The notes beneath the pieces were generated by a model, which ran no database searches, had not been told where the DNA came from, and saw only the letters and a program-made list of their open reading frames with translations. From the NCBI GenBank assembly GCA_031555055.1, contig JAVBUT010000008.1:3354-67353 (forward strand): a DNA stretch of 64,000 nucleotides. The letters are read 5' to 3'. Positions within the stretch are counted from its first letter, which is position 1; the number at the start of each line of letters is the position of its first letter. The translations under genes and the position numbers were made by a program. This DNA is from Alphaproteobacteria bacterium. Lineage in GTDB: Bacteria; Pseudomonadota; Alphaproteobacteria; Rs-D84. Positions 1 through 64,000 of the stretch are shown one piece after another.

Positions 1-815
1 CCAAGGCGCTGGAAAAACTGTCCGCGTTCAATGCCAAAATCGGATATCCGGACAAATGGCGCGACTATTCCAAACTGGAAATACGCGATGATTCATTGCT
101 GGATAACATGATCCGTGTCGCAGAATTCGAAGACAGATTTTGGCTGGATAAAATCGGCCAGAAAAAGGACCCGACGATCTGGTATATGAACGCGCATACC
201 GTGAACGCATACTATGATCCGTCAACGAACGAAATCTGTTTCCCGGCCGGAATATTACAGTATCCATTCTTTGACATGAACGCGGATGATGCATTCAATT
301 ATGGCGCCATCGGCAGTGTGATCGGCCATGAAATGACGCATGGATTCGACGACCAGGGACGCAAGTTTGACAAGGACGGAAATCTGAAAGACTGGTGGAC
401 CGACGCCGACGGCCAGGCATTCGACACACGCGCCAGCGTCATGCGCAAATTCTTTGACAATATACTTGTCGCGCCCGGAACGCATGCGAATGGCGAATTC
501 ACGTTGGGTGAAAACCTGGCTGATTACGGCGGAATTACAATCGCATTTACCGCATACAAAAACTTTGGCAAATCGATCGCAGACAATGGCGAATTGTTAC
601 CAGATCAACGTTTTTTTCTGGCGTATGCGATGACCGAAGCGAAAAATATACGTGACGCTGAAATTTTACGTCTGACCAAAATGGACGAACATTCATTGGG
701 CCGTTGGCGCGTTAATGGAATCCTGCCGCACATTGACGCATGGTATGACGCATTCAGAATCACCGCCGGCGACACAATGTACATCGCCCCCAGCGAACGC
801 GTAAGAATCTGGTAA
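1..815 (+). CDS. pepO: M13-family zinc metallopeptidase (PepO/neprilysin-like), C-terminal part; 5' end outside window
   Basis: Frame is open from nt 3. HEMTHGFDDQG (HExxH), GENLADYGG and WRVNGILPHIDAWYDAF are typical M13 C-terminal motifs. TAA at 813-815. Confidence 0.85.
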   Translation, partial: KALEKLSAFNAKIGYPDKWRDYSKLEIRDDSLLDNMIRVAEFEDRFWLDKIGQKKDPTIWYMNAHTVNAYYDPSTNEICFPAGILQYPFFDMNADDAFNYGAIGSVIGHEMTHGFDDQGRKFDKDGNLKDWWTDADGQAFDTRASVMRKFFDNILVAPGTHANGEFTLGENLADYGGITIAFTAYKNFGKSIADNGELLPDQRFFLAYAMTEAKNIRDAEILRLTKMDEHSLGRWRVNGILPHIDAWYDAFRITAGDTMYIAPSERVRIW

Positions 816-818
816 CAC

Positions 819-842
819 AAAAGGGGCGCAAAAATGCGCCCC
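819..842 (-). terminator. GC hairpin GGGGCGCA-AAAA-TGCGCCCC, likely ihfA terminator (REP-like)
   Basis: 8-bp GC stem, followed by a T4 run on the minus strand. Lies downstream of the convergent ihfA gene. Confidence 0.5.
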
Positions 843-849
843 CCATAAG

Positions 850-873
850 AATCCCGCGATACGGGATTTTTTT
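850..873 (+). terminator. Intrinsic terminator after the M13 peptidase gene
   Basis: AATCCCG-CGATA-CGGGATT stem-loop followed by a T7 run. Confidence 0.7.
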
Positions 874-881
874 ATTTCGAT

Positions 882-1166
882 TTATTCAGAAACTTTCTTG
901 CGAAATTCGGTGGCTGGGCGGAATGTCGCGACACGACGTGCGGATATAACCGCTTCTTCGCCGGTCTTTGGATTACGGCCCATACGCTGTGGCTTGTTCA
1001 GAATCTTGAAACTGCCCAGGCCTGCGAACTTAACCTCTTCTCCGCGGATCAGTGATTCTTCGATTTCGCTGAATATCAGATCAACCAGCTTGTAAGAATC
1101 CGTAGTGGTCAGCCCGAATTTTTCACGCAGTTTATTTGCAAAGTCTATTCTTGTTACTGTTGCCAT
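882..1166 (-). CDS. ihfA: Integration host factor alpha / HU-family DNA-binding protein
   Basis: MATVTRIDFANKL... GRNPKTGEEAVISARRVATFRP. TVTR start and the arm motif resemble alphaproteobacterial IHF-alpha. Start taken at the internal ATG (1166), not the long ORF start (1223). Confidence 0.75.
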   Translation of the reverse strand: MATVTRIDFANKLREKFGLTTTDSYKLVDLIFSEIEESLIRGEEVKFAGLGSFKILNKPQRMGRNPKTGEEAVISARRVATFRPATEFRKKVSE

Positions 1167-1261
1167 TTTGTTTCCGTTTTGTTTTTTTTGAGTATAAGTT
1201 ATCGGGCGAATTGAAGCGTCCATATAAGCCCAAGTGTTCGCAAAAACACACTCTTTATAAC

Positions 1262-2200
1262 CTATACTCTAATAAGCGCAGCGCCCCATGTCAAGCCAGA
1301 ACCGAACGCAGGGTACATAATTAATTGTCCCTTTTTGATAATCCCGTTGTCAAACGCATGCGCCAACGCCAAAACCCCGGACGCACCGGAAGTATTGCCG
1401 TGCAAACCGACCGTCACAAGGATTTTTTCCATCGGAAAGCCCAGTCTTTCGGCCGCGCTTTGGATAATTCTGATATTTGCCTGGTGCGGGATGATCCAAT
1501 CGACAGATTCTGCAGTAATTCCAGCATGATCCATGATATATTCCGCCGCAGCCGGCATGCATGTCACGGCCTTTTTATAGGTTTCCGGGCCGTTCATTAT
1601 AATCTTGTGATCCGGCGATCCGTACAGAATGCCAAAACCGGCCCCGTCAGCCATAACGACAGTATCAATAATTCCGGAATAGCTGGATGTGGAGTGCTCA
1701 AAAATCAAGGCCCCCGCCCCGTCGCCGAACAATACGGCGGTATTTCGATCGTTCCAGTCGATGATATTCTGCATTCTTTCTGCGCCGATAACCATTATCC
1801 GCTGGTGCATGCCGGCGGTAAAGAACGCACGGGCACAATGCAATGCATAAATATATCCCGTACATGCGCCACGAACGTCAAATGCAGGCATAGTATTTGT
1901 TGCGCCCAATTTACCCTGGATCTGAACGGCGACTGACGGAAAATCCAGCTCTGCGGTGGTTGTTGCAACAACAATCATATCAATATCGTTTATCGTCAGG
2001 CCCGCATTGTCCAGCGCACGCTGTGCCGCGATTGTACCCATATCGGCAACCGTTTCGTTTTCTGCGGCGAAATGTCGCACTTTCATACCTGTGCGTGACG
2101 TTATCCATTCGTCAGATGTGTCCAATTTTTTCGACCAATCATCGTTTGTCATAACTTTTTCAGGCAAATAAGAACCATAGCCGACCAATCTGCTTCCCAT
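1262..2200 (-). CDS. fabH: 3-oxoacyl-ACP synthase III
   Basis: YLPEKVMTNDDWSKKLDTSDEWITSRTGMKVRHFA, active-site context ACTGYIYAL, C-terminal GSGLTWGAALIRV. TAG stop at the conserved C-terminus. Confidence 0.92.
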   Translation of the reverse strand: MGSRLVGYGSYLPEKVMTNDDWSKKLDTSDEWITSRTGMKVRHFAAENETVADMGTIAAQRALDNAGLTINDIDMIVVATTTAELDFPSVAVQIQGKLGATNTMPAFDVRGACTGYIYALHCARAFFTAGMHQRIMVIGAERMQNIIDWNDRNTAVLFGDGAGALIFEHSTSSYSGIIDTVVMADGAGFGILYGSPDHKIIMNGPETYKKAVTCMPAAAEYIMDHAGITAESVDWIIPHQANIRIIQSAAERLGFPMEKILVTVGLHGNTSGASGVLALAHAFDNGIIKKGQLIMYPAFGSGLTWGAALIRV

Positions 2201-2395
2201 AATATTTCTCCATTGTTCAGACGATTATACAAATAATAAATACACTTTCAATATTTTTATCACACTGATTGGATATAGTATTGTTTGATCTGTTTTCAAT
2301 CAATGAGAGAAAATTCTTTTTTTTATAACATACAATCATACTAATAAACATTTCTCCTTTACAGTATGACTTTTCCAATTTAAACTCTGTATCAC

Positions 2396-2471
2396 GTTCC
2401 CATAGTTCAACTGGATAGAATAAGGGTTTCCTAAACCTTTGATCCAGGTTCGATTCCTGGTGGGAACGCCA
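2396..2471 (+). tRNA. tRNA-Arg (anticodon CCT)
   Basis: Hand-folded cloverleaf: acceptor GTTCCCA/TGGGAAC, T-arm CCAGG-TTCGATT-CCTGG, anticodon loop TTCCTAA, encoded CCA. Confidence 0.9.
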
Positions 2472-2514
2472 CACTTTGCCAAGGCTTCGTATGGCAAGCC
2501 ACTAATAAACGACA

Positions 2515-2919
2515 ATGCAATTCGATCATGCGAAATTTGAACAGATGAAAAATATGGACCCGGCCAAATGGGAATCAATGTGCCGGCGTTGCGGACTTTG
2601 CTGTCTGGTGAAATACGCGACCGCTGACGGGATATATTATTCACGCGAAATATGCCACCTGTTTGATCACAAAACAAACGGATGTTCCGACTATGAAAAC
2701 CGCCTGTGCACCGCGTGCAGAAAGGTCACCCCGGAACTGGTCGCAGAAAAATTAATGCCGACGTCATGTGCATATTCCGAAATGCTGTTCGGGCCGTCTG
2801 AAATAAAGCCGAATATCGACATATCGCAAATCCCGCATGCAAAGCGCGATTATAAATCTGCGAAAAAAATCAACCAGCTTATCATCCCTGAATCAATTCT
2901 GTGGAATATTCCTGAATAA
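2515..2919 (+). CDS. YcgN/YkgJ-like CxxCxxCC Fe-S/zinc-cluster protein (UPF0260-like)
   Basis: WESMCRRCGLCCLVK and TSCAYSEML motifs match the UPF0260/YcgN pattern. Confidence 0.65.
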   Translation: MQFDHAKFEQMKNMDPAKWESMCRRCGLCCLVKYATADGIYYSREICHLFDHKTNGCSDYENRLCTACRKVTPELVAEKLMPTSCAYSEMLFGPSEIKPNIDISQIPHAKRDYKSAKKINQLIIPESILWNIPE

Positions 2920-3019
2920 ATATTTTTATTGCCATTTCTTGAAAATACTGTAAAATCACAGGAATAACATCCGTTACCATCCGGACATTTGCCGGGCTAA
3001 TATAACAACGGAGATTTGT

Positions 3020-4213
3020 ATGAAAAAATTATTGTTTGTTATTTTTTGTTTTTTGTCCCTTGGTCCAATCCAATTGCGTGCCGATGACGTGGCCGCCGTA
3101 AAAAAAACGGAAAAGCCGCATTATAAATCCTGGTCCGAGATTTCTTTTATCGATCCCGTCGACGGGTATTTTGACATGAGCGAGTTTATAATCAACGCCC
3201 ATGGTTTTGTCCCGATCCCGGTAATAATTACCGAGCCCGCAGTCGGCGGATTCGGAGGCGGAGTTGCGCCGGTGTTCATAGACCCTAAACCGCCTGTTGA
3301 AAAAGATGGCAAGATGTATCCGCAAAGTCCGGACATAACTTTGCTGGGTGGGATTTATACGCTTAACAACACATGGGCTTTGGCGGCGGGTCGCATCGGC
3401 ACGATCCAGGAATACGGACTGAAATACAAAGTGCTGGGCGCATATGCCGACGCGAATCTTGATTTTTACACCCCGCCTGAAAGCATTGTCCCGGACCATA
3501 AAATGGAATTCAATATCCAGGCAGTCCCGGTTTATCTGTATCTGGCCAAGCAACTGCACGATCCGCGTTTTTCAGTCGGTATGGACTATGTGTATTCTTG
3601 GATTGATCTGAAACCGAAATTCGCGGACCCGAATATTCCGGATTCATGGGAACATGACTTTAAACAAAACATGTCGCTGATCGGCGGTGTGTTCGAATTC
3701 GATAATCGCGATAATACATTCACACCCAACAGCGGTATAAAGATCGCTGTAAATGCGCGTTTTTCCGACACTCTGTGGGGTGGCGGTTCTGACTTTCAGA
3801 AAACCGAAGAATCCATGTACTGGTATCTGCCGGTGACAGATTCCTGGATCACCGCATTGCGTTTGGAAACCCAGCAGATGTTCGGTGACGCACCGTTTTA
3901 TCTAAAGCCTTTCATTGATATGCGCGGTGTTCCAATGGCGCGATATCAGGGTGATTACACCGCGCTGGCCGAGATCGAGGAAAGATACGATTTCGGAAAA
4001 TCAAAGCGTTGGTCCGTTGTCGCGTTCGGCGGCCTGGGCAAGGCCTTTGACGAATTCAACCAGTTCGATGACGCGAAAACAGTGTACAGCTATGGCGCAG
4101 GATTCAGATATCTGCTGGTCAGGAAACTGGGGATACGCGTCGGCATTGACGTTGCGAACGGCCGCGATGGTCCGGCATGGTATATCGTATTCGGCAGCAA
4201 CTGGGCCAGATAG
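3020..4213 (+). CDS. Omp85/surface-antigen-family outer-membrane beta-barrel without POTRA domains
   Basis: Signal peptide MKKLLFVIFCFLSLGPIQLRA. C-terminal GAGFRYLLVRKLGIRVGIDVANGRDGPAWYIVFGSNW resembles the Bac_surface_Ag barrel end. Confidence 0.6.
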   Translation: MKKLLFVIFCFLSLGPIQLRADDVAAVKKTEKPHYKSWSEISFIDPVDGYFDMSEFIINAHGFVPIPVIITEPAVGGFGGGVAPVFIDPKPPVEKDGKMYPQSPDITLLGGIYTLNNTWALAAGRIGTIQEYGLKYKVLGAYADANLDFYTPPESIVPDHKMEFNIQAVPVYLYLAKQLHDPRFSVGMDYVYSWIDLKPKFADPNIPDSWEHDFKQNMSLIGGVFEFDNRDNTFTPNSGIKIAVNARFSDTLWGGGSDFQKTEESMYWYLPVTDSWITALRLETQQMFGDAPFYLKPFIDMRGVPMARYQGDYTALAEIEERYDFGKSKRWSVVAFGGLGKAFDEFNQFDDAKTVYSYGAGFRYLLVRKLGIRVGIDVANGRDGPAWYIVFGSNWAR

Positions 4214-4238
4214 TGCAATACACAGGCATTTGTTCCTG

Positions 4239-4268
4239 TTGCCGTGCGATAAAAAACCGTGATATAAT
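4239..4268 (+). promoter_or_regulatory. Candidate sigma70 promoter with extended -10 (TTGCCG-N-TGATATAAT)
   Basis: TGATATAAT at 4260-4268, about 34 nt upstream of the small ORF start. Confidence 0.45.
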
Positions 4269-4301
4269 TTTTACACGCGAATAAAAAAGAGGGGGTCAGA
4301 A

Positions 4302-4475
4302 ATGCCACTAGTCAAAGGCTGCTCACGCAGGGCGATTTCGCAAAACATTCGAACCGAAGTGCACGAAGGCAAACCCCAAAAGCAAGCCGTCGCGATCGCA
4401 TTGTCAATCGCACGCAAGAACGCCGACAAATGCACGGTAAATCCACCGAAATTAAAACCTGTGAAAAAGAAATAA
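4302..4475 (+). CDS. Small basic protein (57 aa), below the ORF-track cutoff
   Basis: Strong RBS AGAGGGGG 6 nt upstream, its own promoter and terminator. MPLVKGCSRRAISQNIRTEVHEGKPQKQAVAIALSIARKN; the KQAVAIALS.ARK motif recalls a widespread family of small phage/bacterial proteins. Confidence 0.55.
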   Translation: MPLVKGCSRRAISQNIRTEVHEGKPQKQAVAIALSIARKNADKCTVNPPKLKPVKKK

Positions 4476-4496
4476 AATCCAACATCTTAAAAAAGC

Positions 4497-4527
4497 AAAA
4501 CGGAACCACGCGTTCCGTTTTTTTGTT
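4497..4527 (+). terminator. Intrinsic terminator
   Basis: AAAACGGAAC-CACGC-GTTCCGTTTT followed by a T-run. Confidence 0.75.
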
Positions 4528-4583
4528 TGCCCGATTTTGGCATATATGATATAATCAGTCTAATAAGGAAGGGAATCCCTGTG

Positions 4584-6869
4584 ATGAAAAGATTTGTTGC
4601 CGTGCTTGCCGGATTGCTGATTATGCCCGCATATGCGGAAATTGCGCCAATCGGATACTATGACGAAATCGTCGACGAATACGCCGACGAAGTGGCTGGC
4701 GACGTCGAAATCGAAGAGATAGAGGAAATCCCAGAAACAACAATACAAAAACCGATCGTGCCGGTCGCGCCTGCGTCATCATCTGCGCGCGTAACATCGA
4801 ACCGCACTGCATCGCGCGCAATGCCGGCCGGTAACGCAACCATTGCACCCGGACGCGGAACAACTACACGCGCCGTGGCATCACGCACAACAACGACAAT
4901 CCCCACGCGCAGTGCAATGCCGCAAAACGTCGTTTCACGCGCAGCAACATCGCAAACCCAACAACACGCAACACGGCGCAGCACACCGGCCAGGGCCGCC
5001 ACCGCTGCACGCGCCGCGACAACTGCTGGCTCTATAACCCAGACCGACACAGTATATTCACCACTGTACACCGGCCGCGTCAGTTCGCGTGGCGGCAATG
5101 CGATCACCGCCGGAACACGCGGCGCAACAACGCGCATCGCAACATCCAGCAACATCAGCGCCACACCAACGGTTGATGTCGCGTCATTGGATGAAATGGC
5201 CAAACTGACCGATTATTGCAAGGCACAATACACCCAGTGCATGGATAACTTTTGCGACGTTCTGGATGACAACCAGGGCCGCTGCAGCTGTTCTGCCAAT
5301 TTAAAAAATTACACCAAGACCGAAGAAGCGCTGAAAAAGATCACGGAAGAGCTTCAGGAAGTCGCACAAAAAATCCAATACATCGGTCTGACCAAGGATG
5401 AACTGACGTCTATGTTCACCCAGACCGAAGCCGAAGCCGCAATGCAGGGAAAAACCGACACAACCCAGCTGCGCAGCGATTTGGAAAAAATCAAAAATAT
5501 GATCGTCGATGTAAAAAATCCGTCGGCAACGACAAGCGATTCCGCATTCAGCCTGGATTTATCCAGCCTGTTGGATTTCAGCTTCTCCGACAGCGGATTT
5601 GACCTGAATTCCTTTTTTGGCACCAGCGCCAACACCAGTATCAGTAACCAGCGCGGCGAACAATTGTTCAAGACCGCCGTCGCGCGCTGCAAATCAGCTG
5701 TACTGGACAGCTGTTATGCCCAAGGCGTCGACACATCCGTCATAACCAATAGCTATGATCTGGAAATCGATAAACAATGCATTGTGTACGAACGCGATCT
5801 GATAGAGGCGAATACGCAAATGAACCGCACAGTTCGAAACGCCAAATCCGTTCTGCAAAAGGCGCGCCTGATCGTTGCCCAGAACAAGAACCAATACGAT
5901 CTGCGCGGATGCGTGAATGCGCTGGACACATGCATGCAGGATGAATTCGTATGCGGGTCGGACTATGAAAACTGTCTGGACGCAACCGGAAAATACATTG
6001 TGAACGGCGAAATCATAGTGGGCAGTCTGCCAGGCGTTGTCGGTGGAAATCTGTCGACCCAGGCGACCGGCACCGGCCTGTATTCGTCCTGGAATTACGG
6101 CAGCACGAACGCATGGAACGACGGTGGCGATATCGGGTCATTCATATCGACTTATATTTCTTCGGCGGACACGACAAATATGGTCGGATTTATGCAAAGC
6201 AGAATCGGATACAATCTGAACAGCCGCAATTACGGCATGTGCATATCCGTCCTGAACAAGTGCCAGGATGTGACATACACCAACGGGGTGTACAACAAGA
6301 ACAACAAAGTGGTTGAAAACTATCTGCAACGCACATTGGTCCAGATAAAATCGCAACAGGATGAAATACTGGCCAAATATGCGGAAAGCTGTATCAGCGA
6401 CGTGTCGTCATGCTTGTCGACGAACGGCTGGTCGACCACCGCAGACAGCTTTGTCCAGAACACGGCCCAGAACGCTTGCCGCGCGATCATCAGAACATGC
6501 GCCAGTGTCATAAACGCGGGCGTTAACGTGAACAGTTCCGCAGAACAGGAAATCATCGACGCGGCCACAAACAACAGCCACATGGCGTCGTCCGCTGTTT
6601 GCACAACAATCAGCGCAGTCGGCACGTTAAGCACGGATATTGTGAACGGTTGCCCGGTTTCCGGTTACCGCTGTCTGAACGGGTATAAGACCACAGCAGA
6701 CGGTCGCTGTGTGACCGCGTGTCCTGCGAATTCGAATTATGACGCGTCCAAGATTGCGACCAGCACCGGGTCTGCCACGGTACGTGGTGTCGTTGAAACT
6801 GATCCGGCCGGCGGGTTCTGCACCTGTGACAAGGTTGGCGACGCATCATCCGGCACATGCCCATTGTAA
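4584..6869 (+). CDS. Large secreted protein: signal peptide, acidic stretch, Arg/Thr/Ala/Ser-rich low-complexity region, long Cys-rich C-terminal region
   Basis: RBS AAGGAAGG. MKRFVAVLAGLLIMPAYA signal peptide, EIEEIEEI, then repeated ATR/TSR-type low complexity, then YCKAQYTQCMDNFCDVLDDNQGRCSCS and more than 30 further Cys. No family recognised. Confidence 0.75.
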   Translation: MKRFVAVLAGLLIMPAYAEIAPIGYYDEIVDEYADEVAGDVEIEEIEEIPETTIQKPIVPVAPASSSARVTSNRTASRAMPAGNATIAPGRGTTTRAVASRTTTTIPTRSAMPQNVVSRAATSQTQQHATRRSTPARAATAARAATTAGSITQTDTVYSPLYTGRVSSRGGNAITAGTRGATTRIATSSNISATPTVDVASLDEMAKLTDYCKAQYTQCMDNFCDVLDDNQGRCSCSANLKNYTKTEEALKKITEELQEVAQKIQYIGLTKDELTSMFTQTEAEAAMQGKTDTTQLRSDLEKIKNMIVDVKNPSATTSDSAFSLDLSSLLDFSFSDSGFDLNSFFGTSANTSISNQRGEQLFKTAVARCKSAVLDSCYAQGVDTSVITNSYDLEIDKQCIVYERDLIEANTQMNRTVRNAKSVLQKARLIVAQNKNQYDLRGCVNALDTCMQDEFVCGSDYENCLDATGKYIVNGEIIVGSLPGVVGGNLSTQATGTGLYSSWNYGSTNAWNDGGDIGSFISTYISSADTTNMVGFMQSRIGYNLNSRNYGMCISVLNKCQDVTYTNGVYNKNNKVVENYLQRTLVQIKSQQDEILAKYAESCISDVSSCLSTNGWSTTADSFVQNTAQNACRAIIRTCASVINAGVNVNSSAEQEIIDAATNNSHMASSAVCTTISAVGTLSTDIVNGCPVSGYRCLNGYKTTADGRCVTACPANSNYDASKIATSTGSATVRGVVETDPAGGFCTCDKVGDASSGTCPL

Positions 6870-6871
6870 AC

Positions 6872-6895
6872 AAACGCCCCGTCGGGGCGTTTTTA
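6872..6895 (+). terminator. Intrinsic terminator
   Basis: AAACGCCCC-GTC-GGGGCGTTT followed by a T-run, directly after TAA. Confidence 0.75.
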
Positions 6896-7000
6896 AATTC
6901 CCGCGTCCTGCCCCCCTACAAAACCTGCTGGATTTTGTGGGGTGGTCCAGGCTGGAATCCCTTGTATAAAAAAACCGGCCACTCGGCCGGTTTTTATACT

Positions 7001-7140
7001 GTAGGGGCGCATATTTGCGCCCAAGGTAGCGCAACTGCGTCCAACGGTTGCGAAAAGGACAAGGTCGCCCCACCTGGCTGAGATGGGCGTAGGGGCGGAT
7101 CGTATTCGCCCAAGTGGGGCGCGTTTCCACGCGCCCCTAT
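7001..7140. repeat. REP-like GC hairpins (TAGGGGCGC...GCGCCCCTA family), one single and one double unit
   Basis: GTAGGGGCGCATATTTGCGCCC at 7001-7022. GTAGGGGCGGATCGTATTCGCCCAAGTGGGGCGCGTTTCCACGCGCCCCTAT at 7089-7140. Confidence 0.85.
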
Positions 7141-7220
7141 AAATTCGGTTCACGGCTTACAAAAAACCGCCGGGGAATTGCTTCCCTGGCGGCTCTCCCT
7201 TCCTTCCGGATTTCCGGAAA

Positions 7221-7306
7221 CTTGGAAAAGAATCAGAAAATAGCGATCTGGAATCAGACTAAAAACAAACTTGAACTGATTCCTGATTCCTGATTCCTGA
7301 TTCCTT
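7221..7306. repeat. Periodic hairpin, TGATTCC 7-mer family (imperfect left arm, 4 perfect units on the right)
   Basis: Right arm is (TGATTCC)x4 at 7277-7304. Left arm GGAAAAGAATCAGAAAATAGCGATCTGGAATCAG. Confidence 0.8.
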
Positions 7307-7310
7307 TGAA

Positions 7311-7643
7311 CTATGCGGCGCGCGCAACTTTTTCTGTAACCGTCGTGGACGCGTCCATTGTCTTTTTCGCTTCGGCAAATACCATTTCTTTGACGCGCAA
7401 TGCCAACGCTTTTGTATCCAGACTTTCTGCGGCAACGTCAAAGTTGTCTGTGCGAATCTGCAACGAAACGTACGCACCGATCAAAGATGATCGTGGCAAA
7501 TCTTCCATTGATCTTGGCGTATTGTTATGACCAATGTGCAGTTCGTCCGACAGCGATATTATCTGGCGGTCTTCATTAACCCAAACCGTCGTGGTCAATA
7601 CTTGATTCAGCGCGACCATGATTTCTTTTATGTTCTTTTGCAT
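7311..7643 (-). CDS. Hypothetical protein (110 aa)
   Basis: Clean ORF with a TAG stop abutting the repeat. No motif recognised. Confidence 0.5.
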   Translation of the reverse strand: MQKNIKEIMVALNQVLTTTVWVNEDRQIISLSDELHIGHNNTPRSMEDLPRSSLIGAYVSLQIRTDNFDVAAESLDTKALALRVKEMVFAEAKKTMDASTTVTEKVARAA

Positions 7644-8027
7644 CCCCTGTTCCCCCTTGTTTTTATTAAAAATTAAAAACCGATAATAAAGAATTTGTAT
7701 TTACAACCGTATTTACAAATTCGTTATTTAAATTTTTAACCTGTTTTTGTTTTTATGCAGATTTCCGGTTTTTTGGCGGATTTCTGCGGTTTTTGAAACT
7801 CTTCGACTTGTCTATACACAGATCATAGAACAAAAACGAATCGGACGTCAAGCGCTTTTTATGTTTATTTTAATTTTATTTTCATTTTTATTGAAATTAC
7901 TTTAAAAACCATAAAATACCATAAACGGATTATAAATTGTCATTGACAACCAAAAATCAGCGTGCTAAATTTCATAGCGCAGAGAGAGAAGCAGGGACGA
8001 TTAAGTCCGAAAAGAAAGAGAATGTGA

Positions 8028-8477
8028 ATGTCATTATTTCTTTCATCTTATGAAAATCGCTTGGATACAAAGGGGCGCGTTTCCGTCCCGGCTTCTTTCC
8101 GTGCATCGATCGACGCTGAAAATTTCGCCGGGGTCGTTTTATACAGATCATTTACAAACAATTGCATCGAAGGCCTGTCGATGTCGCGCATGGAAAAAAT
8201 GGCCGCAGCAACAGACCAGATGGGTGTGTTTGACGGCACGCTGGACGATCTGTCCGCCATGTTGTTTGCGGACGCACGTCCATTGACATTTGATGTGACG
8301 GGCCGCGTGATTATCCCCGAAGATTTACTGGCGCACGCCGGCATTACGGACACCGCGGTATTCGTTGGCCGCGGCAACAGTTTTCAAATATGGAACCCGG
8401 ATGCATTCCGCGAAATGCAATCAAAGTCTTTAAGCAATCTGCGCAAATCCCGCCCGAATTTAAAGATCGGAAATTAA
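8028..8477 (+). CDS. mraZ: Transcriptional regulator MraZ
   Basis: YENRLDTKGRVSVPASFR and a second SpoVT/AbrB-like half DVTGRVIIPEDL. 149 aa. Confidence 0.9.
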   Translation: MSLFLSSYENRLDTKGRVSVPASFRASIDAENFAGVVLYRSFTNNCIEGLSMSRMEKMAAATDQMGVFDGTLDDLSAMLFADARPLTFDVTGRVIIPEDLLAHAGITDTAVFVGRGNSFQIWNPDAFREMQSKSLSNLRKSRPNLKIGN

Positions 8478-8514
8478 AAAAAATCTCACACATCATCGGT
8501 ATAGGGACGTTTTT

Positions 8515-8547
8515 TAATCATTAGTCAATAGTCATTAATCAATAGTA
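8515..8547. repeat. Single-arm tandem 7-mer array (GTCAATA/TCATTAG family)
   Basis: TAATCATTAGTCAATAGTCATTAATCAATAGTA. Confidence 0.75.
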
Positions 8548-8674
8548 TGGGGCGCATTCTTGCGCCCCTATGGTTTATATTCTTGGAAATAAATTAATCA
8601 AAAAACAAATCCGTCATTGCGAGCGAATGCGAAGCAATCCAGTCAAATATGAGAGCGCGTTTCGGACTGCGCCC
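8547..8674 (+). repeat. 128-bp composite repeat, copy 1 (REP hairpin + CATTGCGAG palindrome + REP-like end)
   Basis: 126/128 identical to 9323-9450. Ends GGGGCGCA...TGCGCCCC are inverted. Confidence 0.9.
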
Positions 8675-8745
8675 GTACGCATTCACATCATTATTTTTAT
8701 TGACAAAAAAATCATAAATGTGCACAATATAGAAAAAGACCAGAA

Positions 8746-9264
8746 ATGAAATTCAATATACCATACTCTATAGCAAAAAATATATGTGACCAGAACAAAG
8801 AAAAAATTGCTACTCCTGCTATCTTGTCTGATGCATATTTAACCGTATTCTATGACTATGATGCCAAGGGCAAGTGTACTGGTTATCATATTGATAAGGA
8901 TATATATTACGGTCAAAAGGTAGATAAAAAAGCCGATAATGATTATAGTGCCGCGCAAAAAACATTGGCTATATTTGGGTATAAATTAAAAGAAATCCGT
9001 TCGATGATTGCGTTAAATCGAACTAAAAAATTCAATATGGTTGGCAATCCAGAACCTGGGTTTGGCAAATATAATTGGTGCCAAATTGTTGTTGAAAAGG
9101 CTGGTAAAACATATACTTCCGCCTGGGTGTTTCGTTACATCTTTCATGTTCCCACGAATTACGCTTGCCTTGACCTGCTTTGCTGTGCGAATGATCTGGA
9201 CAACGAACCGGTTTTTCGGTCCGCATTGCTCCTCTCGCTTTGCCTTGGCGGCGAATCCAGATAA
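8746..9264 (+). CDS. Hypothetical protein (172 aa), low GC, bracketed by the 128-bp repeats
   Basis: ORF only. No signal peptide or motif recognised. Confidence 0.45.
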   Translation: MKFNIPYSIAKNICDQNKEKIATPAILSDAYLTVFYDYDAKGKCTGYHIDKDIYYGQKVDKKADNDYSAAQKTLAIFGYKLKEIRSMIALNRTKKFNMVGNPEPGFGKYNWCQIVVEKAGKTYTSAWVFRYIFHVPTNYACLDLLCCANDLDNEPVFRSALLLSLCLGGESR

Positions 9265-9298
9265 CGTTAAAACCGGCCAATCGGCCGGTTTTTTATTG

Positions 9299-9450
9299 CA
9301 GGGGCGGATTGTATCCGCCCAAATGGGGCGCATTCTTGCGCCCCTATGGTTTATATTCTTGGAAATAAATTAATCAAAAAACAAATCCGTCATTGCGAGC
9401 GAATGCGAAACAAGCCAGTCAAATATGAGAGCGCGTTTCGGACTGCGCCC
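9299..9450 (+). repeat. REP hairpin plus 128-bp composite repeat, copy 2 (9323-9450)
   Basis: CAGGGGCGGATTGTATCCGCCC followed by the copy of 8547-8674. Confidence 0.9.
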
Positions 9451-9702
9451 CTACAGATTTGGTTCACCGTCTTCCGATGGTGGAATGTATTTCATGAAAT
9501 CTTGGAAATTCGATCCTGTGGCTGACAAGACCTTGGCCAGGCTGTGCGTACTGGGCCAGCGTTGCTTGCCGTCGCGCGACCACCTTTTGCTTTTGTTAAA
9601 CGTTGTCGGGTCCAGCCCGCTGTTCTTGGCCAAACCGGAACAGGAAAAATTATGCGCGCCTGCGAAACATTCTATGGCTTTCCATATCGAATCATGTGTC
9701 AT
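9451..9702 (-). pseudogene. Truncated Cro/CI-type HTH regulator (N-terminal domain of an HTH-S24 peptidase-type repressor)
   Basis: MTHDSIWKAIECFAGAHNFSCSGLAKNSGLDPTTFNKSKRWSRDGKQRWPSTHSLAKVL matches the N-terminus of alphaproteobacterial HTH-S24 regulators of about 210-220 aa (length from memory). The ORF ends after 83 aa at a TAG that lies in the CTAC following the repeat copy. Confidence 0.55.
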
Positions 9703-9903
9703 ATCATCTCTCCATGTGACTGATAACATAAGGATATCAAACAATGCTTTCTAATTATGATTGAATTATGAAAATATTTCAATTTAAATTTAAAAGTAAG
9801 AATTCCTACCATATAAAACCAAAAATGCGTCATTACAATTCGCTTTTGAATTCTCTGTACATCGGAAAAATATATACTACAATTTTAATACAGGAGAATA
9901 TAA

Positions 9904-10377
9904 ATGAGAGCATTAAAAGCACTGGGCGCAGTTGCCCTGATAATAACCGTTGGGGCGTGTGACAATACGACCAGCCGGGATATAGAATTTTCAAAGCTTA
10001 ATAATTTTTTTGTACGAAATGATGTGGTGCTGACTTCGTTTGAAAACCAGTTCGTCATAAACGACAAAAATGAATTCGACAAAATGTTCGGTATGGCGCG
10101 CACGATGGGCAACACAATTACGCCAGTGGATTTTTCAAAGTACTTTGTTGCCGCGATCATAATGGATGAAACCGGCCGCGAAACCGAACTGAACATACAA
10201 TCCGTCCAAGAACAAAACAACGATCTGTATATCAAATATACGATAGAGCGCGGACCGGAACGTTCATACACATCCATTCCGTTTGACGCGGTAAAGATTG
10301 AGCGCGGAAATTATAAAAGCATAATGTTCTATGAAGTGAATACTTTAAAAAAAACAATTTCTTTGACTGACAACTAG
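9904..10377 (+). CDS. Lipoprotein (157 aa), function unknown
   Basis: RBS AGGAGA. MRALKALGAVALIITVGAC lipobox. Confidence 0.65.
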   Translation: MRALKALGAVALIITVGACDNTTSRDIEFSKLNNFFVRNDVVLTSFENQFVINDKNEFDKMFGMARTMGNTITPVDFSKYFVAAIIMDETGRETELNIQSVQEQNNDLYIKYTIERGPERSYTSIPFDAVKIERGNYKSIMFYEVNTLKKTISLTDN

Positions 10378-10395
10378 CCATTTGAAACCGGGCAG

Positions 10396-10427
10396 AAACC
10401 GCGCGACTTTATCCGGCGCGGTTTTTT
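10396..10427 (+). terminator. Intrinsic terminator
   Basis: AAACCGCGC-loop-GCGCGGTTT followed by a T-run. Confidence 0.7.
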
Positions 10428-10434
10428 ATATTTT

Positions 10435-10461
10435 AAAACGCCCGAACGGGCGTTTTTTTTT
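10435..10461. terminator. Bidirectional terminator (A-run, AACGCCC-GAA-CGGGCGTT, T-run)
   Basis: Lies between the convergent lipoprotein gene and plsX. Confidence 0.7.
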
Positions 10462-10463
10462 AA

Positions 10464-11531
10464 TTACTCTGTATCGCGCAGTTTTGCTTTGATCGCGGCG
10501 GTACTGTCGACCCAATCGCGTATTTGTTCTTTGAAGTTCGCGCCGGACAGATCGACCGCATATTTGATCGAATTCGCAAAGGCCAGCGCATCGCTGTTAC
10601 CATGCGTTTTTACCGCGAATCCGTTCAGCCCCAAAAACACGGCGCCCGCATATGAACGCGGATCGATTTTATGCTTTAATCTTTTGAATACATGGACCAG
10701 GAAAAACGCGCCGATAATCGCCAGAATGGATTTCTTTAAATTATCCACCAGAACACGTTTGATCAATCTGGCGGTGCCTTCGATCGTTTTCAGCACGATA
10801 TTGCCTGTAAAGCCGTCGGTTACGACAACGTGCACGTTTCCGCCACCGATATCGTTTCCTTCGACAAAGCCGATATAATCATACGGCAATTTGTCTTTAT
10901 GTTCCGTCAACAGCTTGTTCAATCTCTGCAGGGTTTCGTTACCCTTGGTTTCTTCTTCGCCAATATTTAAAATACCAACGCGCGGATGGTGCATTTTTCC
11001 GATAACGTCGGCATAAACCCCACCCAGCAAAGCGAAATCAAACAGCACTTCTTCGTCGCACTGGACATTCGCCCCCAGGTCCAAAATAACAACACGCTGG
11101 TCCCCGCCACCGGAAGGCATCATTGTTGTGATCGCCGGGCGTGATATTCCGTCGATTGTCTTCAGCGCCAGTTTCGACAGCGCCATCAGAACACCGGTGT
11201 TACCCGCGCTGACCACGGCGGAAGAATTTCCTTCGCGCACATCCTTGATCGCCATGTACATGGAAGTGTTTTGCGCATTGCGGATAACATCGCGGACTTT
11301 GTCGTTGCCACGGATAACGTCAGGCGCATGAATAACCTCGCAATTACGGGCGACGCGCGGATATTTTTTCATCAGCCCGCGCAGAATTTTTTCATTGCCA
11401 AAGACGCGGAAAAACACGCCGTTCTCGCCATTTTGAAACAAGAACTGGTTCATGCCGCCCAATACGGCCACAGGCGCCTTGTCGCCGCCCATCGCATCAA
11501 TAGAGATGATTTTTTTGTTGTCGTTTGACAT
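10464..11531 (-). CDS. plsX: Phosphate acyltransferase PlsX
   Basis: IISIDAMGGDKAPVAVLGG, NIGEEETKGNE, DGFTGNIVLKTIEG. Start taken at MSNDNKK. Confidence 0.92.
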   Translation of the reverse strand: MSNDNKKIISIDAMGGDKAPVAVLGGMNQFLFQNGENGVFFRVFGNEKILRGLMKKYPRVARNCEVIHAPDVIRGNDKVRDVIRNAQNTSMYMAIKDVREGNSSAVVSAGNTGVLMALSKLALKTIDGISRPAITTMMPSGGGDQRVVILDLGANVQCDEEVLFDFALLGGVYADVIGKMHHPRVGILNIGEEETKGNETLQRLNKLLTEHKDKLPYDYIGFVEGNDIGGGNVHVVVTDGFTGNIVLKTIEGTARLIKRVLVDNLKKSILAIIGAFFLVHVFKRLKHKIDPRSYAGAVFLGLNGFAVKTHGNSDALAFANSIKYAVDLSGANFKEQIRDWVDSTAAIKAKLRDTE

Positions 11532-11543
11532 TGTATAATAAAA

Positions 11544-11622
11544 ATAACAATTAACATTTAACAAATAACAATTACAAAAGCAAGCCCCGGTAATTGTTAA
11601 ATGTTATTTGTTAATTGTTAAT
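11544..11622. repeat. Periodic hairpin, TAACAAT 7-mer family
   Basis: Arm ATAACAATTAACATTTAACAAATAACAATTAC and arm GTAATTGTTAAATGTTATTTGTTAATTGTTAAT. Fills the rpmF/plsX gap. Confidence 0.9.
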
Positions 11623-11771
11623 TATTTCGTTCCGCAAGCGGCGCAAACGTGATGCGGACGCTTTTTTTCACCGCATTTTTTACACAACGACGACGGCATG
11701 ATTGCGATCGCGTCGTGTGCGCGGCGCTGTGCGCTGCGTGCTTTGCTTGTTTTCTTTTTTGGTACTGCCAT
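11622..11771 (-). CDS. rpmF: 50S ribosomal protein L32 (49 aa, below the ORF-track cutoff)
   Basis: Hand translation gives MAVPKKKTSKARSAQRRAHDAIAIMPSSLCKKCGEKKRPHHVCAACGTK. Canonical position upstream of plsX. Confidence 0.88.
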   Translation of the reverse strand: MAVPKKKTSKARSAQRRAHDAIAIMPSSLCKKCGEKKRPHHVCAACGTK

Positions 11772-11834
11772 TTTAGGTATCCTTTTATTACAGTGTGTTA
11801 TTTTATTAATTTATTGGATGTTTGCAAGACAAAT

Positions 11835-12299
11835 TTAATCCGACAGAACGTGCGCGGTAAATATCCCGTGGTTATGCAACAGTCCGGTGACGGCGCTGTG
11901 ATCGTCCAAGGCCAGATAGAATTTGTATCCTTGGGCTTCCAGCTCGCGCACTTTTGCGACTTTGAATTCCGCGGTTGTGCCCGGCCAGTCGTGCGTTTTG
12001 CAAAAAACTTTCTTTTTTACATTCGGCAGCAATCCGTCCAAGAAATTTTCAACTTTTTCCAATCCCATGGCCCATCGGCCGGTGATAAATACAATCGTAA
12101 AATCACGCCCAAATGTTTCCAAAACGCGCACGATGTTTTCATTAGGCGCGCCAAACCGGTCAAAGTTCGCGCCAACCGTATCTAAAACTTCCTTTGGTGT
12201 GTTGCGCGTATCCTTTGGATCATAGCCCGCGATCGTAACCCCAAATTTCTTGGTTACGACGCCGTCAATGTCACAGAAAATTGCAGGAATTTGATTCAT
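11835..12299 (-). CDS. HAD-superfamily phosphatase (small, capless type)
   Basis: CDIDGVV (DxDxV), VFITGR, ALDDH motifs. Confidence 0.6.
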   Translation of the reverse strand: MNQIPAIFCDIDGVVTKKFGVTIAGYDPKDTRNTPKEVLDTVGANFDRFGAPNENIVRVLETFGRDFTIVFITGRWAMGLEKVENFLDGLLPNVKKKVFCKTHDWPGTTAEFKVAKVRELEAQGYKFYLALDDHSAVTGLLHNHGIFTAHVLSD

Positions 12300-12300
12300 A

Positions 12301-12363
12301 TCAGTGTCAGTGTCAGTGCCAGTGGAAGTGTCAGAAAGACATTAATCCACTGACACTGACACT
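12301..12363. repeat. Periodic hairpin, CAGTGY 6-mer family
   Basis: TCAGTGTCAGTGTCAGTGCCAGTGGAAGTGTCAG ... CACTGACACTGACACT. Lies between the HAD gene start and the rpoC stop. Confidence 0.85.
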
Positions 12364-12368
12364 TTTCG

Positions 12369-16478
<4,110 letters not shown>

Positions 16479-16496
16479 TTATTTTACTCCTTGTTA

Positions 16497-16557
16497 ATCG
16501 TGATTCGTGAACCGTGATTCGTGACTCGAATTACGAATCACGAATTACGAATCACGA

Positions 16558-16558
<1 letters not shown>
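16497..16558. repeat. Periodic hairpin, GTGATTC 7-mer family
   Basis: ATCGTGATTCGTGAACCGTGATTCGTGACTCG / AATTACGAATCACGAATTACGAATCACGAC. Fills the rpoB/rpoC gap. Confidence 0.9.
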
Positions 16559-20694
<4,136 letters not shown>

Positions 20695-20833
20695 TTAAAC
20701 ACTCCGTGTTAGTTAGCAGCTAGCAGTTACAAGGCAGGTTTATCATCTCTGCACGATGCGACTTCTAATTTGCGATGTTCGAATTAATAACTCAAGAATT
20801 ATCAGAATAATTCCAAAGTCATCAAGAAACGTA

Positions 20834-20885
20834 TGTAGGGGCGGCTGGAAAGCCGCCCAAGGGCGCGTTTCCACGCGCCCCTACA
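20834..20885. repeat. Double REP hairpin (TAGGGGCGG..CCGCCC-AA-GGGCGCG..CGCGCCCCTA)
   Basis: TGTAGGGGCGGCTGGAAAGCCGCCCAAGGGCGCGTTTCCACGCGCCCCTACA in the rplL/rpoB gap. Confidence 0.85.
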
Positions 20886-20892
20886 TATTGAA

Positions 20893-21258
20893 CTATTTCA
20901 GTTCTACTTTGGCACCGGCGGCTTCCAATGTCGCTTTCAATTTTTCAGCTTCATCTTTTGCTACGCCTTCTTTTACTGCCTTTGGTGCAGATTCAACCAA
21001 GGCTTTTGCTTCGCCCAGGCCCAATCCTGTGATGTCTTTCACAGCTTTGATAACACCCAATTTGTTCGCACCGGCATCTGCCAATACTACGTTAAATTCG
21101 GTTTTTTCTTCTGCTGCTGCGGCGGCTGGACCGGCGGCTACTGCTACTGCAGCGGCTGCGGATACGCCCCACGCTTCTTCCAAGGCCTTGGACAGTTCAA
21201 CTGCTTCCAAAACGCTCAGTTTTGACAATTCTTCAACTAATTTTTTAATATCAGCCAT
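20893..21258 (-). CDS. rplL: 50S ribosomal protein L7/L12
   Basis: [36 protein letters not shown]...KVELK. Confidence 0.96.
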
Positions 21259-21274
21259 TTCATTTACCTTTTTT

Positions 21275-21340
21275 TAGTGACAGTGACAGTGACAGTGCCA
21301 GTATTTTGGGATTTCCCCACTGACACAGACACTGACACTA
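21275..21340. repeat. Periodic hairpin, GTGACA/CAGTGY 6-mer family
   Basis: TAGTGACAGTGACAGTGACAGTGCCAGT ... CCACTGACACAGACACTGACACTA. The right arm contains the rplJ TAG stop. Confidence 0.88.
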
Positions 21341-21820
21341 ATTATTTTTCTTTCCATATTCCGCAGAAACACGGGCCAAGCGTGATCCAGGTTCGACCAA
21401 GATACGCGCGATTGTGCCGCGAATTTCCAACAGTGATGGAAGCTTGGACAACTGCATAACGCCGTCTGCATTTAAAAGATCAGCATCCATTTTTCCGCCG
21501 ACGATCAACAGTTTCGGATTAGTTTCTGCAAACTTTGCCAAAACCTTGGTAACAGCCAACGCGTCTGTCGCGATTGCCACAGCCGTCGGACGTTTCATCA
21601 ATGCGGATACAGGTGCGAATTCGGTGTCATTTACCGCCAATTTAAACAAGCGGTTTTTAACGACCTTGAATACAGAAACGAACGGGCGCAATTCCTTGCG
21701 CAGTCCTTCGAACTGTTTCACTGTCAAACCGTCGTTTTCAATAACGAAAACACCGTTTGCATCTTTTAATGACGACTGTAACGTTGAAATCAAATCTGAT
21801 TTTTCTTCACGTCTCATCAT
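21338..21820 (-). CDS. rplJ: 50S ribosomal protein L10
   Basis: MMRREEKSDLISTLQSSLKDANGVFVIENDGLTVKQFEGLRKELR. Start at MM with RBS AGGTGA; the longer ORF start lies inside a repeat. Confidence 0.9.
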   Translation of the reverse strand: MMRREEKSDLISTLQSSLKDANGVFVIENDGLTVKQFEGLRKELRPFVSVFKVVKNRLFKLAVNDTEFAPVSALMKRPTAVAIATDALAVTKVLAKFAETNPKLLIVGGKMDADLLNADGVMQLSKLPSLLEIRGTIARILVEPGSRLARVSAEYGKKNN

Positions 21821-21835
21821 TTCACCTTTGGTGAA

Positions 21836-21927
21836 AATGTGCAATGTGCAATGTGCAATGTTCAATTGGTAAGTGCGCTGTGTGCGGTTTTATCTAATTG
21901 AACTTTGAACTTTGAACCTTGAACATT
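21836..21927. repeat. Periodic hairpin, TGTGCAA / TTCAAAG 7-mer family (imperfect)
   Basis: (TGTGCAA)x3-TGTTCAATTGG, a 27-nt loop, then AATTGAACTTTGAACTTTGAACCTTGAACATT. Confidence 0.8.
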
Positions 21928-22047
21928 CCTGTTAATTTTCCATCTTTCGATGGGGCTCTTTCGTGTCCCAAAAGAGCTTTTATCTCTTTTGTCTATGACG
22001 GAAATTAAAGTCTTGCGACCACCGTCAGTCTCGGACAGAAATTCTTT

Positions 22048-22108
22048 ACGTGACTCGTAATTCGTGATTCGTAATTCGAGTTACGATTCACGAGTCACGA
22101 ATTACGAC
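22048..22108. repeat. Periodic hairpin, GTGATTC 7-mer family
   Basis: ACGTGACTCGTAATTCGTGATTCGTAATTCG / AGTTACGATTCACGAGTCACGAATTACGAC. Abuts the rplA TAG stop. Confidence 0.9.
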
Positions 22109-22782
22109 TATTTTGCTTCTACCTTCAGGCCCGGTCCCTGTGTCGTGGATACGGCGCAAGAAATGATATACTGGCCTTTGGTCGAAGACGGTTTTACCTT
22201 TTTCAACTGTTCAATCAGCGCGGCGACGTTTTCCGCCAACTGCTCTGTCTTGAATGACATTTTGCCAACAGCGGCGTGAACGATACCGTTCTTTTCCGGA
22301 CGATATTCGATCTGGCCTGCTTTCGCAACCTTGACGGCATCAGCAATATTGTTTGTAACCGTGCCCAATTTCGGATTCGGCATCAGACCCTTGGGCCCCA
22401 ATACGCGTGCAACCTTGGACATTTTCGGCATCATATCCGGTGTCGCGATAACGCGATCGAATTCCATGAAACCGCCGGCGACCTTTTCAATCAGCTCGTC
22501 ACCGCCGACAACATCGGCGCCCGCTTTTTTAGCATCGTCCTGTTTGTCGTTTGTAAATACGGCGACGCGAACCTTTTTGCCCGTGCCATGCGGCAAGGAC
22601 AGCATTCCGCGAATATTCTGATCGGCCTTGGTCACATCAATGCCCAAGCGGACGGCAACTTCCAATGATTCGTCGAATTTCTTGGACGCAAAGCCGCGCA
22701 ACGTTTCGATTGCGTCATTAACGCTGTAAACTTTTTCAGCGTCCAGTTTTGACCAAGTCTGGTGTTTTTTTGTAATTTTCAT
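22108..22782 (-). CDS. rplA: 50S ribosomal protein L1
   Basis: FDESLEVAVRLGIDVTKADQNIRGMLSLPHGTGKKVRVAVF. Confidence 0.96.
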   Translation of the reverse strand: MKITKKHQTWSKLDAEKVYSVNDAIETLRGFASKKFDESLEVAVRLGIDVTKADQNIRGMLSLPHGTGKKVRVAVFTNDKQDDAKKAGADVVGGDELIEKVAGGFMEFDRVIATPDMMPKMSKVARVLGPKGLMPNPKLGTVTNNIADAVKVAKAGQIEYRPEKNGIVHAAVGKMSFKTEQLAENVAALIEQLKKVKPSSTKGQYIISCAVSTTQGPGLKVEAK

Positions 22783-22786
22783 GATC

Positions 22787-23218
22787 TTACTCCTCTACCT
22801 TTACGCCCATGGAACGGCATTGACCGGCGACGATGTTCATCGCAGATTCAATGGTAGAGCAATTCAAATCAGGCATTTTTCCTTCGGCAATTTTCTGGAT
22901 TGCGGCCTTGGAAATTGTGCCAACAAAATCACGGCCCGGTTTTTTGGACCCGGATTTCAGCTTCAGTTCCTTTTTGATAAAGTACGAAACCGGCGGCAGC
23001 TTCATGATAAATTCAAACGAACGGTCTGTATAAACCGTGATGACGCAAGGGATCGGCATACCCGGTTCCTTGTCGGATGTTTTATCATTAAATTGTTTGC
23101 AGAATTCGGCGATGTTAACACCCGCCGCACCCAATGCCGGCCCAATTGGCGGCGATGGATTTGCTTGTTTTGCAGGAACGACCAACTTGACCATCCCTTT
23201 GACTTCTTTTTTTGCCAT
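22787..23218 (-). CDS. rplK: 50S ribosomal protein L11
   Basis: [34 protein letters not shown]. Confidence 0.96.
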
Positions 23219-23232
23219 TTTAACACTCCGTG

Positions 23233-23378
23233 TTATTTCTGATTTATGATTTCTGATTTCTGATTTGAATCAGACCATAATCATCATCAGGATTAGAGTT
23301 TGTGGTGCGATGTTGGCACATCTTCCACGCTTTTTTCGATCTATGAAATCAGAAATCCGAAATCATAAATCAGAAATC
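23233..23378. repeat. Periodic hairpin, TCTGATT 7-mer family, about 34-nt arms with about 70-nt loop
   Basis: TTATTTCTGATTTATGATTTCTGATTTCTGATTT ... GAAATCAGAAATCCGAAATCATAAATCAGAAATC. Fills the nusG/rplK gap. Confidence 0.88.
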
Positions 23379-23379
23379 T

Positions 23380-23913
23380 TTAAACCTTTTCCACCTGGCT
23401 GAAATCCAACGATACGCTGGTTTCGCGGCCAAATACTAAAATAGTAACGGTCATTTTTTGCTTTACGTTATCAACTTCGGTGACAATTCCGTTGAATCCG
23501 TTGAACGGTCCGTCAATAGAGCGGACTTCCTGGCCGACTTCGTATATCGTTTCATCAGAAACGATGCTGCCTTCTTCGGTCTGTTTGATCAGACGGCGGG
23601 CCTCGGTTTCACTGACCGCGATCGGTTTGTTTTTCTGTCCCAGGAACATAACAACCTGGGGCATCAGTTTAACCAGGGAAAACGTTTCGTTTGTCATAAC
23701 CATCTGGACGATGATGTATCCCGGGAAAAATTTCTTTTCAGACTTTACGCGCTTGCCGGCCTTGATTTCGGTCACTTCGCGCGTCGGAACCAAGATTTCG
23801 CCGAACATCGCGTTCAGACGACGCTTGTCGATCTGTTCGCGCAAACCGCGTGCAACCTTGTCTTCACATCCGGTGTGAACGTTAACAACAAACCATTGCA
23901 TCGTGCCTTCCAT
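23380..23913 (-). CDS. nusG: Transcription termination/antitermination factor NusG
   Basis: MQWFVVNVHTGCEDKV, KKFFPGYIIVQM, and KOW-like GQEVRSIDGPFNGFNGIVTEV. An alternative start at 23901 is equally plausible. Confidence 0.93.
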   Translation of the reverse strand: MEGTMQWFVVNVHTGCEDKVARGLREQIDKRRLNAMFGEILVPTREVTEIKAGKRVKSEKKFFPGYIIVQMVMTNETFSLVKLMPQVVMFLGQKNKPIAVSETEARRLIKQTEEGSIVSDETIYEVGQEVRSIDGPFNGFNGIVTEVDNVKQKMTVTILVFGRETSVSLDFSQVEKV

Positions 23914-23934
23914 CTTTGTCCCTTTTGTGTTCCG

Positions 23935-24114
23935 TTAAAAAATCCATCCGACGATCGCGTTCAGAACGCTGTCGGTCAAAAAGAAAAACAGCGCCGCCAG
24001 TGCGGAAAATATCAGAATCATGATAGTCGTGCGAACAACCGTATCGCGCGTCGGCCAAACGATTTTGAACCATTCGCTGCGCACTGATTTGATATATTCA
24101 AGTATTTTCTTCAT
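23935..24114 (-). CDS. secE: Preprotein translocase subunit SecE (59 aa)
   Basis: MKKILEYIKSVRSEWFKIVWPTRDTVVRTTIMILIFSALAALFFFLTD. The longer ORF would overlap tRNA-Trp. Confidence 0.85.
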   Translation of the reverse strand: MKKILEYIKSVRSEWFKIVWPTRDTVVRTTIMILIFSALAALFFFLTDSVLNAIVGWIF

Positions 24115-24210
24115 GTTTATCTCGTATTTGGCCCGACCTTCGCCCTGGGGGCTTCGGTGGGCACTAAATTTTCTCAAACTCGCGCTTTTGCGCTCGCTAG
24201 CGAAAATTTG

Positions 24211-24284
24211 TGGCAGGGGCAGAAGGAATCGAACCCTCATCAGCGGTTTTGGAGACCGTTATTCTACCATTGAACCATGCCCCT
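24211..24284 (-). tRNA. tRNA-Trp (anticodon CCA)
   Basis: Reverse complement is AGGGGCATGGTTCAATGGTAGAATAACGGTCTCCAAAACCGCTGATGAGGGTTCGATTCCTTCTGCCCCTGCCA. Canonical position upstream of secE. Confidence 0.9.
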
Positions 24285-24459
24285 TCAAACGGCTTTCAGC
24301 GGCAAAAAACCAGCCAGAATCAATAAACTATTGTCTGTCGGATATCTGCCAAAACGCTGGATTTCTGACCCATCGCTCGCGCTAATTTATCACAGTTTTC
24401 AGAAAAATCAAGCGGAAAGTATTATAAAGCTTCCGTCTTTTCGACGCAAGTGGTTTTTT

Positions 24460-24620
24460 AGGGATCAGGAATCAGTCAAAAGGAATCAGGAATTAGTAGG
24501 GGCGCATATTTGCGCCCTCTTTATTTTTGACTGGATTGCCACGTCGCTGACGCTCCTCGCAAAGACGGATTTGTGCTTAATCGCTAATTCCTATCGACTA
24601 ATTCCTAATTCCTGATTCCT
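24460..24620. repeat. Composite: TGATTCC-family periodic hairpin with two other palindromic elements nested in its loop
   Basis: Arms at 24460-24496 and 24582-24620. REP TAGGGGCGCATATTTGCGCCC at 24495-24517. GACTGGATTGCC..CTCGCAAAGACGG element at 24529-24568. Confidence 0.85.
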
Positions 24621-24686
24621 AAAAAAAAGGCTTGCGCCGGCAATGGCTTTTTTTCTACAATCGGTTAACAGGAGAGATTTTGCAGT

Positions 24687-25352
24687 ATGGCAGATAGCGT
24701 AGAACCACCGGTTTTGCTGTCCAGATTGATGACATTTGTATTCGCGGCCGCGGCCGTGGTTGTTGTCGTATTGATTGTGACTTTGGCGAAAATGTATCCG
24801 CTGAACCGGACCCAGGTATTTTTTTTGACGACACAACCGCGCAACGATCTGGAAATAAAACTGTCTTCTTTTTCGCCCGACACCCAGAATCTGGAAACCT
24901 ATAAACAAGCCTTTGTCAAAGAATACATCAAGGCACGCAACGAAATCATTCCGAACGCCGGTGTAATGCAGAACAAATGGAACACTTCTGGAACTGTTTA
25001 CATGTGGTCCACGCCAGAAATATACGACGCATTCGCGCAAACCGCGATGTGGACGGCGTACATGAATGACATACCTGATTTCGAATTCAGATGCCCTGTG
25101 GAATTCACAGGTGTCACGTTGCGCACTGAAAACACATACGCCGTAAAATTCAAGTATTTTTGCACAAATAGTAATGGACAAGACGGTGGCGAAAATTCTA
25201 CAATCACTGTGAAAAAGGACTATACGATTGTTGTTCGGTTGCAAATCGAAGATACGATCAAATGGACAGACCGATTACAAAACCCACTGGGGCTGCGGGT
25301 TTCCGGATACACGATCGAATCCGGCGACGGCGATCCACTTGATTTCAAGTAA
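24687..25352 (+). CDS. virB8: Type IV secretion system protein VirB8 family
   Basis: Short N-terminus, one TM segment (FVFAAAAVVVVVLIVTLA), periplasmic domain ending in the family hallmark NPLGLRVSGYTIES. RBS AGGAGAG. Confidence 0.8.
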   Translation: MADSVEPPVLLSRLMTFVFAAAAVVVVVLIVTLAKMYPLNRTQVFFLTTQPRNDLEIKLSSFSPDTQNLETYKQAFVKEYIKARNEIIPNAGVMQNKWNTSGTVYMWSTPEIYDAFAQTAMWTAYMNDIPDFEFRCPVEFTGVTLRTENTYAVKFKYFCTNSNGQDGGENSTITVKKDYTIVVRLQIEDTIKWTDRLQNPLGLRVSGYTIESGDGDPLDFK

Positions 25353-25357
25353 AACTT

Positions 25358-25508
25358 GGGATCAAAATGAAAAATGAAAAATGAAGAATGAAAAATTAGA
25401 TTCATTTATCATGACATTTTTCTCAAGACAAGGAAACAGGTAAACAAAGATGAACAAACTAATTAAATCATTTTTCATTCTTCATTTTTCATTTTTCATT
25501 TTGATCCC
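25358..25508. repeat. Perfect 39-bp inverted repeat (AATGAAA 7-mer family) with a 73-nt loop holding the virB9 RBS and ATG
   Basis: GGGATCAAAATGAAAAATGAAAAATGAAGAATGAAAAAT (25358-25396) is the exact reverse complement of 25470-25508. Confidence 0.95.
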
Positions 25509-26925
25509 ATTTGTATGCAATGCAAATGGCGTGCAAGAGGCTTGGGATAACCCGAACGCCAACATGGCCGCTGGTTCTGTAAAACCCGGATATGCCCAGC
25601 TGACCTGGTCGACGGGCGCGGTTCTGCCTATCAAATTGCGCAACGGAATGGTCACCATGGTAAATCTGCCCAATGGCGAAGAGATCGTCGACGGCGTTGT
25701 CGGAAACCAGGATTTGTTCGACTTTGATCCGCAAAAAAACGGGCGCAGCATGTTCATAACCCCCGCCGGCAGCAATCAGGGTGCAGACACTAATCTGATC
25801 GTAACCGGAAAATCCGGAAACAAATATATTTTCTATCTGCGCAGCGAGCCCGCCAACAGCTCTGAGATCACATATTCCCAGGTTGATATCGTACTGGACG
25901 GAAACTCTACACTGCCCGGCACAACCGGCTCTAATGCACAGTACGCCGGCATGAATTCCATATTTAAAAAGGCTTCCACTGGCGCCGGCAGCATGGTTGG
26001 CGTTGACGGCGAAGATTACGGCTGGATAAAATCGATGAAAATCGATCCGTCGGAATTCCGTTTCGATCTGGACATATTCGTTCCAAATCCGGACGACTAT
26101 GTAATCGCACCGGAACGCGTGTGGCGTGATAGAATCTTTACATACATTGACTTTGGCGACAAGGTTATCGCAATGACCCAGCGTCCTGTTGTATCGCTGT
26201 TGGTCGAAGGCGGCGAATCCCCGGTCGGATTCCGCACAGACGGCCAAGACGGCAGACTGTTGATAGTAGAAGCCGTGGGCGACATGGTTCTGCGCAGTGG
26301 ACAACGTATCGTATGCATCAAGAAACGTGAAAAGCCGTTCCTGATCGCGGATACCAACAGCGTTATGGCCCTGGCCGAAGCGAACGTCGCACGCAGCATG
26401 ATGTCCAGCCAATCGCTGAACAATGTCGCATACGGCGATATGCAGATGACACAGACACTGGGCGTGCAACAAATGGGCTATGGATATGCCGCACCGATGA
26501 TGATGCCGACATCCGGAACATACGGTGGATCAACGACGGCCGGCCTGGTGATGATACCGACAGAAAGAAACACAGCCGGCGCATATCTGCCACAAACAAA
26601 CATTCCGCTGATCAGCAGCAACCAAGCCGGTGTCGCGGTTGAATTAAAATCCGACACATCAGTCAAGGCATTGAATGATTACTGGACAGGATTATTGGCA
26701 AAGTTCAGCGGCGATGACGGCAAAGGCGTTCTGACGCCATACAAGAACAGCGTGTTCTTTGCGGTTGATGAACAAGGCGTCGGCGATCTGGGCGACGCTG
26801 CGACATCTGCGCGCCTGTACCGTCTGCGTATCGGTCCGATGTCTGATATCGACAGCGCACAAAAACTGTGCGACCAACTGTTAAAGTTCAGCGGCGCCAG
26901 CTGTCACGTGGTGAGAATACAATAA
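25450..26925 (+). CDS. virB9: VirB9/CagX/TrbG-family T4SS protein with C-terminal SPOR domain
   Basis: Signal peptide MNKLIKSFFILHFSFFILIPFVCNA. VTMVNLPNGEEIVDGVVGNQDLFDFD...TNLIVTGKSGNKYIFYLRS (VirB9 N-domain). RIFTYIDFGDKV...PVVSLLVEGGESPVGFR (C-domain). Tail LYRLRIGPMSDIDSAQKLCDQLLKFSGASCHVV (SPOR-like). Confidence 0.85.
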   Translation: MNKLIKSFFILHFSFFILIPFVCNANGVQEAWDNPNANMAAGSVKPGYAQLTWSTGAVLPIKLRNGMVTMVNLPNGEEIVDGVVGNQDLFDFDPQKNGRSMFITPAGSNQGADTNLIVTGKSGNKYIFYLRSEPANSSEITYSQVDIVLDGNSTLPGTTGSNAQYAGMNSIFKKASTGAGSMVGVDGEDYGWIKSMKIDPSEFRFDLDIFVPNPDDYVIAPERVWRDRIFTYIDFGDKVIAMTQRPVVSLLVEGGESPVGFRTDGQDGRLLIVEAVGDMVLRSGQRIVCIKKREKPFLIADTNSVMALAEANVARSMMSSQSLNNVAYGDMQMTQTLGVQQMGYGYAAPMMMPTSGTYGGSTTAGLVMIPTERNTAGAYLPQTNIPLISSNQAGVAVELKSDTSVKALNDYWTGLLAKFSGDDGKGVLTPYKNSVFFAVDEQGVGDLGDAATSARLYRLRIGPMSDIDSAQKLCDQLLKFSGASCHVVRIQ

Positions 26926-26984
26926 ACGTGAAACGTGAATCGTGAATCGTAATTCGAATCACGAGTCACGAATCACGAATTACG
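26926..26984. repeat. Periodic hairpin, GTGATTC/GTGAATC 7-mer family
   Basis: ACGTGAAACGTGAATCGTGAATCGTAATTCG / AATCACGAGTCACGAATCACGAATTACG. Fills the virB9/virB10 gap. Confidence 0.9.
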
Positions 26985-26989
26985 AAAAA

Positions 26990-29269
26990 ATGAAAACATT
27001 AAAACAATCTTTCACTGAATTAAAGCAAAGCACTCCGAAACATGTGCAGTGGTTATTGCTGGCGGCGGCGTTTGTCGTGGTCTTGATTCTGCTGACACTG
27101 TTGTTGGGCGGCGATAAAAAAGATTCTGACAAAATCACAACAGGCACTGTTCAGCCCGTGCTGACCGTTGATCCACGTGAACTGGATTGGTCTGCCGTTA
27201 CTGTTGGCGAAACCGTTACGCAACGCTTTGTCGTGTCGGCAAATACCGCGATCAAGGTTGACGATGTCCGTCTGTCCAAGGGTATCGTCGGTCTGGCCAA
27301 GCCCAGAACCACATGCACAAACATCGGTCAAATAAACGAAAAGCTGTCATGCACGGTCAGTTTGGAATATGCACCGACAGCGGCGATGGAAACCAGCGCG
27401 CTGTCCATGTTCATTGACTGGCGCGGCGCGACCCAGCCAGAAAAAATGAAAACCACCGAAACCGTTACGATCGCAATCGGCGCTGTGCTGCCAAAGCCTG
27501 TGGTAGCACCACAGCCCGTGATCGAACCAGCACCGAAATCCCAGATGCAACAGGAAATAGAGGAACTCGTCCAGCCTGCACCATTCTTTGAAGCCCCACA
27601 GGAGGTAAAAAAACCGACTGCGCCTGTCACTGAAAATATCCCCAGCGAGGCATGCTCGGACTTTGCGTTCCCTGGATACGGCACATCCGGTCAGCAAATC
27701 GGTTGGATCAAGCCCAGCCGCGGTACATATAACTTTCACCCGTTTTCTGACAAGAACTGCGCCAGTCCGACCGGCACTTATAATCCTGACAATGGCATAA
27801 TCACCGACAGCGCTGGCAAAAAAATTGGCACCGACGCCGAGCATATCGGCTTTGGCATGAACAGCACCGTCGCAATGCCGCTGTTGTCGAACGCACCGTC
27901 GCCACGCATTGAAAACAAGGCACGCCAGGTAACATCAGCTGAACTGGCACCGGCCGGAAAATCCGCACGCGTATTCTCTGCGCCGACACCGGAAACACTG
28001 CTTAAATCCACTGGTTCGACCGTGACATCCACCGCGCCATACGACCGCACATTTATTCTGCGCCAGTACAAGCCTATTCCCGCAACTATCGTGTCCGAAA
28101 TTCGCGCGGACCAGCGCTTGTTGAATGCGGATCATAAATTGCCGGTCATCGCAACAGTGGATCGCAATGTTTATTCCGACAATGGCCGTACGATTATCAT
28201 CCCAACCGGAACAACACTGTACGGATATGTTACCGGCGACGTGCCCGGACCATACAAGGCGATCGGCAGAATGGAAATCCGCTGGTATCAGTTCGTTCGT
28301 CCGGACGGTGTAGAATTTAACTTTGATGGCAACAATATGGACCCGTTCAGCGCCGATGCCCAGGGACGCGCCGGCGTGCCGGGACGTGGCTCTACGGACT
28401 ATATCGAACAGTTCGTCATGCCAATGCTGACCGCGATTGTGCCTGCGGCGGTAAATATGATTGCGCCAATCTCGGACAGCTTTATCAACCAGATCGATCT
28501 GGATAACAATACCGTCACACAAAGTGGCCAGGTTCGCTCTTCGGAATTGGCCAAGAACGAAATAATAACCGCATGGAACAAGGTCGCCCAGAAATTATTG
28601 GTCGATATGATGGACAATACCGTACCGCCGTTCTCTATTGCCGCTGGCACACGCATAACGGTATTCTCGCCAATGGATTTACAGGTAACATGTGGTGCGG
28701 AAACCGGCAAGAAATGCTCTGTTGCGCCATACGGCAAAGATGTTCGCGCAAATCCAGGCGCAGCGGTCACAATGGGTCAAAGCCCTGAAAACGCTGGCAG
28801 TATGGTCGGCCAGGTACGCTCGTTCGACATAATAAAATACTGCGACGGCAAAGGCGGTGTAAAGTCCGGTATGGAAAAAGAAATCTACGAAGCCGGTATG
28901 GATTACCGCACAGTTTTATTCGCGTGCCAGTCATCGCAATACGTCGCGATCAATACCGCCAAACAGGAAGCTGTGTTCCAAAACCAACAGCAGACCACAT
29001 ATACCAGCCCCACAACCGGCGAAAAGATGCAGCCAGGCACCAAAGAATATAATGAACAGGTCCTGGACTTGAAATACAACAAGGACGGCACTATACAGAA
29101 TCCGTTCAATCCACCGGCACCGCCCGCCACGCCGACCATCACATGTGAAGACGGTATGGCGCCTGACGCAAACGGATGCTGTGCCGGCGAAACATACACC
29201 GACATGGGCGAACAAGGGTTCAACTGTTGTCCTGCCGGCGGCGGCGACTGTTTCCCGCCGATAATATAG
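26990..29269 (+). CDS. virB10: VirB10/TrbI-family T4SS protein with extra Ig-like N-terminal module and Cys-rich C-terminal tail
   Basis: TM segment WLLLAAAFVVVLILLTLLLGG. Pro-rich LPKPVVAPQPVIEPAP. Core IPATIVSEIRADQ...PVIATVDRNVYSDNGRTIIIPTGTTLYGY...RMEIRWYQFVRPDGVEF...DAQGRAGVPG. Start taken at MKTLKQ downstream of the repeat. Confidence 0.85.
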   Translation: MKTLKQSFTELKQSTPKHVQWLLLAAAFVVVLILLTLLLGGDKKDSDKITTGTVQPVLTVDPRELDWSAVTVGETVTQRFVVSANTAIKVDDVRLSKGIVGLAKPRTTCTNIGQINEKLSCTVSLEYAPTAAMETSALSMFIDWRGATQPEKMKTTETVTIAIGAVLPKPVVAPQPVIEPAPKSQMQQEIEELVQPAPFFEAPQEVKKPTAPVTENIPSEACSDFAFPGYGTSGQQIGWIKPSRGTYNFHPFSDKNCASPTGTYNPDNGIITDSAGKKIGTDAEHIGFGMNSTVAMPLLSNAPSPRIENKARQVTSAELAPAGKSARVFSAPTPETLLKSTGSTVTSTAPYDRTFILRQYKPIPATIVSEIRADQRLLNADHKLPVIATVDRNVYSDNGRTIIIPTGTTLYGYVTGDVPGPYKAIGRMEIRWYQFVRPDGVEFNFDGNNMDPFSADAQGRAGVPGRGSTDYIEQFVMPMLTAIVPAAVNMIAPISDSFINQIDLDNNTVTQSGQVRSSELAKNEIITAWNKVAQKLLVDMMDNTVPPFSIAAGTRITVFSPMDLQVTCGAETGKKCSVAPYGKDVRANPGAAVTMGQSPENAGSMVGQVRSFDIIKYCDGKGGVKSGMEKEIYEAGMDYRTVLFACQSSQYVAINTAKQEAVFQNQQQTTYTSPTTGEKMQPGTKEYNEQVLDLKYNKDGTIQNPFNPPAPPATPTITCEDGMAPDANGCCAGETYTDMGEQGFNCCPAGGGDCFPPII

Positions 29270-29349
29270 GCCTGCGTCAAAACAGGTTTATCTTGTTGGC
29301 GGAACGTATTGATCAAACCAGCCAATTTTAAAATCTGAAATTATTATTG

Positions 29350-29374
29350 ATCGCCACTTTGGCGATTGTTTTTT
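29350..29374 (+). terminator. Intrinsic terminator ending the virB8-10 operon
   Basis: ATCGCC-ACTTT-GGCGAT followed by TGTTTTTT. Confidence 0.65.
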
Positions 29375-29536
29375 ACGATTCGATTCCTAAATACAAAAAA
29401 CGCTTAACGAATCGGAAATCCGAATCAGATTTCAACCTTTGGTTGTAACATTTTACATATTCGCATTGATTATCTATAACAGCTTGTCGGTCAAGCCTGG
29501 CAAGCGAACACCATAACAAGATGGAGAGAGTAAAAC

Positions 29537-29887
29537 ATGAACAACACACACAAACAAAAACAAATCCCGACCGCAGAAAAATTCCACAGCGCTGAACAGA
29601 TGTGGTTTTGGTTTTTGTATTCCAGACAAATTCGCAATGGCTTTGCGACGGGCAAACCTGTCCCAGGCAAACGCATATGCGAGCCCCTGGATATCGAGAC
29701 ATTAATAACCAGATTGTATTTGTCCGGGACACTGGATAACGATCATCTGAATGTCATGAAAGAATTCGGTGATCGTCGCCGTCCGCCGCACCAGCATATA
29801 TGGTCTGAAAACCACGCGGCAGCGATCTGGCGCGATGCAATGCAGATACTGGAATCGGCGGCGGTAAAACGCGGCTGGATAGAGTAG
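29537..29887 (+). CDS. Hypothetical protein (116 aa)
   Basis: RBS GGAGAGAG. AEQMWFWFLYSRQIRNG... No family recognised. Confidence 0.55.
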   Translation: MNNTHKQKQIPTAEKFHSAEQMWFWFLYSRQIRNGFATGKPVPGKRICEPLDIETLITRLYLSGTLDNDHLNVMKEFGDRRRPPHQHIWSENHAAAIWRDAMQILESAAVKRGWIE

Positions 29888-29892
29888 GACAA

Positions 29893-29990
29893 AGTCAATA
29901 GTCACTAGTCAATAGTCAATAGTCATTAGTAATTTAACTATTAAGCACCGCTAACGACTATTGACTATTGACTAGTGACTATTGACTAAG
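29893..29990. repeat. Periodic hairpin, GTCAATA 7-mer family
   Basis: AGTCAATAGTCACTAGTCAATAGTCAATAGTCATTAGT ... ACTATTGACTATTGACTAGTGACTATTGACTAAG. Confidence 0.9.
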
Positions 29991-29998
29991 GACTGTAA

Positions 29999-30377
29999 AA
30001 TGCTTATCGGATTTACACACAAAACTTCAAAGATTCTGCCGCGGATTTTATGCCGGCGGTTCCGGCATTGCGCGGTTGTTATAAATAAAAAACGAAAAAT
30101 GAAAAATGAAAAATGTTTTGTTATGTACCAAGTTGGCAAAGGATCAATAAAACAAATCCCATTGTCTGCGCGCGATTTGAAAATCCTAGAGCAACACGGC
30201 TGGGTGTTTATAGATTATACAACCTTGTCCCCGTATTGCCTTGGCCCGGCCCTGTCCCGCCATTATACATGCGTTGGATTCGCCAAACATATTTTAGAAA
30301 TCCGCGATCCTTTTATAATCACCCCGGACCAGTTGTATAAAAAATTAGCACATGGTGCACAGCGATTAGAATATTGA
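29999..30377 (+). CDS. Hypothetical protein (125 aa) with an in-frame AATGAAA repeat
   Basis: MLIGFTHKTSKILPRILCRRFRHCAVV... The KKRKMKNEKC segment is encoded by CGAAAAATGAAAAATGAAAAATG (30091-30115). Confidence 0.5.
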
Positions 30378-30402
30378 TTTTTATAAAAATATCATTTATA
30401 AT
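30374..30402 (+). promoter_or_regulatory. Near-consensus sigma70 promoter TTGATT-17 nt-TATAAT
   Basis: TTGATT at 30374-30379 and TATAAT at 30397-30402. No ORF follows. Confidence 0.6.
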
Positions 30403-30408
30403 CCGCGT

Positions 30409-30597
30409 GCATCGGGTGACACCCGGCGCGGGATGTAGACTATCCCCTATAGTTGCATTAAATCAAATGCGGAAAATTTGCAATACTGAACAACCTTTTG
30501 GTTGGGAGGTTGCAAAATAAGGCTTTGGCCGAATATGCGCACTATCTATAGGTAGGTCTAACTCCCAACCGCCCTTCGTCACGGCGGTAATTTTTTT
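30409..30597 (+). ncRNA. Candidate small RNA (about 190 nt), class unknown
   Basis: Promoter upstream, and intrinsic terminator ACCGCC-CTTCGTCAC-GGCGGT plus T7 at the 3' end. No ORF. Internal pairings include GGTTGGGAG/CTCCCAACC and GCATT/AATGC. Confidence 0.5.
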
Positions 30598-30617
30598 ACA
30601 AAAAAAAGGGATAAAAG

Positions 30618-30827
30618 ATGAGCGAGAAAATCAACATAACAATAAAATCACAACATGTCGGCAAAGCGCTTCGCAAAGCAAGACAAGAAAGTTATACTGG
30701 CCGAACAAAACTAAGCGAATTGTTGAACGTATCACGAAGCGATATATTTAAATACGAACTGGGGATAATAAAAATCCCACGTGAAATTTTGATAAAATTG
30801 TTCCGTAATGGGATTCGAAATTTGTAA
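30618..30827 (+). CDS. XRE-family helix-turn-helix protein (69 aa)
   Basis: VGKALRKARQESYTGRTKLSELLNVSRSDIFKYELG. Confidence 0.65.
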   Translation: MSEKINITIKSQHVGKALRKARQESYTGRTKLSELLNVSRSDIFKYELGIIKIPREILIKLFRNGIRNL

Positions 30828-30834
30828 AAATTTT

Positions 30835-30884
30835 ACTGGATTGCTTCGTCATTTCATTCCTCGCAATGACGCGGCAATCCAGTC
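30835..30884. repeat. CTGGATTGC...GCAATCCAG palindromic element (CATTGCGAG family)
   Basis: ACTGGATTGCTTCGTCATTTCATTCCTCGCAATGACGCGGCAATCCAGTC. Related copies at 8610-8650, 9388-9420, 24529-24568 and 44585-44630. Confidence 0.8.
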
Positions 30885-30980
30885 GGAAAAAAGGGGCCTA
30901 TAAACACACGCCCAGCACATAGTGTTTAACGATTAGAATCTCATACAAGATATTATTCGCTAATCGCTATGCGCTATTTG

Positions 30981-32567
30981 TTATTTGCTAGTTTTTTTAA
31001 TCACGTACATCTGGCCGATTCCGAACAAGTTCGACACTGTCCAGTACAGAACCAATCCGGCCGGCATCCACGCGAACAAGACCGTGAACATTACCGGCAT
31101 CCATTTCATAATCTTTTGCGTCTGGGCCATCGGATCGTTCGCATTTGCGGACGGTGCGGCCGACTGCAGTTTCTGCTGCCACCACATTGTCGCACCCATG
31201 ATCAGCGGCAAGATAAAGTACGGATCCATCAGCGACAGGTCGGATATCCACAAGAACCCCGCACAACGCATAGGCACAGAAATCAGCAACGCCTTGTACA
31301 GCGCAAAGAATATCGGAATCTGCAACAGCATCGGCAGACATCCCGACATTGGCGACGTCTTGTGCGTCTGGTACAGTTTCATCATTTCCATTTGCTGGCG
31401 CGCTTTGTCGTTTGCGTACAGCTTTTGTATGCGGGCCATTTCCGGCTGCATCTTTTGCATGGCGGCCATTGACGTGTATGATTTGCGCGTCAGCGGCCAC
31501 ATCAGAATACGCAGACCAATGGTCAGCAATATGATTGCCAAGCCATAGTTCATCACAAAGCCGTTTATCGCATTCAGCGCCCACAGCATGGGCCGCGACA
31601 AGAACCAGAACCAACCGTAATCGATCGTCTGATTAATACCGTTTATTGACGCGGCGGCATCTTTCAGTATTGCCTGGTCGCGCGGACCTGCAAACATTTT
31701 TGTTTCAAACACAGCCGTCTGGCCGGCGGCGACATGAACCGGCGCCGCGGTAATATCCGCCTGGTATCGTGCATCTATTTTTTTCGTGCGGATTGTCTGA
31801 TCCGGCAAAGCCATGGAAACCACGGTTTCCCAATACTGGTCCGCGAATCCGGCGAATCCGTTTACCGTCGTATATGCGTATGATTTTTTATCCAGCTGTT
31901 TCCAGTTGTTATATTCAATGTCAGAATTTGCAAATGACACCGCGCCGGTTTCAACCGCGGTTGCCGCCGCGCCACCGTCGCGCACAATACGCGCGTATGG
32001 AACAAAAGACACGTCTTTTTTACCAGCGTTCCTGACGGTGTCCTTGATCGAAATTATGTAATCATCAACAACGACTGTGCGCGTAAATTCCACACCGTCG
32101 CCGTTGCGCCAAGAGTAAGAATCTTTCTTAGCATTCCAGACCGTCGACGATGTCGGCGCGGTCGTGCCACTGGCGATCAGGCCGACTTCGGCAAAATCCC
32201 CGGACGCCCCCAACAGCGCGATATTTTTATCGGCATTTTCCTTTTTATCCTGTTTGTAATCCTTCAGTTCAATTTTTGAAACGCGCAGACCCTGAACATC
32301 GGCAGTGATTTTATCAGAGTCGATTTTTGACGTCGGAACACGCGACAGGTCTTCGATCACGCCGGATTCTTGGGTGCTGACAACTGACTCTTTTTTATCT
32401 GGCCCAAACCATGCGGTAAACGCCCACCATGCGGCCAGAAATATCACCATCCACCACAAAAAATTAGAAAGTTTGAAACCTTTTTTTCCCGAATCCGGCT
32501 TTTTATTTTGATTTGCCATCCATTGGCTGAAACCGGATGATTTGTTATTATCTAAATACTTTACCAT
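30981..32567 (-). CDS. yidC: Membrane protein insertase YidC
   Basis: GWFWFLSRPM, MQKMQPEM..IQKLY, GCLPMLLQIPIFFALY, LVLYWTVSNLFGIGQ. Confidence 0.95.
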   Translation of the reverse strand: MVKYLDNNKSSGFSQWMANQNKKPDSGKKGFKLSNFLWWMVIFLAAWWAFTAWFGPDKKESVVSTQESGVIEDLSRVPTSKIDSDKITADVQGLRVSKIELKDYKQDKKENADKNIALLGASGDFAEVGLIASGTTAPTSSTVWNAKKDSYSWRNGDGVEFTRTVVVDDYIISIKDTVRNAGKKDVSFVPYARIVRDGGAAATAVETGAVSFANSDIEYNNWKQLDKKSYAYTTVNGFAGFADQYWETVVSMALPDQTIRTKKIDARYQADITAAPVHVAAGQTAVFETKMFAGPRDQAILKDAAASINGINQTIDYGWFWFLSRPMLWALNAINGFVMNYGLAIILLTIGLRILMWPLTRKSYTSMAAMQKMQPEMARIQKLYANDKARQQMEMMKLYQTHKTSPMSGCLPMLLQIPIFFALYKALLISVPMRCAGFLWISDLSLMDPYFILPLIMGATMWWQQKLQSAAPSANANDPMAQTQKIMKWMPVMFTVLFAWMPAGLVLYWTVSNLFGIGQMYVIKKTSK

Positions 32568-32574
32568 TTTTTTC

Positions 32575-32635
32575 CTCGTGATTCGTGATTCGTGATTCGT
32601 GACTCGAATTACGAATCACAAATTACGGTTCACGA
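32575..32635. repeat. Periodic hairpin, GTGATTC 7-mer family
   Basis: CTCGTGATTCGTGATTCGTGATTCGTGACTCG / AATTACGAATCACAAATTACGGTTCACGA. The right arm contains the lspA TGA stop. Confidence 0.9.
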
Positions 32636-33148
32636 TTTTTTTTTCTTTTTATTCATAAACCAGTTTAAAACATATAGTGCGACGCCGACCGCAATGCAAG
32701 TATCGGCGATATTAAACGCCGGCCAATGCCATGCGCCAATGTGAAAGTCCAAGAAATCCACAACCGCGCCAAAACGCAGACGATCGATCAGATTCCCCAG
32801 CGCGCCGCCCACAATCAGCGCCAGCGGCCATTTTTCAAACGACGCCGCGCGCATAAACAAATGGTACGCGATAAAGCCGATGATCGCGCCGGTGGCCACA
32901 ATCATGATCAGCGGGGCCGCTTCGCCCAGTGCGCGGAACAGCGAAAACGATGCGCCCGGATTCCATGTGAACACGATATTAAAAAAGTCGGTAACCTGGC
33001 CCATCATGTACGGCACCGGCACCAGTTCCCATGCGGGCGCGGCAAACGGCACGCGGCCGGTCAGCATGTATAACAATATCCCCTTGGATATTTGATCCAC
33101 CAGGATCGCGCCGAATATTATCGACAGAATTTTAATTGTGTTTTTCAT
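32630..33148 (-). CDS. lspA: Lipoprotein signal peptidase II
   Basis: DQISKG, FTWNPGASFS, GGALGNLIDR, VVDFLDFH, AFNIAD. Start at MKNTIK with RBS GGGGAA. Confidence 0.9.
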   Translation of the reverse strand: MKNTIKILSIIFGAILVDQISKGILLYMLTGRVPFAAPAWELVPVPYMMGQVTDFFNIVFTWNPGASFSLFRALGEAAPLIMIVATGAIIGFIAYHLFMRAASFEKWPLALIVGGALGNLIDRLRFGAVVDFLDFHIGAWHWPAFNIADTCIAVGVALYVLNWFMNKKKKKS

Positions 33149-33186
33149 ATTTTTCCCCATATCGGGAAATATAGCAGGCGCCCAGC

Positions 33187-33291
33187 CGATAGTCAATAGT
33201 CGATAGTCATTACCATGGGCGCAAATATGCGCCCTTATCAAATTCGATTTACGGTTTATGAAAAAAGGGCGCGTTTCCACGCGCCCCTACT
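33187..33291. repeat. Single-arm GTCAATA array followed by two REP hairpins
   Basis: CGATAGTCAATAGTCGATAGTCATTAC, then GGGCGCAAATATGCGCCC (33217-33234), then GGGCGCGTTTCCACGCGCCCCTAC (33267-33291). Confidence 0.85.
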
Positions 33292-33296
33292 ATTTG

Positions 33297-34991
33297 CTAA
33301 TGATTCGCTTCCAGTTCGGCATAGTGGTCGTTGCGCATATTGCCCAACAGCTTGGTTATTTTGCCCTGTGACACGCCGACATTCTCTAACACTTCCTGGC
33401 CCAGCATAAATGATGATTCAACCGTTTCCGGGAACGCTTCCATAACGCCTTCGCGTACCAGTATTTTGGATTCTTCCATATTACGCGCACGTGCGAATAT
33501 TTTGACACGCGGCGTGACTTCGCGTATTGCGCGAACAGTCCTTTTCGCAACTGCGGCGTTGTCCAGCGCGACCACAACCGCACGCACGCGGCGCGGCGCC
33601 AGTCCCATTTCGCGCAGTATCTGCGTATTGCTGGTATCGCCATAGAACACGTTAAATCCGCGCTCGCGACCCATTACGACAGAATCCGCGTTCAGGTCAA
33701 TTGCGACATACGGGATTTTTTCAGACTCTAACATTTTGGCGATGATCTGGCCGACGCGGCCGAATCCGCATATGATTACTTCTGGCTTTATCTGGATTTC
33801 GACGGTGTTTAATTTTTTGGAATGCATGCCCGGGAACAGCTTTCCGGACTTTTGCAAACGGTCATATATCGCCAGCAGTATCGGTGTCGTCATCAGCGAC
33901 AGCACGATTATCGCCGTCAGAATTTCTGCGTGCACGGACGGTATGGCTTCGATCCCGCTGGACTTCATAGTATGCAGCATCAACAGTCCGAATTCGCCGC
34001 CCTGGGCCAGTATCAGCGCCATCAGGAATGAATCATGCGGCTTTACATGACGCACACGCGCAACGACATAGATTGCGGCGAATTTTATGACGACCAGCGC
34101 AACCAGCCCCAGCGTGATCACCAACCAATTATCACCCAGCATGTTCAGATTAAAGCCCATCCCCAGCGCGATGAAAAAGAATGCTAAAAACATTGTCGCA
34201 TATGGTGATATTTCCACCTGGACCTGGTGTCTGTATATCGTTTCAGACAACAGCATACCGGCCAAAAAAGCCCCCAGTTCCGCCGGCAAACCCAACATAT
34301 CCAGAACCACCGACCAAACGATGATGTTCAGCATTATCGTCAACAGAAAGGCTTCTTTGGATTTCAGTCTTGTGACCGCCTTCATCAGCGGATTCAGCAA
34401 AAAGCGCCCCACAATCACAACCCCCAGAATCAGACCAATCGACATCACTGAAACATCGATTACCGTCGCGCCCAGATCGAATGATTTTCCCGCGAACACC
34501 GGCAACATCGCCAACAGCGGAATCGCCAGCAAGTTTTGAAACAACAGTATGGAAAAAGTCTGGCGCCCCATATCCGTCTGCAGTTCGTTGCGGTCGGCCA
34601 GAATCTGCAGGTCGGTCGACGTGCTGGACATTGCCAGAATCAGCGACACCATTATCGTACCCATGATCGACCATGTCGTCACCCCGAACAGTATCGGGAA
34701 CAGCATTACGACCACCATCAGAACCTGGGCCGCACCCAGACCGAATATATTGTGCTTCATCTGCCACAGACGTTTGATGTTTATTTCCAGCCCCAGCGTG
34801 AACCACAGGAACATTATGCCGATCTGGCCCAGGAATTTCCATATTTCGGTCAGTTCAAACAATCCCAAAACATAAGGGCCCGTCAAAATACCGGCCAGCA
34901 AAAACGCCAGCAATGTTCCAATTCGCGCCAAACGCAATGCAAACACCAACACCAGCGCGATCGCAAAAAATATTAATATCGATAGTGACAT
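33297..34991 (-). CDS. CPA2-family K+/H+ antiporter with C-terminal RCK/TrkA-N domain (KefB/KefC-like)
   Basis: Multi-TM Na_H_exchanger-like body. VIICGFGRVGQIIAKML Rossmann motif. Start at MSLSIL. Confidence 0.85.
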   Translation of the reverse strand: MSLSILIFFAIALVLVFALRLARIGTLLAFLLAGILTGPYVLGLFELTEIWKFLGQIGIMFLWFTLGLEINIKRLWQMKHNIFGLGAAQVLMVVVMLFPILFGVTTWSIMGTIMVSLILAMSSTSTDLQILADRNELQTDMGRQTFSILLFQNLLAIPLLAMLPVFAGKSFDLGATVIDVSVMSIGLILGVVIVGRFLLNPLMKAVTRLKSKEAFLLTIMLNIIVWSVVLDMLGLPAELGAFLAGMLLSETIYRHQVQVEISPYATMFLAFFFIALGMGFNLNMLGDNWLVITLGLVALVVIKFAAIYVVARVRHVKPHDSFLMALILAQGGEFGLLMLHTMKSSGIEAIPSVHAEILTAIIVLSLMTTPILLAIYDRLQKSGKLFPGMHSKKLNTVEIQIKPEVIICGFGRVGQIIAKMLESEKIPYVAIDLNADSVVMGRERGFNVFYGDTSNTQILREMGLAPRRVRAVVVALDNAAVAKRTVRAIREVTPRVKIFARARNMEESKILVREGVMEAFPETVESSFMLGQEVLENVGVSQGKITKLLGNMRNDHYAELEANH

Positions 34992-35152
34992 AGGGCTCTC
35001 TCTCTTCTCTCTGACTTTTCTATGCGACAATTATATCAAAATTGGGAAATAAAATTAACATGGATTTTTATCGTCACCCTTGTTAAAGGTGGACAAGCCA
35101 AGTTTTAAAACTTGCAAGACCAAATTATTTCTATGAAATTAAATATTCTTAT

Positions 35153-35989
35153 CTACAATTTTTCTGCAATTTCTGCGAACTTTTCCGGTGATAGCTCTTC
35201 GGCACGCTCACGTCCGCTCAGACCAAACTGTGACCAATCGACGCCGGGCATAATTCCGCGAATCATCTTGCGCCGCTGGCCGAACAGTTTCGCGGTCAAG
35301 GCTTCGATTTTTTCTAATTCCTGATTCCTGGCTGCTGATTCCTTGGGCACAATCTGCACAACAGCACTTTGCACCTTGGGCGCGGGAAAGAATGCGGTGT
35401 TCGGAACATTGAATAAAATCCGTGCGTCCGCGACCATTGCCGTCAAAACCGCCAAGCGACCGTAATGTTCGTCACCGACGCGCGCGACAATACGCATCGC
35501 CACTTCGCGTTGGAACATCAAGGTCAATGACGTGATTCGTGATTCGTGATTCGTGATTCGTTCTGCCATAATATGCAACCACCTTATCAACAGTTCCGTA
35601 CCAACATTGTACGGCAGATTGGAACAAACCGCCCAGTTCCCGGTTCCGAATTCCCAGTCCCCATTTTTCAACGCATCGCCAAAAATAATTTCCAAGCGAC
35701 CGTCGGCGGCCATGGCGATTTTTTCCAATATCGGCGCAGTGGCTTTATCCTTTTCAATCGCGATTACATGTTTTGCACCCGCCAATAATAAAGCGCGCGT
35801 CAAACCACCCGGGCCCGGCCCAACTTCGACCACGGTAATATTTTCAATATCCGGCACGGCGCGTGCGATCTTGCCCGTCAGATTCAAATCAAACAGGAAA
35901 TTCTGGCCGAATTGCTTTTTCGGTTCCAACCCCGCGTCACGCATCATTTCCGACACCGGCGGCAATGATTCTAATTGTTTATTTACCAT
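35153..35989 (-). CDS. rsmA: 16S rRNA (adenine1518/1519-N6)-dimethyltransferase
   Basis: KKQFGQNFLFD, VVEVGPGPGGLT, SNLPYNVGT, LMFQREVA, FFPAPKV. Carries two in-frame 7-mer repeat tracts. Confidence 0.9.
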   Translation of the reverse strand: MVNKQLESLPPVSEMMRDAGLEPKKQFGQNFLFDLNLTGKIARAVPDIENITVVEVGPGPGGLTRALLLAGAKHVIAIEKDKATAPILEKIAMAADGRLEIIFGDALKNGDWEFGTGNWAVCSNLPYNVGTELLIRWLHIMAERITNHESRITSLTLMFQREVAMRIVARVGDEHYGRLAVLTAMVADARILFNVPNTAFFPAPKVQSAVVQIVPKESAARNQELEKIEALTAKLFGQRRKMIRGIMPGVDWSQFGLSGRERAEELSPEKFAEIAEKL

Positions 35990-36684
35990 TTTTCCGCCTG
36001 ACGCTGACTCATTTGCATCTTTATTGCTATTTGGTCTTCAGCAACCTTGTACATTTTCTTGGATGCCATCTTAAATAATACGTTAAAATCAGCCAGCTGT
36101 ACTTTAGATAATGTTTTCAAAAAGTTCACATTATACGACGTCATATAAAAATTCATCAAACGATTTAACATTTGTGTATCTAGATTTTTTGAGAACACAC
36201 CAGCTGGTTTTTTATCTGATAAATATTCAATAAAGTGTGACATTACCTTGGAATATTGTTTAGATATATAATCTTGGGATTCCGCTTTTATAAAAGATTT
36301 TTTTATGGCCATGAAAATATTTGCGGAATCTATTTTTTTATCAAAAAGTTCATCCACAATATGTGCGGATAATTCATCCAAAAACATTAATAACGCAAAT
36401 TCATACGGATTATTAGCATAGGAAAAAGATAACATGTCCCGATTATGCAAATGATGCAGTTCATGCACCAATGTCTTTTGTCTTATATCGCCCAATCTTT
36501 TGGCTAAATCCAATGCATATGAACGATGTATGGGTGAAATTTTGTCAGATACATAAAAAGTATATAGCTCTATTTCTTTAGTTCCAATATTAATCTTGGC
36601 CGGTGCCAACGGAATGCCATTTTTAATATCTTCAATCAGTTTATCATCTATAAAAATATCTTTTTCAATTATTTTTGGTGTCAT
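35983..36684 (-). CDS. Low-GC hypothetical protein with HExxH motif (233 aa)
   Basis: LVHELHHLHNRD, with a downstream DELSAH. Overlaps the recR stop (ATGA) and the rsmA start (7 nt). GC is clearly lower than in its neighbours. Confidence 0.55.
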   Translation of the reverse strand: MTPKIIEKDIFIDDKLIEDIKNGIPLAPAKINIGTKEIELYTFYVSDKISPIHRSYALDLAKRLGDIRQKTLVHELHHLHNRDMLSFSYANNPYEFALLMFLDELSAHIVDELFDKKIDSANIFMAIKKSFIKAESQDYISKQYSKVMSHFIEYLSDKKPAGVFSKNLDTQMLNRLMNFYMTSYNVNFLKTLSKVQLADFNVLFKMASKKMYKVAEDQIAIKMQMSQRQAEKW

Positions 36685-37277
36685 ATTTGTTTCCTGCCCC
36701 CAAACGCCAGCGACAGCGTGCCGTCGTCGATATAGTCCAAGTCACCGCCCAACGGTACGCCGGATGCCAATTCCGAAAATGTAACATCTGCGTCACCGAT
36801 GACGGACATTACGTAATGCTGGGTTGTTTTGCCTTCGACCGTGTTGGGCAGCGCGAAAATAATTTCTGTTATGTTTTCATCCGCGATTCGTGCGCCCAGT
36901 GTCGCGATATTCAGATCATCCGGTGTCGTACCGGTCGCGCCGGACAGCTGTCCCCCCAAAACGTGATAGCGTCCATTAAACACGCCGGACTTTTCCAGCG
37001 TCCAAACATCGCCCAGATCACGCACAATGCATAACTGGCCATTTGCGCGCGTCATATCGCGACAGAATTCGCACGATCCGTTTTCAACATCCATCAACGC
37101 GCCGCATACCGGACAAGGCTTTACCGTATCCGCCGCATCCATCAGCGCCGCCGCCAGATTTATCGCACGACCGGTCTTGTCCTGCAACAATGCCAACACT
37201 ATACGCTGGGCCGCACGACCGCCGACCCGCGGCAGCTTTGCAAATTGTTTGATAAGCTTTTCAATTTTATTATTCAT
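36681..37277 (-). CDS. recR: Recombination protein RecR
   Basis: LPRVGGRAAQRIVLALL, C4 zinc finger CPVCGAL...CEFC, and a Toprim-like region. Confidence 0.95.
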   Translation of the reverse strand: MNNKIEKLIKQFAKLPRVGGRAAQRIVLALLQDKTGRAINLAAALMDAADTVKPCPVCGALMDVENGSCEFCRDMTRANGQLCIVRDLGDVWTLEKSGVFNGRYHVLGGQLSGATGTTPDDLNIATLGARIADENITEIIFALPNTVEGKTTQHYVMSVIGDADVTFSELASGVPLGGDLDYIDDGTLSLAFGGRKQI

Positions 37278-38399
37278 TTAATGAAACACATAGCTGTCAA
37301 TGCCGGTGGCGCTGGCATTATTTTTTAATTTTTGGGCCGATCCTTCGGACAATCCGTTTGCGCGCACGCGAAACATCCCATTGGGCGCCTGCTCTATCAT
37401 TGTGCTGACCCCCAGTGCATTTTTAACTTTATTCTGCTGGGCGGTGGCGGCCGATTTGGATGAAAATGCGCCGAACTGGACCCCGGAACCGCCGGATTGC
37501 ACCGTGACCGGCACGGGTGTCTTTTGCGGCGGTGGCGCAGAATAAGCTTCTTCATCAGTTTCGTCATCATAAGAATATTTCTGCAACGTCGGTGCGGCGC
37601 CAACCTTGACCAGTTCGAATCCCTTGTTCAGCATGCGGACAGACGCCGCCGCGCGAACATCCTTGGTGGACGCGCCCAGGACGACGGACATCAAGTGTTT
37701 GTTTCCGCGCCGCGCCGTCGCAACCAGCGAATATTTCGACTTGTTCGTGTATCCGGTTTTCATACCGTCACAGCCCGGATAAGTTTCCAGCAACCGATTT
37801 CCGTTATTGTATGTTTTGCCATTATACGTCCATGACTTGATTCCGAAATATTTCCAGTATTGCGGAAAATGTTTATACACTGCCATAGACAGCAACGCGA
37901 TATCGCGCGCCGTCGACAAATGATCATCGTCCGGCAGACCGGACGAATTCGCAAAGTTTGTCTTCGACAGTCCGATTTCGTTCGCGACATGCGTCATCAG
38001 CGACGCAAAGTTTCCTTCTTTGCCACCCTTTAAATTTTCGGCCAGCACGCGCGCAACGTCGTTCGCGCTGTGCACGGCAAGCGCCTTGATCGCGTCTTCG
38101 ACCTTGATCTTTGATCCCGCGGCCAGCCCCAGTTTAACCGGCGACGCATTCGCGGCGGATTGCGACACGATCAGATAATCATCCAAGTGCAAGCGTCCGT
38201 GTTCCAGCGCGTCGAACGTCAGATACAGCGTCATAATTTTGGTCAATGACGCCGGATAGTTCAGATCGCTGGCGTTTTCCTGGTACAGTACCTGGCCGGT
38301 ATCCATATCCGCGACCAAGGCCGCCCGATAATCCGCAGCATGCGCCACAGAAATGAAAAATGAAAAATGAAGAATGAAAAATGTAATTAGTTTTCTCAT
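37278..38399 (-). CDS. D-alanyl-D-alanine carboxypeptidase (S11, PBP5/6-like) with C-terminal SPOR domain
   Basis: SLTK, HSAN and KTGYT active-site motifs. Tail VQFGAFSSKSAATAQ...MFRVRANGLSEGSAQKL. Signal peptide MRKLITFFILHFSFFISVAHA. Confidence 0.88.
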   Translation of the reverse strand: MRKLITFFILHFSFFISVAHAADYRAALVADMDTGQVLYQENASDLNYPASLTKIMTLYLTFDALEHGRLHLDDYLIVSQSAANASPVKLGLAAGSKIKVEDAIKALAVHSANDVARVLAENLKGGKEGNFASLMTHVANEIGLSKTNFANSSGLPDDDHLSTARDIALLSMAVYKHFPQYWKYFGIKSWTYNGKTYNNGNRLLETYPGCDGMKTGYTNKSKYSLVATARRGNKHLMSVVLGASTKDVRAAASVRMLNKGFELVKVGAAPTLQKYSYDDETDEEAYSAPPPQKTPVPVTVQSGGSGVQFGAFSSKSAATAQQNKVKNALGVSTMIEQAPNGMFRVRANGLSEGSAQKLKNNASATGIDSYVFH

Positions 38400-38485
38400 G
38401 AACAAAATGATACAAAAAATTCGACACACGGGTCAATGGATAAAACAGTATTAATTTTTCATTCTTCATTTTTCATTTTTCATTT
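38351..38485. repeat. Perfect 32-bp inverted repeat (AATGAAA family) with a 71-nt loop holding the dac start codon
   Basis: AAATGAAAAATGAAAAATGAAGAATGAAAAAT (38351-38382) is the exact reverse complement of 38454-38485. Confidence 0.95.
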
Positions 38486-38486
38486 A

Positions 38487-38508
38487 AAAACGCCCCGTGG
38501 GGCGTTTT
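38487..38508 (-). terminator. Terminator downstream of pyk (bidirectional shape)
   Basis: AAAACGCCCC-GTG-GGGCGTTTT with A/T runs on both sides. Confidence 0.65.
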
Positions 38509-38613
38509 CGAAAATCAAAGAGAACGCTACAGATGTGCGGGTTTGATGCAGGGAGTGTATTGGACATACATGACCGGAATCAAACGCGTGCAGATGTACC
38601 GTTATATTTGATT

Positions 38614-39984
38614 TTAATCCAATGTTCGCAGTGAAATTTTATCCTCGTCCACAATAACCAGCTTGCCCCGGTTAATCTGGAATGCGCGTGCAGCGTTGAA
38701 TGCATCACGCTGGCCGTATAATTGCGTGTCACAGATCGGGAACACACCGCGCGACAGACACAGCTGGTTCGCGATGACTTCTTCATTGCAAACCGCAATA
38801 ATCGGCAAGTCCGGGCGACGGCATGAAATCTGGGTCGCAGAAACCGTATCGCGCGCGAATACGACAATTGCGGACGCCTTGTTCAGATACGCAATCGACG
38901 CGATCGAACGCGACCAATCGTTTTCCGGCAGATTTTCCGTACGCGACCATTCCGCCGCATTTGCCAATGCGTCTTCATCCGCATATTTTAAAATTTTCGC
39001 CATGGTTTCAACCACAGTAACCGGATGATCACCGATTGTTGTTTCTTCGGATGTCATGGTTGAATCAACGCGCAAATACGATGCCGACGCGATGTCTGAA
39101 ATTTCCGCACGCAGCGGGAATTCATTGTGCACCATTGACCCCAGCATCTGCGTCGCCATGATCACAGGTTTGTTTTTACGACGGCAATCGCGGATAATCT
39201 GGCGCGAAATCGCCGGCACGCGTTCAAACGGTAATTCAACCGCCAAATCCCCGCGCGCAATCATAATTCCATCGGTTGCATCAACAATTTCTTCCAGTCT
39301 TTCGATTGCCTGGGGACGTTCAACCTTTACAATAATCTTGACCGGATGGGCCGTACGTTCAGTGATAAATTCGCGCGTTTCGATGACGTCTGCGGCACTT
39401 TGCACAAAAGAAATCGCAACAAAGTCCGGATTTTTAGTCAGTGCATATTCCAGATCATGACGATCTTTGGATGTCAGCACAGATGTTTTTATTTCCGTAT
39501 CCGGCAGGTTAAAGCCGCGGCGCGACCATATTTCAGTACCGCGAACGACCGTTGTTTCGATTTTTGTGCCACTGATTTTTTCGACTTTTAGTTCAATCTT
39601 GCCGTCGTTCAATAAAACGCGATCGCCAACATTTATCGATTTGATAACATCCAAATCCGGCAACTGCACGCGCGTCGCGTCACCCGGCGTCGGATCGTTA
39701 TCCAGTATGAATTTATTTCCCGCCTGTAACGGATAAACATCTTCGGTTTTAAAATTTCCGATACGGTGTTTTGGGCCTTGCAAATCGGCGATGATCGCGA
39801 TTGGGCGCCCTGTGTCCCGGGATATTTTACGGATCGCGTCGATCTTTTTTCCTTGGGCTTCATCGGTATCGTGACTGAAATTCAGGCGGCATACGTTGAC
39901 ACCCGCGTCGATCATTTTTGCCAACATTTCCGGGCTTTCGCTGTTTGGGCCGATTGATGAAGTTATTTTTGTGAATCTGTTCAT
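38614..39984 (-). CDS. pyk: Pyruvate kinase
   Basis: KITSSIGPNSESPEML, NFSHD, MIARGDLAVELP, ATQMLGSM. Confidence 0.92.
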   Translation of the reverse strand: MNRFTKITSSIGPNSESPEMLAKMIDAGVNVCRLNFSHDTDEAQGKKIDAIRKISRDTGRPIAIIADLQGPKHRIGNFKTEDVYPLQAGNKFILDNDPTPGDATRVQLPDLDVIKSINVGDRVLLNDGKIELKVEKISGTKIETTVVRGTEIWSRRGFNLPDTEIKTSVLTSKDRHDLEYALTKNPDFVAISFVQSAADVIETREFITERTAHPVKIIVKVERPQAIERLEEIVDATDGIMIARGDLAVELPFERVPAISRQIIRDCRRKNKPVIMATQMLGSMVHNEFPLRAEISDIASASYLRVDSTMTSEETTIGDHPVTVVETMAKILKYADEDALANAAEWSRTENLPENDWSRSIASIAYLNKASAIVVFARDTVSATQISCRRPDLPIIAVCNEEVIANQLCLSRGVFPICDTQLYGQRDAFNAARAFQINRGKLVIVDEDKISLRTLD

Positions 39985-40100
39985 GATTTTTCTTCCATTT
40001 TTGTTTTAAACCCGACGCTTTGGGGTTTTGTTTTTGTTTTTCTTGCATTTTGCGATCATTAATATATCATATGGGCAGATAAAAACAAGGGGAAGATTAC

Positions 40101-40349
40101 ATGAAACAAGCAAACCACGGTGCTATTGATAACTCTCAATTAATCACGATTATTGAACGCATTGAAAAGCTGAACGAAGACACCGCAAACATCGCGGCTG
40201 ACATCAAGGAAATTTTTTCCGAAGCGAAATCCGCCGGATTCGATCCAAAATATATCCGCCAGATGATCAGACTGCGCAAGCTGGACCCGGACGAATTGGA
40301 CGAACAGGACGAACTGGTCCAGATGTACCGCAAGGCATTGGGGATTTAA
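40101..40349 (+). CDS. gapR: DUF2312/GapR-family nucleoid-associated protein
   Basis: QLITIIERIEKLNEDTANIAADIKEIFSEAKSAGFDPKYIRQMIRLRK matches the GapR pattern. Confidence 0.8.
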   Translation: MKQANHGAIDNSQLITIIERIEKLNEDTANIAADIKEIFSEAKSAGFDPKYIRQMIRLRKLDPDELDEQDELVQMYRKALGI

Positions 40350-40410
40350 TGTTCAAAGTGCAAAGTGCAAAGTTCAATTAATTGCACTTTGAACTTTGAA
40401 CATTGAACAT
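40350..40410. repeat. Periodic hairpin, TGCAAAG/TTCAAAG 7-mer family
   Basis: TGTTCAAAGTGCAAAGTGCAAAGTTCAATT / AATTGCACTTTGAACTTTGAACATTGAACA. Occupies the whole 63-nt spacer. Confidence 0.9.
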
Positions 40411-40412
40411 TT

Positions 40413-40727
40413 ATGAAATCATTCACAAAAAACATTGAAAACTTTACCTGTGCCCATTGTGGCGCGGATGTTGTCGGCACCGGATACACAAACCATTGCC
40501 CAAAGTGTCTGTGGTCGCGCGACGTTGACAATAATCCCGGCGACCGGGCGTCCGCGTGCGGCGGCATGATGAAGCCGATCGCGATCGAACCAGAACACGA
40601 TCATTTTATAATTACGCATAAATGCGAAAAGTGCGGCAAGACCCGGCGCCAGCGCACCAGCCCCGATGACGATATGAACACGATCATCGCACTGTCTGCA
40701 AATCCTGATTTTATTTTTGGGAAATAA
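40413..40727 (+). CDS. RNHCP-domain zinc-ribbon protein
   Basis: FTCAHCGADVVGTGYTNHCPKCLWSRDVD ... KCEKCGK. Confidence 0.7.
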   Translation: MKSFTKNIENFTCAHCGADVVGTGYTNHCPKCLWSRDVDNNPGDRASACGGMMKPIAIEPEHDHFIITHKCEKCGKTRRQRTSPDDDMNTIIALSANPDFIFGK

Positions 40728-40775
40728 TTCAGAAATTCATCATATTTTTAAAATTTAGAAACAAGTTTATATCTC

Positions 40776-40862
40776 GCCGTCACCCCGGCGAACGCCGGGC
40801 CCCAGAAGCATAAAACAACCAATCATAAACTACTGGATACCGACGTACGTCGGTATGACGAC
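40776..40862. repeat. Two short palindromes of the GTCA(C/T)(C/T)CCGGC...GCCGG family
   Basis: CCCCGGCGAACGCCGGG and ATACCGACGTACGTCGGTAT. A related GTCATTCCGGCCCAAGCCGGAATAATGA lies at about 55670-55700. Confidence 0.7.
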
Positions 40863-40872
40863 ATGTTTTTGA

Positions 40873-42348
40873 CTATTTCTCTTTCGCGGCGCAAATAAAT
40901 GCATTGAATAAAACGTGTCCTGTGTACGGGCTGCTGCTGTATTCAGGATGAAACAGTGTCGCGACAAAGAACGGATGATCGGATGCCTCTATGATTTCCG
41001 CAAAGTCATCCGACTGTGATCTGGCAGAAACCCACAGGCCGTCCTTGGCAAATTCCGCAGAGATACCACACCTGTGTTTATGACGTTCGCTGACCATGTT
41101 GTCGGCGTATATTTTCCGGGCCAGCGTGCCGTCGCACAGCTTGCACACGTGCGATCCGATACGGCGGTCGCATTTTTTTACAGAACCGGCATCCGCGATC
41201 GCGCGCATGCCCGCCCCAATCCCCAGGTATGGGATTTTGTTCGCGCGCGCGTATCCGGCCGCTGCGACCTGGGCGTTGTCTATGTCATCGTCGAAATCCC
41301 CCGGCATCAATATTCCGTCCAGACCCATCATCTGATCAGGCGAAAAATTTTTTACATCGATTTTTCTGATATTCACATGAACGCCGTTGACAATGCCTGC
41401 ATGCAACAACGCTTCATTCAGCGACTTGTACGAATCCGGCGTTGCAAAGTATTTGCCGACAACGCCGACTGTGACACTTGGCAAACCGTTGGACAAATAC
41501 TTTTCGATCCGTTCGAAACGCGACATATCGCCGGGCTTGTTATCCAGGCCAAAGTGTTCCGCCATTATGGCAAACACGTTTTGTTCTTCGTACACCATCG
41601 GGATTTGATAGATATTATCAACATCGATTCCGCTGATGACATTGCGCGCCGGCAAGTTGCAGAACATTCCTATTTTTTCCCGTTCCGCCATATCGAACAT
41701 CCGCGCCGCGCGCACGATCAGCATATCCGCCTGGATTCCGTTTTCCAACAGCGCGCGCGTTGACATCTGGGTCGGCTTGGTTTTCAGCTCTCCGCTTTTT
41801 TCCAAATACGGCGCCAGCGTCAAGTGCACGAACATGACATTGCGCCGACCGATGTCAAAGGCGAACTGACGCGCCGATTCCAAAAATATTTTCCCTTCGA
41901 TATCGCCGACCGTGCCGCCGATTTCACATATCACAAAGTCCGTCCCGGTCGGTGCGGATATGTATTCCTTGATCTTGTTTGAAACATGCGGGATCATCTG
42001 GACGGTTCCGCCGCCGTATTCGCCACGGCGCTCTGCGTTCAATACATCCCAGTAAATCCGCCCGCCAGACACGGAATCGTTGCGCGTTAATTTCACGCCC
42101 AGAAATCTTTCATAATATCCCAAATCCAAATCCGTTTCGTGCCCGTCGGTTGTGACATAGACCTCACCATGTTGCAGCGGGGACATGGCGCCCGGATCTA
42201 TATTTAAATACGGGTCGAATTTTCGCGCGTGTACCGTGTATCCGCGCGATTGTAAAAGGGCGCCCAACGATGCCGCTGCGACGCCCTTGCCCAGACTGGA
42301 TACCACACCGCCTGTTACGAAAATATATTTTGGGGATTTTTGCTCCAT
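40873..42348 (-). CDS. pyrG: CTP synthase with a shortened, apparently nucleophile-less glutaminase domain
   Basis: KYIFVTGGVVSSLGKG, DPYLNIDPGAMSPLQHGEVYVTTDGHETDLDLGYYERF. The GATase region reads PYLGIGAGMR where LGICLGMQ is expected. 491 aa. Confidence 0.88.
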   Translation of the reverse strand: MEQKSPKYIFVTGGVVSSLGKGVAAASLGALLQSRGYTVHARKFDPYLNIDPGAMSPLQHGEVYVTTDGHETDLDLGYYERFLGVKLTRNDSVSGGRIYWDVLNAERRGEYGGGTVQMIPHVSNKIKEYISAPTGTDFVICEIGGTVGDIEGKIFLESARQFAFDIGRRNVMFVHLTLAPYLEKSGELKTKPTQMSTRALLENGIQADMLIVRAARMFDMAEREKIGMFCNLPARNVISGIDVDNIYQIPMVYEEQNVFAIMAEHFGLDNKPGDMSRFERIEKYLSNGLPSVTVGVVGKYFATPDSYKSLNEALLHAGIVNGVHVNIRKIDVKNFSPDQMMGLDGILMPGDFDDDIDNAQVAAAGYARANKIPYLGIGAGMRAIADAGSVKKCDRRIGSHVCKLCDGTLARKIYADNMVSERHKHRCGISAEFAKDGLWVSARSQSDDFAEIIEASDHPFFVATLFHPEYSSSPYTGHVLFNAFICAAKEK

Positions 42349-42370
42349 AAGTGACTCCTTATGGACTTTT

Positions 42371-42400
42371 ATTATAAGATTTTTTTGACATTTGTGTCAA
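42371..42400 (-). promoter_or_regulatory. Candidate pyrG promoter TTGACA-18 nt-TATAAT, with the -35 inside the palindrome TTGACA-TTTG-TGTCAA
   Basis: Read on the minus strand: TTGACACAAATGTCAAAAAAATCTTATAAT, then AAGGAG RBS 7 nt before the ATG. Confidence 0.55.
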
Positions 42401-42615
42401 GGGTATATAGGTAACCAAACCTTTCTACTTGATTGTCTTAAAAATTATATGTATCTTGTGTATGTGATATTGTTAGGTATAGGAATTAGAACTCCTTAAA
42501 ACACACAGTGATCTAATCATATCCTGGCTACGGTCGGGATGCTGTCGGTTATACTCAAAGCCGACGGGGGTTCTGTGTGAACTTTGTTCTAACTCCCGAC
42601 CATTCCTCTGTCGAA

Positions 42616-44568
42616 ATGAGAGAATGGTTAAACGCACAATTTCAAAACATATTCCTGTGGTCGCCATTTTTAATGGCCGCGGCCAGTGCGCTTTATTTCA
42701 CGTTGTCTTTTGAACCAAATATAATCTATCCCATTGTCGCGTTTTTAATCGCGATTTTATTTTTACTCTTTCGGCAGACGCGGATCGCCGGATTATTTAT
42801 CGCATTGTTCGTCGGCGGTTTTCTGTACGCGGATATTTATACGCGGATGGTGAACACACCACAGATAACGCACGATATGCGTAATACCGAAATCACCGGC
42901 ACCGTTGCGAACATTGACTATACGGATACTAAATCCAGGATGTTTATAAAAATTCCGTCAAACCAGATAAACAAGGATTTATCCGCAAACAAAACGGCCA
43001 TGATCCGCGTATCGTTCGACCAATCGCTGGTCACGCCGAAAATAGGCGACGCGATCAGCGCGCGCGTGACATTGTATCGACCGGACGGCCCGGTCGCACC
43101 CGGTGCGTTCGATTATGCGCGCTGGGCGTACTTTAACGGGATCAGCGCGACAGGATACGTAACAGAATTAAAAATAAAAAACATAAATCGGCAATCCGTA
43201 AACATAAATTCCCTGCGCGATACGATTCATAATCATACGAATTCTTTTCTGTCCGACACGCTGGTTTTGGGATATAAAAATGCTGTGCCACGCGATGACG
43301 TTCCGGTATGGACGGCATCCGGTGTCGGGCACGTATGGTCGATCAGTGGGTTTCACATGACATTGGTCGGCGGATGGTTGGCAATATTATTCTATGCGGT
43401 GTTCCGGCTGATCGCACCGATCACGCGACGTATTCCGGCGCGATATCCGGCACTGGTATGTGCATGGTTCGGATTGCTGTTTTATTTATTTCTGTCGGGG
43501 ATCGATGTCGCGACCATTCGCGCATTTTTAATGACAACACTGATATTCGCAGCGTTCCTGTTCGGTCGCGTTTCATTATCGCTACGCAATGTGTGCATGG
43601 TATTTTTCGCGATATATTTACTGAACCCGCATTATGTTATACAGCCCGGATTTCAATTATCTTTCGCGGCGATATTCGGACTGGTATGGTGGTTCGGCGA
43701 CATGGAATATAAAAAGCGAAATCTGGTCGGAAAATTTATTAACATTACAAAAATCACAGCCCAGACATCAATCATCGCGACGATTTTCACGGCGCCGTTT
43801 GTCGCACATCATTTTTATTTTGTGCCACTGTATGGACTGATCGGGAATCTGATTTTATTACCAGTGTTTTCAATCGCAATAATGCCACTGGTGATAATCG
43901 GAACGATAACCGCGTTGTTTGGCTGGACCGGCCCGCTGATTTTATCGGACAGAATTTATTATTTCTTGCTGGGCATTGCGAACCATATCGCCAGTCTGCC
44001 CGGGGCCCAGTTGCAGATTCCGCATATCTCTGGCACGGCGCTGGGGCTGGTGACGATCGGATTTTTATGCCTGATGTTTATTAACAATATTGGAAAGTTA
44101 AAAATAAATTACGTTCTGTGCGGCACGTTTATGACGGCCGGCGTTTTGGTTGTCTTGCTGACACCGCGTCCGATTTTTTATTCGACCGATGATAATAAAT
44201 TAATCGGTGTTGTTAAATCCGGCACATTGGAATTCAATCAAGCCCGCGCATCAGACCATTACTTTGCATTCGAATCATGGAAGAAATTAAACTTTGAAAA
44301 TCCGACGACCGATAACAAAAGATTCAAGTGCGATCATGGCGTTTGTCGGATTAAAACAAAAAATTGGAATCTGGTCTATGTACAGAAATACATGCCATTG
44401 GCGCGGAATATTGTTGACGTATGTCGCGATGATAATGTGGATTTTATAGTGTCTTATTTCCACGTTACGGCGCCAAAGTGTCGCGCAAAAATCATGCGCG
44501 GTGGGTTTGTGATTTATGAACCAGGTCGGATTAAATACACCCCGTCGGGACGGTGGTGGAATCACTGA
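42616..44568 (+). CDS. comEC: ComEC/Rec2-family competence membrane protein
   Basis: Multi-TM protein. WTASGVGHVWSISGFHMTLVGG is a typical Competence-domain motif. Start taken at MREWLNAQ. Confidence 0.8.
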   Translation: MREWLNAQFQNIFLWSPFLMAAASALYFTLSFEPNIIYPIVAFLIAILFLLFRQTRIAGLFIALFVGGFLYADIYTRMVNTPQITHDMRNTEITGTVANIDYTDTKSRMFIKIPSNQINKDLSANKTAMIRVSFDQSLVTPKIGDAISARVTLYRPDGPVAPGAFDYARWAYFNGISATGYVTELKIKNINRQSVNINSLRDTIHNHTNSFLSDTLVLGYKNAVPRDDVPVWTASGVGHVWSISGFHMTLVGGWLAILFYAVFRLIAPITRRIPARYPALVCAWFGLLFYLFLSGIDVATIRAFLMTTLIFAAFLFGRVSLSLRNVCMVFFAIYLLNPHYVIQPGFQLSFAAIFGLVWWFGDMEYKKRNLVGKFINITKITAQTSIIATIFTAPFVAHHFYFVPLYGLIGNLILLPVFSIAIMPLVIIGTITALFGWTGPLILSDRIYYFLLGIANHIASLPGAQLQIPHISGTALGLVTIGFLCLMFINNIGKLKINYVLCGTFMTAGVLVVLLTPRPIFYSTDDNKLIGVVKSGTLEFNQARASDHYFAFESWKKLNFENPTTDNKRFKCDHGVCRIKTKNWNLVYVQKYMPLARNIVDVCRDDNVDFIVSYFHVTAPKCRAKIMRGGFVIYEPGRIKYTPSGRWWNH

Positions 44569-44584
44569 TAGTTAATGATAAAGC

Positions 44585-44660
44585 AAAATTCCGTCTTTGC
44601 GAGGAGCACAGCGACGCGGCAATCCAGTTAAATAAAGAGGGCGCAAATATGCGCCCCTAC
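44585..44660. repeat. CATTGCGAG-family palindrome followed by a REP hairpin
   Basis: CCGTCTTTGCGAGGAGCACAGCGACGCGGCAATCCAGT, then GAGGGCGCAAATATGCGCCCCTAC. The truA TAG stop lies in the CCCCTAC tail. Confidence 0.8.
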
Positions 44661-45454
44661 AAATACTCTGCTGATACAAAATACAATCCGCTGGCAGGTG
44701 CGGTCGGACCGGCGGCGCTGCGATTTTTGGCCGCAATTATTTCATCAATATCTAATTGCTTGCCATGACCAATTTCAACCAAGGTTCCAACCATATTGCG
44801 GACCATATGGTGCAAGAATGATTTCGCAGACACGTTTATGATTATATACTGACCGACCATATCGGTTGCACCACACATCATATTGCATGTTTCTATATCG
44901 ATCTTATCAATTGTCTTGATCGGGGACGCTGCCTGGCATTCGGACGCGCGGAAAGATGTAAAGTCATGATTGCCGATTAATTTTTCGGCGGCATTTTTCA
45001 TCGCAATAATATCCAGTTCGCGCGGTACCCACCATACCATATTCTTATCCAAAACCACCGGTGCGCGCCGGTTTAGAATAATATATCTGTAATTACGTTT
45101 TGTGCATGAAAATCGCGCATGAAAATCATCGGACACGGATTCACAATTAATCACCGCAACCGGACCGCCATTCATATAAAAATTAATCGCCCGCATTACG
45201 GTTTCGGGCGCAAACCCCTCCCCAAGGGATGGGTTAAAAAGATCAAAATGACAAACCATCCCCAGTGCGTGCACGCCGGCGTCGGTGCGACCGGCGGCGA
45301 CAACGGTGGCGGTTTGACCCGAAAATTTAAATATCGCGTCCGTCAACAATGACTGAACAGACGGACCATCTGCATTGGCCTGCCACCCGATCAGATCGGT
45401 TCCGTTGTATTCAAGAGTTAATTTGTAGCGTGTCAAATTACTTATTCTTAGCAT
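44657..45454 (-). CDS. truA: tRNA pseudouridine(38-40) synthase
   Basis: YKLTLEYNGTDLIGWQ, AAGRTDAGVHALGMV, SFLHHMVRNMVGTL. Confidence 0.92.
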   Translation of the reverse strand: MLRISNLTRYKLTLEYNGTDLIGWQANADGPSVQSLLTDAIFKFSGQTATVVAAGRTDAGVHALGMVCHFDLFNPSLGEGFAPETVMRAINFYMNGGPVAVINCESVSDDFHARFSCTKRNYRYIILNRRAPVVLDKNMVWWVPRELDIIAMKNAAEKLIGNHDFTSFRASECQAASPIKTIDKIDIETCNMMCGATDMVGQYIIINVSAKSFLHHMVRNMVGTLVEIGHGKQLDIDEIIAAKNRSAAGPTAPASGLYFVSAEYL

Positions 45455-45863
45455 TATTTGCAGAACGATAATTTTTTATCATTTTTGCAATAGTATCAAA
45501 CTGCATACCTTTAAATGTTATTCTTTTGAAAACATCCGGATTCAAAGAGCCGTTCTTAATGCTACCATTTTCGTACATGACCACTATTTCTTTTAATTTT
45601 AAATTCTTTGACACATCCAAATAATCAACTGTTACATTGTGTGACTGCACAACTTCTAAATCCGCAAACACAGATAAATCCAAATGTTTTATGTTTGTCT
45701 TACCAGGCATTACAAATTGACCTTTGGAATCAAAAGCTGTCAGTATTAAATGAGTTTTTTTAGAGTCATTATCCTTCTTAGAATCAAAATTTGTTATCGC
45801 CTCTTCAATACTGTACCCTTCTCCCTGGCCCATATTTATGTTAAATTTGATTTTATTTACCAT
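45438..45863 (-). CDS. Low-GC hypothetical protein (141 aa)
   Basis: ORF overlaps the truA start by 17 nt. No motif recognised beyond weak LRR-like periodicity. Confidence 0.45.
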   Translation of the reverse strand: MVNKIKFNINMGQGEGYSIEEAITNFDSKKDNDSKKTHLILTAFDSKGQFVMPGKTNIKHLDLSVFADLEVVQSHNVTVDYLDVSKNLKLKEIVVMYENGSIKNGSLNPDVFKRITFKGMQFDTIAKMIKNYRSANNAKNK

Positions 45864-45895
45864 TGCTGTTTCCTTTTTAGTTATTTCTCTCTACC

Positions 45896-46753
45896 TTACT
45901 CCCCAATTTTTATTTCTGTGCCACGCAAACCATTTACAAACGATTTCCAGTCCATCGGTTTTTTCCCAGCGGGCTGGATACGTATGATTTCAAGGCTTGG
46001 GCACCCCCCCCCGCAAGGAGGGAGTTTATCCGCATAACTTAATTTTGTCTCAAGAATCTTTACATCAATCCCGTTGATTTTTGTTCGGCCACCGATTGAA
46101 CGGACCTGGTTATGAATTTGCTGCGGTGATTTTGACCAGTCGATTATCGTATCTTCTTTGGAAAATTTATGCGTGTATGTCGGCGTGCCGATTTGTTCGA
46201 TTGTCGAATATATTTTCGGATTCTGTAAAAAACCGGACAGCATTTCAGTAGACACAGATGCAACATTTTTTTCCAAATCGACAATCGTATCGTTTTCACC
46301 GATTTTAATTTTCCGGCACATATAGATCGGGCCCGCGTCAACGTCACGTGTTAATTTCATCAGGCATACACCCGTGTCACTATCGCCGTTTAATATCGCA
46401 GACAGCATAGGCGCCGGCCCGCGATACTTTGGCAACAAAGACGGGTGAATATTTATCGTCGGCGCCGCGTTTAGCACATCATCTTTTAATATAACACCGT
46501 ATGACGCCACAACGATATAGTCAATGGATTTATGATTTATGATTTCTGATTTATGATTTAAATCAGAAATTTTTGTATAAACCGGAATGTTTCTAGATTC
46601 GGCCCAGATGTGCACAGGTGATTTTTGCAGTTCCATTTTACGGCCGGCGGGCTTTGGCGCGCGCGTAAAGACCGCCACAATATTGTGTTCGTTTGCCGCA
46701 CGATCAAAAATCGGCACAACCCAATCGTTCGTGCCCATTAGAATTAATTTCAT
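45896..46753 (-). CDS. fmt: Methionyl-tRNA formyltransferase
   Basis: MKLILMGTNDWVVPIF, INIHPSLLPKYRGPAPM, and a C-terminal domain. Start taken downstream of the repeat-encoded extension. Confidence 0.9.
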   Translation of the reverse strand: MKLILMGTNDWVVPIFDRAANEHNIVAVFTRAPKPAGRKMELQKSPVHIWAESRNIPVYTKISDLNHKSEIINHKSIDYIVVASYGVILKDDVLNAAPTINIHPSLLPKYRGPAPMLSAILNGDSDTGVCLMKLTRDVDAGPIYMCRKIKIGENDTIVDLEKNVASVSTEMLSGFLQNPKIYSTIEQIGTPTYTHKFSKEDTIIDWSKSPQQIHNQVRSIGGRTKINGIDVKILETKLSYADKLPPCGGGCPSLEIIRIQPAGKKPMDWKSFVNGLRGTEIKIGE

Positions 46754-46754
46754 T

Positions 46755-46837
46755 ATCGTGACTCGTGACTCGTGACTCGTGACTCGTAAAACGAAAATAT
46801 TATCTTTCGAATCACGATTCACGAATTACGAATCACG
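46755..46837. repeat. Periodic hairpin, GTGACTC/GTGATTC 7-mer family
   Basis: ATC(GTGACTC)x4GTAAAACG ... CGAATCACGATTCACGAATTACGAATCACG. The right arm contains the def TGA stop. Confidence 0.9.
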
Positions 46838-47345
46838 TCCTCTTTTTCTTTACCTTGCGCATTAACATTTCGCGTTTGACCGGCGACAGATAGTCAATAA
46901 ACAATATGCCGTCAAGATGATCAACTTCGTGCTGGGCAATTCGGGCCGCAATACCGGACATTTTCGCACGCATGCCGCGCCCTTCTTCGTCAAACCATTC
47001 GATTTCAATCGATTCAGGCCGTTCGACATGCGAATAAACCGGCAGACCGTCGTTCCCCAAGACAGACAGACAACCTTCTTCCATTTTAACAATTTTATCC
47101 GACCGCCAAGTGATGACCGGGTTTATCATTTTGAAAACTTCGTGTGTATCGGGATTTTGCATCACCAGAAAACGTTGCAAGATTCCGACCTGGGGGGCGG
47201 CCATACCGACGCCGTGCTGGTCCTCCATCATTTGGGCCATTTCATTCATGGCGCGCGCAACCGCCGGTGTGACCTCAGCCACCGCCTCGCACTTTTCGCG
47301 CAACACCAAATCCCCGCAAAGTTTCATTTGTAATTTATCTGTCAT
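46833..47345 (-). CDS. def: Peptide deformylase
   Basis: GVGMAAPQVG, EGCLSV, QHEVDHLDG. Confidence 0.95.
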   Translation of the reverse strand: MTDKLQMKLCGDLVLREKCEAVAEVTPAVARAMNEMAQMMEDQHGVGMAAPQVGILQRFLVMQNPDTHEVFKMINPVITWRSDKIVKMEEGCLSVLGNDGLPVYSHVERPESIEIEWFDEEGRGMRAKMSGIAARIAQHEVDHLDGILFIDYLSPVKREMLMRKVKKKRT

Positions 47346-47375
47346 AGCCCTATAATCTTAGCAAAGGAATTTCTA

Positions 47376-48257
47376 ATGACAACTTATATTTTATTGGCTG
47401 TATCGCTGTTAATACTGGCATTATTGCTGGTCTTGGTGTTTCGCAAACCGACCGACCAGTCGTCGCAATTCGCGTCCTTGCGCGAAGACAATGCGCGTCT
47501 GCGCGAACGTTTGGCGGAACGCCTGGGGGTTTTGGCCCAGAACGCCGCAGAATTAAAGGCGATCAGCGGTGACATCTCGAACTTTAAAAACATCCTGATG
47601 GGCAACAAGCAGGCCCGCGGAAGCTTTGGCGAACGCCAGCTGGAAGACCTGGTCGCGGATGTAATGCCGCCGGAAACATATGCTTTCCAGTTCGTCATGG
47701 AAAACGGCGTGCGGCCGGACTGTGTAATCCGCCTGCCTTATCCGCCAGGCGACATGGTGATCGACAGCAAGTTCCCGCTGGAATCCTTTACACGCATGGC
47801 GAACGACGAAGGTATGAGGAAACAATTCGAATTGGACGTGCGCAAGCATATCGACGCAATCGGTGAAAAATACATAATTCCCGGAAAAACAGCCGACACA
47901 GCGATGATGTTCATTGCATCAGAATCCATATTCGAAACACTGCACCGCGAATTCCCGGCAACGATAGACTATGCCGCGCGGAAAAAGGTCTTTATCGTGT
48001 CGCCGGCGACATTGTGGGCGGTACTGAACACGATCCGGTCCGTGCTGTCGGATATAAAAATAAAGCGCGTCGCGGTCCAGATAAAAAAAGAATTGGATAT
48101 GCTGTTGACGGACCTGACACGTCTGGCGGATCGCGCCGGCAATCTGCAACGTCATTTCGCCCAGACCCAATCTGACGTGGACCAGCTGCAGACATCAATC
48201 GCCAAGATCACCCCGCGCGCAGAAAAATTAAAAGAATTGGAATTCGGCGAAGAATAA
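47376..48257 (+). CDS. rmuC: DNA recombination protein RmuC (short form)
   Basis: N-terminal TM segment, coiled coil, RGSFGERQLEDLV, PDCVIRLP..MVIDSKFPL. Confidence 0.85.
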   Translation: MTTYILLAVSLLILALLLVLVFRKPTDQSSQFASLREDNARLRERLAERLGVLAQNAAELKAISGDISNFKNILMGNKQARGSFGERQLEDLVADVMPPETYAFQFVMENGVRPDCVIRLPYPPGDMVIDSKFPLESFTRMANDEGMRKQFELDVRKHIDAIGEKYIIPGKTADTAMMFIASESIFETLHREFPATIDYAARKKVFIVSPATLWAVLNTIRSVLSDIKIKRVAVQIKKELDMLLTDLTRLADRAGNLQRHFAQTQSDVDQLQTSIAKITPRAEKLKELEFGEE

Positions 48258-48266
48258 TTACCATAC

Positions 48267-48872
48267 TTAACAGGGAGTTGTGCGACACCCGGTTTTTGGG
48301 TCGATCCATACTTCTTCGGCGGCGGCGCGCATGATCGGCAGGTCGGTCTTGCTGTCGGAATATGCGCGAACCAGATTCGGAGTCAGTTTGTTTTTACGCG
48401 CCCATTCATCTAATGCCGTGACTTTGTTTTCGCCCCAACGGAATGATTTGTATTTCCAAGGATTCGCCGGTTCCATTTCAGAACATATAACAGCGTCGAA
48501 TTTCATATCGTCGATCATATGCGGAATCAGATAGTCCGGCCCGGCGGAAATCATCACGACCCGGCGTCCCGCCGCGCGTTCGGCGGCCACTTGGTCTGCG
48601 GCCCATCCGAACCGCTCTATACGATGTTGTTTTATAAATCCCGGGGCCAATTCGCGCACCATGTCCGCGGTCAGGAATCTGCGCATTGCCTGGCGCCACC
48701 AGATTCCACCATGGTTAAAAGTTTTGGCCACAAACGCTGCGCCGATCAATGGCAAAAAGCCCCAAGGCCGCCACGAATGCCGAAAACAATATTTCCCGAA
48801 TTCGAAATTCGCGTCGCGCGCGGACAAGGTTCCGTCAAAATCAAACATTACAACATCGACTTTTTTTAACAT
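48267..48872 (-). CDS. HAD-IB family hydrolase
   Basis: VMFDFDGTLS, MISAGPDYL, YSDSKTDLPIM. Confidence 0.7.
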   Translation of the reverse strand: MLKKVDVVMFDFDGTLSARDANFEFGKYCFRHSWRPWGFLPLIGAAFVAKTFNHGGIWWRQAMRRFLTADMVRELAPGFIKQHRIERFGWAADQVAAERAAGRRVVMISAGPDYLIPHMIDDMKFDAVICSEMEPANPWKYKSFRWGENKVTALDEWARKNKLTPNLVRAYSDSKTDLPIMRAAAEEVWIDPKTGCRTTPC

Positions 48873-48962
48873 GATATTCCTTTATTTTCCCAAGATTATA
48901 TCAAGTTTCGCTTGCACCGCAAATCATATTATTGCTAGCATGGTCTGTATAGGAATGTAATC

Positions 48963-49541
48963 GTGAATAAAATACTAAAATTTTCCTTGATCATTTTTAC
49001 ATCGTTTTTTATCACGCATGGCGCCAGCGCCAACATGTGCGCAGAGATTTCCTGTGAACCAATACACTATATGCCGGCGGGTTGTTCATTGATGAGCTGT
49101 TATGGCGGCGGACCTATGGACATCTCGTGCACGGTATGCCAATCCGGTTACACGCGCATTCATTCCGGACGCAACGCGGCATTTTCAGGCTGCGAATTCG
49201 AAGCCCATTATTGCCAGCAAAACTGCGTCGGGTGCCCCGATTGCACCAGCGACGCCAGCTGGTCCGCGCATTCCGCCGGGTACGAGAAAAAAGTCAACAG
49301 AACCTGTTCTTGTAACACCTGTAATTCAACAACTGTGTACCGCTGTGCGGCCGGCTATTATGGCACATCGTCGAACGGTTCATCCGGATGTACAAAATGT
49401 CCGAACTATATGGGTGGCGGCAATGCACAATCGTCCGCCGGAACAACGCAGATCAACGGGTGTTACGCCCCAGCCGGCGCTGGCGGTTCGGATACTACTG
49501 GCAACCGGGCATTTGACACAGACTGTTATTATTCGATATGA
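48963..49541 (+). CDS. Secreted Cys-rich protein, paralog 1 (192 aa, GTG start)
   Basis: RBS AGGAA 7 nt upstream. Signal peptide MNKILKFSLIIFTSFFITHGASA. CAAGYYGTSSNGSSGCTKCP...CYAPAG...FDTDCYYSI. Confidence 0.65.
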   Translation: MNKILKFSLIIFTSFFITHGASANMCAEISCEPIHYMPAGCSLMSCYGGGPMDISCTVCQSGYTRIHSGRNAAFSGCEFEAHYCQQNCVGCPDCTSDASWSAHSAGYEKKVNRTCSCNTCNSTTVYRCAAGYYGTSSNGSSGCTKCPNYMGGGNAQSSAGTTQINGCYAPAGAGGSDTTGNRAFDTDCYYSI

Positions 49542-50014
49542 AAAAAATTACGATCGCGAGCATCTTGTCAATTATTTATCCCGGCATAGGGCTTGTACAT
49601 GCCGACCCAGTCGACCTAGAAATGTGCGCGCCACCATGCGGGACATATGGCGCGATTACATCCGGATGTAATGTCGCGTGCCTGGAATGCATGGACACCA
49701 ACGAAACACAGGTGAACGGTGTAATTACCAGAGAAACCGGGGTATTAGACTGGATATGTCCCGGATGGGAAGGTGACCGGACCGACTGCTCTTGCCGTTT
49801 CAACGAAACTTATTTATGTGCGGCTGGATATTTTGGCACACCGACAGATTATGATACCGGATGCATCTCATGCGAATTAGCGACCGGGCGCGCCGGCGTG
49901 ACTTCGAATCAAGGCGCCCGATCAATTACCGAATGTTATTTGCCGGCGGGAACAACTTTCAACAATGCATTTGGCAGTGCCGAATTCGAAACCAAATGTA
50001 ATTATTCTTTATAA
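49538..50014 (+). CDS. Secreted Cys-rich protein, paralog 2 (158 aa)
   Basis: ATGA overlap with paralog 1. Signal peptide MKKITIASILSIIYPGIGLVHA. CAAGYFGTPTDYDTGCISC...CYLPAG...FETKCNYSL. Confidence 0.65.
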   Translation: MKKITIASILSIIYPGIGLVHADPVDLEMCAPPCGTYGAITSGCNVACLECMDTNETQVNGVITRETGVLDWICPGWEGDRTDCSCRFNETYLCAAGYFGTPTDYDTGCISCELATGRAGVTSNQGARSITECYLPAGTTFNNAFGSAEFETKCNYSL

Positions 50015-50038
50015 AAAACCGGGATTATCCCGGTTTTT
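50015..50038. terminator. Bidirectional terminator
   Basis: AAAACCGGG-ATTAT-CCCGGTTTT between convergent genes. Confidence 0.7.
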
Positions 50039-50048
50039 AAAAATAAAT

Positions 50049-53000
50049 TTATTTTTTCTTTTTATTTCCGATGCGTTCCATCAGCGTAAATACCGCCGGC
50101 GTCAAAAAGAACGTCCAGAACAGCGACGCCAATATACCGCCGATGATAACGGCGCCCATGGCGACCTTGGTGTCGTCCGGCGCCCACAGCTGGGGCAGCA
50201 ATCCCGCAACAACCGCAACCGTCGCCATGACCAGCATGCGCTTTTTATCAATGAACTGTTCCCACAACGCTTCGCGTGCCGGTTTACCGGCTTTCATTTC
50301 TTCCAGCGTCGGTTCCAGAATCAGAATGTTCGTGCTGACCGCCAGACCCACCAGCATAACCAGCGACATCATCGCCGCGATATTGATCGTACCACCAACC
50401 AGAAACAGCAGAATGAACACACCCGCAAAGCTGGTCAAAATCGAAGTCACAATCGTGAATGGGTGACGCAAGGAATTCATGATCGCCGCCAGCGCCATAA
50501 ACGTCAGTATCGTCGCCAACAGGAATGCGTTTCCGATTTCGCCTGTCGATTCCGCCTGCATTTCGGACATGCCGCCGAACGACGCATAGTATCCTTGTTC
50601 CCAGTCGATCTTTTTCAATTCACTTTGTATTTTCGCCTGGACCGGACCGATCGTGGATTTGCCGATATTAATGTCGATTTCGGTTATGCGATTCTTGTCA
50701 ATTCTGCGGATTGTCGGACTGGCGGTTGTCGGTTTCAGTTCGCCCAGTTCCGACAACGCGACCAAGCCCTTGGCCGTGCCGACATAAACGGAATCAAACA
50801 TCTCGTAGTTTTTATATTCCGGCGCCAGTTCCAAGACGATTGGATATTCGTCGCCATTTTCCTTGTACTTGTACGTATCGTTTCCGTACAGCGCGGTGCG
50901 CAGCGCGCTGGCCGCAGTGGCGTTGCGTACACCCCACAATTTCATTTTTTCATCGCTTGGGACAAATTTTAATTCACGGCCCGGTTTTTGCGACGCCGGC
51001 ACTGCGGTTTGGATTTCCGGAATATTGTTCAGCATGTCCAGAACCTGTGTGGCATACGCTTCGCGTTTTGCGTCGTCTTCACCGTTTATGTTCATGATCA
51101 GATCGTTTGATACTGCGCCGGACATGCCCGCGCCGGCGCGAACCTGGGTTTCGACACCGGGTATGTCGGCGATTGCCGGCACGATTTCGCGCGCGATCTG
51201 CTTGTCTGATTTACTGCGATCGGACCGATCGACCAGACCGACTTTGATGTTAATGTTCTGGACGCCACGATCGCCGATCTTGACCGACACGAAATCAATG
51301 CCGTCGATTTTGGACAAACGGTTTTCAATATCAGCCGCAATAGATTCGGATTTTTTAAACGTTGATCCGGCATCGCCACGCGCGAATATGTTTATTTCGT
51401 TCACGTCTGTTGATCCGGCGAATTCGTTCCCGACCCAGCGCATAGGAATCAATGACAAGACCAGCACTGCGGCGGCCACGCCGACCGCCTGCCACGGCTT
51501 GTTTATTTGCCAGTCATAAAACTTTCGGAACCATGATAATGAATCGGTTTTTTTATCTTTCTTTTTGACTGATTCCTGATTTTTTGTTCCTGGTTTTTTG
51601 CCTTTTAAAATCTTTGCGATCATCATCGGTGTCAATGTAAAGCTGAACATGGATGAAATCAAAACCAGATACACAACCGACAGACCGAACTGTTTCATAA
51701 ACTGGCCCGCGATTCCGCCCATAAACGCCAGCGGCAAGAACACGACAACGTGCGTCGCGATCGTCGCGAATATTCGAACCGCGACTTTTTTGGTACCGGT
51801 CACCGCCGCGTCTTCGGGGGTGTAACCCTGCTCTATCAGACCCAATGCCGATTCGATCAGTACGATCGCGTCCGTAATCAGCGTCCCCAGCGCCGTCGCA
51901 ATCGCCAACAGCGTCATCGCGTTGATTGTAAATCCGGACGCGTCCATCCAGAAAAATCCCGCAACCAGCGACGCCGGAATCATGACACCCGCAATGATTG
52001 TCGTGCGCCAGTTGCGCGTAAACACGATCAATGTCAAAACCGTCAGCGCCAACCCCAGAATAATGTCACGCACAGTCGTATTTGTTTCATGCTGGATCGC
52101 GATGGACGAATCAGAAATTATCTGCATGGCGACCGGATTTTCTGTTCCGGTTTTTGCAAAATGATTCTGCATTTCTTTTTCGAATGCCGGCATTTTCTGA
52201 CGCAGTTCTTTGGAAATTTTTATCGCGTTTCCGTCCGACGCCTTGACAACCGAAGTTATCACAACCGGCTGGCCGTTCAAACGCGCGCCTGTGGTTTTGT
52301 CCAGCGCGGAATCTTCGATACGCGCAATATCGCGCAGACGCAGCACGGCGCCTTCGGGTGTTGTCATCTGCAAATTTTTAATATCGTTTACGGAATTGAA
52401 TTCGCCGACAAACCGGACGACGTTCGAACTGTCCCCCAGTTCCAGTTTGCCACCAGGCACGTTCAAATTATGCGCGGCGATTGCGGCCACGACTTCATTG
52501 ATCGCCAGTCCGCGCGCCGCCATTTGTTCCGGATTCAGATACACGCGTATCGCGCGTTTGTCCCCGCCGTACACAGACACGCTGGCCACGCCGTTGATCC
52601 CTGTGATCTGGCGCGACAAAACGTCATCGACATAATGTTCCAGTGTCCGGACATCCGCACCCGACAGCACGATGTCCATAACCGATTCCTGTAACGGATT
52701 CAGCTTTTCGACAACCGGTTTTTTCAGATCGTCCGGGAATTCGCCTTCGATTGATTCCAACTTTGCCTTGATTTCCGACGCCTTGTCGTTGACATTGACC
52801 CCCAGGTTGAATTCGGCCATTACATATCCGCCGTTTTCATACGCCTGGGATGTGATTTTTTTAATACCGGAAACTTCGGACATTACGTTTTCAGTCTTTT
52901 TGATCACCTGGGATTCGACTTCGTCCGGACTGGCGCCGGGATAGATAAAGCTGGCCGTGACCATGGGAAAATCAATCGCCGGCGTGCGTTCTATATTCAT

Positions 53001-53087
53001 TTTCGGATACGCTACAATCCCCAGCACCACCCACAGCAGCACGAACATAACCGTTGTAATTGGATTTTTTACGAAAAATTTTATCAT
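50049..53087 (-). CDS. RND efflux transporter permease (AcrB/AcrD/AcrF family)
   Basis: 1012 aa. MIKFFVKNPITTVMFVLLWVVLGIVAY..., with the 12-TM and two-large-loop layout. Confidence 0.92.
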   Translation of the reverse strand: MIKFFVKNPITTVMFVLLWVVLGIVAYPKMNIERTPAIDFPMVTASFIYPGASPDEVESQVIKKTENVMSEVSGIKKITSQAYENGGYVMAEFNLGVNVNDKASEIKAKLESIEGEFPDDLKKPVVEKLNPLQESVMDIVLSGADVRTLEHYVDDVLSRQITGINGVASVSVYGGDKRAIRVYLNPEQMAARGLAINEVVAAIAAHNLNVPGGKLELGDSSNVVRFVGEFNSVNDIKNLQMTTPEGAVLRLRDIARIEDSALDKTTGARLNGQPVVITSVVKASDGNAIKISKELRQKMPAFEKEMQNHFAKTGTENPVAMQIISDSSIAIQHETNTTVRDIILGLALTVLTLIVFTRNWRTTIIAGVMIPASLVAGFFWMDASGFTINAMTLLAIATALGTLITDAIVLIESALGLIEQGYTPEDAAVTGTKKVAVRIFATIATHVVVFLPLAFMGGIAGQFMKQFGLSVVYLVLISSMFSFTLTPMMIAKILKGKKPGTKNQESVKKKDKKTDSLSWFRKFYDWQINKPWQAVGVAAAVLVLSLIPMRWVGNEFAGSTDVNEINIFARGDAGSTFKKSESIAADIENRLSKIDGIDFVSVKIGDRGVQNINIKVGLVDRSDRSKSDKQIAREIVPAIADIPGVETQVRAGAGMSGAVSNDLIMNINGEDDAKREAYATQVLDMLNNIPEIQTAVPASQKPGRELKFVPSDEKMKLWGVRNATAASALRTALYGNDTYKYKENGDEYPIVLELAPEYKNYEMFDSVYVGTAKGLVALSELGELKPTTASPTIRRIDKNRITEIDINIGKSTIGPVQAKIQSELKKIDWEQGYYASFGGMSEMQAESTGEIGNAFLLATILTFMALAAIMNSLRHPFTIVTSILTSFAGVFILLFLVGGTINIAAMMSLVMLVGLAVSTNILILEPTLEEMKAGKPAREALWEQFIDKKRMLVMATVAVVAGLLPQLWAPDDTKVAMGAVIIGGILASLFWTFFLTPAVFTLMERIGNKKKK

Positions 53088-53662
53088 TATCTTACCTTTG
53101 CGCCTTCATCAATTTGTGAAATTATTACGACATCGCCGTCGGACAGACCGCCGGATACAACAGCATTCTCGGAATCGTCGGACACAACCGTGACATTGCG
53201 AAACGACGACGTACCATTATCATCAACCATGACACGATTGTCGACAACCGCATATACCGGAACAAAATATCCGATGTATTTGCTTTCGACGAATACAGGC
53301 CCGTCCGACACACCGGATGTTTTGACAATGCACATGCCAGAATCCAGGTCTATGCGGTCGGACACTGATATGATTTTTCCGCCACGCTGGCCGTTTACAA
53401 CTTCTTGGCCGACGCGGAATTTTCCAATACGCGCACAGGACACGAATGCGCGGTTATTCTTGACCGCCATCGGTTCGCGCAGAACACCGGTCTTTTTATT
53501 GACCGTGATTTTTTCCACCGCCGCGCCACGCGCATCGGAATCGCGCACAGGATTGTATACAACGCGCGCGCTTTCGCTTGCGATCACGACGATGCGGAAA
53601 ACGACCCAGCCAATCGCCACAGCCGCCAGCACCGCCCACATTAATTTGCTTTTTTTATTCAT
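53087..53662 (-). CDS. Short periplasmic adaptor-like protein (191 aa)
   Basis: N-terminal TM anchor. Sits between the tolC-like and RND genes with a TAATG overlap. About half the usual adaptor length. Confidence 0.5.
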   Translation of the reverse strand: MNKKSKLMWAVLAAVAIGWVVFRIVVIASESARVVYNPVRDSDARGAAVEKITVNKKTGVLREPMAVKNNRAFVSCARIGKFRVGQEVVNGQRGGKIISVSDRIDLDSGMCIVKTSGVSDGPVFVESKYIGYFVPVYAVVDNRVMVDDNGTSSFRNVTVVSDDSENAVVSGGLSDGDVVIISQIDEGAKVR

Positions 53663-53668
53663 GATTTT

Positions 53669-54997
53669 TTACTCGCCCAGTTTTTTTACAGATTCCGCAG
53701 ACATTAAGATATTGTACTTTGCATTCATCAGCGCCATGTCCAGTTGTGACAGTGCGGATGAAACTTCGGACAGTTCAACGGCGGACGTCTGGCCGGCCGC
53801 AAATCGGTCCGACGATATGTTGTATGCCTTTTGCGCCAATGCCCGTGCGTTTTCCAACGCCGCCAGGTTACCGCGCAAATGTTCATACTTTTTTACCGCA
53901 GTGTTATATTCTTCGGTTTTGATTTTTTTGGATTTGTCCAGGTCCTGGCGCGTCGCTTCGGCATTCATGGCTTCTATCGTGCCTTGGGCGCGATTCATTC
54001 CGCCGTCAAAGATCGGAACTGTCATGGCCAGACCCCAGTATGCAGACTGTGATCCGGATGTGTCGAACATATGTCCAATATCGTCACCCATCGAAACAAA
54101 GTTATACGACGCCATCGCGGCCAGCGTCGGATAGTTTCCCGCACGTTTAGATCGGGCGTTTGATTCGTACATCTTTACCTGCATGTCCAGCATATCCCAT
54201 TCCGGATTTTTGGTCAACCGGCCCGCGGTGATCGAATCGAATTTTTCCGGCAGTTCGTCGGTCAAATTCAGCTCTTCATCAGTTTCGATTCCCGCCATGA
54301 TTTTCAGCATGCGGTGCGCGGTGTCGCGATTGAACTGCGCATCCGACAAATTGATTTCCTTGGTCGCGATATCGGATTCCAGCTTTATCAAATTGCTGCG
54401 GTTTGCGCGCCCGGCCGATGTCAGCTTTTTACGCGCGGAAACAGCATCCTGTAACGATTTTTCTTGGATTGCAACCAGACCGTCTGTCATTTTCGCCGTC
54501 CAGTACAGATTTGCCGCGGCATAGCGGACTTCGCGCTTTGTGATGTCGGCGCCTTTTTCAGACATCTTTACAGCGCTGCGCATTCCGTCAACTGCGTTTC
54601 CGATTTTTCCGAATGTGTAAATCGGCTGGGTGATTGTGGCACCCGCCATAAAGATATTGTTCGGGATCGTTATGTTGTTGATGTTCACCTGGCCCTGGGT
54701 CGCGTCAATGATCAGGCCACCCAGCGCCGGGGGCAGATCGACACCCATCGGATCACCGGGTTTTTCAACGTTCACCAGATTCATGTACTGGGCACTGCCT
54801 TCGATTTTAAACCAGCGGTTCGCATTTGCGGAATCCAATCCGGCTTGTGCTTTTTTCAGATTCGCGTCCGCTTTTTTAATATCATGGGATTCCTTGGCGA
54901 TCTTGTCAACCGCCGCATTGAACGTCAGGTCCATCGCATTTACTGCACCGATGGCCGACACTGACACTAACACTGGCACTAACACTAATTTACGCAT
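53669..54997 (-). CDS. TolC-family outer-membrane efflux protein
   Basis: Two OEP-type repeats (LKKAQAGLDSANANRW..., LQDAVSARKKLTSAGRANRSNL...). Signal peptide MRKLVLVPVLVSVSAIGAVNA. Confidence 0.85.
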   Translation of the reverse strand: MRKLVLVPVLVSVSAIGAVNAMDLTFNAAVDKIAKESHDIKKADANLKKAQAGLDSANANRWFKIEGSAQYMNLVNVEKPGDPMGVDLPPALGGLIIDATQGQVNINNITIPNNIFMAGATITQPIYTFGKIGNAVDGMRSAVKMSEKGADITKREVRYAAANLYWTAKMTDGLVAIQEKSLQDAVSARKKLTSAGRANRSNLIKLESDIATKEINLSDAQFNRDTAHRMLKIMAGIETDEELNLTDELPEKFDSITAGRLTKNPEWDMLDMQVKMYESNARSKRAGNYPTLAAMASYNFVSMGDDIGHMFDTSGSQSAYWGLAMTVPIFDGGMNRAQGTIEAMNAEATRQDLDKSKKIKTEEYNTAVKKYEHLRGNLAALENARALAQKAYNISSDRFAAGQTSAVELSEVSSALSQLDMALMNAKYNILMSAESVKKLGE

Positions 54998-55478
54998 TTA
55001 CGATCTCCATTTTTTTTAATATTTCATTCATTGTTTGAACCGCCTGGGTCAACCTGGATTCATCCGCGACGCTGATGTCCGAAAACAGCGTCGCAATACC
55101 TTTGCGGAATTTTTCCAGTACACGTCCCACTTCGCGACTGCCGGCCGGCGTCACGGAATACCAAGTATTGCGGCGGTCATCCTGGTCAACGACACGCGCG
55201 ACCATTCCGTCACGTTCCAGCTTTTTGAACATCGCGCACAACGCCGGCGCAGTTATGCATTCGCGGCTGGCGATATCTTTCAACTTGGCGCGTCCGCCGA
55301 CATGCAGACGAACCAGCGCGGCCATTTGTAATTTGGTATATTTGGAAAATTTCGAAGGATCAACTTTTAACCGATCGGCCAAACGCCCCAGGATAAAGAC
55401 ATTTTCTTCGATCAGATGTATGAAATCTTTTTGAACCATTTCGTCATCCTTTGATTTATTGTTTCGACCATTAATCAT
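54990..55478 (-). CDS. MarR-family transcriptional regulator
   Basis: LQMAALVRLHVGGRAKLKDIASRECITAPALCAMFKKLERDGMVARVVDQDDRR. Confidence 0.85.
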   Translation of the reverse strand: MINGRNNKSKDDEMVQKDFIHLIEENVFILGRLADRLKVDPSKFSKYTKLQMAALVRLHVGGRAKLKDIASRECITAPALCAMFKKLERDGMVARVVDQDDRRNTWYSVTPAGSREVGRVLEKFRKGIATLFSDISVADESRLTQAVQTMNEILKKMEIVNA

Positions 55479-55553
55479 TAAAAACTTTAACGATTATATA
55501 TTTTAATAAAATCAAACGCAAGGAAAAGATTCATAAAACAAGAATGAAAATTT

Positions 55554-55628
55554 TGGCAGTCCCAACGGGAATCGAACCCGTATTACCAGAATGAGAATCT
55601 GGTGTCCTAACCGTTAGACGATGGGACC
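55554..55628 (-). tRNA. tRNA-Glu (anticodon CTC)
   Basis: Reverse complement is GGTCCCATCGTCTAACGGTTAGGACACCAGATTCTCATTCTGGTAATACGGGTTCGATTCCCGTTGGGACTGCCA. Glu-type D-arm. The 1-72 pair is G-U as folded by hand. Confidence 0.8.
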
Positions 55629-55740
55629 AAAACTTGAAACAGTACTTTTTTACACGCGCCCAGGCCTTTGTCATTCCGGCCCAAGCCGGAATAATGAAAG
55701 CAAATACAAAAAAACGGCACATTATGCCGATTCAAAAGAC

Positions 55741-55814
55741 TGGTTGGGCCACACGGATTCGAACCGCGATAAAGGGAACCAAAATCCCTTGTCCTACCGT
55801 TAGACGATGGCCCA
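55741..55814 (-). tRNA. tRNA-Gln (anticodon TTG)
   Basis: Reverse complement is TGGGCCATCGTCTAACGGTAGGACAAGGGATTTTGGTTCCCTTTATCGCGGTTCGAATCCGTGTGGCCCAACCA. The U1-A72 pair is typical of tRNA-Gln. Confidence 0.85.
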
Positions 55815-55967
55815 GCAGACCCGCCGATTATAAATAACTTTAATAAATTTGCAATAATAAAAAACAACCCATTGAAATATGTTTTTTAGTAACTATTTCT
55901 TGTTTACAAAAAGGCCCACATATTGTGCGGGCTTTTTTTATTCCCCACCGTGGGTGGGTTATTTTTA

Positions 55968-55990
55968 TGTAGGGGCGCATATTTGCGCCC
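55968..55990. repeat. REP hairpin
   Basis: TGTAGGGGCGCATATTTGCGCCC. Confidence 0.85.
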
Positions 55991-56065
55991 TTTTATACAG
56001 AGCAGATAATATCTACCCCTACAACCTGTCCCGCCCACGGCGGGGAAGTGAATGGAAAAATCAAA

Positions 56066-56584
56066 ATGAGCAGACAAATACAAATCCGCCGCGGCACAGC
56101 GGCACAACACCAATCATTCATCGGGGCGATTGGTGAAGTAACAATGGACATCGATACCAAGACACTGCATGTGCACGACGGCGTGACGCCGGGCGGAATC
56201 CCATTGGCACGGCGCGACGAAATCCCGGAAAACACCGGCGGCGGCACAACCGAAATTCCAAACAACTATGACTTTGTCATCGAATCCGCGTCCGGTTTAA
56301 CTGGTACTGGATACACAAACGGATGGTATCGGAAATACAAATCCGGATGGACCGAACAAGGTGCATCCATATTACTCCAGGTCGGCGCCGACAGCACACA
56401 CGCCTTGCCGATTGCGATGTTGGATACAAACTATCAGGCATTGGTTGTTCCCGGGAACACCAGTGCGTCGAACATCCCCCAGGGCTGGGTTCGTCAAAGA
56501 AACACAGGATCAATAGTCGCCAGAGGCGCAACAAACGGCAGTAACCTGGCCAGCTTTTTGGTAATCGGAATACATGCTAATTAA
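56066..56584 (+). CDS. Phage tail-fibre-like protein (isolated)
   Basis: MSRQIQIRRGTAAQHQSFIGAIGEVTMDIDTKTLHVHDGVTPGGIPLA (tail-fibre/Mtd-type N-terminal motif). GWYRKYKSGWTEQG (tail-fibre C-terminal-type motif). Confidence 0.65.
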   Translation: MSRQIQIRRGTAAQHQSFIGAIGEVTMDIDTKTLHVHDGVTPGGIPLARRDEIPENTGGGTTEIPNNYDFVIESASGLTGTGYTNGWYRKYKSGWTEQGASILLQVGADSTHALPIAMLDTNYQALVVPGNTSASNIPQGWVRQRNTGSIVARGATNGSNLASFLVIGIHAN

Positions 56585-56602
56585 TTAAGGCACAAAAAAT
56601 AC

Positions 56603-56627
56603 CCCGCCATTTCGGCGGGATGTTTTT
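56603..56627. terminator. Bidirectional terminator
   Basis: CCCGCC-ATTTC-GGCGGG followed by ATGTTTTT. Lies between convergent genes. Confidence 0.65.
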
Positions 56628-57228
56628 AATCTTTGTATGCGCGCATCCCAAGGTTTATCCAACCATGATCATGCCCGAGAATTTCAGAATGTGGCAATTC
56701 TTCAACATTGGCAAATCCTGCTTTTAACAATTTTTCTTTTAAAAGACGTGGACTGAATGCGGTTGAATGGAATTGAAAATGTCCAGGTGTCCCAAACCCA
56801 TCGCCATATGAAAATATTCGACCATTAAACCAAATTGACGGATCATGTTCAGGATTGAATTTGTACCAACCATCGTTCTCAAAATCGCGCGATCCGCGTT
56901 CTTCGGCATCAACAAACGCCTTGGCAATCTTCAATGCATTCGGCACCCATATATCCACATGACCGCCTGGCTTTACAATTCTGAAAAGATCAGACATAAT
57001 TTCATCCTGTTTGTACCAAACAAGATGTTCGAAAATATGTGACGCATAAACAACAGCAAAGCTATTGTCTGGGAATGGAAATCCATGCGATATGTTTGCG
57101 ATATAATCTGTAATCGGGGATTTTTCTATATTAATGGTACAAAAACCCGGTATCCGTTCTGTCCCGGGCCCTATTTCTAATTTATCGCATTTTGGTTTAT
57201 ATATTTTCTTTTTGAATTTTAAAAACAT
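56626..57228 (-). CDS. Class I SAM-dependent methyltransferase, paralog A
   Basis: KPKCDKLEIGPGTERIPGF, VYASHIFEHL, VKPGGHVDIWVPN. RBS GGAGAG. Confidence 0.75.
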   Translation of the reverse strand: MFLKFKKKIYKPKCDKLEIGPGTERIPGFCTINIEKSPITDYIANISHGFPFPDNSFAVVYASHIFEHLVWYKQDEIMSDLFRIVKPGGHVDIWVPNALKIAKAFVDAEERGSRDFENDGWYKFNPEHDPSIWFNGRIFSYGDGFGTPGHFQFHSTAFSPRLLKEKLLKAGFANVEELPHSEILGHDHGWINLGMRAYKD

Positions 57229-57229
57229 T

Positions 57230-57835
57230 TTACTCTCCGTTTTTATACGCACGCACGCCCAGATTAATCCAACCGTGGGTGTTTTTTGCTTCGCTTAACG
57301 GTAATTCTTGCACGTTAATAAATCCGTGTTTTTCCAGCAACTGTTTCAAGTGTTTAAATGTATATAGTGATTTGTGCCAGCTGGGGTATTCCGGATTTGC
57401 GCCCCAGAACATGCGACCCGCCGCCCATATAAATGGATTGTTATCCCGGTTACGCCAAGTTTTCCAATCATCCGGGGATTTGGTCAATTCTCCGGATTCC
57501 GCGGCGATAATTGTTTTCGCAACCTTCAGCGCATCCGGCACCCATATTTCTACATATCCGCCAGGTTTTAGAACCCGGTACATTTCTGACAAAATTCTGT
57601 CGGTATTAAACCATTCTATGTGTTCCAAGAAATGACTGCTGTATACAATGCTAAAAACATTATCCGTAAATGGCAAATTATTTTTACCGCAATCACATAT
57701 ATAATCTGTAACCGGACTGCGCACAGCATTAACAGTACAAAAACCCAGAATTCGTTTATCTCCCGGACCGATTTCCAATTTGTCGCATTTTGGCTTGTAT
57801 ATTTTTCTTTTGAATATTTTCTTTAATAATTTCAT
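57230..57835 (-). CDS. Class I SAM-dependent methyltransferase, paralog B
   Basis: KPKCDKLEIGPGDKRILGF, VYSSHFLEHI, LKPGGYVEIWVPD. ATGA overlap with the upstream gene. Confidence 0.75.
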   Translation of the reverse strand: MKLLKKIFKRKIYKPKCDKLEIGPGDKRILGFCTVNAVRSPVTDYICDCGKNNLPFTDNVFSIVYSSHFLEHIEWFNTDRILSEMYRVLKPGGYVEIWVPDALKVAKTIIAAESGELTKSPDDWKTWRNRDNNPFIWAAGRMFWGANPEYPSWHKSLYTFKHLKQLLEKHGFINVQELPLSEAKNTHGWINLGVRAYKNGE

Positions 57836-58785
57836 CCGCGGAATCTCCGGCGCAGTTTTGGAAACGGGATCAATACCGCGATTATTCTGCGTATCGGCTT
57901 TTTGCGTTTTGCGGTATGCGTTGTAATTTCGCCACCAAAGAATAATTCGTCTGTCGTTGTGCAAAAGCACGGCTTGCCCGATAATTTTGAAATTTCGATC
58001 GCCTGCTGACGTTCGCTTTCATAGAAAAATTCTGCGCCGTGCATTGATTTAAAAATCTTTGCCTTGAATGGCGCATGCAACCCAAGGCGGCGACGCTCTT
58101 CTGCGGTGGCAACATTCAGCATGTACAATTTCTTATATTTCACGCCATGTTTTGCCAACCATTCTTCGGTCTGCGATCTATATTTTTCCAAACGCGATGT
58201 CACCAGTGCCATGATTTCAAACTTTGGTATCATCAGCGGACGCGCTGTGCGCAAAAATTCTTCGTAATTCGGACCGTCATCATTTTGATCCGATGTCGGG
58301 TCCAGACACAGCAATCCGTCAATATCCCAGCATGATTTTTCCAAATACCATATGTTCAGATAATTCCACTGGAACATACGTGGCGTTGGGCATACCGTCA
58401 TGCAAAAATCAACCGACGGCGTATCCCAGCTGCAACCATACACGGCGCAGTATGTTATATTGAATTTCTTGTCCAGCCCCAGATCGGAAATTTGCGCCCG
58501 GATTGCATCAACGGATTTCCCGGTACATATTGAATCATCAATAACTAGGACATTTCGCACGGCTTTGCCACTGAATATTTTGCGATCTGTTGATGCTGTC
58601 GAATGCGTCTTGCCATCCATAAAACAGTCCAGCGACGTGCACGGGATATTTGTATTTTCAGACAGTATAACCGCAGACAACATCCCGCTGCGCGGGATTC
58701 CCACGATCAAATCTGTATCGGCTGGAACCTTGGCGATATTTTTCTTTATATCAATCGCCATATCGTTGTATGTCTTATAGTTCAC
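57832..58785 (-). CDS. Phosphoribosyltransferase-like domain fused to a HAD-like (DxDG) domain
   Basis: GIPRSGMLSA, VLVIDDSICTGKS (PRTase), then CWDIDGLLC. GTG start with RBS AGGAGA. Confidence 0.6.
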   Translation of the reverse strand: MNYKTYNDMAIDIKKNIAKVPADTDLIVGIPRSGMLSAVILSENTNIPCTSLDCFMDGKTHSTASTDRKIFSGKAVRNVLVIDDSICTGKSVDAIRAQISDLGLDKKFNITYCAVYGCSWDTPSVDFCMTVCPTPRMFQWNYLNIWYLEKSCWDIDGLLCLDPTSDQNDDGPNYEEFLRTARPLMIPKFEIMALVTSRLEKYRSQTEEWLAKHGVKYKKLYMLNVATAEERRRLGLHAPFKAKIFKSMHGAEFFYESERQQAIEISKLSGKPCFCTTTDELFFGGEITTHTAKRKKPIRRIIAVLIPFPKLRRRFRG

Positions 58786-58787
58786 AA

Positions 58788-59885
58788 TTATCTCCTGATA
58801 AATTTAAACAACGGGATAAACTTAAACACGTAAAGCCAGTTGTCGCGTGTCCGGAACAGCGGCACATACAGTACGTAAATATTGACCGCGCCCGCCGCGC
58901 GTTTTACGCGCCACAACGATATTTTGCCAAACAATTTGAAATTAAATTCATTGTTCGCGACCAGACCCATGCGTTTGCAAGCCTTGTAAAAACCGTCCAA
59001 ATCTTCACACGCCAAATACGGGTACAGCGCATGGTGTTCACGAGCAAAATCCGACTTGTACTTGCATTTTGCGTAAATCTTTATATATTCCGCACAGATT
59101 ATTTTATGTGCATCCGCGGATGTTGTTTTATTAAATATCCATTTGATATCATGAAACACACGATTGAATATGTGCATATAGTCTTTACGTGGCATTTTGT
59201 TTGAATTAATAAAATCAACGAACATTTCGCGTACTTTCAGCTGGCTGATTGTCTTGTAACGCGGTGAAAATTCAGAATCCAGGGAATCCGGACGACGTAC
59301 CCAGTAATAGTGCGCATCGTCAATTGTTTTTACGCGATTGGCGTAATACACGCATTTTAGCTGAAATATTAAATCTTGGCCGGTCGGTATATCCGCGGGA
59401 AAACTGATATTATTTTCCATGACAATTTTATGACTGTATATTGCAGCCTGCCATTGCGCGTAAAATATATATTTGTTTTCTTCAATCCATTTGTGCAGAT
59501 ATATCTTTTTTTGATCATTTATCACAATTGCGCTTTTTACAATATCTGCGCCGGATTCGATTGCGGCATTGTACAGCTTTTCAAAAAAATCCAGATCGAC
59601 ATAATCGTCCGAATCGACAAAGCCCAAAAATTCGCCGGCCGCAATGGCCAGTGCCGCATTGCGCGCCGACGCTGCACCGCAATTTTCAGTCATTGCGATA
59701 ACCCGGACACGCGGATCGTGGCGTTCATATTCGCGTGCGATTTCCAACGACGCGTCGGTAGAACAATCGTCGACCAGAATTATTTCAATATCGCGTAAAG
59801 TCTGATTTACCAGCGAATCCAAACACTTGCGGAAATATGGGGATTCATTGTTAAAAAACGGTGTTATAATTGATACTTTTGGCAT
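58788..59885 (-). CDS. Family 2 glycosyltransferase
   Basis: VSIITPFFNNESPYFRKCLDSLVNQTLRDIEIILVDDCSTD, GFVDSDDYV. Confidence 0.85.
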   Translation of the reverse strand: MPKVSIITPFFNNESPYFRKCLDSLVNQTLRDIEIILVDDCSTDASLEIAREYERHDPRVRVIAMTENCGAASARNAALAIAAGEFLGFVDSDDYVDLDFFEKLYNAAIESGADIVKSAIVINDQKKIYLHKWIEENKYIFYAQWQAAIYSHKIVMENNISFPADIPTGQDLIFQLKCVYYANRVKTIDDAHYYWVRRPDSLDSEFSPRYKTISQLKVREMFVDFINSNKMPRKDYMHIFNRVFHDIKWIFNKTTSADAHKIICAEYIKIYAKCKYKSDFAREHHALYPYLACEDLDGFYKACKRMGLVANNEFNFKLFGKISLWRVKRAAGAVNIYVLYVPLFRTRDNWLYVFKFIPLFKFIRR

Positions 59886-60009
59886 TTGATAATATTTTTA
59901 ACCAAACGCCCCGCCCGCACTTTTGCAAGCAGTTATTTTATATATTCCAGGCGTTTGAAAACCTTTTATCAAAAGACTAGGACATATTATGTAAAAGTTC
60001 AAGAAAAAA

Positions 60010-60033
60010 CTGGCCCGCTTTCGGCCAGTTTTT
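60010..60033 (-). terminator. Terminator downstream of the merR-like gene
   Basis: CTGGCC-CGCTTTC-GGCCAG flanked by A6/T5 runs. Confidence 0.65.
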
Positions 60034-60053
60034 ATTCCCAGTTATAAAAGCGC

Positions 60054-60479
60054 CTAGGCCAGCAATGCCCGCGCAGCTTCCAGCAATTTGATCGCGTCAT
60101 CAATTTCGGATTTATGTGTCGGTTCCCCTCTGGATAAAGGGAGTGCCCGCGAGTCGCGTGATGTGGACAAACTTTGGGGATTTGATAACGACACCTCGGG
60201 CTTTGCCCACCCCTCTGCCAGAGGGGAACTAACGTTTTCCAGATTACCATCTTTGATAATCTTTTTGACACCCATGATCGTCATGCCGCGATTGTACAAC
60301 AGGTCTTTGATAATTTCCAGCGCGCCGACTGTTTCAGGCCGATAGTATCGGCGTCCGCCGTTTCCGGTTGTGGGCCGTATCACGGTCGGGAATTGCTTTT
60401 CCCAATAACGCAAAGTATGCGCCGGAATATCCAGCCGTGTCGACACATCGTTAATCGATGAAAAATACTCTTTGTTCAT
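60054..60479 (-). CDS. MerR-family transcriptional regulator
   Basis: FSSINDVSTRLDIPAHTLRYWEKQFPTVIRPTTGNGGRRYYRPETV. Start at MNKEYF downstream of the REP. Confidence 0.85.
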   Translation of the reverse strand: MNKEYFSSINDVSTRLDIPAHTLRYWEKQFPTVIRPTTGNGGRRYYRPETVGALEIIKDLLYNRGMTIMGVKKIIKDGNLENVSSPLAEGWAKPEVSLSNPQSLSTSRDSRALPLSRGEPTHKSEIDDAIKLLEAARALLA

Positions 60480-60494
60480 TTTGTTTTTCCTTTT

Positions 60495-60522
60495 GTAGGG
60501 GCGGTTCACGAACCGCCCCTAC
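60495..60522. repeat. REP hairpin
   Basis: GTAGGGGCGGTTCACGAACCGCCCCTAC. Confidence 0.85.
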
Positions 60523-60533
60523 CAGCCGTCACA

Positions 60534-60848
60534 TTATTTACCGCACTTGTACATATAGACCTTGTGGCCGATGTAATCATTGCTGCCCAGTACCATGCCG
60601 CCATAGCTATAGTTGACTTCCTTGGATATGCGCAATGTGTCGCCACCCTCACCCGCCGTGCGATTGCGGACATAGTTCAATGATTCTTCGCGATTCATAT
60701 TATATCCGGTTGTATCCAGATCATCCAACAGTTCGCACCCCGACGGTTTTGAATCAACGATTTTCACCGCCATGCCGGCCGGCGTTTGTGCTGTGGTCGT
60801 ACATGCCGCCAGTGCCAGTGTCAGTGACAGTGTCAGTACGGTTTTCAT
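60534..60848 (-). CDS. Small lipoprotein (DUF4156-like)
   Basis: MKTVLTLSLTLALAAC lipobox. CELLDDLD...NYVRNRTAGEGGDTL. ATGA overlap with the upstream gene. Confidence 0.65.
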   Translation of the reverse strand: MKTVLTLSLTLALAACTTTAQTPAGMAVKIVDSKPSGCELLDDLDTTGYNMNREESLNYVRNRTAGEGGDTLRISKEVNYSYGGMVLGSNDYIGHKVYMYKCGK

Positions 60849-61291
60849 TTTGATCCCCAAGTATTGCTGTTAAATGCTTGATTCATTAATGCCGTAAAGC
60901 TGCCAATAATCGCCTTGGCATTTTTAATGACTTGCTCTTCTGATACTTCGTCCAAATGCATGGGCATCGGATAAAATTCAACCACATGCAATCTGTTTGA
61001 TTCATTCGTATAAAACAAACCGTTTTCCGTCCAACAATTCACGCGACCCTGGACCTTGCACACTTCATGCCATATCGGATTGGTCGCGCGAATCTTTTCG
61101 GCATCATTTTTTGTTTTACAAATCCAAACCGTACTGGCAACCGGCCACCATTGTTCGCCAACTTTGGGTTGACCACGCCCCGACCACAACATATAGCCTG
61201 TCAGTTTTTTACGATCTTTATCGCCAACCTTTTTACCGTACAATACGTCCAGAACATTATCTGTTCTGTCCAGCAATTCACTGTTTGTCAT
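60845..61291 (-). CDS. Hypothetical protein (148 aa)
   Basis: ORF between gyrA and the lipoprotein gene. No motif recognised. Confidence 0.5.
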   Translation of the reverse strand: MTNSELLDRTDNVLDVLYGKKVGDKDRKKLTGYMLWSGRGQPKVGEQWWPVASTVWICKTKNDAEKIRATNPIWHEVCKVQGRVNCWTENGLFYTNESNRLHVVEFYPMPMHLDEVSEEQVIKNAKAIIGSFTALMNQAFNSNTWGSK

Positions 61292-61295
61292 AGCT

Positions 61296-64000: not shown

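Follow-up and report, generated by a model that had tools for sequence, protein, structure and literature searches.

Inverted pairs of heptanucleotide arrays at gene junctions of an alphaproteobacterial chromosome: a rich case of a known repeat excess, with an origin in place suggested

A gut-type alphaproteobacterial chromosome carries long inverted repeats, able to form hairpins, in which each arm is built from a few tandem copies of a 7-base unit. In the window (the whole 64 kb stretch of DNA analysed) we catalogued 17 inverted pairs and eight single arms, in about eight unit families (Table 1). Bacteria are known to have an excess of heptanucleotide repeats, as yet unexplained, of which the hairpins are an unusually rich case with multiple families. 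Sequence comparisons suggest that they were made in place by DNA copying errors and are not mobile insertions. The arrays are best explained as belonging to the long SSR/STRR class, with about 4–5 heptanucleotide (occasionally hexa- or octanucleotide) units, mostly arranged as inverted pairs.

Arrays in the window were detected with TRF. Under a single scoring scheme there were 23 strong period-7 arrays, against 0.04 expected, and four period-6 arrays; the null was 50 order-2 Markov simulations (mean 0.04 and maximum 1, for period 7 and for period 6). The same scoring gave no arrays in the window at periods 4, 5, 8–10 or 13. A period-14 signal was rejected as a separate class, being the period-7 arrays counted at doubled period. 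A first-pass annotation, made from the letters alone, had listed loci of this kind; TRF and the sequences themselves place every one of them at its stated coordinates or within a few bases, and the observation is real.

Copy number is narrow and arms measure 16–42 nt, mostly about 30 nt, so that inverted pairs could form stems of 25–35 bp. Folding energies range from −11 to −64 kcal/mol (mostly −25 to −60) and are similar on both strands. The arms are not always good complements: at 21836–21927 each arm is homogeneous within itself while the two differ by two mismatches in every unit. None of the hairpins matched an Rfam family, and none of the 17 was called terminator-like, in keeping with the annotation's view that they lack T-runs and are not canonical terminators. 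As it also described, they fill short gaps: 12 of the 17 start 0–5 nt from the upstream stop codon or overlap it, and many end 1–18 nt ahead of the next start codon. Neighbouring arrays are inverted in 44 cases and direct in two.

Across loci we counted 88 distinct canonical units, at least eight of them unrelated within the 64 kb, and found no k-mer or motif common to the 88. What the arrays have in common, from locus to locus and across genomes and phyla, is the periodic-arm inverted architecture and not a sequence, as had been proposed. That units differ between loci also stands, yet within the genome they form sequence families with variant positions in common, and the TGATT-NN units, listed before as three separate families, are one superfamily. 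Compact GTGATTC palindromes of about 61 nt occur in 5–6 copies, five with the layout 4 units, TCGA, 4 units.

Table 1. Tandem-unit arrays in the window, as inverted pairs or single arms
Position	Strand	Arrangement and unit	Setting
7221–7306		Inverted pair, CTGATTC; 3′ arm (7276–7305) 4.3 perfect copies, 5′ arm degenerate	4 nt past stop of minus-strand ORF 7311–7643
8514–8547		Single arm, TCAATAG/TCATTAA	After mraZ; GC-rich terminator-like palindrome 8549–8568 directly adjoining
11537–11623		Inverted pair, TAACAAT	Upstream of plsX; other flank rpmF, assigned by synteny with relatives
12301–12363		Inverted 6-mer pair, TCAGTG/CACTGA	Fills gap from rpoC stop (12369) to next start codon (12299)
16497–16558		Compact 62-nt palindrome, CGTGATT/CGTAATT	Overlaps rpoB stop; ends 18 nt before rpoC start
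21275–21340		Inverted 6-mer pair, AGTGAC	Overlaps rplJ stop; ends 16 nt before rplL start
21836–21927		Inverted pair, non-identical arms, (AATGTGC)n versus (TTGAACT)n	Between conserved rplJ leader and rplJ RBS
22048–22108		Compact GTGATTC-family palindrome	Overlaps rplA stop codon
23233–23378		Inverted pair, ATTTCTG; 31/32 positions mirrored	nusG–rplK spacer
24460–24622		Inverted pair, AGGAATC/TAATTCC	Divergent tRNA-Trp/virB8 region; encloses terminator-like GC palindrome 24499–24518
25358–25508	+	Inverted pair, AAAATGA, perfectly mirrored	Loop holds virB9 RBS, ATG and first 6 codons
26924–26986		Compact GTGATTC-family palindrome	Fills virB9–virB10 spacer
29893–29990		Inverted pair, AGTCAAT; arms match at 32/32 positions, one variant unit included	
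30083–30115		Single arm, AAATGAA	
30954–30990		Weak single arm, TATTCGC, 76% matches	Overlaps yidC 3′ end (stop 30981)
32575–32635		Compact GTGATTC-family palindrome	Between lspA stop and yidC start
33187–33213		Single arm, ATAGTCA	Adjoins GC-rich palindromes
35317–35343	−	Single arm, weak TGATTCC-like periodicity	Inside ksgA; length unchanged versus homologs
35531–35561	−	Single arm, perfect (CGTGATT)x4.4	Inside ksgA
38351–38485	−	Inverted pair; arms identical to those of 25358–25508	dacA
40350–40411		Inverted pair, CAAAGTG/TTGAACT	Fills gapR–RNHCP spacer
46526–46572	−	(AAATCAT/AAATCAG)x4.7 with short inverted partner	Inside fmt
46755–46837		Inverted pair; arm 1 100% (TCGTGAC)x4.6 (= GTGACTC), arm 2 CGTGATT type (GTGATTC)	Between def stop and fmt start (M24 of ORF)
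54957–54988		Single arm of 6-mers, GACACT	2 nt past stop of MarR-like gene 54990–55478
60808–60837		Single arm of 6-mers, CAGTGN	8 nt past stop of ORF 60845–61291

Several pairs bracket sequence that was already resident. The arms at 23233–23378 enclose GTGGAAGATG.GCCACATCG.ACCAC, an element of the rplK leader that all relatives conserve and that is bracketed by arms both in the window and in the relative L081. The virB9 codons in the loop of 25358–25508 are the ancestral first codons, and the dacA loop holds the start codon and a sigma70-like promoter (38436–38407) conserved in the relative L085. These two loci lie 13 kb apart and share arms (at 25364 and 38351) that agree in every base over about 33 nt, variant unit included; their loops differ. 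Mirroring between the two arms of a pair that extends to variant units is seen at 23235 (31/32), 25364, 29893 and 38351. The arms at 21836–21927 and 46755–46837 are homogenised yet disagree with each other.

In-frame coding arms occur in ksgA, fmt, virB9 and dacA. The annotation's loci there are real, but several of its "single arms" and two of its hairpin arms are coding. The virB9 3′ arm (25468–25502) encodes the signal-peptide core SFFILHFSFFIL, and the dacA arm 38351–38383 encodes the core FFILHFSFFI. Positions 35531–35561 encode ERITNHESRITS, an insertion in a KsgA loop of variable length; a second ksgA loop with 7-nt periodicity (GGGACTG GGAATTC GGAACCG GGAACTG) lies about 90 nt further upstream in the gene, and in the relative L086 arms bracket the coding segment of the conserved KsgA catalytic core. 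The array at 46526–46572 corresponds to an 8-aa insertion (SEIINHKS) relative to the L085 Fmt. Beside it the fmt codons differ from L085 (ISEY to ISDL, with Ser codon AGC to TCT), and the rewritten codons are the complement of the array. Such a complementary multinucleotide change is the signature expected of template switching (mechanism in PMC7202029 and PMC8604942), although with no more than 61% identity between the Fmt proteins compared, stepwise change could also account for the Ser codon switch.

The architecture recurs at the same gene junctions with different units in L081 (90% RpoB identity), which has (CCGTAAT)x5/(GATTACC)x5 in the virB9–virB10 spacer and an AGATAGT inverted pair at the plsX junction. 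Nearly all relatives have some hairpin directly after rpoB. Among Acidobacteriota an inverted heptamer pair lies just after rpoB in 12 of 43 rpoB–rpoC loci, and many Acidobacteriota have a hairpin there with an arm starting at most 25 nt past the rpoB stop. Distribution is otherwise patchy: the window and L081 are array-rich, and L007, L082 and L083 array-poor. Orthologous spacers are empty in L085, where virB9–virB10 is 13 nt, gapR–RNHCP is 3 nt, and def and fmt overlap. No arrays were present in the single strain set compared, and the source lineage is a singleton. The commonest unit, AATCACG, was found in contigs of 31–71% GC from many environments.

We lean towards reading the arrays as heptanucleotide microsatellites, amplified by replication slippage, mirrored by template switching and kept where tolerated; slippage plus strand switching, one of the mechanisms the annotation had offered, is the best fit. 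Within one arm, slippage during replication would amplify a 7-nt unit and homogenise its copies. The array would then be copied in inverted orientation across a short spacer by quasipalindrome-type template switching, within or between strands; in many cases this spacer would be a hairpin or other sequence already resident there. Arrays of the same unit would then template each other between loci, spreading unit families and variant positions, and purifying selection would spare arrays only at tolerated sites, namely just after stops, within leaders or signal-peptide cores, and in surface loops of proteins, where length can change only in steps of 3 nt. A secondary role as mRNA 3′-end or processing stems, or as translational-coupling stems, is possible for some arrays. 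The identical arms at 25364 and 38351 and the 5–6 GTGATTC palindromes require some copying between loci, which slippage and local template switching do not alone supply; the trans-templating step is our conjecture. The preference for 7 over 5, 6 or 8 is sharp, and what we offer for it is a rationalisation: 7 nt may be the shortest unit that leaves an extendable primer–template duplex after misalignment by one unit, with a loop too large for MutS (which is full-length in one array-bearing relative). We infer this reason, like the slippage and template switching themselves, and it would extend Mrazek's polymerase-footprint suggestion.

It is unlikely, in our view, that the hairpins are non-autonomous mobile palindromes (MITE-, REP- or REPIN-like), each unit family being one element family copied to new intergenic sites by a structure-recognising enzyme encoded elsewhere and acting in trans. 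Dispersed unit families, the five compact GTGATTC copies of one layout, the shared arms of virB9 and dacA, the empty L085 spacers, and patchiness such as lineage-specific bursts would leave all suit mobility. An element inserted as one unit, however, cannot place arms on both sides of resident sequence, and here arms flank a conserved leader, promoter, start codon and coding core. Nor did two filled-versus-empty junctions compared with a relative show a target-site duplication or conserved termini; that the annotation set the elements apart from MITEs is supported. Loops are unlike between identical-arm copies, the 88 unrelated units have no common motif, and about 60 window ORFs include no transposase, RAYT or RT, which over 64 kb is weak evidence. 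We also think it improbable that the arrays owe their existence chiefly to selection for long RNA stems at operon junctions, acting through RNase III processing, a 3′-exonuclease barrier, translational coupling or the shielding of C-rich RNA from Rho; periodic arms would be the easiest way to lengthen a stem, a 7-bp helix segment being duplicated on both sides. Hairpin positions between stop and start codons agree with such selection, and the recurrence of the post-rpoB hairpin in relatives and Acidobacteriota could just as well reflect selection on a functional RNA stem. Stems of 25–35 bp are long enough for RNase III, and the 5′ arm is the G-richer one in 38 of 49 pairs, which would keep C-rich RNA paired. 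The dacA 5′ arm argues otherwise: it lies downstream of the pyk terminator and upstream of dacA's own conserved promoter, which is inside the loop, so the arm is outside the dacA transcript and no stem can form in the main transcript. Selection on RNA structure, the annotation's other suggestion, therefore fails as a general cause. Some arrays, besides, are single arms or lie within ksgA and fmt coding sequence, some stems have two mismatches per 7 nt, neither folding energy nor the balance of G:U against A:C pairs is biased to one strand, metagenome contigs show no polarity bias for their CGTRATT pairs, and selection leaves the sharp 7-nt period unexplained.

We give very little credence to the arrays as binding platforms, maintained for a protein that polymerises in a 7-nt or 7-bp register, for which the omega repressor of pSM19035 (WATCACW heptads) and HutP (UAG-N4 repeats) offer precedents. 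The narrow copy number and arm length would be apt, as would the commonest unit, which we take to resemble the omega heptad. But at least eight unrelated units in 64 kb, and 88 across loci without a common k-mer, exclude a sequence-specific binder; the spread of AATCACG over contigs of such different GC content and environment also speaks against it, and arrays within essential coding regions are unlikely operator sites.

The phenomenon is not categorically new, since heptamer SSR excess, cyanobacterial STRR and the inverted GGGAATC pairs of Xanthomonas are known; new here are the many units, the positional recurrence across phyla and the invasion of coding sequence. Cyanobacterial STRR, reportedly described by Mazel and colleagues in 1990, are said to comprise several tandem heptanucleotide units per genome, dispersed and intergenic, in direct arrays. 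They share with our arrays the multiple heptanucleotide units in one genome and differ in being direct.

Among long SSRs, those of heptanucleotides form the most common class in many bacteria, and polymerase slippage is the proposed source of the prokaryotic LSSR5-11 (Mrazek, Guo & Shah 2007, as summarised in PMC4679880 and PMC4692102). By those summaries, LSSR5-11 resemble our arrays in being tandem 7-nt units, mostly intergenic and phylogenetically patchy, with 7 dominant; they are treated singly there, whereas inverted-pair hairpins, multi-unit families per genome, bracketing of resident sequence and in-frame coding arms are described here and absent from the summaries (PMC4679880, PMC4692102). 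The TAACTGA repeats of Beggiatoaceae, cyanobacteria and Bacteroidetes are also heptamer arrays near gene boundaries (MacGregor 2015, PMC4679880), with 2–6 copies, in ribosomal-protein operons among others and occasionally inside ORFs. They have a single unit, in 169 direct sets versus one indirect, and are placed directly before start codons instead of at stop codons (PMC4679880), in contrast to the many, mostly inverted units here.

REP/BIME and REPIN are likewise short intergenic palindromes in dispersed families, often at the 3′ ends of operon genes (PMC3116915). Their families are defined by sequence and associated with a RAYT transposase, they lack arms made of tandem arrays, and they insert as units (PMC3116915). 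Unlike the arms here, they do not bracket resident sequence. In quasipalindrome template switching, imperfect inverted repeats become complementary by way of multinucleotide changes (PMC7202029; for effects on coding sequence see PMC8604942, for inverted-repeat conservation PMC5941160). The mirrored variant units and rewritten fmt codons fit this mechanism, but it is known as a single-locus mutational hotspot mechanism, not as a genome-wide builder of periodic-arm hairpins.

Xanthomonas genomes each have 70–75 loci with two GGGAATC (GGGANTN) arrays in convergent inverted orientation (Rehm et al. 2015, PMC4692102), which, like ours, are intergenic heptamer arrays, most often of 4 units, in inverted pairs. 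Xanthomonas species usually agree in whether a repeat is single or an inverted pair, while its length varies; Calothrix repeats are mentioned, and Nostoc has only few paired repeats (PMC4692102). Theirs is a single G-rich unit family, studied for its G-quadruplex potential (PMC4692102), whereas the units here are many, mostly A/T-rich and not G4-capable, and their arms are found also in coding regions and around functional elements.

The window is a 64 kb piece of core chromosome (~48% G+C) from an uncultured alphaproteobacterium, the kin of which are gut and rumen MAGs labelled 'Candidatus Enterousia', 'Rickettsiales bacterium' or 'Alphaproteobacteria bacterium'. Its source contig (P0001, 76 863 bp) is a singleton in the protein database, the closest RpoB being only 90% identical. 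The minus strand carries tRNA-Trp-secE-nusG-rplKAJL-rpoBC; other genes are the virB8-virB9-virB10 set, yidC, lspA, a kefB-like gene, ksgA, recR, dacA, pyk, gapR, RNHCP, pyrG, comEC, truA, fmt, def, rmuC, an AcrB-type pump gene and gyrA. Gene order is kept in all fetched relatives, and as there was also no plasmid match, a plasmid or mobile-element origin of this core chromosomal segment was rejected.

Three further features of the window concern its genes. The virB8-virB9-virB10 set adjoins secE-nusG-rplKAJL-rpoBC in a divergent orientation conserved clade-wide, in all relatives (L001-L083 and L085). The rpoC gene is intact outside one in-frame TAG (YECACG*YKRIKF), which falls in a conserved zinc-binding segment where all relatives have Lys (AAG); an error of sequencing or assembly, or else a polymorphism within the MAG, is the probable cause. 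Beside tRNA-Glu and tRNA-Gln genes lies an ORF with an Mtd_N domain, the N-terminal domain of the major tropism determinant, the protein that the diversity-generating retroelement (DGR) of Bordetella phage targets; this ORF may be a prophage or DGR remnant.

We call a short tandem run of a 7-nt (sometimes 6-nt) unit an arm, and two arms facing as a hairpin an inverted pair. TRF found ~45 arrays of period 7 or 6 in the window and, with the printed sequences, bore out every hairpin coordinate of the first-pass annotation. Under a single scoring scheme the window has 23 period-7 and four period-6 arrays and none of periods 4, 5, 8-10 or 13; the mean in 50 order-2 Markov simulations was 0.04 (maximum 1). 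The catalogue holds 17 inverted pairs and eight single arms, and 12 pairs are strict, with two same-unit arrays close together on opposite strands.

Hairpin folding energies range from -11 to -64 kcal/mol, mostly from -25 to -60, and are about equal on both strands. Both strands were folded to look for strand-specific RNA pairing, in which one strand would have G:U where the other has A:C; neither energy nor pair types were consistently biased, and the idea was rejected. Of the 17 hairpins, 12 start 0-5 nt from the upstream stop codon or overlap it, and many end 1-18 nt short of the next start codon. Arrays are intergenic except for about six arms, which are in frame within tolerant protein segments. 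A stop occurs in an arm of every window hairpin, but by our estimate chance alone would give ~64% with A/T-rich heptamers, and GC-rich acidobacterial units such as CGCCTCC have none; a role of the arrays in supplying 'stops in all three frames' was rejected for these reasons.

No heptamer hairpin passes the Rfam 15 gathering thresholds, at which the window yields four tRNAs only. The hairpins are also absent from the terminator-like sites of the window (GC stem, 3-8-nt loop, U-tract), in agreement with the early view that they are not intrinsic terminators. A separate, dispersed family of 20-nt GC-rich palindromes, with consensus GGGGCGCAT(T/A)(C/T)TTGCGCCC(C/T) and often T-rich sequence after it, seems to supply the ordinary terminators of this genome. 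Two copies, at 8549 and 9325, are the same down to a 10-nt tail, and members often stand beside heptamer hairpins or within their loops.

The units group into families. The GTGATTC family comprises five compact palindromes of ~61 nt (4 units + TCGA + 4 units) and one coding array, and the TGATT-NN families form one superfamily. The hairpins starting at 25358 and 38351 have arms identical over 32-33 nt, down to a G variant in the fourth unit, around loops that differ in the middle. Identical arms, and families of shared units within the genome, imply that something copies arrays between loci. Perfect mirror arms, variant units included, were seen at four positions. At 21836 each arm is homogeneous internally and two mismatches per unit run throughout; at 46755 one arm is 100% GTGACTC and the other GTGATTC. 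This is the pattern of within-arm concerted evolution (by slippage or unequal exchange) proceeding faster than between-arm correction. Full-length MutS is encoded by an array-bearing relative; loss of mismatch repair is thus unnecessary and was rejected as a cause.

Arms also stand around resident sequence. At nusG-rplK they enclose a leader element conserved in all relatives, and the array-rich relative L081 has the same leader with different arms. At virB9, RBS, ATG and ancestral first codons (M.K.I/L.K) all fall within the loop, and the signal peptide takes its hydrophobic core from the 3′ arm; the arrangement recurs in L081 with another unit. In dacA, the loop holds a sigma70-like promoter (TTGACC-18-TATCAT) conserved in the relative L085, one arm encodes the signal-peptide core, and the 5′ arm lies downstream of the pyk terminator and upstream of the promoter. 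The main dacA transcript, starting from this promoter, lacks the 5′ arm and so cannot form the stem, and an origin at the DNA level is indicated. The orthologous spacers of L085 are empty: gapR/RNHCP measures 3 nt, virB9/virB10 13 nt, and def overlaps fmt. At the first two, the filled and empty spacers compared, there is no target-site duplication; to judge from these sequences, the arrays would not have been inserted as units.

Conserved leader structures lie upstream of rplJ (GATTTCTGTCC.AGACTGATGGTG...CCATCATAGACAAAGA) and rplK (GTGGAAGATG.GCCACATCG.ACCAC), also in L001-L083; they score below every Rfam gathering score, though common to all relatives. The VirB9-like protein and the DacA-like D-Ala-D-Ala carboxypeptidase, otherwise unrelated exported proteins, share an N-terminal module M(N/R)KLI..FFILHFSFFI, encoded in both by ATGA..AAACTAATTA plus a common (TCATTTT)n array. 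This amounts to a cassette of start site and signal peptide, present in duplicate and lodged in a hairpin.

Arms also lie within coding sequence, as in ksgA. An alignment of KsgA homologs (A1, P0121-P0194) shows 7-aa-periodic insertions clade-wide, at two surface loops and at an N-terminal extension; WTMDDGRW/SSTVHRPSS, GNDELGIGNDD and IENGKLKIENE are examples, as are N-terminal extensions such as NHESRITNH. In one homolog locus, L086, an inverted heptamer pair within the gene has one arm in each loop, on either side of a conserved YAICSNLPYNVGTELLIRWLH core; in the window, loop 2 has (CGTGATT)x4.4 and loop 1 is degenerate 7-periodic. In fmt, an 8-aa insertion comes from (AAATCAT/G)x4.7, of the unit family of the nusG-rplK arms, and codons next to the array are rewritten (ISEY to ISDL, Ser AGC to TCT), giving the complement of the array. 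A further coding stretch of ksgA has GGAATCA-type periodicity (GGAATCA GCAGCCA GGAATCA GGAATTA), the TGATTCC family unit; it aligns to homologs that have no insertion and would be overwritten, not inserted. Arrays inflate ORF calls and can mislead annotation: those upstream of ksgA probably extend the called ORF starts artificially, the N-terminal 'NHESRITNH' being an example.

Features in the window and in loci fetched from other genomes or contigs (L-handles)
Sequence	Coordinates	Strand	Feature
Window	8549-8568, 9325-9344, 24499-24518, 33267-33286, 44638-44657 (minus strand)		20-nt GC-rich palindromes
Window	16254-16256	minus	In-frame TAG in rpoC
Window	21836-21927		Hairpin, internally homogeneous arms
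Window	21930-22047	minus	rplJ leader
Window	23235, 25364, 29893, 38351		Perfect mirror arms
Window	23267-23344	minus	rplK leader
Window	24687-29269		virB8-virB9-virB10
Window	25358-25508		Hairpin, arms shared with 38351-38485
Window	25450-25520	plus	VirB9-like N-terminal module
Window	35317-35343	minus	ksgA periodic stretch
Window	38330-38402	minus	DacA-like N-terminal module
Window	38351-38485		Hairpin, arms shared with 25358-25508
Window	46755-46837		Hairpin, GTGACTC and GTGATTC arms
Window	55554-55814		tRNA-Glu and tRNA-Gln
Window	56048-56584	plus	ORF with Mtd_N domain
L081			Junctions with arrays as in the window: virB10/virB9, virB9/virB8, nusG/rplK, rplJ/rplL, rpoB/rpoC, rpoC 3′ end, rpmF/plsX
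L084	6806-6831		KsgA/RsmA insertion
L086	2786-2923		KsgA/RsmA insertion
L132	7220-7324		Long single CGTRATT array
L141	8431-8618		Long single CGTRATT array
L150	7479-7600		Long single CGTRATT array

Loci chosen solely for encoding RpoB show the architecture in unrelated bacteria too. In GC-rich Acidobacteriota, gene context was taken from an rpoB-end anchor, since spurious ORFs make ORF-based context unreliable there. A period-7 array lies ≤450 nt past rpoB in 20 of 43 acidobacterial loci and an inverted pair in 12; in the other phyla the counts are 3 and 1 of 23. The first arm of the acidobacterial pairs comes ≤25 nt after the stop codon, with a different unit in almost every genome, and the loops of the rpoB-rpoC pairs (L036-L080, first 450 nt) are 50-115 nt long with an inner hairpin. 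Conserved loop sequences were rejected for this phylum because conservation is limited to close pairs such as L036/L044. Period-8 families of the GTAATTTG type also occur in L038, L043 and L065, and one acidobacterial MAG (L078) has ~20 period-7 arrays in 24 kb.

Among the window's relatives, some hairpin directly follows rpoB in every genome, and in many, TAGTGGN/CCACTAA arms flank a GC-rich inner hairpin there. In L081 (GCA_031266915.1; RpoB 90% identical), 20 kb contain at least 20 arrays, placed at the window's junctions but with other units; L007, L082 and L083, as distant as L081, have ordinary hairpins. That the window and L081 are sisters that inherited their hairpins was rejected, as the RpoB identity matrix shows no specific sisterhood. 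In the P0024 strain set the members are identical and have no arrays.

Over all sources, neighbouring equal-period arrays are inverted in 44 cases and direct in two, and among 88 distinct units k-mer enrichment never exceeds ~2-fold, the only tendency being alternating A/T and G/C blocks. The shared feature is therefore, as the first-pass annotation had proposed, the inverted architecture with periodic arms and not the sequence; a universal motif for a sequence-specific enzyme was rejected on the same k-mer result. At least three tandem copies of the unit CGTRATT occur in >120 metagenome contigs of 31-71% G+C, and so in very different organisms. In some of these contigs the unit runs on in single arrays of 105-188 nt, far longer than the 4-5-unit arms of the window. 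The 5′ arm is the G-richer in 38 of 49 rpoB-anchored pairs (11 opposite), and polarity is mixed in the CGTRATT pairs of metagenome contigs, so that a G-rich 5′ arm is a tendency, not a rule.

The simplest model, we infer, combines slippage, template switching, cross-locus templating and selection. A 7-nt unit would be amplified and homogenised by replication slippage, and the array would be copied inverted across a short spacer by template switching. This is the quasipalindrome mechanism, by which inverted-repeat arms in E. coli and yeast are made complementary through multinucleotide changes (PMC7202029, PMC8604942, PMC5941160). Same-unit arrays at different loci would serve as templates for each other, and selection would retain arrays only at harmless sites. 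RNase III processing, mRNA stabilisation, translational coupling and shielding from Rho are possible secondary uses. For the 7-nt period, passages in PMC4679880 and PMC4692102 cite a polymerase footprint proposed by Mrazek and colleagues. We suggest that chance two-copy seeds would be 4-fold rarer per added base, and that a one-unit misalignment would have to leave an extendable duplex and be missed by MutS, whose range is limited to small loops (PMC4060949). On this view the shortest unit over the threshold would prevail, and 6 and 8 nt would appear as minor shoulders, which is what is observed. Under the template-switch model, if it is true, a small number of mutational steps, or even one, would suffice to create long stems and novel peptide segments of 7-aa period.

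A MITE- or REPIN-like mobile family would account for the dispersal of the hairpins, but we regard it as unlikely. It leaves unexplained the bracketing of resident sequence and the loops that differ at identical arms, and the two filled and empty spacers compared lack duplications. The combination of target-site duplication, defined terminal inverted repeats and family-specific core that marks a MITE was not found at the loci compared. REP/REPIN elements pair an imperfect, family-specific palindrome of 20-40 nt with a cognate RAYT gene; the compact GTGATTC palindromes do form a family, and no Y1 transposase was found among the ~60 ORFs of the 64 kb window. Integron attC sites are likewise defined by structure; they have an R′′-L′′...L′-R′ layout, GTTRRRY core sites and cassette arrays beside intI. 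No integrase was found among the ORFs scanned, and our loci sit in core operons (rplKAJL-rpoBC).

Selection for RNA stems would explain why hairpins sit at stop codons and why the position after rpoB recurs. It seems improbable, since it explains neither the dacA promoter case nor the single arms and coding arrays, nor the period. A protein that binds arrays in a specific register is very hard to credit, as the diversity of units excludes sequence-specific binders. A bolder reading, which we put forward as speculative and rather unlikely, is that a general, sequence-independent bacterial process (a replisome or repair property, or an unrecognised structure-directed enzyme) might produce 7-nt arrays, and inverted copies of them, next to hairpins, promoters and start sites that are already there. 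The products might be co-opted as a modular clamp at conserved operon junctions (rpoB-rpoC in groups as distant as Alphaproteobacteria and Acidobacteriota), and even as a source of new peptide segments (signal-peptide cores, 7-aa enzyme repeats).

The interest of the finding is that the window and its relatives make an old open question testable: the bacterial heptanucleotide excess has been known since 2007 without a tested explanation. In this material, arms stand around resident sequence that can be dated, units have been wholly exchanged at orthologous junctions (e.g. rpoB-rpoC in two phyla), close genomes occur with and without the trait, and in-frame coding copies record events in 21-nt units.

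Several STRR units are present in cyanobacteria; PMC4692102 mentions such repeats. Among long SSRs, the heptanucleotide class is the most frequent in many bacteria (Mrazek 2007, as cited in a passage of PMC4679880). In Beggiatoaceae, direct repeats of TAACTGA stand at the starts of genes (PMC4679880). Xanthomonas genomes have 70-75 convergent inverted GGGAATC array pairs each, usually of four units, and the pair type is conserved between species with variable length (PMC4692102). The window arrays have two marks of heptanucleotide long SSRs or STRRs, at least three tandem 7-nt copies in excess over composition and a mainly intergenic location; for a third, unit-number variability between strains, the homogeneity within arms would be an indirect sign. 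Like those of Xanthomonas they include close same-unit arrays on opposite strands. The Xanthomonas unit, however, is the G-rich GGGANTN with G-quadruplex potential, whereas none of the window units (CGTGATT, AAAATGA, AGTCAAT, ATTTCTG and others) has G3 tracts. The first-pass interpretation thus held for architecture and for slippage with strand switching, and failed where it saw no precedent, since heptamer SSRs, cyanobacterial STRR units and Xanthomonas inverted pairs were already known. The kind is known; what is new is the use of many unrelated units per genome, mainly as hairpins, the recurrence of arrays at particular operon junctions, rpoB-rpoC in two phyla among them, with units that are completely replaced, the arms surrounding promoters, leaders and start sites, and the in-frame entry into coding sequence that yields 7-aa-periodic peptides and shared signal-peptide cores.

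Follow-up and report, generated by a model that had tools for sequence, protein, structure and literature searches.

The virB9 gene of an uncultured alphaproteobacterial lineage raises the question of how a gene can begin inside a long palindrome, and of how the same DNA comes to begin a second, unrelated gene, dac, within the same stretch of 64,000 nucleotides, which was analysed as a whole and is hereafter called the window. An earlier note on this DNA had proposed that the repeat itself supplies the start codon and the signal peptide as one portable cassette. The gene in question (25450..26925, + strand) encodes 491 aa with a Pfam match to CagX/VirB9 and a weak one to a C-terminal SPOR domain, and it lies between virB8 (24687..25352, +), from which a spacer of 97 nt separates it, and a TrbI/VirB10 gene. 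The perfect inverted repeat described around its start is real and each arm is one base longer than the 39 bp first given, spanning 25357-25396 and 25470-25509 with 40 nt per arm, 100% complementarity and 73 nt between. According to Tandem Repeats Finder, the arms consist of 4.7 tandem copies of the heptamer AAAATGA/TCATTTT plus a unique TGGGATC/GATCCCA. Specifically, the upstream arm (25357..25396, +), which begins 5 nt past the virB8 stop codon and carries stops in all frames of the sense strand, reads TGGGATC and then the AAAATGA units, while the coding arm (25470..25509, +) reads (TCATTTT)n and then GATCCCA. The loop (25397..25469, +) contains the ATG at 25450, as the note had it, together with the n-region MNKLIK(S); the ribosome-binding site attributed to it is a weak Shine-Dalgarno-like AGG at -12 to -10. 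Residues 8-20 of VirB9, FFILHFSFFILIP, are coded by the distal arm and form the h-region of a predicted signal peptide (25450-25524, cleavage after CNA), so that the reading of this arm as the hydrophobic core of a Sec signal is plausible; in the alignment, NGVQEAWDNP at the start of the mature protein matches G[VI]Q[ED]AWDNP, which is conserved among the orthologues. As RNA, the hairpin is predicted to fold at -60.6 kcal/mol (z-score -9.3), with the virB9 AUG paired with a mirrored UUCAUUU segment.

The arrangement at dac, a DD-carboxypeptidase gene (37278..38399, - strand; 373 aa, Pfam Peptidase_S11 plus C-terminal SPOR), is as had been reported: perfect 32-nt arms at 38351-38382 and 38454-38485, 71 nt between them and the ATG at 38399, the repeat reaching 47 nt when 85% complementarity is allowed. 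The upstream arm (38454..38485, -), which is (AAATGAA)n on the dac sense strand, comes straight after the stem-loop closing the pyk gene. This GC-rich stem-loop with its U-run (38486..38510, -) is a likely terminator, being present in the RNA fold and having an analogous stem at the related locus L124, though a consensus terminator scan made no call there. The coding arm (38351..38382, -) specifies residues 7-16, FFILHFSFFI, as the h-region of the predicted signal peptide MRKLITFFILHFSFFISVAHA, with cleavage before ADYRAALVADMD, and the whole hairpin folds as RNA at a predicted -59.0 kcal/mol (z-score -8.4). The loop (38383..38453, -) holds the ATG and a promoter-like motif, namely TTGACC (38436-38431), an 18-nt spacer, TATCAT (38412-38407), 7 nt and the ATG (38399-38397), and no Shine-Dalgarno sequence precedes the ATG within it.

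When the two loci are aligned, all four arms prove to carry one (AATGAAA)n array, 100% identical across both loci down to a single AATGAAG variant, and ATGA..AAACTAATTA stands ahead of the coding arm. The alignment thus bears out that virB9 and dac share near-identical DNA from the ATG through the arm. A 24-mer of the arm has 10 matches in the window, where shuffles give an expectation of 0.00; this excess and the z-scores of the folds rule out chance as the origin of the two hairpins. The identity of the four arms, together with the 7-nt extension of the stem past the array (TGGGATC/GATCCCA), would need a recent copying or conversion event.

These are also the facts that speak for the cassette, that is, for a mobile repeat element bringing a ready-made start codon and signal peptide and exerting translational or RNase III control through its 32-40-bp stem: two unrelated genes share nearly the same DNA from ATG through arm, stems of very high stability are predicted, with the AUG paired within the loop, and one relative, L121, has two hairpins with homologous loops, which are whole-hairpin copies within that lineage. 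The start codons tell a different story. At dac, the ATG and the promoter-like motif are conserved in array-free relatives. At virB9, the first 44 nt (ATGAACAAACTAATTAAATCATTTTTCATT...) are identical to the L121 orthologue at 38 positions, a match as good as that to dac in the same genome, the n-region included, which indicates that the virB9 N-terminus and its TCATTNT-type array were inherited at the locus rather than imported from dac. Moreover, the centres of the virB9 and dac loops are unrelated. From these comparisons the repeat appears to supply the h-region only and the start codon would not come from it; accordingly, the portable module of the earlier note is not upheld, and the mobile reading as a whole is regarded as unlikely.

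The dac promoter region provides the clearest view of what was there before the arms. TTGACC-N18-TAnnnT, followed by 6-8 nt to the ATG without a Shine-Dalgarno sequence, is common to six dac loci whether or not they have arrays, and in the six the 18-nt spacer ends in a T-run; among them, L209 is array-free and L210 has a decayed, quasi-periodic array without a partner arm. The conservation of the motif suggests a promoter of a leaderless mRNA. As the ATG stands at a fixed spacing from it, the start codon can be taken as a feature of the host; and as the predicted promoter lies inside the loop, the dac mRNA would probably lack the upstream arm. A further possibility raised by this geometry is that the dac loop is an invertible promoter, flipping between the inverted repeats to turn the gene off. 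Perfect inverted repeats do flank a promoter-like element, and a mirrored CAT/ATG is found at the inner edge of both arms. This notwithstanding, the promoter faces the gene in 6/6 dac loci, a recombinase would have a segment of only 71 nt to invert, which is very short, the inverted repeats differ in sequence from one lineage to another, and flipping would throw the loop out of frame with the mature protein. The inverton was thus set aside as extremely improbable, bearing in mind that the single orientation in 6/6 loci is weak as evidence, each lineage being represented by one assembly.

The position of the promoter also bears on the claim that the stem, once transcribed, allows translational or RNase III control. 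This part of the earlier proposal divides between the two genes. Both arms of the virB9 stem lie within the operon and would form in the polycistronic mRNA, where the modelled hairpin might conceivably influence translational coupling or stability; at dac, with the predicted promoter inside the loop, RNA-level control seems doubtful. An RNase III cut in the stem would, besides, sever the coding sequence. If pairing in the RNA were under selection, traces might be sought in the arm mismatches. However, of the 22 mismatches that 20 hairpins contain, G-U pairing would accommodate about 5 in the sense strand, about 4 in the antisense strand and 1 in a hairpin of ambiguous strand, while 12 are incompatible, so that there is no sense-strand wobble bias in these small numbers and no sign of selection on pairing was found in them. 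No Rfam family matched above threshold, a permissive threshold giving sub-threshold matches to generic hairpins (miRNA precursors) only. Stems of the REP/BIME and Correia types affect mRNA stability or RNase III processing in other bacteria. The hairpins described here resemble them as abundant intergenic inverted repeats at operon junctions with potentially stable RNA stems; they differ in being variable tandem heptamers without a fixed consensus, in having one arm coding, and in that the upstream arm at dac is predicted to lie outside the transcript.

That a repeat of this kind can be read as a signal peptide follows from simple properties of its unit. The numbers 7 and 3 are coprime, and 21 nt, or three units, run through all three frames. 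The T-rich strand therefore encodes one cyclic peptide, FFI[LF]HFS, in any frame and stop-free; for a TTTTTCA unit, for example, the peptide is FFIFHFS, whose Kyte-Doolittle hydropathy averages 1.67. The same holds for 10/10 units examined, whose sense frames give cyclic hydrophobic heptapeptides and whose complements have stops in all frames. The h-region of signal peptides tolerates almost any hydrophobic sequence, and the rest of what a signal peptide needs is present around the arms. In particular, the n-regions of VirB9 and Dac have a net charge of +2 in the first 6 residues, the maximum 10-residue Kyte-Doolittle hydropathy is 2.58 and 2.28 in the two proteins of the window, and the residues at -3/-1 (C-N-A and A-H-A) stand right before the conserved mature N-termini, aligned with the cleavage region of the orthologues. 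Initiation at any in-frame start beyond the arm would deprive either protein of its predicted signal peptide. Both N-termini thus have the features of a Sec-type (signal peptidase I) signal, and export and cleavage of the two proteins are plausible on sequence grounds.

A tandem repeat in a leader peptide recalls the opa genes of Neisseria, where the pyrimidine-rich CTCTT repeat in the leader-peptide region encodes the hydrophobic core (PMC3745409). This documented precedent is the closest functional analogue for a leader encoded by a repeat, and it opens the possibility that virB9 and dac are contingency loci, in which slippage by 7 nt in the leader region shifts the frame of the gene. It would fit such a role that the arrays lie in the leader-coding region of two envelope proteins, that in both systems the unit length is not a multiple of 3 and so shifts the reading frame, and that a hydrophobic peptide is encoded in all frames. 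Unlike the long, perfect and phase-variable tracts of opa, however, the arrays described here are short and imperfect, with only about 4.7 units, one of them a variant, and at most 3 perfect contiguous copies; they have an inverted copy upstream, and other members of their genome-wide class adjoin housekeeping genes (rplJ, plsX, fmt, yidC) or lie inside one (ksgA). Furthermore, all orthologues seen are in frame, and no length polymorphism was seen: the related loci L200 and L201 are identical at virB9, with no difference in copy number between them. Phase variation of this kind is therefore considered quite unlikely.

Comparison with relatives indicates how the arrays behave over time. The genomes that encode VirB9 homologues at 70-84% identity are uncultured and bear the label Alphaproteobacteria or Rickettsiales bacterium. 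These proteins agree in their mature end, G[VI]Q[ED]AWDNP.ANMA, and vary in their signal peptides; none of the close orthologues listed in that range has the FFILHFSFFI N-terminus, all of them carrying others. Several homologues have other cores with a periodicity of 7 residues, which corresponds to 21 nt or three heptamers. At the DNA level, the virB9 locus of L129 has GGCATAA arrays past the virB8 stop, with LCLVPYALCLVPCAL specified by TTATGCC/TTGTGCC arrays, that of L123 has AAGGAAT/CTTATTC arrays, L182 has perfect 29-nt arms of TATTTGC with a 61-nt loop and L200 perfect 26-nt arms of CTATGCT with a 73-nt loop; L151 and L195 show the hairpin layout with other heptamers, and L121 a decayed version of it, with TCATTAT. 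In total, a period-7 array lies in the signal-peptide region at about 12 of 75 virB9 loci, and the remaining ones have no such array, their best local inverted match being 9 nt or less. Further period-7 arrays occur at 0.57 per kb at the array-bearing virB9 loci versus 0 in 343 kb at the loci without, a contrast which implies that heptamer proliferation is a trait of particular lineages. A syntenic relative free of arrays (L208/L209), with a VirB9 81% identical, shows the ordinary condition: its virB8-virB9 spacer is 23 nt long with a canonical Shine-Dalgarno sequence, as against 97 nt in the window, and its VirB9 signal peptide is the unremarkable MKKLSMIVALFAICALPSSFAWA.

The dac orthologues give a corresponding picture. 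At L124, whose Dac is 77% identical, an AATGAAA hairpin occupies the equivalent place (31-nt arms at 94%, 60-nt loop) with the pyk terminator directly upstream; the hairpin of L127 is built of AAAGAAT/ATTCTTT, its 32-nt arms enclosing 89 nt; at L125 a CATTGTT coding array stands without an inverted partner; the array of L210 is decayed; and the array-free L209 has an ordinary Dac signal peptide. The earlier note had held that orthologues with the same N-terminus and no inverted partner would speak against it, and on this point the relatives are divided, L124 combining a near-identical N-terminus with a partner arm and L125 a related array with none. In the genome JAITJD010000011 (L210/L211), the arrays of virB9 and dac are decayed and differ, with no heptamer shared between them, and identity between the two loci is consequently not a general rule.

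A third gene is informative about the loop. The window carries a perfect heptamer array inside ksgA/rsmA (35531..35561, -), in frame (..AERITNHESRITS..), at a site that is one arm of an intragenic heptamer hairpin in orthologues. In L127 and L125, inverted heptamer arrays with 27-nt arms and loops of 77 and 78 nt enclose the conserved NLPYN catalytic core of ksgA, and the array-free relative has ordinary sequence at both arm sites. Arms that surround the codons of a conserved catalytic core must have been laid around existing host DNA, with no loop of their own, a result that tells against a cassette travelling with its own loop. Similarly, the lspA-yidC spacer holds hairpins with differing heptamers at the corresponding place in the window and in L127.

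These observations also weigh on a related explanation, whereby both loci received a palindromic transposable element of the MITE or RPE type, one terminal repeat of which became part of the reading frame. Rickettsia palindromic elements (RPE) are in-frame palindromes of alphaproteobacterial genes, found at permissive positions; Ogata is said to have described such elements in frame within Rickettsia genes in 2000. The overall length of 135-153 nt with terminal inverted repeats resembles that of small MITEs, and L121 has dispersed copies with homologous loops. Together with the Coxiella element QMITE1, a palindromic repeat within ORFs (PMC5896051), RPE are the closest analogues for palindromes of about 100-150 nt tolerated inside ORFs. 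However, RPE and MITEs are discrete elements with conserved internal sequence, while here the arms alone are repeat-derived, the loops being conserved host sequence such as a promoter, a ribosome-binding site or catalytic-core codons, and the heptamers differ at orthologous sites. Neither the virB9 nor the dac hairpin is flanked by a direct repeat that would represent a target-site duplication, a search of a plasmid database gave no match, and the Rfam search gave none above threshold. A mobile palindrome was thus rejected as very unlikely, the shared internal sequence and the target-site duplication both being absent.

The two hairpins are, in fact, members of a population. Under one scoring rule, the window contains 17 period-7 arrays versus 0 in 20 dinucleotide shuffles; two arrays have period 6, and the rule used for period 7 finds none of period 4, 5 or 8-12. 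In the output of Tandem Repeats Finder, period-7 arrays number in the dozens, with 4-5 copies each and many differing units, and more than 7 unrelated heptamers coexist within this single 64-kb window. Many of the arrays are paired as inverted repeats at gene boundaries. Most are found in spacers right before the real starts of genes (rplJ, plsX, virB10, yidC, fmt) and few in coding sequence. An ATTTCTG-array hairpin lies in the nusG-rplK spacer (23235..23377, unstranded; 32-nt arms at 97%, 79-nt loop); an AAACGTG/CGAATCA hairpin (26924..26986, +) separates the virB9 stop from the likely virB10 start (MKTLKQ); an AGTCAAT-array hairpin follows at 29893..29987 (unstranded; 37-nt arms at 97%, 21-nt loop); and the CGTGATT-type hairpin of the lspA-yidC spacer (32576..32627, -) stands just before the Shine-Dalgarno sequence and ATG of yidC. 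The inverted-pair scan adds pairs at 11549-11623, 16494-16561, 22055-22107 and 40348-40404, given without strand. A third AATGAAA array, solitary and degenerate (30083..30115, +), is in frame in an uncharacterised ORF (..INKKRKMKNEKCF..) that has no similarity to the neighbouring ORFs of relatives.

Arrays of this description are tandem arrays of the LSSR/STRR type, having at least 3 copies of a 7-nt unit in excess over chance and, in related loci as well as in the window, a placement at gene boundaries and before starts. Heptanucleotide arrays near start codons occur in Beggiatoaceae, Cyanobacteria and Bacteroidetes, and in most surveyed genomes no class of long simple-sequence repeats is commoner than that of heptanucleotides, with mechanism and function unknown (PMC4679880; bioRxiv 10.1101/2022.06.06.494920). 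The likeness to the cyanobacterial STRR, to TAACTGA and to the LSSRs of Mrazek 2007 lies in tandem 7-nt units beyond chance, scattered over the whole genome and mostly intergenic; they are likewise often just upstream of starts, have stops in all frames of one strand, and are occasionally in frame at the edges of proteins, their origin being unknown there too (PMC4679880). The differences are as follows: many units coexist here and usually as complementary inverted pairs at a spacing of 60-90 nt or near zero, whereas MacGregor reports an indirect repeat only once among 170 sets; orthologous sites carry pairs with differing units in related genomes; and the lineage concerned is alphaproteobacterial and uncultured, with gut, termite and sludge metagenomes as its sources. 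For the Beggiatoaceae TAACTGA and the Nostoc heptamers, binding of a trans-acting regulator of translation or transcription has been proposed, and if this applied here the overlap with the signal peptide would be incidental. Such a function would agree with the clustering of the arrays immediately upstream of start codons and with the published observations (PMC4679880; bioRxiv 10.1101/2022.06.06.494920). On the other hand, with more than 7 unrelated units in one 64-kb window and with units that differ at orthologous sites, a sequence-specific binder becomes hard to envisage, and this explanation is judged highly improbable.

Taken together, the evidence makes it probable, in our judgement, that the feature at virB9 and dac belongs to a lineage-specific, genome-wide class of inverted heptamer-array pairs that have overwritten the h-regions of the two signal peptides, and whose arms are alike by concerted evolution. 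In this model, a 7-nt unit would be repeated about 4-5 times in each arm, and the two arms of a pair, either adjacent or separated by 60-90 nt, would have formed at gene boundaries around sequence that the host already possessed. In both virB9 and dac, the arm nearer the gene would fall in the region coding for the signal peptide and overwrite the h-region only, the n-region with its start codon, the promoter or ribosome-binding site in front of it and the cleavage site behind it being prior features of the host; the cyclic peptide encoded by the arm would then serve as a Sec-type h-region. Slippage, template switching between arms and gene conversion could keep the arms complementary and the arrays alike within and between loci, so that selection at the RNA level would not be needed to explain the complementarity, and the heptamer could drift between lineages while the layout persists. 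Effects of the hairpin on expression would be secondary, and at dac the upstream arm is probably not co-transcribed. Since hairpins are common in the genomes of the lineage and the h-region is tolerant, two unrelated envelope genes could come to use an arm as their export core. The sequences themselves establish the anatomy of the hairpins, their recurrence, the derivation of the loops from the host and the likeness to signal peptides; a role in export, the leaderless dac transcript and the mechanism of homogenisation are inferences from them.

The recurrence of hairpins at orthologous junctions could alternatively reflect selection for a function, for example mRNA processing or insulation. 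A bolder proposal, unlikely as it stands, is that an active lineage-specific process other than plain slippage writes complementary arrays about 60-90 nt apart around existing DNA and homogenises them within and between loci while the units turn over. The hairpins would in that case be a programmable punctuation of transcripts or DNA, and envelope proteins, among them the T4SS component VirB9, would draw from the coding arms export signals that can evolve and possibly be switched.

Heptanucleotide arrays have been known for decades in cyanobacteria, Beggiatoaceae and Bacteroidetes without an accepted origin or function. The lineage described here offers an unusually clean comparative system, in which array-rich and array-free sister genomes share a common gene order, the layout is kept at orthologous sites as the 7-nt unit changes, and the arms surround a prior promoter, start codon or catalytic core; the origin of the arrays thereby becomes testable. 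If the two proteins are exported as predicted, the case would also be an example of selfish or mutational repeats rewriting signal peptides without loss of function, with a bearing on the annotation of gene starts and the prediction of signal peptides in metagenomic genomes.

Outside the lineage, the motif is widespread. A protein search with the extended FFILHFS N-terminus returned 15 tiny unannotated ORFs, which have no bearing on portability. A scan of genome contigs with (AATGAAR)x3.9 found at least 120 loci in many phyla, the carriers among the matches listed including Bacteroidota, Acidobacteriota, Kiritimatiellae, Parabeggiatoa and cyanobacteria. Among the same listed matches, the array is often at the 5' end of an ORF, and one case, in Sulfurovum, resembles a genuine signal peptide.

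The heptamer array (AATGAAR)n, identical to that of the window, is found in many unrelated phyla, as revealed by a scan of genome contigs yielding at least 120 loci, and among these loci it is frequently located at the 5′ ends of open reading frames. Among the matches listed, the hosts are foremost Bacteroidota, together with Kiritimatiellae, Parabeggiatoa and cyanobacteria, and one Acidobacteriota metagenome-assembled genome carries many copies. In the Sulfurovum locus L095, the reading MIKRLLSFFIFHFSFFTIVNA|G looks like a real signal peptide.

Within the lineage itself, some hairpins are dispersed as whole units, as the two TAGATA-type heptamer hairpins of the related metagenomic genome L121 (6927-7048 and 10560-10688) are homologous in their loops as well as in their arms. 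The spacer between lspA and yidC harbours a heptamer hairpin both in the window (32576-32627; unit CGTGATT, loop of 0 nt) and in a second related genome, L127 (16454-16573; unit AAGTAGG, loop of 60 nt), with unrelated units and unequal loop lengths.

In-frame heptamer arrays also occur in a housekeeping methyltransferase gene, ksgA/rsmA. The window carries one such array on the minus strand (35531-35561), and in two relatives, L127 (13467-13597) and L125 (8705-8836), such arrays form a hairpin within the gene, with the codons for the conserved NLPYN core of the protein in its loop and a different heptamer in each genome. In a syntenic relative devoid of arrays, the gene has normal sequence where the others have arrays.

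Upstream of virB8, a tRNA gene on the minus strand (24214-24284) delimits a divergent spacer of about 400 nt (24285-24686), in which further heptamer arrays are located at 24460-24493 and 24580-24622; the 112-aa open reading frame called in this spacer is probably spurious.

The DD-carboxypeptidase gene dac is preceded by a promoter-like element (window 38407-38436) that appears conserved in the window and in five orthologous loci. As this element ends just 6-8 nt before the ATG and a Shine-Dalgarno sequence is absent, the arrangement points to a penicillin-binding protein that is translated, in this lineage, from a leaderless mRNA. The DD-carboxypeptidase and VirB9 have in common a C-terminal Pfam match to SPOR, a peptidoglycan-binding domain (37278-37500 and 26560-26925, respectively), the VirB9 match scoring 20.7 bits, just under the cut-off of 21. 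A VirB9 with a SPOR tail seems typical of the whole clade.

Finally, rpoC (16478-12369, minus strand) contains an in-frame TAG (16254-16256) at the position of an expected conserved Lys, which may reflect sequencing error, pseudogene formation or stop-codon suppression; past this codon the frame stays open for 1267 codons.

Follow-up and report, generated by a model that had tools for sequence, protein, structure and literature searches.

A VirB9 ring subunit with a tethered, divergent SPOR domain in a chromosomal type IV secretion locus of gut Alphaproteobacteria (order Rs-D84)

Type IV secretion machines must cross the cell wall and sit in it. In classical VirB systems, the relation between the outer ring and the peptidoglycan is mostly ascribed to VirB1, a lytic enzyme apart from the ring. 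The locus described here raises the question of what a ring subunit does with a wall-binding-type domain of its own, which selection has fixed in hundreds of species, and whether this domain still reads the ligand of its relatives. The locus lies in a 64,000-nucleotide stretch of contig JAVBUT010000008.1 (assembly GCA_031555055.1), hereafter the window, from a reduced-genome gut alphaproteobacterium of the order Rs-D84. An earlier note on this DNA had proposed a VirB9 protein with a C-terminal SPOR domain, and the profile and fold comparisons below bear this out.

The virB9-SPOR gene is flanked by virB8 upstream and virB10 downstream (Table 1). The operon ends at virB10, and a terminator scan placed a terminator-like hairpin 3' of this gene, at 29348-29368. 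Besides virB8, virB9 and virB10, Pfam scans of 33 ORFs of the window detected no type IV secretion genes, that is, none of virB2-6, virB11 or virD4. Searches against NCBIfam gave no match for the C-terminal extension of VirB10, for the conserved ORFs downstream of the operon, or for a 780-aa ORF at 4527. Across related loci the arrangement is stable: virB8 lies upstream of virB9 in all 80, the adjacency of virB9 to virB8 and virB10 is kept in 80/80, and the Rs-D84 context is constant (nusG-secE, then virB8-virB9-virB10, then yidC). The virB9-SPOR gene codes for the ring subunit VirB9 of a type IV secretion system that is chromosomal and inherited vertically. A ComB system (DNA uptake, Helicobacter pylori type) was considered and rejected, as VirB10 scores 47.3 bits with T4SS_ComB10 (cut-off 300) and 64.5 bits with the generic VirB10 model. 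The name "ComB9", which JGI gives to tailed VirB9 proteins, is likewise unsupported by ComB scores at the equivalog level.

Table 1. Positions of the operon genes and of the parts of the VirB9-SPOR protein in the window.
Feature	Position	Strand	Evidence
virB8, first of three operon genes, 221 aa	24687..25352	+	Pfam VirB8 4.7e-14
virB9-SPOR, 491 aa + stop codon	25450..26925	+	ORF; Pfam CagX 1.3e-21
N-terminal hydrophobic leader, aa 1-25, presumed Sec signal peptide	25450..25524	+	predicted helix
VirB9 N-terminal beta-sandwich, aa 48-149	25591..25896	+	pLDDT ~90
VirB9 C-terminal beta-sandwich, aa 200-293	26047..26328	+	model; conservation; Foldseek
Tether, aa 297-367, conserved helix region then variable linker	26338..26550	+	pLDDT <50
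Pre-SPOR motif, aa 368-393, M.PTER.TAGSYLPQTNIPLI.SNQ	26551..26628	+	80% identity
Divergent SPOR domain, aa 394-491 (~98 residues)	26629..26922	+	Pfam; hhalign; AlphaFold; Foldseek
virB10, last operon gene, 775 aa	26942..29269	+	Pfam TrbI 5.5e-19; NCBIfam T4SS_VirB10 9.4e-18

The body of the protein is a VirB9. Pfam CagX (PF03524) matches aa 50-292 over nearly the whole model (positions 5-197 of 198) at 77.8 bits (cut-off 34.2), and the equivalog model for P-type conjugative VirB9 (TIGR02781) stays far under its cut-off (51.7 vs 217.7 bits). In Foldseek searches with the full model, TrwF (8rt6_B, 2.7e-17) and Xanthomonas VirB9 (6gyb_B, 9.6e-17) were retrieved, together with DotH, TraO and CagX. 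Both beta-sandwiches, as modelled, superpose on the solved N- and C-terminal domains of VirB9. The first matches the TrwF N-terminal domain of the R388 I-layer (7o3t_B, 8rt6_v; TM 0.80-0.84), and the second the C-terminal domains of TraO (2ofq, TM 0.80) and of Xanthomonas VirB9 (2n01). The C-terminal sandwich is also the best-conserved part of the protein, with 97% identity among relatives, and the leader, with a helix predicted at aa 4-15 at low pLDDT, has 19%.

Between the sandwiches and the SPOR domain lies a disordered stretch of about 95 residues, which is not uniform. A Met/Gly/Ala-rich linker had been proposed for aa 330-390. Three parts can be told apart instead. The variable one (aa 328-367), of low complexity, rich in G/T/A/N/Y/M, 20% identical among relatives and between 33 and 66 residues long, has a conserved segment on either side. 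The first of these, aa 297-327, is a short helix region with 85% identity. The second, the pre-SPOR motif at aa 368-393, keeps 80% identity despite its predicted disorder, and its core, G..LP....PL[IV], is retained in relatives of 33-46% identity.

The tail itself is a true homologue of the alphaproteobacterial SPOR domains, with which it has an invariant cysteine pair in common. With Pfam SPOR (PF05036, cut-off 21), the isolated tail reaches 24.1 bits and the whole protein 20.7 bits, narrowly short of the threshold, and of the 76 model positions only 42-75, the second half, are aligned; all 44 of the 44 homologous tails match this model at E <= 0.01. Comparison of the tail profile with canonical alphaproteobacterial SPOR domains by hhalign covered the whole domain (79 columns, 98.0%, E 1.5e-13). 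When the tail profile was run against 1.84 billion representatives, the 62 matches above threshold were all VirB9 tails or bona fide SPOR proteins, and 40 of the 43 remote matches were Pfam SPOR proteins. Two independent AlphaFold models, the first of moderate confidence (pLDDT 70.7), predict the beta-alpha-beta-beta-alpha-beta topology, in which two helices pack behind an antiparallel sheet of four strands, with beta1 at 394-402 (VAVELKSD), alpha1 at 405-420, beta2 at 435-442, beta3 at 454-464 (LYRLRIGP), alpha2 at 467-481 and beta4 at 486-490. The domain had earlier been placed at 26632-26925 (aa 395-491 plus stop), within two residues of the start derived here from beta1. In Foldseek searches of the PDB, the best four matches of the tail were all SPOR domains (RlpA 6i09 and 6i05, CwlC 1x60, DedD 6ztg), and the RlpA SPOR fits the tail of the full model with a TM of 0.71 and an rmsd of 3.4. 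Sequence searches of the solved structures, whether started from the protein itself or from the tail profile, retrieved no SPOR chain, so that the relationship becomes visible only by fold comparison and profile-profile comparison. The best matches in the sequence search were chance antibody chains.

In the gut order Rs-D84 (Candidatus Enterousia and relatives), the fusion is a fixed trait of at least 80 species; it also occurs in other uncultured alphaproteobacteria, at 33-46% identity. The SPOR part is 83% identical across the species in which the linker is 20% identical; VirB8 of the same loci is 42-74% identical (tblastn). VirB10 beside a tailed VirB9 is always enlarged (663-2274 aa), and in related lineages a duplicated virB8 and a VirB7-like lipoprotein occur with the tailed VirB9. 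Is this architecture, then, already a common one? It is in the sense that it is fixed in hundreds of uncultured species, where the annotation of the full-length proteins reads TrbG/VirB9 and nothing more, but no characterised secretion system was found to have it. Literature searches combining VirB9, or type IV secretion, with SPOR found no paper that describes the fusion or holds both "VirB9" and "SPOR domain", in line with the earlier view of it as undescribed, and a search for Rs-D84 with type IV secretion found nothing. The Rs-D84 hosts have genomes of 0.7-1.6 Mb, no respiration and few recognisable transporters (PMC12306168), and a secretion system conserved in such reduced genomes suggests an importance for the gut lifestyle.

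The glycan-binding face is where the tail departs from its relatives. In known SPOR domains, a conserved Gln on beta1 (RlpA Q270, FtsN Q251, DamX Q351) hydrogen-bonds the glycan and is the "most highly conserved" residue of the cleft (PMC6895207). In RlpA, the aromatic F274 stacks on a sugar, the basic-patch arginines R309 and R311 bind the lactyl carboxylate of MurNAc, and the backbone supplies most of the contacts (PMC6895207); in FtsN, R285 belongs to the beta3 basic patch. On the exposed beta-sheet face of the VirB9 tail, the SPOR arginines are kept (R458 in 356/364 tails, R460 in 341/364), and the Gln and the aromatic are replaced by an invariant Glu398 (295 of the 296 aligned tails, Asp in one) and a conserved Asp402 (281 of 298). 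E398, D402, R458 and R460 align with RlpA Q270, F274, R309 and R311. For the two beta1 positions, this mapping comes from a MAFFT alignment; hhalign of a canonical SPOR profile with the RlpA sequence alone paired up the wrong half, as the SPOR domain is an internal repeat, and was useless for beta1. On beta3, hhalign pairs RLYRLRIGP of the tail with ILHRVRLGP. Both cysteines, Cys474 and Cys485, are kept in 362 of the 364 tails.

Such strict conservation of Glu398 argues for a functional change rather than decay. The DD-carboxypeptidase of the same window (37278-38399) had been thought to end in the same kind of tail, which did not hold: BLASTP gave no match between the two, and the enzyme has a canonical SPOR strand, VQFGAF, and no cysteine pair. 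Since a canonical SPOR thus exists in the same genome, the Glu is a peculiarity of VirB9 rather than of the lineage as a whole.

The tail is most likely a periplasmic module for wall anchoring or partner binding, with a remodelled specificity. By analogy with other systems, we give a probability of roughly one half to the reading that the tethered SPOR-like tails position the VirB9 core complex through many weak peptidoglycan contacts, with a shifted ligand preference. Solved core complexes contain roughly 14-16 copies of VirB9, so each machine would carry a crown of SPOR-like domains, hanging on their tethers in the periplasm roughly where the cell wall lies. Such a crown could hold or position the core complex through multiple weak contacts, and its remodelled face would probably prefer a ligand other than plain denuded glycan. 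This ligand could be a glycan that carries modifications; alternatively, the tails could have a general affinity for the wall so much weakened that it works only by avidity. A more specific version, which we put forward tentatively, is that the Glu-type SPOR has been neofunctionalised into a reader of wall glycan other than the plain denuded form, placing or licensing the secretion machine. The invariant acidic pair E398/D402, beside the kept arginines, might then recognise an altered glycan, for example N-deacetylated, positively charged sugars or some other modification particular to the lineage. If true, the family would be without precedent in two respects, as a SPOR subfamily whose ligand has changed and as a type IVA core subunit that has its own wall reader.

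Could the tail instead be a functionally canonical SPOR, which binds denuded glycan and so concentrates the machine at division sites or new poles? The homology and the fold point this way, as do the two conserved arginines, whose RlpA counterparts bind the MurNAc lactyl carboxylate, and the largely backbone nature of the RlpA contacts (PMC6895207). A weaker site could be made up for by the number of copies in each machine, and DotK offers a precedent of a wall-binding subunit for polar placement (PMC10266036). Nevertheless, we consider it unlikely. The cleft Gln is Glu in nearly every tail and the sugar-stacking aromatic is Asp; in the isolated SPOR domain of FtsN, the substitution Q251E is reported to reduce both septal localisation and binding to denuded glycan (bioRxiv 10.1101/2024.05.13.594014). 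In addition, a carboxylate of the tail would adjoin that of the ligand, and the DD-carboxypeptidase of the same genome retains its canonical strand. The tethering to denuded strands and division sites that had been suggested for this protein is therefore unsupported as stated.

The weakening seen with FtsN Q251E also means that the tail may not bind peptidoglycan at all. It could be a SPOR-derived protein-protein module that has lost wall binding and docks onto another component of the machine, such as VirB10, which is unusually long, VirB8 or an adjacent VirB9, through its charged face (E398, K400, D402, R458, R460) and the pre-SPOR peptide. The loss of the canonical Gln and aromatic next to an invariant charged face is consistent with this, and so are the conserved yet disordered motif just upstream, typical of a docking peptide, and the constant company of an enlarged VirB10. 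The two arginines by which the SPOR glycan pocket is defined are strictly retained, which speaks against such docking, and a floppy tether of this length would be odd for a fixed structural contact; we therefore regard it as improbable too.

A compensatory role, in which the tail stands in for an absent lipoprotein VirB7 or transglycosylase VirB1 and provides contact with the outer membrane or the wall, is very doubtful. In 80 species, the Rs-D84 operon and the DNA up to 6 kb away contained neither a VirB7-like nor a VirB1-like ORF; for VirB7, this includes the positions upstream of virB8 and between virB8 and virB9. In other lineages, however, a lipobox-bearing VirB7-like gene (K.SPCAC motif) shares the operon with a tailed VirB9, so that tail and VirB7 coexist, which weakens the replacement of VirB7 proposed earlier. 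To our knowledge, SPOR domains have no lytic activity, and the tail therefore cannot replace VirB1. Finally, an artefact (a faulty join in the assembly, a frameshift or a wrongly called ORF) that hides a separate SPOR gene is refuted by a single uninterrupted ORF in 80/80 species-level genomes, with the match running through residue 491, and by its presence in at least 1000 protein clusters and in distant lineages. Tail-only fragments from short contigs are found in NCBI under the name "SPOR domain-containing protein, partial".

Among known systems, the type IVA proteins VirB9, TrwF and TraO (Xanthomonas citri, R388, pKM101) have in common with the Rs-D84 protein the two beta-sandwiches, the CagX match and the position between virB8 and virB10. 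The Rs-D84 protein differs by about 200 extra C-terminal residues, the tether and the SPOR domain, and its gene is chromosomal, amid housekeeping genes and vertically inherited, not carried by a conjugative element. The Rickettsiales vir homologue (rvh) also lies in chromosomal islands among housekeeping genes, in the order virB8-virB9-virB10(-virB11), with a full set (virB2-4, multiple virB6, duplicated virB8/9, virB11, virD4) scattered over the chromosome. The duplicated virB8 and the VirB7-like lipoprotein of the lineages related to Rs-D84 are a further point of likeness. The rvh order can extend to virB11, whereas the Rs-D84 operon stops after virB10, and named Rickettsiales genera such as Rickettsia, Anaplasma or Wolbachia are absent among the named matches of the tail-profile search. 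DotK of the Legionella Dot/Icm system (type IVB) is, like the tailed VirB9, a subunit of the core complex with a wall-binding type of domain; it associates with the core complex, and its domain binds peptidoglycan and is required to place the machine at the pole (PMC10266036). Unlike the tail, DotK is a lipoprotein of its own, whose OmpA-like fold recognises the peptide stem, and not a SPOR fusion with VirB9/DotH.

The nearest sequence relatives of the tail are the alphaproteobacterial C-terminal SPOR domains with a cysteine pair (consensus WVQLGSY...YRLR.GPF....A..LC..L...G..C.VV), which are found on proteins containing TPR, ankyrin or BON domains. The motif read earlier in the tail, YRLR.G...A..LC..L...G..C.VV, equals the consensus of these canonical domains. 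The two invariant cysteines and YRLR.GP are common to both, but the Cys-pair domains keep the invariant Gln, and no domain with this Gln was found fused to VirB9. With the SPOR domains of RlpA (Pseudomonas aeruginosa), FtsN, DamX, DedD and CwlC, the tail shares fold and strand order, both arginines of the strand HRVRLGP (YRLRIGP in the tail) and a Ser at the position of FtsN S254. Compared with the RlpA and FtsN domains, it has Glu for the Gln (Q270/Q251), Asp for F274, longer insertions between alpha1 and beta2 and between beta2 and beta3 (~98 vs ~76 residues in total), and a place on a secretion-machine subunit instead of a division protein or a wall hydrolase. The natural change from Gln to Glu is the very substitution used in the laboratory to weaken the FtsN SPOR domain, which makes this family a ready-made test of SPOR ligand specificity.

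The fusion of VirB9 to a SPOR domain is real, widespread and undescribed. The window protein belongs to the VirB9 family. Pfam CagX, the model for this family, covers aa 50-292 (77.8 bits vs a cut-off of 34.2). By Foldseek, both of its sandwich domains match solved VirB9 proteins, namely TrwF of R388 (8rt6_B, 2.7e-17) and Xanthomonas VirB9 (6gyb_B, 9.6e-17), with DotH, TraO and CagX as further structural matches. With the NCBIfam model for P-type conjugative VirB9 it reaches 51.7 vs 217.7 bits, so that it does not count as an equivalog of that group. The JGI label “ComB9” found no support in the NCBIfam profile comparison.

The layout of the protein was derived from a whole-protein AlphaFold2 model and from per-region conservation across 120 relatives (see table). 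The earlier note had proposed two canonical VirB9 domains, a linker and a tail. This order is right, because the sandwich domains match solved VirB9 proteins, but the “linker” includes two conserved pieces. The pre-SPOR motif reads M.PTER.TAGSYLPQTNIPLI.SNQ, and its G..LP....PL core is kept in relatives at 33-46% identity. The tail peptide had been quoted correctly: it is the translation of the DNA at 26632-26925, which holds the codons for aa 395-491 and the stop.

Coordinates and conservation of the features discussed (window nucleotides unless a residue or a locus of a relative, L-number, is given; identities are across the 120 relatives)
Feature	Position	Strand	Remarks
virB8	24687-25352		upstream of virB9; Pfam VirB8 4.7e-14
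virB9-SPOR	25450-26925	+	491 aa ORF
virB10	26942-29269	+	775 aa; 16 bases after virB9; Pfam TrbI 5.5e-19
virB8, virB9, virB10 together			80/80 loci
nusG, secE	upstream	opposite	78/80 loci
orf116	29537-29887	+	116 aa; directly 3' of virB10; same position in 68/80
orf131	29982-30377	+	131 aa; downstream of virB10; same position in 66/80
yidC-lspA	beyond orf116/orf131		where the contig extends that far; 53 and 41 of 80 loci
VirB9 hydrophobic leader	aa 1-25		19% identity
VirB9 N-terminal beta-sandwich	aa 48-149		pLDDT ~90; 76% identity
VirB9 loop	aa 150-199		modelled poorly
VirB9 C-terminal beta-sandwich	aa 200-293		97% identity, highest of all regions
VirB9 short helix region	aa 297-327		85% identity
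VirB9 variable linker	aa 328-367		20% identity; 33-66 residues; G/T/A/N/Y/M-rich
VirB9 pre-SPOR motif	26551-26628, aa 368-393		80% identity despite predicted disorder
VirB9 SPOR domain	aa 394-491		83% identity
Counterpart of RlpA Q270	VirB9 E398		beta1; Glu in 295/296 aligned tails, Asp 1, Gln 0
Counterpart of RlpA G272	VirB9 K400		beta1
Counterpart of RlpA A273	VirB9 S401		beta1
Counterpart of RlpA F274	VirB9 D402		beta1; Asp in 281/298 aligned tails
Counterpart of RlpA L307	VirB9 L456		beta3
Counterpart of RlpA R309	VirB9 R458		beta3; Arg in 356/364 aligned tails
Counterpart of RlpA R311	VirB9 R460		beta3; Arg in 341/364 aligned tails
DD-carboxypeptidase (Peptidase_S11)	37278-38429	-	SPOR-tailed
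780-aa ORF	4527-6869	+	no Pfam/NCBIfam match; AT skew around it unusually high (0.229 at 4001-6000)
ComEC-type competence channel	42577-44568	+	Competence + DUF4131 domains; 13 kb from virB operon
Giant virB10 (1628-2274 aa)	L083 4115-10939, L086 3622-11535, L087 12811-19452, L088 12674-19189		faint “Bflower” Pfam matches; L086 has an additional 997-aa gene upstream
Small lipoprotein	L083 1395-1571, L086 1022-1237, L081 4026-4190, L087 10001-10180, L088 10001-10177		between two virB8 paralogues in L083, L086, L087; L088, upstream gene has no VirB8 match on record; L081, ~1.8 kb upstream of a lone virB8

Taken by itself, the Pfam evidence for SPOR in the window protein is slender, at 20.7 bits for the whole protein vs a cut-off of 21 and 24.1 bits for the isolated tail, in both cases with an alignment limited to the model's second half (positions 42-75 of 76). 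With five independent lines added to this score, it is nearly certain that the tail is a SPOR domain, as the earlier note had read it. Pfam SPOR matched 44 of 44 aligned homologous tails at E ≤ 0.01 (best 6.7e-07). A profile of the tails, searched against 1.84 billion representative proteins, returned only 62 proteins at E ≤ 0.001; the strongest matches were VirB9 proteins or fragments of them, and 40 of the 43 weaker ones were bona fide Pfam SPOR proteins (best E 2.5e-34). Profile-profile comparison with 25 canonical alphaproteobacterial SPORs gave 98.0% probability (E 1.5e-13) over 79 columns, which cover the entire domain and not the second half alone. Two separate AlphaFold2 runs predicted the strand order beta-alpha-beta-beta-alpha-beta of SPOR, with a pLDDT of 70.7 for the tail-only model and mostly 81-91 for the domain in the whole-protein model (~52 in the beta2-beta3 loop). 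The best four Foldseek matches of the tail model in the PDB were all SPOR domains: RlpA 6i09 (E 4.9e-04, TM 0.65 on target; TM 0.71 and rmsd 3.4 Å with the whole-protein model), RlpA 6i05, CwlC 1x60 and DedD 6ztg. Plain sequence searches against solved structures found no SPOR chain, which is expected because pairwise identity in this family is under 20% (bioRxiv 10.1101/2022.07.01.498525). By homology and fold, the tail belongs to the SPOR superfamily, and the VirB9 tails are a distinct Glu-type subfamily that was seen only on VirB9.

The binding face of this subfamily is remodelled. In the crystal structure of the RlpA SPOR domain with a denuded tetrasaccharide, Q270, R302, R309 and R311 make the direct polar side-chain contacts, with stacking of F274 against a sugar and a hydrophobic contact by L307 in addition; Q270 is highly conserved and corresponds to FtsN Q251 and DamX Q351 (PMC6895207). 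The sequence of the RlpA construct was checked in the PDB and then aligned with canonical SPORs and VirB9 tails. Between RlpA and the tails the beta3 strand is conserved in kind, and the beta1 strand is not. Beta1 is likewise changed in relatives of only 33-46% identity (IELG.H, IEIGVN, LEIAVD, IDLGSS, VELGAA). The 25 canonical SPORs, the nearest relatives of the tail, have an invariant Gln where the VirB9 tails have Glu. This is exactly the FtsN Q251E substitution, which is reported to lower both the septal localisation of the isolated FtsN SPOR domain and its binding to denuded glycan, and which in full-length FtsN shortened the stationary time on denuded glycan (bioRxiv 10.1101/2024.05.13.594014). 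With the beta1 Gln lost, the tail is therefore homologous to SPOR domains but lacks one of the functional hallmarks of the family, and the Glu in place of the Gln is itself strictly constrained. The organism has ordinary SPOR domains too, since the DD-carboxypeptidase carries a canonical tail (VQFGAF...FRVR) without a cysteine pair, whereas the VirB9 tail has both the Glu and a Cys pair. C474 and C485 are invariant in the tails, and the pair, common to the canonical alphaproteobacterial SPOR subfamily, would fit an oxidising periplasmic location. The finding overturns nothing known, and the natural Q-to-E change offers a neat handle on SPOR specificity.

Full-length VirB9-SPOR proteins group into no fewer than 1000 clusters at 90% identity. 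The 120 clusters among the matches listed share 70-100% identity with the window protein, and their sources are without exception metagenome-assembled genomes of uncultured “Alphaproteobacteria” or “Rickettsiales”. When one genome per species was scanned, 289 species had a relative; the 80 with the best matches were all obtained from guts of animals or termites, and many are named Candidatus Enterousia. In these 80 species the tail is fixed, because all 80 matches extend through residue 491. Candidatus Enterousia belongs to Rs-D84, an order with genomes of 0.67-1.6 Mb that lacks a TCA cycle and a respiratory chain; the same paper does not contain the word “secretion” and uses “type IV” only for pili of another lineage (PMC12306168). 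The virB8-9-10 locus is chromosomal and vertically inherited, not a mobile element. Orf116 and orf131 had no match in Pfam or NCBIfam and may serve the secretion locus as accessory genes that have so far gone unrecognised. The window VirB10 has weak Ig-like matches at aa 68-150 (choice-of-anchor D, Cep192_D4) and ~200 residues beyond its TrbI domain, Cys-rich at the end (CEDGMAPDANGCCAGETYTDMGEQGFNCCPAGGGDCFPP), for which the NCBIfam search gave no match. If DNA uptake were a function of the secretion system, the nearby ComEC gene could have a bearing on it. Four loci (L004, L017, L020, L053) carry the record titles “uncultured Muribaculaceae” or “Bacteroides fragilis”, which on alphaproteobacterial loci probably means that the source assemblies were mislabelled or mis-binned.

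A few full-length proteins (P0037, P0043, P0052) show both Pfam matches in precomputed annotation. Full-length relatives are named only TrbG/VirB9, and isolated tail fragments are called “SPOR domain-containing protein” by NCBI. The literature search found no paper on the combination, in agreement with the earlier note, which knew of no such architecture.

Solved core complexes (R388, pKM101, Xanthomonas) contain ~14-16 copies of VirB9, the C-terminal domain of which is part of the outer layer, beneath the outer membrane. Here, a VirB9 ring subunit bears a tethered, conserved SPOR-derived domain with a remodelled sheet face. In kind, it is a component of a secretion machine to which a module of the wall-binding type has been added, and we infer the function of this module. 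Each machine would carry a crown of ~14 SPOR-like domains on tethers of ~95 residues, long enough to extend to the peptidoglycan layer around the complex, and these domains may hold or position the ring via many weak contacts. Because the arginines are retained and a new acidic pair is present, the ligand would probably still belong to the wall, yet differ from the plain denuded strand that canonical SPORs bind. Alternatively, the affinity could be deliberately low, with binding only by the assembled multivalent ring. The main rival to such wall binding is that the remodelled face, along with the conserved peptide before the SPOR domain, would have a purely protein-protein role. Tethering of the machine to denuded glycan at the septum, as first proposed, draws on the SPOR fold and the kept arginine pair, but the Gln-to-Glu and Phe-to-Asp changes at beta1 make it unlikely.

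The architecture also occurs in more distant uncultured alphaproteobacteria, with the operon order virB8'–small lipoprotein–virB8–virB9-SPOR–giant virB10–virB11 or simpler versions of it, always among housekeeping genes. The small lipoproteins (54-71 aa; lipoboxes LVAC, LNSC, IAGC; common K.SPCAC motif) form a family of 162 clusters, none annotated, and look like VirB7 equivalents. The suggestion that the tail replaces VirB7 or VirB1 agrees with the lack of such a lipoprotein ORF in the Rs-D84 operon or within 6 kb of it, but is very improbable, since distant operons encode a VirB7-like lipoprotein and a tailed VirB9 together.

For a ring held or positioned by its SPOR-like domains there is a precedent in Legionella, where DotK, a wall-binding core-complex subunit of the Dot/Icm system, governs the placement of the machine and is needed for its polar position (PMC10266036).

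Follow-up and report, generated by a model that had tools for sequence, protein, structure and literature searches.

Analysis of a 64-kb stretch of DNA from an uncultured alphaproteobacterium of the order Rs-D84 (this whole stretch is referred to as the window) identified a stand-alone chromosomal virB8-virB9-virB10 triad adjoining the rpoB/nusG cluster, in which the genes for VirB8 and a CagX/VirB9-type protein lie directly upstream of virB10. The features of this locus, with amino acid (aa) positions given for the encoded proteins, are:

24687..25352, + strand, virB8, first gene of the triad (Pfam VirB8, E 4.7e-14), syntenic in four related loci (L001, L002, L087 and L088)
25450..26925, + strand, virB9, 491 aa (CagX match at aa 50-292), with a C-terminal extension of about 200 aa ending in a SPOR-type match
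26990..29269, + strand, virB10, 759 aa plus stop codon, the gene under study (open reading frame, Pfam TrbI match of 69.3 bits, full-length homologs, Foldseek matches to solved VirB10 C-terminal domains)
26990..27037, + strand, predicted cytoplasmic N-terminal tail, aa 1-16, Lys-rich (positive-inside), with an AF2 helix at aa 2-14
27038..27106, + strand, single predicted transmembrane helix, aa 17-39 (hydropathy peak up to 3.07; AF2 helix 17-39; 72% pairwise identity)
27152..27499, + strand, ASH/PapD-like beta-sandwich, aa 55-170, with the Cys pair C109/C121 (AF2 pLDDT >90; Foldseek; HMM matches below cutoff)
27500..27646, + strand, disordered Pro-rich linker 1, aa 171-219 (17.5% Pro; pLDDT <50; 38-95 aa in homologs)
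27647..27859, + strand, mid beta module, aa 220-290, with the Cys pair C222/C257 (six AF2 strands, pLDDT ~85; 74% pairwise identity)
27860..28018, + strand, disordered linker 2, aa 291-343 (pLDDT <50; 38% identity)
28019..28687, + strand, VirB10/TrbI beta-barrel core, aa 344-566, free of Cys (Pfam TrbI, PDB sequence matches, Foldseek)
28394..28621, + strand, antenna, the helices at aa 469-502 and 517-544 with their connecting loop, internal to the barrel (AF2) and the predicted outer-membrane pore element
28688..28822, + strand, C-terminal extension part 1, aa 567-611, a Cys loop (C568-x7-C576) followed by a variable stretch (sequence, AF2)
28823..29089, + strand, C-terminal extension part 2, aa 612-700, a helical module with the Cys pair C618/C646 (AF2 helices)
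29144..29266, + strand, terminal cysteine knot, aa 719-759, C-x10-CC-x14-CC-x6-C-FPPII, with six invariant Cys (alignment, AF2)
29348..29368, + strand, terminator-like hairpin with T-tract, about 80 nt past the virB10 stop codon (consensus match; the regional count of such hairpins is not above that of shuffled sequence)

The length of VirB9 is conserved in the four relatives (about 491-510 aa), and its SPOR match (PF05036), which covers the second half of the model only, scores 20.7 bits in the whole protein and 22.5 bits in the isolated C-terminal segment against a cutoff of 21. The genes flanking the triad are the same in L001, L002 and L087, while in L088 the triad is kept and its flanks differ; judged from its sequence, the hairpin downstream is the probable end of a virB8-B10 unit. 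In contrast to canonical virB10 loci, neither virB11 nor virD4 is located downstream, and no gene for VirB4, VirB11, VirD4, VirB6, VirB3, VirB2 or VirB5 was detected anywhere in the window or within 10 kb on either side of the triad in the four relatives. The window also contains no Dsb enzyme, and the region upstream of virB8, which is occupied by tRNA-Trp and secE, contains no virB7-like lipoprotein ORF, although the genome may carry virB7 at another site. As a search of plasmids for DNA near-identical to the virB10 locus returned no match, the possibility of a plasmid-borne conjugation locus was rejected. A search of the available literature for a T4SS in Rs-D84, RF32 or Enterousia found no report.

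The virB10 ORF is open without a break over 26942-29269 on the forward strand, and the ATG at 26990, from which 759 aa are encoded, is the likely start since all homologs begin with the common pattern M-x-x-L-K-x-Q/S-F. A first-pass annotation, made by a model from the sequence alone, had described the product as an oversized VirB10 of 759 aa, which is in agreement with the ORF, the TrbI match and the full-length homologs, and the C-terminal residues it quoted are the exact end of the protein. It had also raised the possibility that a frameshift or an assembly error had joined VirB10 to a neighbouring gene. Such an artefact is refuted by at least 119 full-length homologs (760-850 aa, coverage of about 100%), by the same architecture, always as part of such a triad, in no fewer than 287 GTDB species representatives (uncultured gut Alphaproteobacteria of the order Rs-D84, "Ca. 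Enterousia"), by a single DNA contig of the source metagenome that spans 26142-29500, and thus the junction, at even depth and with no differences, and by the conservation of the extra modules with their invariant Cys, so that it is given practically no credence. Metatranscriptome contigs reach parts of virB8 and virB9 and only the first ~77 nt of virB10, which is suggestive of expression, bearing in mind that such contigs can include DNA and that their depth says little about expression levels.

The TrbI score, the PDB sequence matches, the Foldseek results and the position of the gene in the triad establish that the protein is a VirB10 subunit. The Pfam TrbI model (PF03743, gathering cutoff 35 bits) matches at aa 359-560, just where the first-pass annotation had placed the core (about aa 360-560), and the PDB sequence search matched the barrel to CagY, ComB10 and TrwE while returning no match for the other parts of the protein. 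Foldseek analysis retrieved solved C-terminal domains of six VirB10-type proteins, with E values between 7.5e-11 and 3.5e-5, including those of CagY (6x6k, 7.5e-11), TrwE (7o3j), Xanthomonas VirB10 (6gyb), TraF (3jqo) and DotG (3.5e-5), the canonical domains being matched at E values of about 1e-10 to 2e-8. In the AF2 model the antenna is inserted within the barrel, whose strands resume at aa 555-565 before the tail begins, and with 89% pairwise identity it is the most conserved part of the protein; two-helix bundles of this kind constitute the outer-membrane pore element of VirB10 (PMC3297438, PMC6536674). The NCBIfam equivalog-domain model T4SS_VirB10 (NF038091) is matched at 64.5 bits against a cutoff of 220, and the barrel core is at most 30% identical to those of the 802 plasmid VirB10 genes compared; on sequence grounds this VirB10 is a divergent branch, outside the equivalog group of VirB10s that have been characterised.

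Like the canonical VirB10/TrbI proteins (A. tumefaciens VirB10, pKM101 TraF, R388 TrwE and X. citri VirB10), the protein is bitopic with its N-terminus inside, has a periplasmic linker containing Pro and a beta-barrel at the C-terminal side from which a two-helix antenna projects, and is encoded after virB8 and virB9. It is about twice their size and has three folded insertions or additions, situated before and behind the barrel. The transmembrane segment indicated by the first-pass annotation was recovered by AF2 and by hydropathy, the latter placing the only such segment at aa ~17-41, and together with the Lys-rich residues that precede it and the Pro-rich periplasmic region that follows it gives the predicted bitopic inner-membrane topology of VirB10/TrbI proteins.

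The first of the additions, directly after the transmembrane helix, had been proposed to be an ASH-type beta-sandwich, and this was borne out at the level of the fold. Its best Foldseek match is to PapD-like domain 7 of CEP192 (E 3e-5, TMt 0.56), and ASH-type domains of CEP192, HYDIN, MSP and OCRL-ASH were all retrieved at E values of 3e-5 to 7e-4 (entries 6fvi, 2ys4, 2e6j, 1m1s and 3qbt, each with a probability of 1.00 and a TMt of 0.50-0.59); these matches were placed at aa 55-170 by inference from domain size and overlapping HMM matches. The module thereby shares the fold class of ASH/PapD-like/MSP domains such as those of CEP192, HYDIN, OCRL and the bacterial choice-of-anchor D proteins, while its HMM scores are all under the curated cutoffs (Pfam Cep192_D4, PF22073: E 4.8e-4, 20.7 versus 35.5 bits; NCBIfam choice-of-anchor D, NF012200: E 1.9e-5, 25.2 versus 45 bits). 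It is fast-evolving (42% pairwise identity), and we know of no report of an ASH fold directly after the transmembrane helix of a VirB10. The region that follows (aa ~171-350) had been described as one Pro-rich linker, which holds for the Pro-rich disorder at aa 171-219 but overlooks the folded two-Cys module at aa 220-290 and the second disordered linker behind it. Both Cys of this mid module are invariant, the module is retained in two divergent VirB10s (P0142 and P0187), and no Pfam or NCBIfam model matched it when it was scanned as a separate segment at permissive cutoffs (E<=1-10).

The tail comprises the last 194 aa of the protein (aa 566-759). As the first-pass annotation had surmised, it has no counterpart in canonical VirB10 proteins: the comparators end early, only 24 aa past the last barrel strand in Agrobacterium VirB10 and, in Erythrobacter VirB10, after about 77 low-complexity, Cys-free residues, and the TrbI subfamily models match none of the extra segments. 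No Pfam or NCBIfam model matches the tail even at E<=10, nor does any PDB sequence, and its structural models are of moderate confidence overall (pLDDT ~68). Part 1 has a pLDDT of <50 over aa 569-611 and 42% identity, with both of its Cys invariant. Part 2 (51% identity) is predicted to contain helices at aa 629-634, 639-648, 654-668 and 685-690, reaches a pLDDT of ~87 at aa ~611-645 when the tail is modelled on its own, and has no significant Foldseek match; its Cys pair is lost in P0142 and P0187, where the knot and the mid module are kept. Only the last ~40 aa match the barrel in conservation, the knot being 85% identical in pairwise comparison as against 42-51% in the rest of the tail. The knot is predicted to form a beta-hairpin (pLDDT 75-82 in the full and the tail-only models) and is without a Pfam or NCBIfam model, a PDB sequence match or, in the tail-only model, a significant Foldseek match. 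Its CC doublets, beta-hairpin and three putative disulfides within ~40 aa are reminiscent of granulin and knottin-type toxins, a resemblance only, as a relationship to either is unsupported (best Foldseek E 2.1; granulin A E 3.4; probability <0.1; no Pfam match at E<=10).

The tail holds 10 Cys, all invariant, and not the 12 counted at first. In total the protein has 14 Cys (109, 121, 222, 257, 568, 576, 618, 646, 719, 730, 731, 746, 747 and 754), all of which fall in the extra modules and none in the barrel, and 13 of them are invariant in the homolog alignment, C109 being near-invariant. Among the 119 homologs the Cys total is 14 in 98, 16 in 19 and 15 in two, and is thus even in 117; the predominance of 14 and 16 indicates that Cys were mostly gained in pairs. 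The extra modules are inferred to be disulfide-stabilised periplasmic domains.

A profile search with the knot yielded 248 matches that include proteins unrelated to VirB10 from the same clade. In some of these the knot ends a bitopic inner-membrane protein in which a transmembrane helix is followed by a long acidic/Pro-rich linker, and owing to this anchoring the knot of such carriers would be in the periplasm; in others, signal-peptide proteins, it is present as two to three tandem copies. The knots of other carriers are 67-82% identical to that of VirB10 with identical Cys spacing, the carrier genes other than virB10 are in non-T4SS contexts, and the carrier proteins, scanned against Pfam and NCBIfam at the same permissive cutoffs, gave no match. 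In the window and 82 further loci the VirB10 copy is the only one. At the sequence level, then, the knot is a portable module that is reused on other envelope proteins of the same bacteria. It might alternatively be a C-terminal sorting or processing signal of a clade-specific export or attachment pathway, with VirB10 as one substrate, as it is very strongly conserved among unrelated carriers and stands at the extreme C-terminus of VirB10 and the bitopic proteins, where the terminus CFPP[IL]x is near-invariant. The internal tandem copies in signal-peptide proteins, however, fit a domain better than a terminal tag, the NCBIfam sorting-domain models gave no match, and a folded three-disulfide domain is, to our knowledge, unlike known C-terminal sorting tags, making this explanation very unlikely.

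The first-pass annotation had suggested that the tail could be surface-exposed, given its position behind the pore-forming region. That argument is not supported, as the antenna forms an insertion within the barrel and is not C-terminal. Since the chain re-enters the barrel strands (aa 555-565) after the antenna, the tail is predicted to begin beneath the outer membrane, in the periplasm, and hydropathy analysis revealed no second hydrophobic segment beyond the antenna and no amphipathic or hydrophobic membrane-spanning stretch in the tail, which, as modelled, is probably periplasmic rather than surface-exposed. For both of these reasons of topology, the internal antenna and the periplasmic start of the tail, the tail more probably has a role in docking or bracing within the periplasm than in display at the cell surface.

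Extracellular proteins, too, typically contain small, compact domains rich in disulfides. VirB10 is present in about 14 copies in the solved (minimized) core complexes. One alternative is that the tail, or at least the knot, is displayed on the surface round the pore as an adhesin or a sensor of contact with partner cells. Compact multi-disulfide mini-domains would suit a gut lumen rich in proteases, knots are found in tandem in secreted proteins with signal peptides, the conservation of the knot equals that of the pore element, and the lineage is thought to be contact-dependent on other cells (PMC12306168). Against this stand the return of the chain to the periplasmic barrel before the tail starts, the lack of an extra membrane-spanning segment in the tail, the occurrence of the same knot at the end of inner-membrane-anchored proteins, and the implausibility of passing fourteen tails of ~21 kDa through a pore of 32-45 Å (PMC3297438, PMC6536674); we therefore regard surface display as rather unlikely. 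The tail could also fold back into the chamber of the core complex and block it until activation moves this plug or gate aside, since a flexible stretch of ~45 aa (567-611) tethers its folded parts to the barrel and the opening of the outer-membrane pore is under VirB10 control (PMC3297438). This appears improbable, as fourteen copies (~290 kDa) would, by a rough estimate, mostly fill a canonical chamber, and the same knot on unrelated non-T4SS envelope proteins would be left unexplained.

The interpretation that we favour, at somewhat better than even probability, is that the locus encodes the VirB10 of a chromosomal, vertically inherited T4SS-type machine in which the extra modules are disulfide-stabilised and periplasmic, the knot is a docking domain, and the tail serves as a brace or anchor. 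The canonical plan is present, with a short N-terminal tail in the cytoplasm, a single helix in the inner membrane, flexible linkers in the periplasm and a barrel with an internal antenna, and to it are added four clade-only extras: the ASH-like Ig domain near the inner membrane, the mid beta module, the helical module and the six-Cys knot. The C-terminal extension would exit the barrel just below the outer membrane, and, given the reuse of the knot on other envelope proteins of the clade, the knot would probably bind a shared envelope partner, either an outer-membrane-proximal protein or a wall component. With about 14 VirB10 copies per core complex, the tails may act at its periphery as a brace or anchor; in combination with VirB9 and its SPOR-type end they could replace VirB7-type lipoproteins and their add-on domains, an idea that derives solely from the absence of a lipoprotein ORF next to virB8. 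It is also conceivable, though unlikely, that the triad is the trans-envelope core of an apparatus by which Rs-D84 bacteria attach to partner cells and draw metabolites from them, contact being mediated by a crown of knots that would be exposed or would engage a clade-specific outer-envelope layer. Such an apparatus might use a non-canonical partner set, as no ATPase genes are linked to the triad.

Enlarged VirB10-type proteins have been described, and both H. pylori CagY and Legionella DotG, which were among the Foldseek matches, contain the barrel within a much larger protein. The additions of CagY and DotG are N-terminal repeat regions, whereas the extras described here are small, putatively disulfide-bonded domains, and in CagY the barrel is at the C-terminal end (PDB sequence match to residues 1686-1811 of 1927) where here a folded extension continues past it. 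Lineage-specific C-terminal extensions that decorate the core complex are known from the Xanthomonas X-T4SS, where VirB7 has a C-terminal N0 domain and VirB8 an AQGP tail (PMC6536674). They provide a precedent for extended core subunits, though in other subunits and with no sequence or fold relationship to the extension of VirB10.

Among T4SS subunits only VirB10 spans the two membranes, and the outer-membrane pore is made by this protein. The C-terminal domain of VirB10, described as well conserved and without a post-barrel extension, is usually taken as the invariant part of the protein (PMC6536674), yet in a whole order, Rs-D84, common in the guts of humans, livestock, birds and insects, folded domains have been added to VirB10 before and after the barrel, and its partner VirB9 bears a C-terminal extension of putative SPOR type (peptidoglycan-binding-type). 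The genomes of the Rs-D84 bacteria that carry this VirB10 are only 0.7-1 Mb in size, and the retention of these genes in them implies that the machine is important to these bacteria. The ~40-aa six-Cys knot represents an unannotated portable envelope domain that merits a family model of its own. An obligate symbiotic or parasitic life has been proposed for Rs-D84 bacteria, which would take metabolites from other cells by a route not yet known (PMC12306168), and the VirB8/9/10 apparatus provides a concrete and testable candidate for such metabolite acquisition.

The open frame at 26942-29269 (+) is uninterrupted and, from the ATG at 26990, specifies 759 aa; its start methionine lies at the equivalent place in all homologs, and a TrbI/VirB10 domain (aa 359-560, 69.3 bits against a Pfam cutoff of 35) bears out the first-pass annotation of an oversized VirB10. 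Sequence matches in the PDB (CagY, ComB10 and TrwE) were restricted to aa 351-494. An AlphaFold2 model on a 119-sequence alignment divides the protein as follows.

Domain anatomy of VirB10 (identities are mean pairwise)
aa 1-16, Lys-rich cytoplasmic tail, identity 61%
aa 17-39, TM helix, identity 72%
aa 55-170, all-beta domain, pLDDT >90, identity 42%
aa 171-219, disordered Pro-rich linker, pLDDT <50, identity 40%
aa 220-290, small beta module (mid module), pLDDT ~85, identity 74%
aa 291-343, disordered linker, pLDDT <50, identity 38%
aa 344-566, barrel with antenna helices 469-502 and 517-544, identity 77-89%
aa 567-611, C568-x7-C576 loop, then low-confidence stretch, pLDDT <50, identity 42%
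aa 612-700, helical module, pLDDT 63-84, identity 51%
aa 719-759, beta-hairpin Cys knot, pLDDT 74-80, identity 85%

Foldseek against the PDB matched the barrel to VirB10-type domains of known structure (CagY, TrwE, Xanthomonas VirB10, TraF, ComB10, F TraB and DotG) and a region of ~110-135 residues to the ASH/PapD-like/MSP domains of CEP192, HYDIN, MSP and OCRL (E 3e-5 to 7e-4, TMt 0.50-0.59). Judging by domain size and overlapping sub-threshold HMM matches (Cep192_D4, choice-of-anchor D), the latter would belong to aa 55-170, and the earlier ASH call is thus right at fold level. The Pro-rich linker described after it is indeed disordered and Pro-rich at aa 171-219, but within it lies the conserved mid module (CSDFAFPGY...GWIKP...FHPFSD..C...YNPDNGII...KKIGTDAEHIG), which has no match in Pfam or NCBIfam. 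VirB10 holds 14 Cys, split 2, 2 and 10 over the add-on modules with none in the TM helix, linkers or barrel; the tail (aa 566-759) thus has ten rather than the 12 first counted. Thirteen are invariant and C109 near-invariant across the 119 sequences, and as homologs have mainly 14 (98 sequences) or 16 (19) Cys, with 15 in two, extra Cys were mostly gained in pairs. This pattern is consistent with extracytoplasmic domains held by disulfides.

Compared with 802 plasmid VirB10/TrbI genes, the barrel never exceeds 30% identity, and the claim that the tail lacks a canonical counterpart was confirmed: Agrobacterium plasmid virB10 ends 24 aa past the last barrel strand, with virB11 and virD4 next, and an Erythrobacter homolog has a low-complexity, Cys-free tail of ~77 aa, both unlike the Rs-D84 tail.

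Two further genes complete the virB8-virB9-virB10 triad.

24687-25352 (+), virB8, directly upstream of virB9/virB10
25450-26925 (+), virB9, directly upstream of virB10

One flank of the triad holds tRNA-Trp, secE, nusG, rplKAJL and rpoBC, the other yidC, lspA, a Na+/H+ exchanger-family (KefB-like) gene and ksgA, together with recR, dacA, pyk, pyrG and comEC; outside the triad the window is chromosomal housekeeping. VirB4, VirB6, VirB11 and VirD4 are absent from the 64-kb window, no obvious virB7 was seen at the locus, and PLSDB contains no similar plasmid DNA. Two small ORFs downstream of virB10 (29537-29887, 116 aa; 29982-30377, 131 aa), lacking Pfam or NCBIfam matches, have syntenic counterparts at two relatives' loci (L001 and L002), and a terminator-like hairpin (29348-29368) stands between them and virB10. 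A 780-aa ORF at 4527-6869 (+) has weak coiled-coil-type matches and no credible Pfam match; it is uncharacterised, and large for so small a genome. The evidence for expression consists solely of metatranscriptome contigs produced in the study that also yielded the source metagenome. They match parts of virB8 and virB9 without differences (24879-27066) and cross the spacer between virB9 and virB10 to reach ~77 nt into virB10, the remainder being covered by no RNA contig; over this junction they hint at co-transcription.

Many gene boundaries in the window carry short tandem heptamer (some hexamer) arrays of ~4-5 copies, paired as inverted copies that form hairpins, with a repeat unit particular to each site.

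Repeat array sites (examples)
11545-11623, 12301-12363, 16498-16557, 21276-21339, 22055-22100, 23235-23378
25364-25502, 26924-26986, 29893-29988, 32576-32627, 38351-38485, 46756-46837

The array in the virB9-virB10 spacer (26924-26986; folding -25.6 kcal/mol, z -4.6) has no counterpart in relatives, where this spacer is ~20 nt long. CGTGAWT-type 14-mers number 21 against 1.1 expected, and the arms of 25364-25502 match many other source-metagenome contigs (depth spikes).

Among 5.8 billion proteins searched, >120 relatives match over the full length (53-71% identity at ~100% coverage; 760-850 aa). Their names go no further than 'TrbI/VirB10 family protein' or 'hypothetical protein', and they come from Alphaproteobacteria or 'Rickettsiales' MAGs. 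The clade carrying this VirB10 is the GTDB order Rs-D84: scanning the GTDB species representatives gave 287 carriers, many of them 'Candidatus Enterousia' from the guts of humans, ruminants, horses, birds and termites; closed chromosomes, 0.72 and 0.96 Mb in size, are among the carriers. The same neighbourhood recurs in an NCBI MAG, an 885-kb Hadza human-gut contig and a divergent 'Rickettsiales' MAG, in the order rpoB...nusG-secE, virB8-virB9-virB10, one or two small ORFs and yidC-lspA where the contig extends; the most divergent member retains the triad with different flanks. A single contig of even depth from an invertebrate gut metagenome contains the virB10 of the window with zero differences. 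Fusion of a separate gene by frameshift or assembly error, the alternative named at first pass, is therefore refuted. Two MAG records titled 'uncultured Muribaculaceae bacterium' (OZ246409.1 and CAYJKO010000004.1, one a 716-kb 'chromosome') contain an alphaproteobacterial virB10 of this type (52-61% identity), and their taxonomic labels look wrong.

A tail-only profile gave 248 matches among 1.84 billion representative proteins. The entire tail was found only in the Rs-D84-type VirB10 family; its last ~40 aa, the six-Cys knot, also stand at the very C-terminal end of bitopic proteins of ~700-850 aa (cytoplasmic coiled-coil domain, a single TM helix, long acidic/Pro-rich linker, knot) and occur as 2-3 tandem copies in signal-peptide proteins of ~200-330 aa. 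These knots are 67-82% identical to that of VirB10 and share the spacing C-x10-CC-x14-CC-x6-C. Their genes adjoin gcrA, or an FtsX/MacB ABC transporter and ftsQ, and T4SS genes are not adjacent; those named are 'hypothetical protein' from MAGs of Alphaproteobacteria or Proteobacteria. Two divergent VirB10 proteins (P0142 and P0187) keep knot and mid module and have lost the C618/C646 pair. The knot is a portable, unannotated module, a new finding. Among its carriers in the same clade, P0158 (L083 8001-10160), beside gcrA, represents an unannotated ~700-850-aa bitopic family with a coiled coil and a conserved cytoplasmic N-domain (YNISGNVFRAFYD...), and P0150 (L084 5584-6336), whose gene adjoins that of an FtsX/MacB ABC transporter, an unannotated family of signal-peptide proteins in which 2-3 tandem knots accompany a Cys-bridged helical hairpin. 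The tail-only AlphaFold2 model had no significant PDB match (best E 2.1), and likeness to granulin A or toxins was at chance level.

The T4SS outer-membrane channel is built of VirB10 two-helix bundles whose inter-helix loop faces outward (PMC3297438, PMC6536674), and surface exposure of the tail had been proposed from this pore. That proposal is weakly founded: in the model the antenna helices are internal, with barrel strands 555-565 following them before the tail, and hydropathy reveals no further hydrophobic segment in the tail. The same knot is found at the end of proteins with an inner-membrane anchor, whose C-termini must lie in the periplasm unless some other route exports them. Together these points favour a tail that would be periplasmic and OM-proximal. 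There the knot may dock onto an envelope partner shared with its other carriers, and tails around the core complex might form a brace or anchor; the rivals are a surface-exposed tail, a tail acting as a plug and a knot acting as a sorting signal. The docking and brace picture fits the lack of an obvious virB7 and the VirB9 extension. Canonical VirB9 is about 290 aa; that of the window is 491 aa (~491-510 aa in relatives), comprising a CagX domain (aa 50-292), ~160 aa rich in Met, Gly, Ala and Thr, and a SPOR-like domain at the C-terminus, so that the ~200-aa extension ends in a borderline peptidoglycan-binding domain (isolated segment: 22.5 bits, cutoff 21). Peptidoglycan binding would be unusual for a VirB9. 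A D-Ala-D-Ala carboxypeptidase (Peptidase_S11; 37278-38429 (-)) also ends in a SPOR domain, and this genome may tend to tag envelope proteins with SPOR.

The first-pass observation was thus essentially right, with two corrections, and the protein is a VirB10 with clade-specific, putatively disulfide-bonded accessory domains, the unannotated portable knot included. Rs-D84 bacteria have reduced genomes without TCA cycle or respiration and are proposed obligate symbionts or parasites taking metabolites from other cells (PMC12306168); the literature searched describes no T4SS for this order. This VirB10 matters mainly as a marker: it points to a conserved machine spanning the envelope of a gut lineage that is abundant, uncultured and dependent on partners.

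Follow-up and report, generated by a model that had tools for sequence, protein, structure and literature searches.

The window, the whole 64,000-nucleotide stretch of DNA that was analysed, carries on its minus strand an rsmA/ksgA gene (35153..35989) for the 16S rRNA A1518/A1519 dimethyltransferase. According to the ORF list and its translation the reading frame is intact over 278 aa, and the product scores 206 bits against TIGR00755 (cut-off 171). The host is a small gut alphaproteobacterium with a genome of 0.89 Mb, assembled as 887,658 bp in 10 contigs with 47% G+C. A 233-aa ORF without Pfam match (35983-36684, minus strand), which contains an HELHH motif, separates recR from rsmA and shares 7 nt with the start of rsmA; in the relatives examined rsmA directly follows recR without this ORF. 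An alignment-based AlphaFold2 model of RsmA has a mean pLDDT of 85.9, and its best match in the PDB is KsgA of Rickettsia bellii (4jxj; TM 0.89, rmsd 1.9 Å).

RsmA carries three translated tracts of 7-nt periodicity, all located in surface loops of the model. Tract 1, at site 1, is a perfect heptamer array at 35531..35561 on the minus strand (period 7, 4.4 copies, 100% match, TRF score 62). Its coding strand reads (ACGAATC)x4.4, in codons GAA CGA ATC ACG AAT CAC GAA TCA CGA ATC ACG, and is translated as E143-RITNHESRI-T153; the plus strand reads (CGTGATT)x4.4. The array is thus the 7-mer repeat that had been noticed at 35530-35561 from the sequence alone, and the translation confirms its position between the NLPYN and LMFQREV blocks. 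The plus-strand unit GTGATTC contains TGA, so that only the minus strand is open at this site. By DSSP of the model, tract 1 is the loop joining helix 127-142 to strand 152-160. In 4jxj an 8-residue gap faces MAERITNH of the window protein. Among 100 relatives, the modal length of this loop is 5 residues shorter than in the window, with a range from 8-9 residues shorter to 9 longer; the tract adds 2 aa relative to the same-genus genome G004 and 5 aa relative to the modal loop of the family.

Tract 2, at site 2 (35316..35343, minus strand), is a decayed array of the GGAATCA family (AGGAATC AGCAGCC AGGAATC AGGAATT), translated as K216-ESAARNQE-L225. TRF delimits it at 35317-35343, with period 7, 3.9 copies, 70% match and a score of 33. 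It is located between strand 208-215 and helix 222-236 of the model, a region which we interpret as the linker leading to the C-terminal domain. The earlier note had placed this repeat at 35325-35350, a few bases off, and had held that segments of equivalent length and similar sequence in orthologs without such repeats would make the periodicity coincidental. Tract 2 does show no net length change compared with orthologs, whose loops are of similar length. Nevertheless, it differs from (GGAATCA)x4 at only 4 of 28 positions, and 39 loci of the genome come equally near to this template while none does in five triplet-shuffled genomes; tract 2 is therefore a real decayed member of the GGAATCA family, far beyond chance periodicity. 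As the same note had also held, tracts 1 and 2 both fall in segments that vary between KsgA orthologs: they correspond to length-variable loops in the ortholog alignment, and the mapping onto a KsgA structure that it had proposed places them in loops of the RsmA model superposed on 4jxj.

The third tract, absent from that note, lies at site 0 (35633..35662, minus strand; window sequence GGGGACTGGGAATTCGGAACCGGGAACTGG). It is a decayed heptamer tract, GGGACTG GGAATTC GGAACCG GGAACTG on the coding strand, translated as G110-DWEFGTGN-W119. Sixteen of its 23 lag-7 comparisons are matches, a value reached by 0.25% of 8714 coding windows of 30 nt. In the model, site 0 is the loop 110-118, which precedes strand 119-124 leading into NLPYN. 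Sites 0 and 1 enclose a host segment of 69 nt (35564..35632, minus strand; A120-A142), which from translation and model comprises strand beta4, the catalytic NLPYN motif and the next helix, and whose core, CSNLPYN..WLH, measures 54 nt in all lineages.

Blocks 111-120 and 141-150 of the model, which cover site 0 and much of tract 1, have a mean pLDDT of 69 each, the lowest values of the catalytic domain. In E. coli KsgA, contacts with rRNA have been reported for Asn117, Phe124, Gln141, Arg147, Lys155, Arg159, Arg221-Arg226 and Arg248 (PMC8216452). We transferred these residues to the RsmA of the window by aligning the NLPYN, MFQ and RRK motifs, and on this alignment they appear to map outside residues 110-119, 143-153 and 216-225. 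The tracts occupy low-confidence loops devoid of published contact residues and therefore look like tolerated passengers. On the basis of the structure model and the published contact list, all three would be neutral for KsgA.

These tracts belong to a much larger population. TRF detects 316 period-7 arrays in the genome and 20 in a block-shuffled version, compared with 41 and 16 for period 8, and about 45 of the period-7 arrays lie in the 64-kb window. Array length peaks at 30-35 nt, a typical array measuring about 31 nt or about 4.4 units, and 117 of the 194 arrays scoring at least 40 have 4.x copies. The dominant units are AAAAATG, AATCAGG, AAATCAG, AATAGTC, AATGACT and AATCACG; the arrays form a handful of unit families related to RAATCAN. 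Inverted pairs number 46 in the genome, with arms either adjacent or about 50-82 nt apart, and arrays in intergenic DNA are often paired in this way.

The degenerate state of tract 2 and site 0, together with ortholog loops of similar length, could suggest chance periodicity in ordinary variable loops, or else an artefact of assembly. Against the former stand perfect period-7 arrays of at least three copies, of which the genome has 48 and the shuffle none, the 39 template matches of tract 2 against none, and the position of site 0 in the top 0.25% of coding windows; against the latter stand the intact rsmA frame and the independent assemblies of relatives, which carry arrays at the same sites. 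We give this explanation virtually no weight.

Several pairs of the window illustrate the diversity of layouts. Tight palindromes made of two adjacent inverted arrays of the GAATCAC/GAATTAC family are found at 16498-16557, 22049-22107, 32576-32627 and 26924-26986. They occupy short intergenic gaps, that at 16498-16557 lying between the rpoB stop and the ribosome-binding site of rpoC, and two unit variants often alternate in their arms, giving a period of 14. Elsewhere, inverted AAAATGA/TCATTTT arrays surround about 70 nt containing a start codon (25364-25502 and 38351-38485). Their downstream arm encodes the hydrophobic core of a signal peptide, FFILHFSFFI, and both loci share a variant unit, AGAATGA, at a mirrored position. 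About 15 genes of the genome have a pair bracketing the start codon in this way. A hexamer version of the same architecture, with inverted TCAGTG/CACTGA pairs, occurs at 12301-12363 and 21276-21339, and period 6 is itself in excess genome-wide (77 vs 6 in the shuffle).

The complete genome G004, assigned to the same genus (716,531 bp, 36.6% G+C), shows no period-7 excess, with 50 period-7 and 46 period-8 arrays. The two genomes therefore differ both in G+C content (36.6% vs 47%) and in the heptamer excess, which is present in the window genome only. Among 837 crude ORFs, 305 had no tblastn match in G004, and some genes expected in the core were among them; this reflects either strong divergence of the two lineages or a loose grouping of the genus. 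With so many ORFs unmatched (305/837), the comparison of gene content with G004 was too noisy and nominated no array factor.

Translation of arrays is widespread in this genome. Inside crude ORFs we counted 129 arrays, read on the stop-free strand and giving the recurrent peptides ESRITNH, KSEIRNQ, ESGIRNQ and FFIFHFS. At least 52 in-frame arrays lie in conserved genes, with both flanks conserved in the array-poor G004. Net length change at 52 arrays flanked in this way ranges from -9 to +13 aa with a median of +2, which indicates that arrays overwrite variable segments more often than they are cleanly inserted. Among arrays scoring at least 40, units with stops on both strands are found 4 times deep in coding sequence and 35 times in intergenic DNA, whereas units open on one strand are found 46 times deep in coding sequence, 27 times near ORF ends and 74 times in intergenic DNA. 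The use of the stop-free strand, which had been pointed out for tracts 1 and 2, is therefore a rule that applies across array families.

The 30-mer of tract 1 has identical copies in ruvB, der and xerD, all in the same register and in frame. The ruvB array is private to the window genome (G000), where 31 nt have replaced about 22 nt of ancestral sequence; at the der site, five relatives carry arrays of other units. Identical same-register 30-mers in rsmA, ruvB, der and xerD, together with the patch replacement in ruvB, argue for copying rather than independent slippage.

We then compared the rsmA sites among the nearest genomes, which are metagenome-assembled and labelled Rickettsiales, Alphaproteobacteria or Candidatus Enterousia. 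Period-7 arrays near rsmA are present in a subset of lineages only; most lineages have none, same-genus genomes included, and several relatives are devoid of any array at sites 0 and 1. Several lineages have arrays of other units at site 1, in the same position and register: GAACCAC units in L137, ending in the ATCACG-TC junction of the window; CGCCTCA and CGCCTTA units in L138 and L048; CCATCGT and CCATCAT units in L139 and L004; and TAATTGC units in L012. Since the site of tract 1 bears arrays in several lineages, tract 1 was not recently inserted in this lineage alone. At site 2, L002, L012, L048, L140 and L143 have other arrays, and L018 and L031 have GC-rich palindromic inserts. No homolog above 78% identity emerged from a search of 5.8 billion proteins, so that no close relative displays an array-free allele of the window lineage. 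In a KsgA tree built without the repeat columns, which was poorly resolved, array presence required 6 changes, no better than with shuffled labels; one ancient origin and repeated gains are therefore not separable on this tree.

We considered whether a discrete mobile element, of the miniature inverted-repeat type or akin to Rickettsia palindromic elements, was moved by a transposase and recently inserted in the rsmA of this lineage. Identical 30-mers at four loci would fit such an element, as would the private ruvB array and the patchy distribution of the GAATCAC family, present in 8 of 121 family genomes and 7 of 18 genera and absent from the same-genus genomes G001-G004. Nevertheless, arrays occupy the rsmA sites of many lineages, and in L137 both unit family and register are shared with the window. 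Moreover, we see neither target-site duplication nor conserved flank, net length change is irregular (-9 to +13 aa) with no fixed insert size, what the pair encloses as its 'interior' is the catalytic segment of rsmA itself, and the presence of the Y1 transposase family does not follow array load. Recent insertion of such an element therefore appears unlikely to us.

The genome does encode a RAYT-like Y1 transposase, outside the window (contig C8:258794-259327), which adjoins dnaA, scores about 24.9 bits with PF01797 and has HLH and YxxNPV motifs. We rejected it as the mover of the arrays: its presence shows no correlation with them, and PF01797 is absent from the array-rich genomes G005 and G006. 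More generally, no enzyme or mobile-element gene was found to track the arrays. The RAYT-like gene is preceded by GC-rich palindromes, the hairpins GCGACCTTGTCCCAAGGTCGC, and not by heptamer arrays, and it is likely the mover of GC-rich palindromes rather than of heptamer arrays. In the window, GC-rich palindromic elements (such as TAGTAGGGGCGCATATTTGCGCCC) are nested between or beside heptamer arrays at 24460-24622. In relatives such elements are read in frame in the rsmA loops, at site 1 in L007, at site 2 in L018 and L031 and at site 0 in L138 and L048, adding up to 43 residues at three loops. A reverse transcriptase is also encoded outside the window (contig C1:5-1150; PF00078, 47.7 bits, IGNLCSQ motif, YSDD), and its sequence resembles those of diversity-generating retroelement enzymes.

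In eight relatives (L139, L004, L137, L012 and L140-L143), the site-0 array is the reverse complement of the site-1 array. Arm complementarity reaches 21/25 to 36/38 bases in these genomes, compared with control maxima of 11.5-14.5; the arms are built from at least seven different units. RNAalifold recovered the long-range stem between the two sites unaided. Paired cells make up 83.8% of this stem, compared with 58.7% after shuffling (a value as high was obtained in none of 500 shuffles) and 32-50% when the partner was slid; the set consists of relatives knowingly chosen for arrays at both sites, an ascertainment that does not inflate the slid control. Compensatory change on both sides is observed at 16 of 16 pairs. 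On the aligned sequences, two translated arms thus covary around the catalytic segment of the enzyme. No complementarity between sites 0 and 1 was detected in L138, L048 and L007. Where the complement of a unit contains a stop, one unit is substituted to remove it (TGA to TGG in L137, TGA to TGC in L142). In L137, the TGG of the upstream arm is mirrored as its complement in 4 of the 5 units of the downstream arm, without any coding reason there.

In the window itself, when site 0 and tract 1 are set in the register seen in the relatives, 10 of 16 positions of the stem form Watson-Crick pairs; in the best register 11 of 18 do so, which 4.3% of control segments reach. Under a strict local score, their ungapped complementarity was not significant (5.5; median of controls 6). 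Because TGA occurs in the complement of GAATCAC, an in-frame upstream arm cannot remain perfect, and it has decayed. Site 0 is likely the remnant of the inverted partner of tract 1.

Strong covariation of the arms across eight lineages is what would be expected of a selected structure within rsmA that regulates expression, whether a hairpin in the mRNA or a cruciform in the DNA, and intergenic pairs around start codons have a similar spacing of about 50-80 nt. If pairing were selected in the mRNA, G:U cells should exceed A:C cells. On the sense strand of the relatives' rsmA stem there is no such excess (6 G:U vs 7 A:C cells), and counts over the whole genome show no clear bias (54 vs 39); G:U not being commoner than A:C, we see no sign of selection on the mRNA. 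Furthermore, the upstream arm of the window has decayed to 10/16 pairs in an intact gene, several relatives lack arrays at these sites altogether, and mutational homogenising of the arms would yield the same covariation without selection. A selected structure is therefore distinctly improbable in our opinion, and a DNA-level process fits the covariation of the arms better than selection at the RNA level.

Phase-variable contingency loci are typically surface or host-interaction genes. Since a 7-nt unit is not divisible by three and tract 1 has no mismatch, slippage by one unit might be thought to switch the KsgA frame, and the inverted repeats around the 69-nt segment could allow recombination between arms to invert the catalytic segment. 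However, tract 1 has only about 4 units, the same arrays are found in dozens of housekeeping genes (ruvB, der and xerD among them) where switching would be harmful, and no open frame is conserved when the core is read in reverse complement. We regard such a switch as very improbable. The idea of a dual-coding invertible core likewise finds no support in coding potential, its reverse complement having stops in most lineages.

We propose that the rsmA tracts are translated copies of the genome's heptanucleotide arrays, carried as passengers in loops, and that an inverted pair has its arms at sites 0 and 1; we estimate the probability of this reading at about 80%. Arrays would arise or be copied all over the genome, and those surviving within genes would be the ones that preserve the frame, use the strand without stops and lie in loops that tolerate them. 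Three such loops of rsmA would be occupied, tract 1 making the loop that follows the NLPYN helix about 5 residues longer than the modal loop of the family. Sites 0 and 1 would be the two arms around the catalytic beta4-helix segment, complementary in relatives while the unit differs by lineage. In the window, the downstream arm would have remained perfect, identical to the copies in three other genes, and the upstream arm would have decayed.

We infer a mechanism acting on DNA by which the arms remain alike and arrays are copied from one locus to another. A candidate would be template switching between arms in shifted register combined with microhomology-guided copying of patches between loci; because the arms are periodic, template switching could occur in any register. 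In E. coli mutagenesis, quasipalindrome correction by template switching during replication makes the arms of imperfect inverted repeats alike without selection. It is known as a mechanism of point-mutation hotspots in short quasipalindromes and, to our knowledge, has never been described as keeping periodic arms of 31 nt across lineages or over spacers of about 70 nt. By analogy, this process would account for the mirrored variant units and for the spread of TGG between the arms of L137.

A bolder proposal, which we put forward tentatively and at somewhat less than even odds, is that the rsmA tracts are the visible part of a self-propagating system at the DNA level. Such a system would write or copy arms with 7-nt periodicity, each of about 31 nt, as inverted pairs with a spacing of about 50-80 nt on both sides of any host sequence, and would actively homogenise them so that they stay complementary. 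If true, coding DNA could contain a covariation-conserved 'structure' that does not serve the gene, and the sequence enclosed could be a start codon with a signal peptide or, equally, a catalytic core.

Heptanucleotide repeats have been known for decades and regarded as intergenic curiosities. We have found no description of so many in-frame arrays in the interior of housekeeping proteins, of array sites that are conserved while their units are replaced, or of two translated arms that covary on either side of a catalytic segment. With in-frame arrays in no fewer than 52 of its conserved genes, this genome of less than 1 Mb provides a natural map of permissive loops. Covariation of arms in the gene of an essential-type enzyme is direct evidence of a process, mutational or selective, acting on DNA or RNA pairing in a coding sequence, and it makes the origin of the repeats testable by comparison of lineages and by replication or template-switch assays. 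On a more practical level, recurrent peptides such as ESRITNH, KSEIRNQ and ESGIRNQ can mislead homology searches and the annotation of repeats and domains in metagenome-assembled genomes.

Several known systems resemble these arrays in part. REP and REPIN elements, associated with RAYT (Y1) transposases (Bertels and Rainey 2011, PMC3116915), are likewise short inverted pairs dispersed in intergenic DNA, and one RAYT-like protein is encoded here; however, REPs have no internal 7-nt periodicity. Rickettsia palindromic elements are palindromes of about 150 bp encoding a conserved peptide, with ten families and 44 copies in R. conorii (PMC10969869). The earlier note had drawn an analogy with them, and it holds for in-frame persistence: in both cases repeats are read in frame in unrelated housekeeping genes of a small alphaproteobacterial genome, at positions tolerated by the fold. 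It does not extend to membership, because the rsmA tracts are not discrete palindromic insertions. Instead of a self-contained palindrome of about 100-150 bp, tract 1 is a single arm of 31 nt with 7-nt periodicity and no adjacent inverted copy, its partner lies 69 nt away, and the pair encloses host sequence.

TAACTGA direct repeats, found in marine Beggiatoaceae, some Cyanobacteria and Bacteroidetes as about 170 sets per genome of 2-6 copies (MacGregor 2015, PMC4679880), are also heptamer arrays with a patchy phylogeny and no evident mechanism of transfer, and within ORFs they too occur only in the stop-free orientation. As opposed to the arrays described here, which comprise many units and inverted pairs, they consist of a single unit with almost no inverted copies, and their copies in ORFs lie mostly at protein ends or in hypothetical proteins rather than in internal parts of essential housekeeping proteins.

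Of the known kinds, the one nearest to these arrays is that of the heptanucleotide long simple-sequence repeats, GGGAATC in Xanthomonas and GGGGA(C/T)T in Nostoc, described by Rehm et al. 2015 (PMC4692102), who also review the general excess of heptameric repeats and the heptanucleotides of Calothrix. In Xanthomonas, GGGAATC arrays prefer four units and are intergenic and sometimes inverted (PMC4692102). The likenesses comprise a 7-nt tandem unit at many loci per genome, a preference for about four units, mostly intergenic positions with some inversion, and variation in length and sequence between close species at orthologous loci; the AGGAATC family of the window is one base away from the Xanthomonas unit. 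The Xanthomonas and Nostoc repeats are G-rich, have been proposed to form quadruplexes and occur less often than expected in coding sequence, whereas several of the families here are A/T-rich, half of the strong arrays touch ORFs, at least 52 are in frame in conserved genes, and inverted pairs are the rule, with arms that co-vary.
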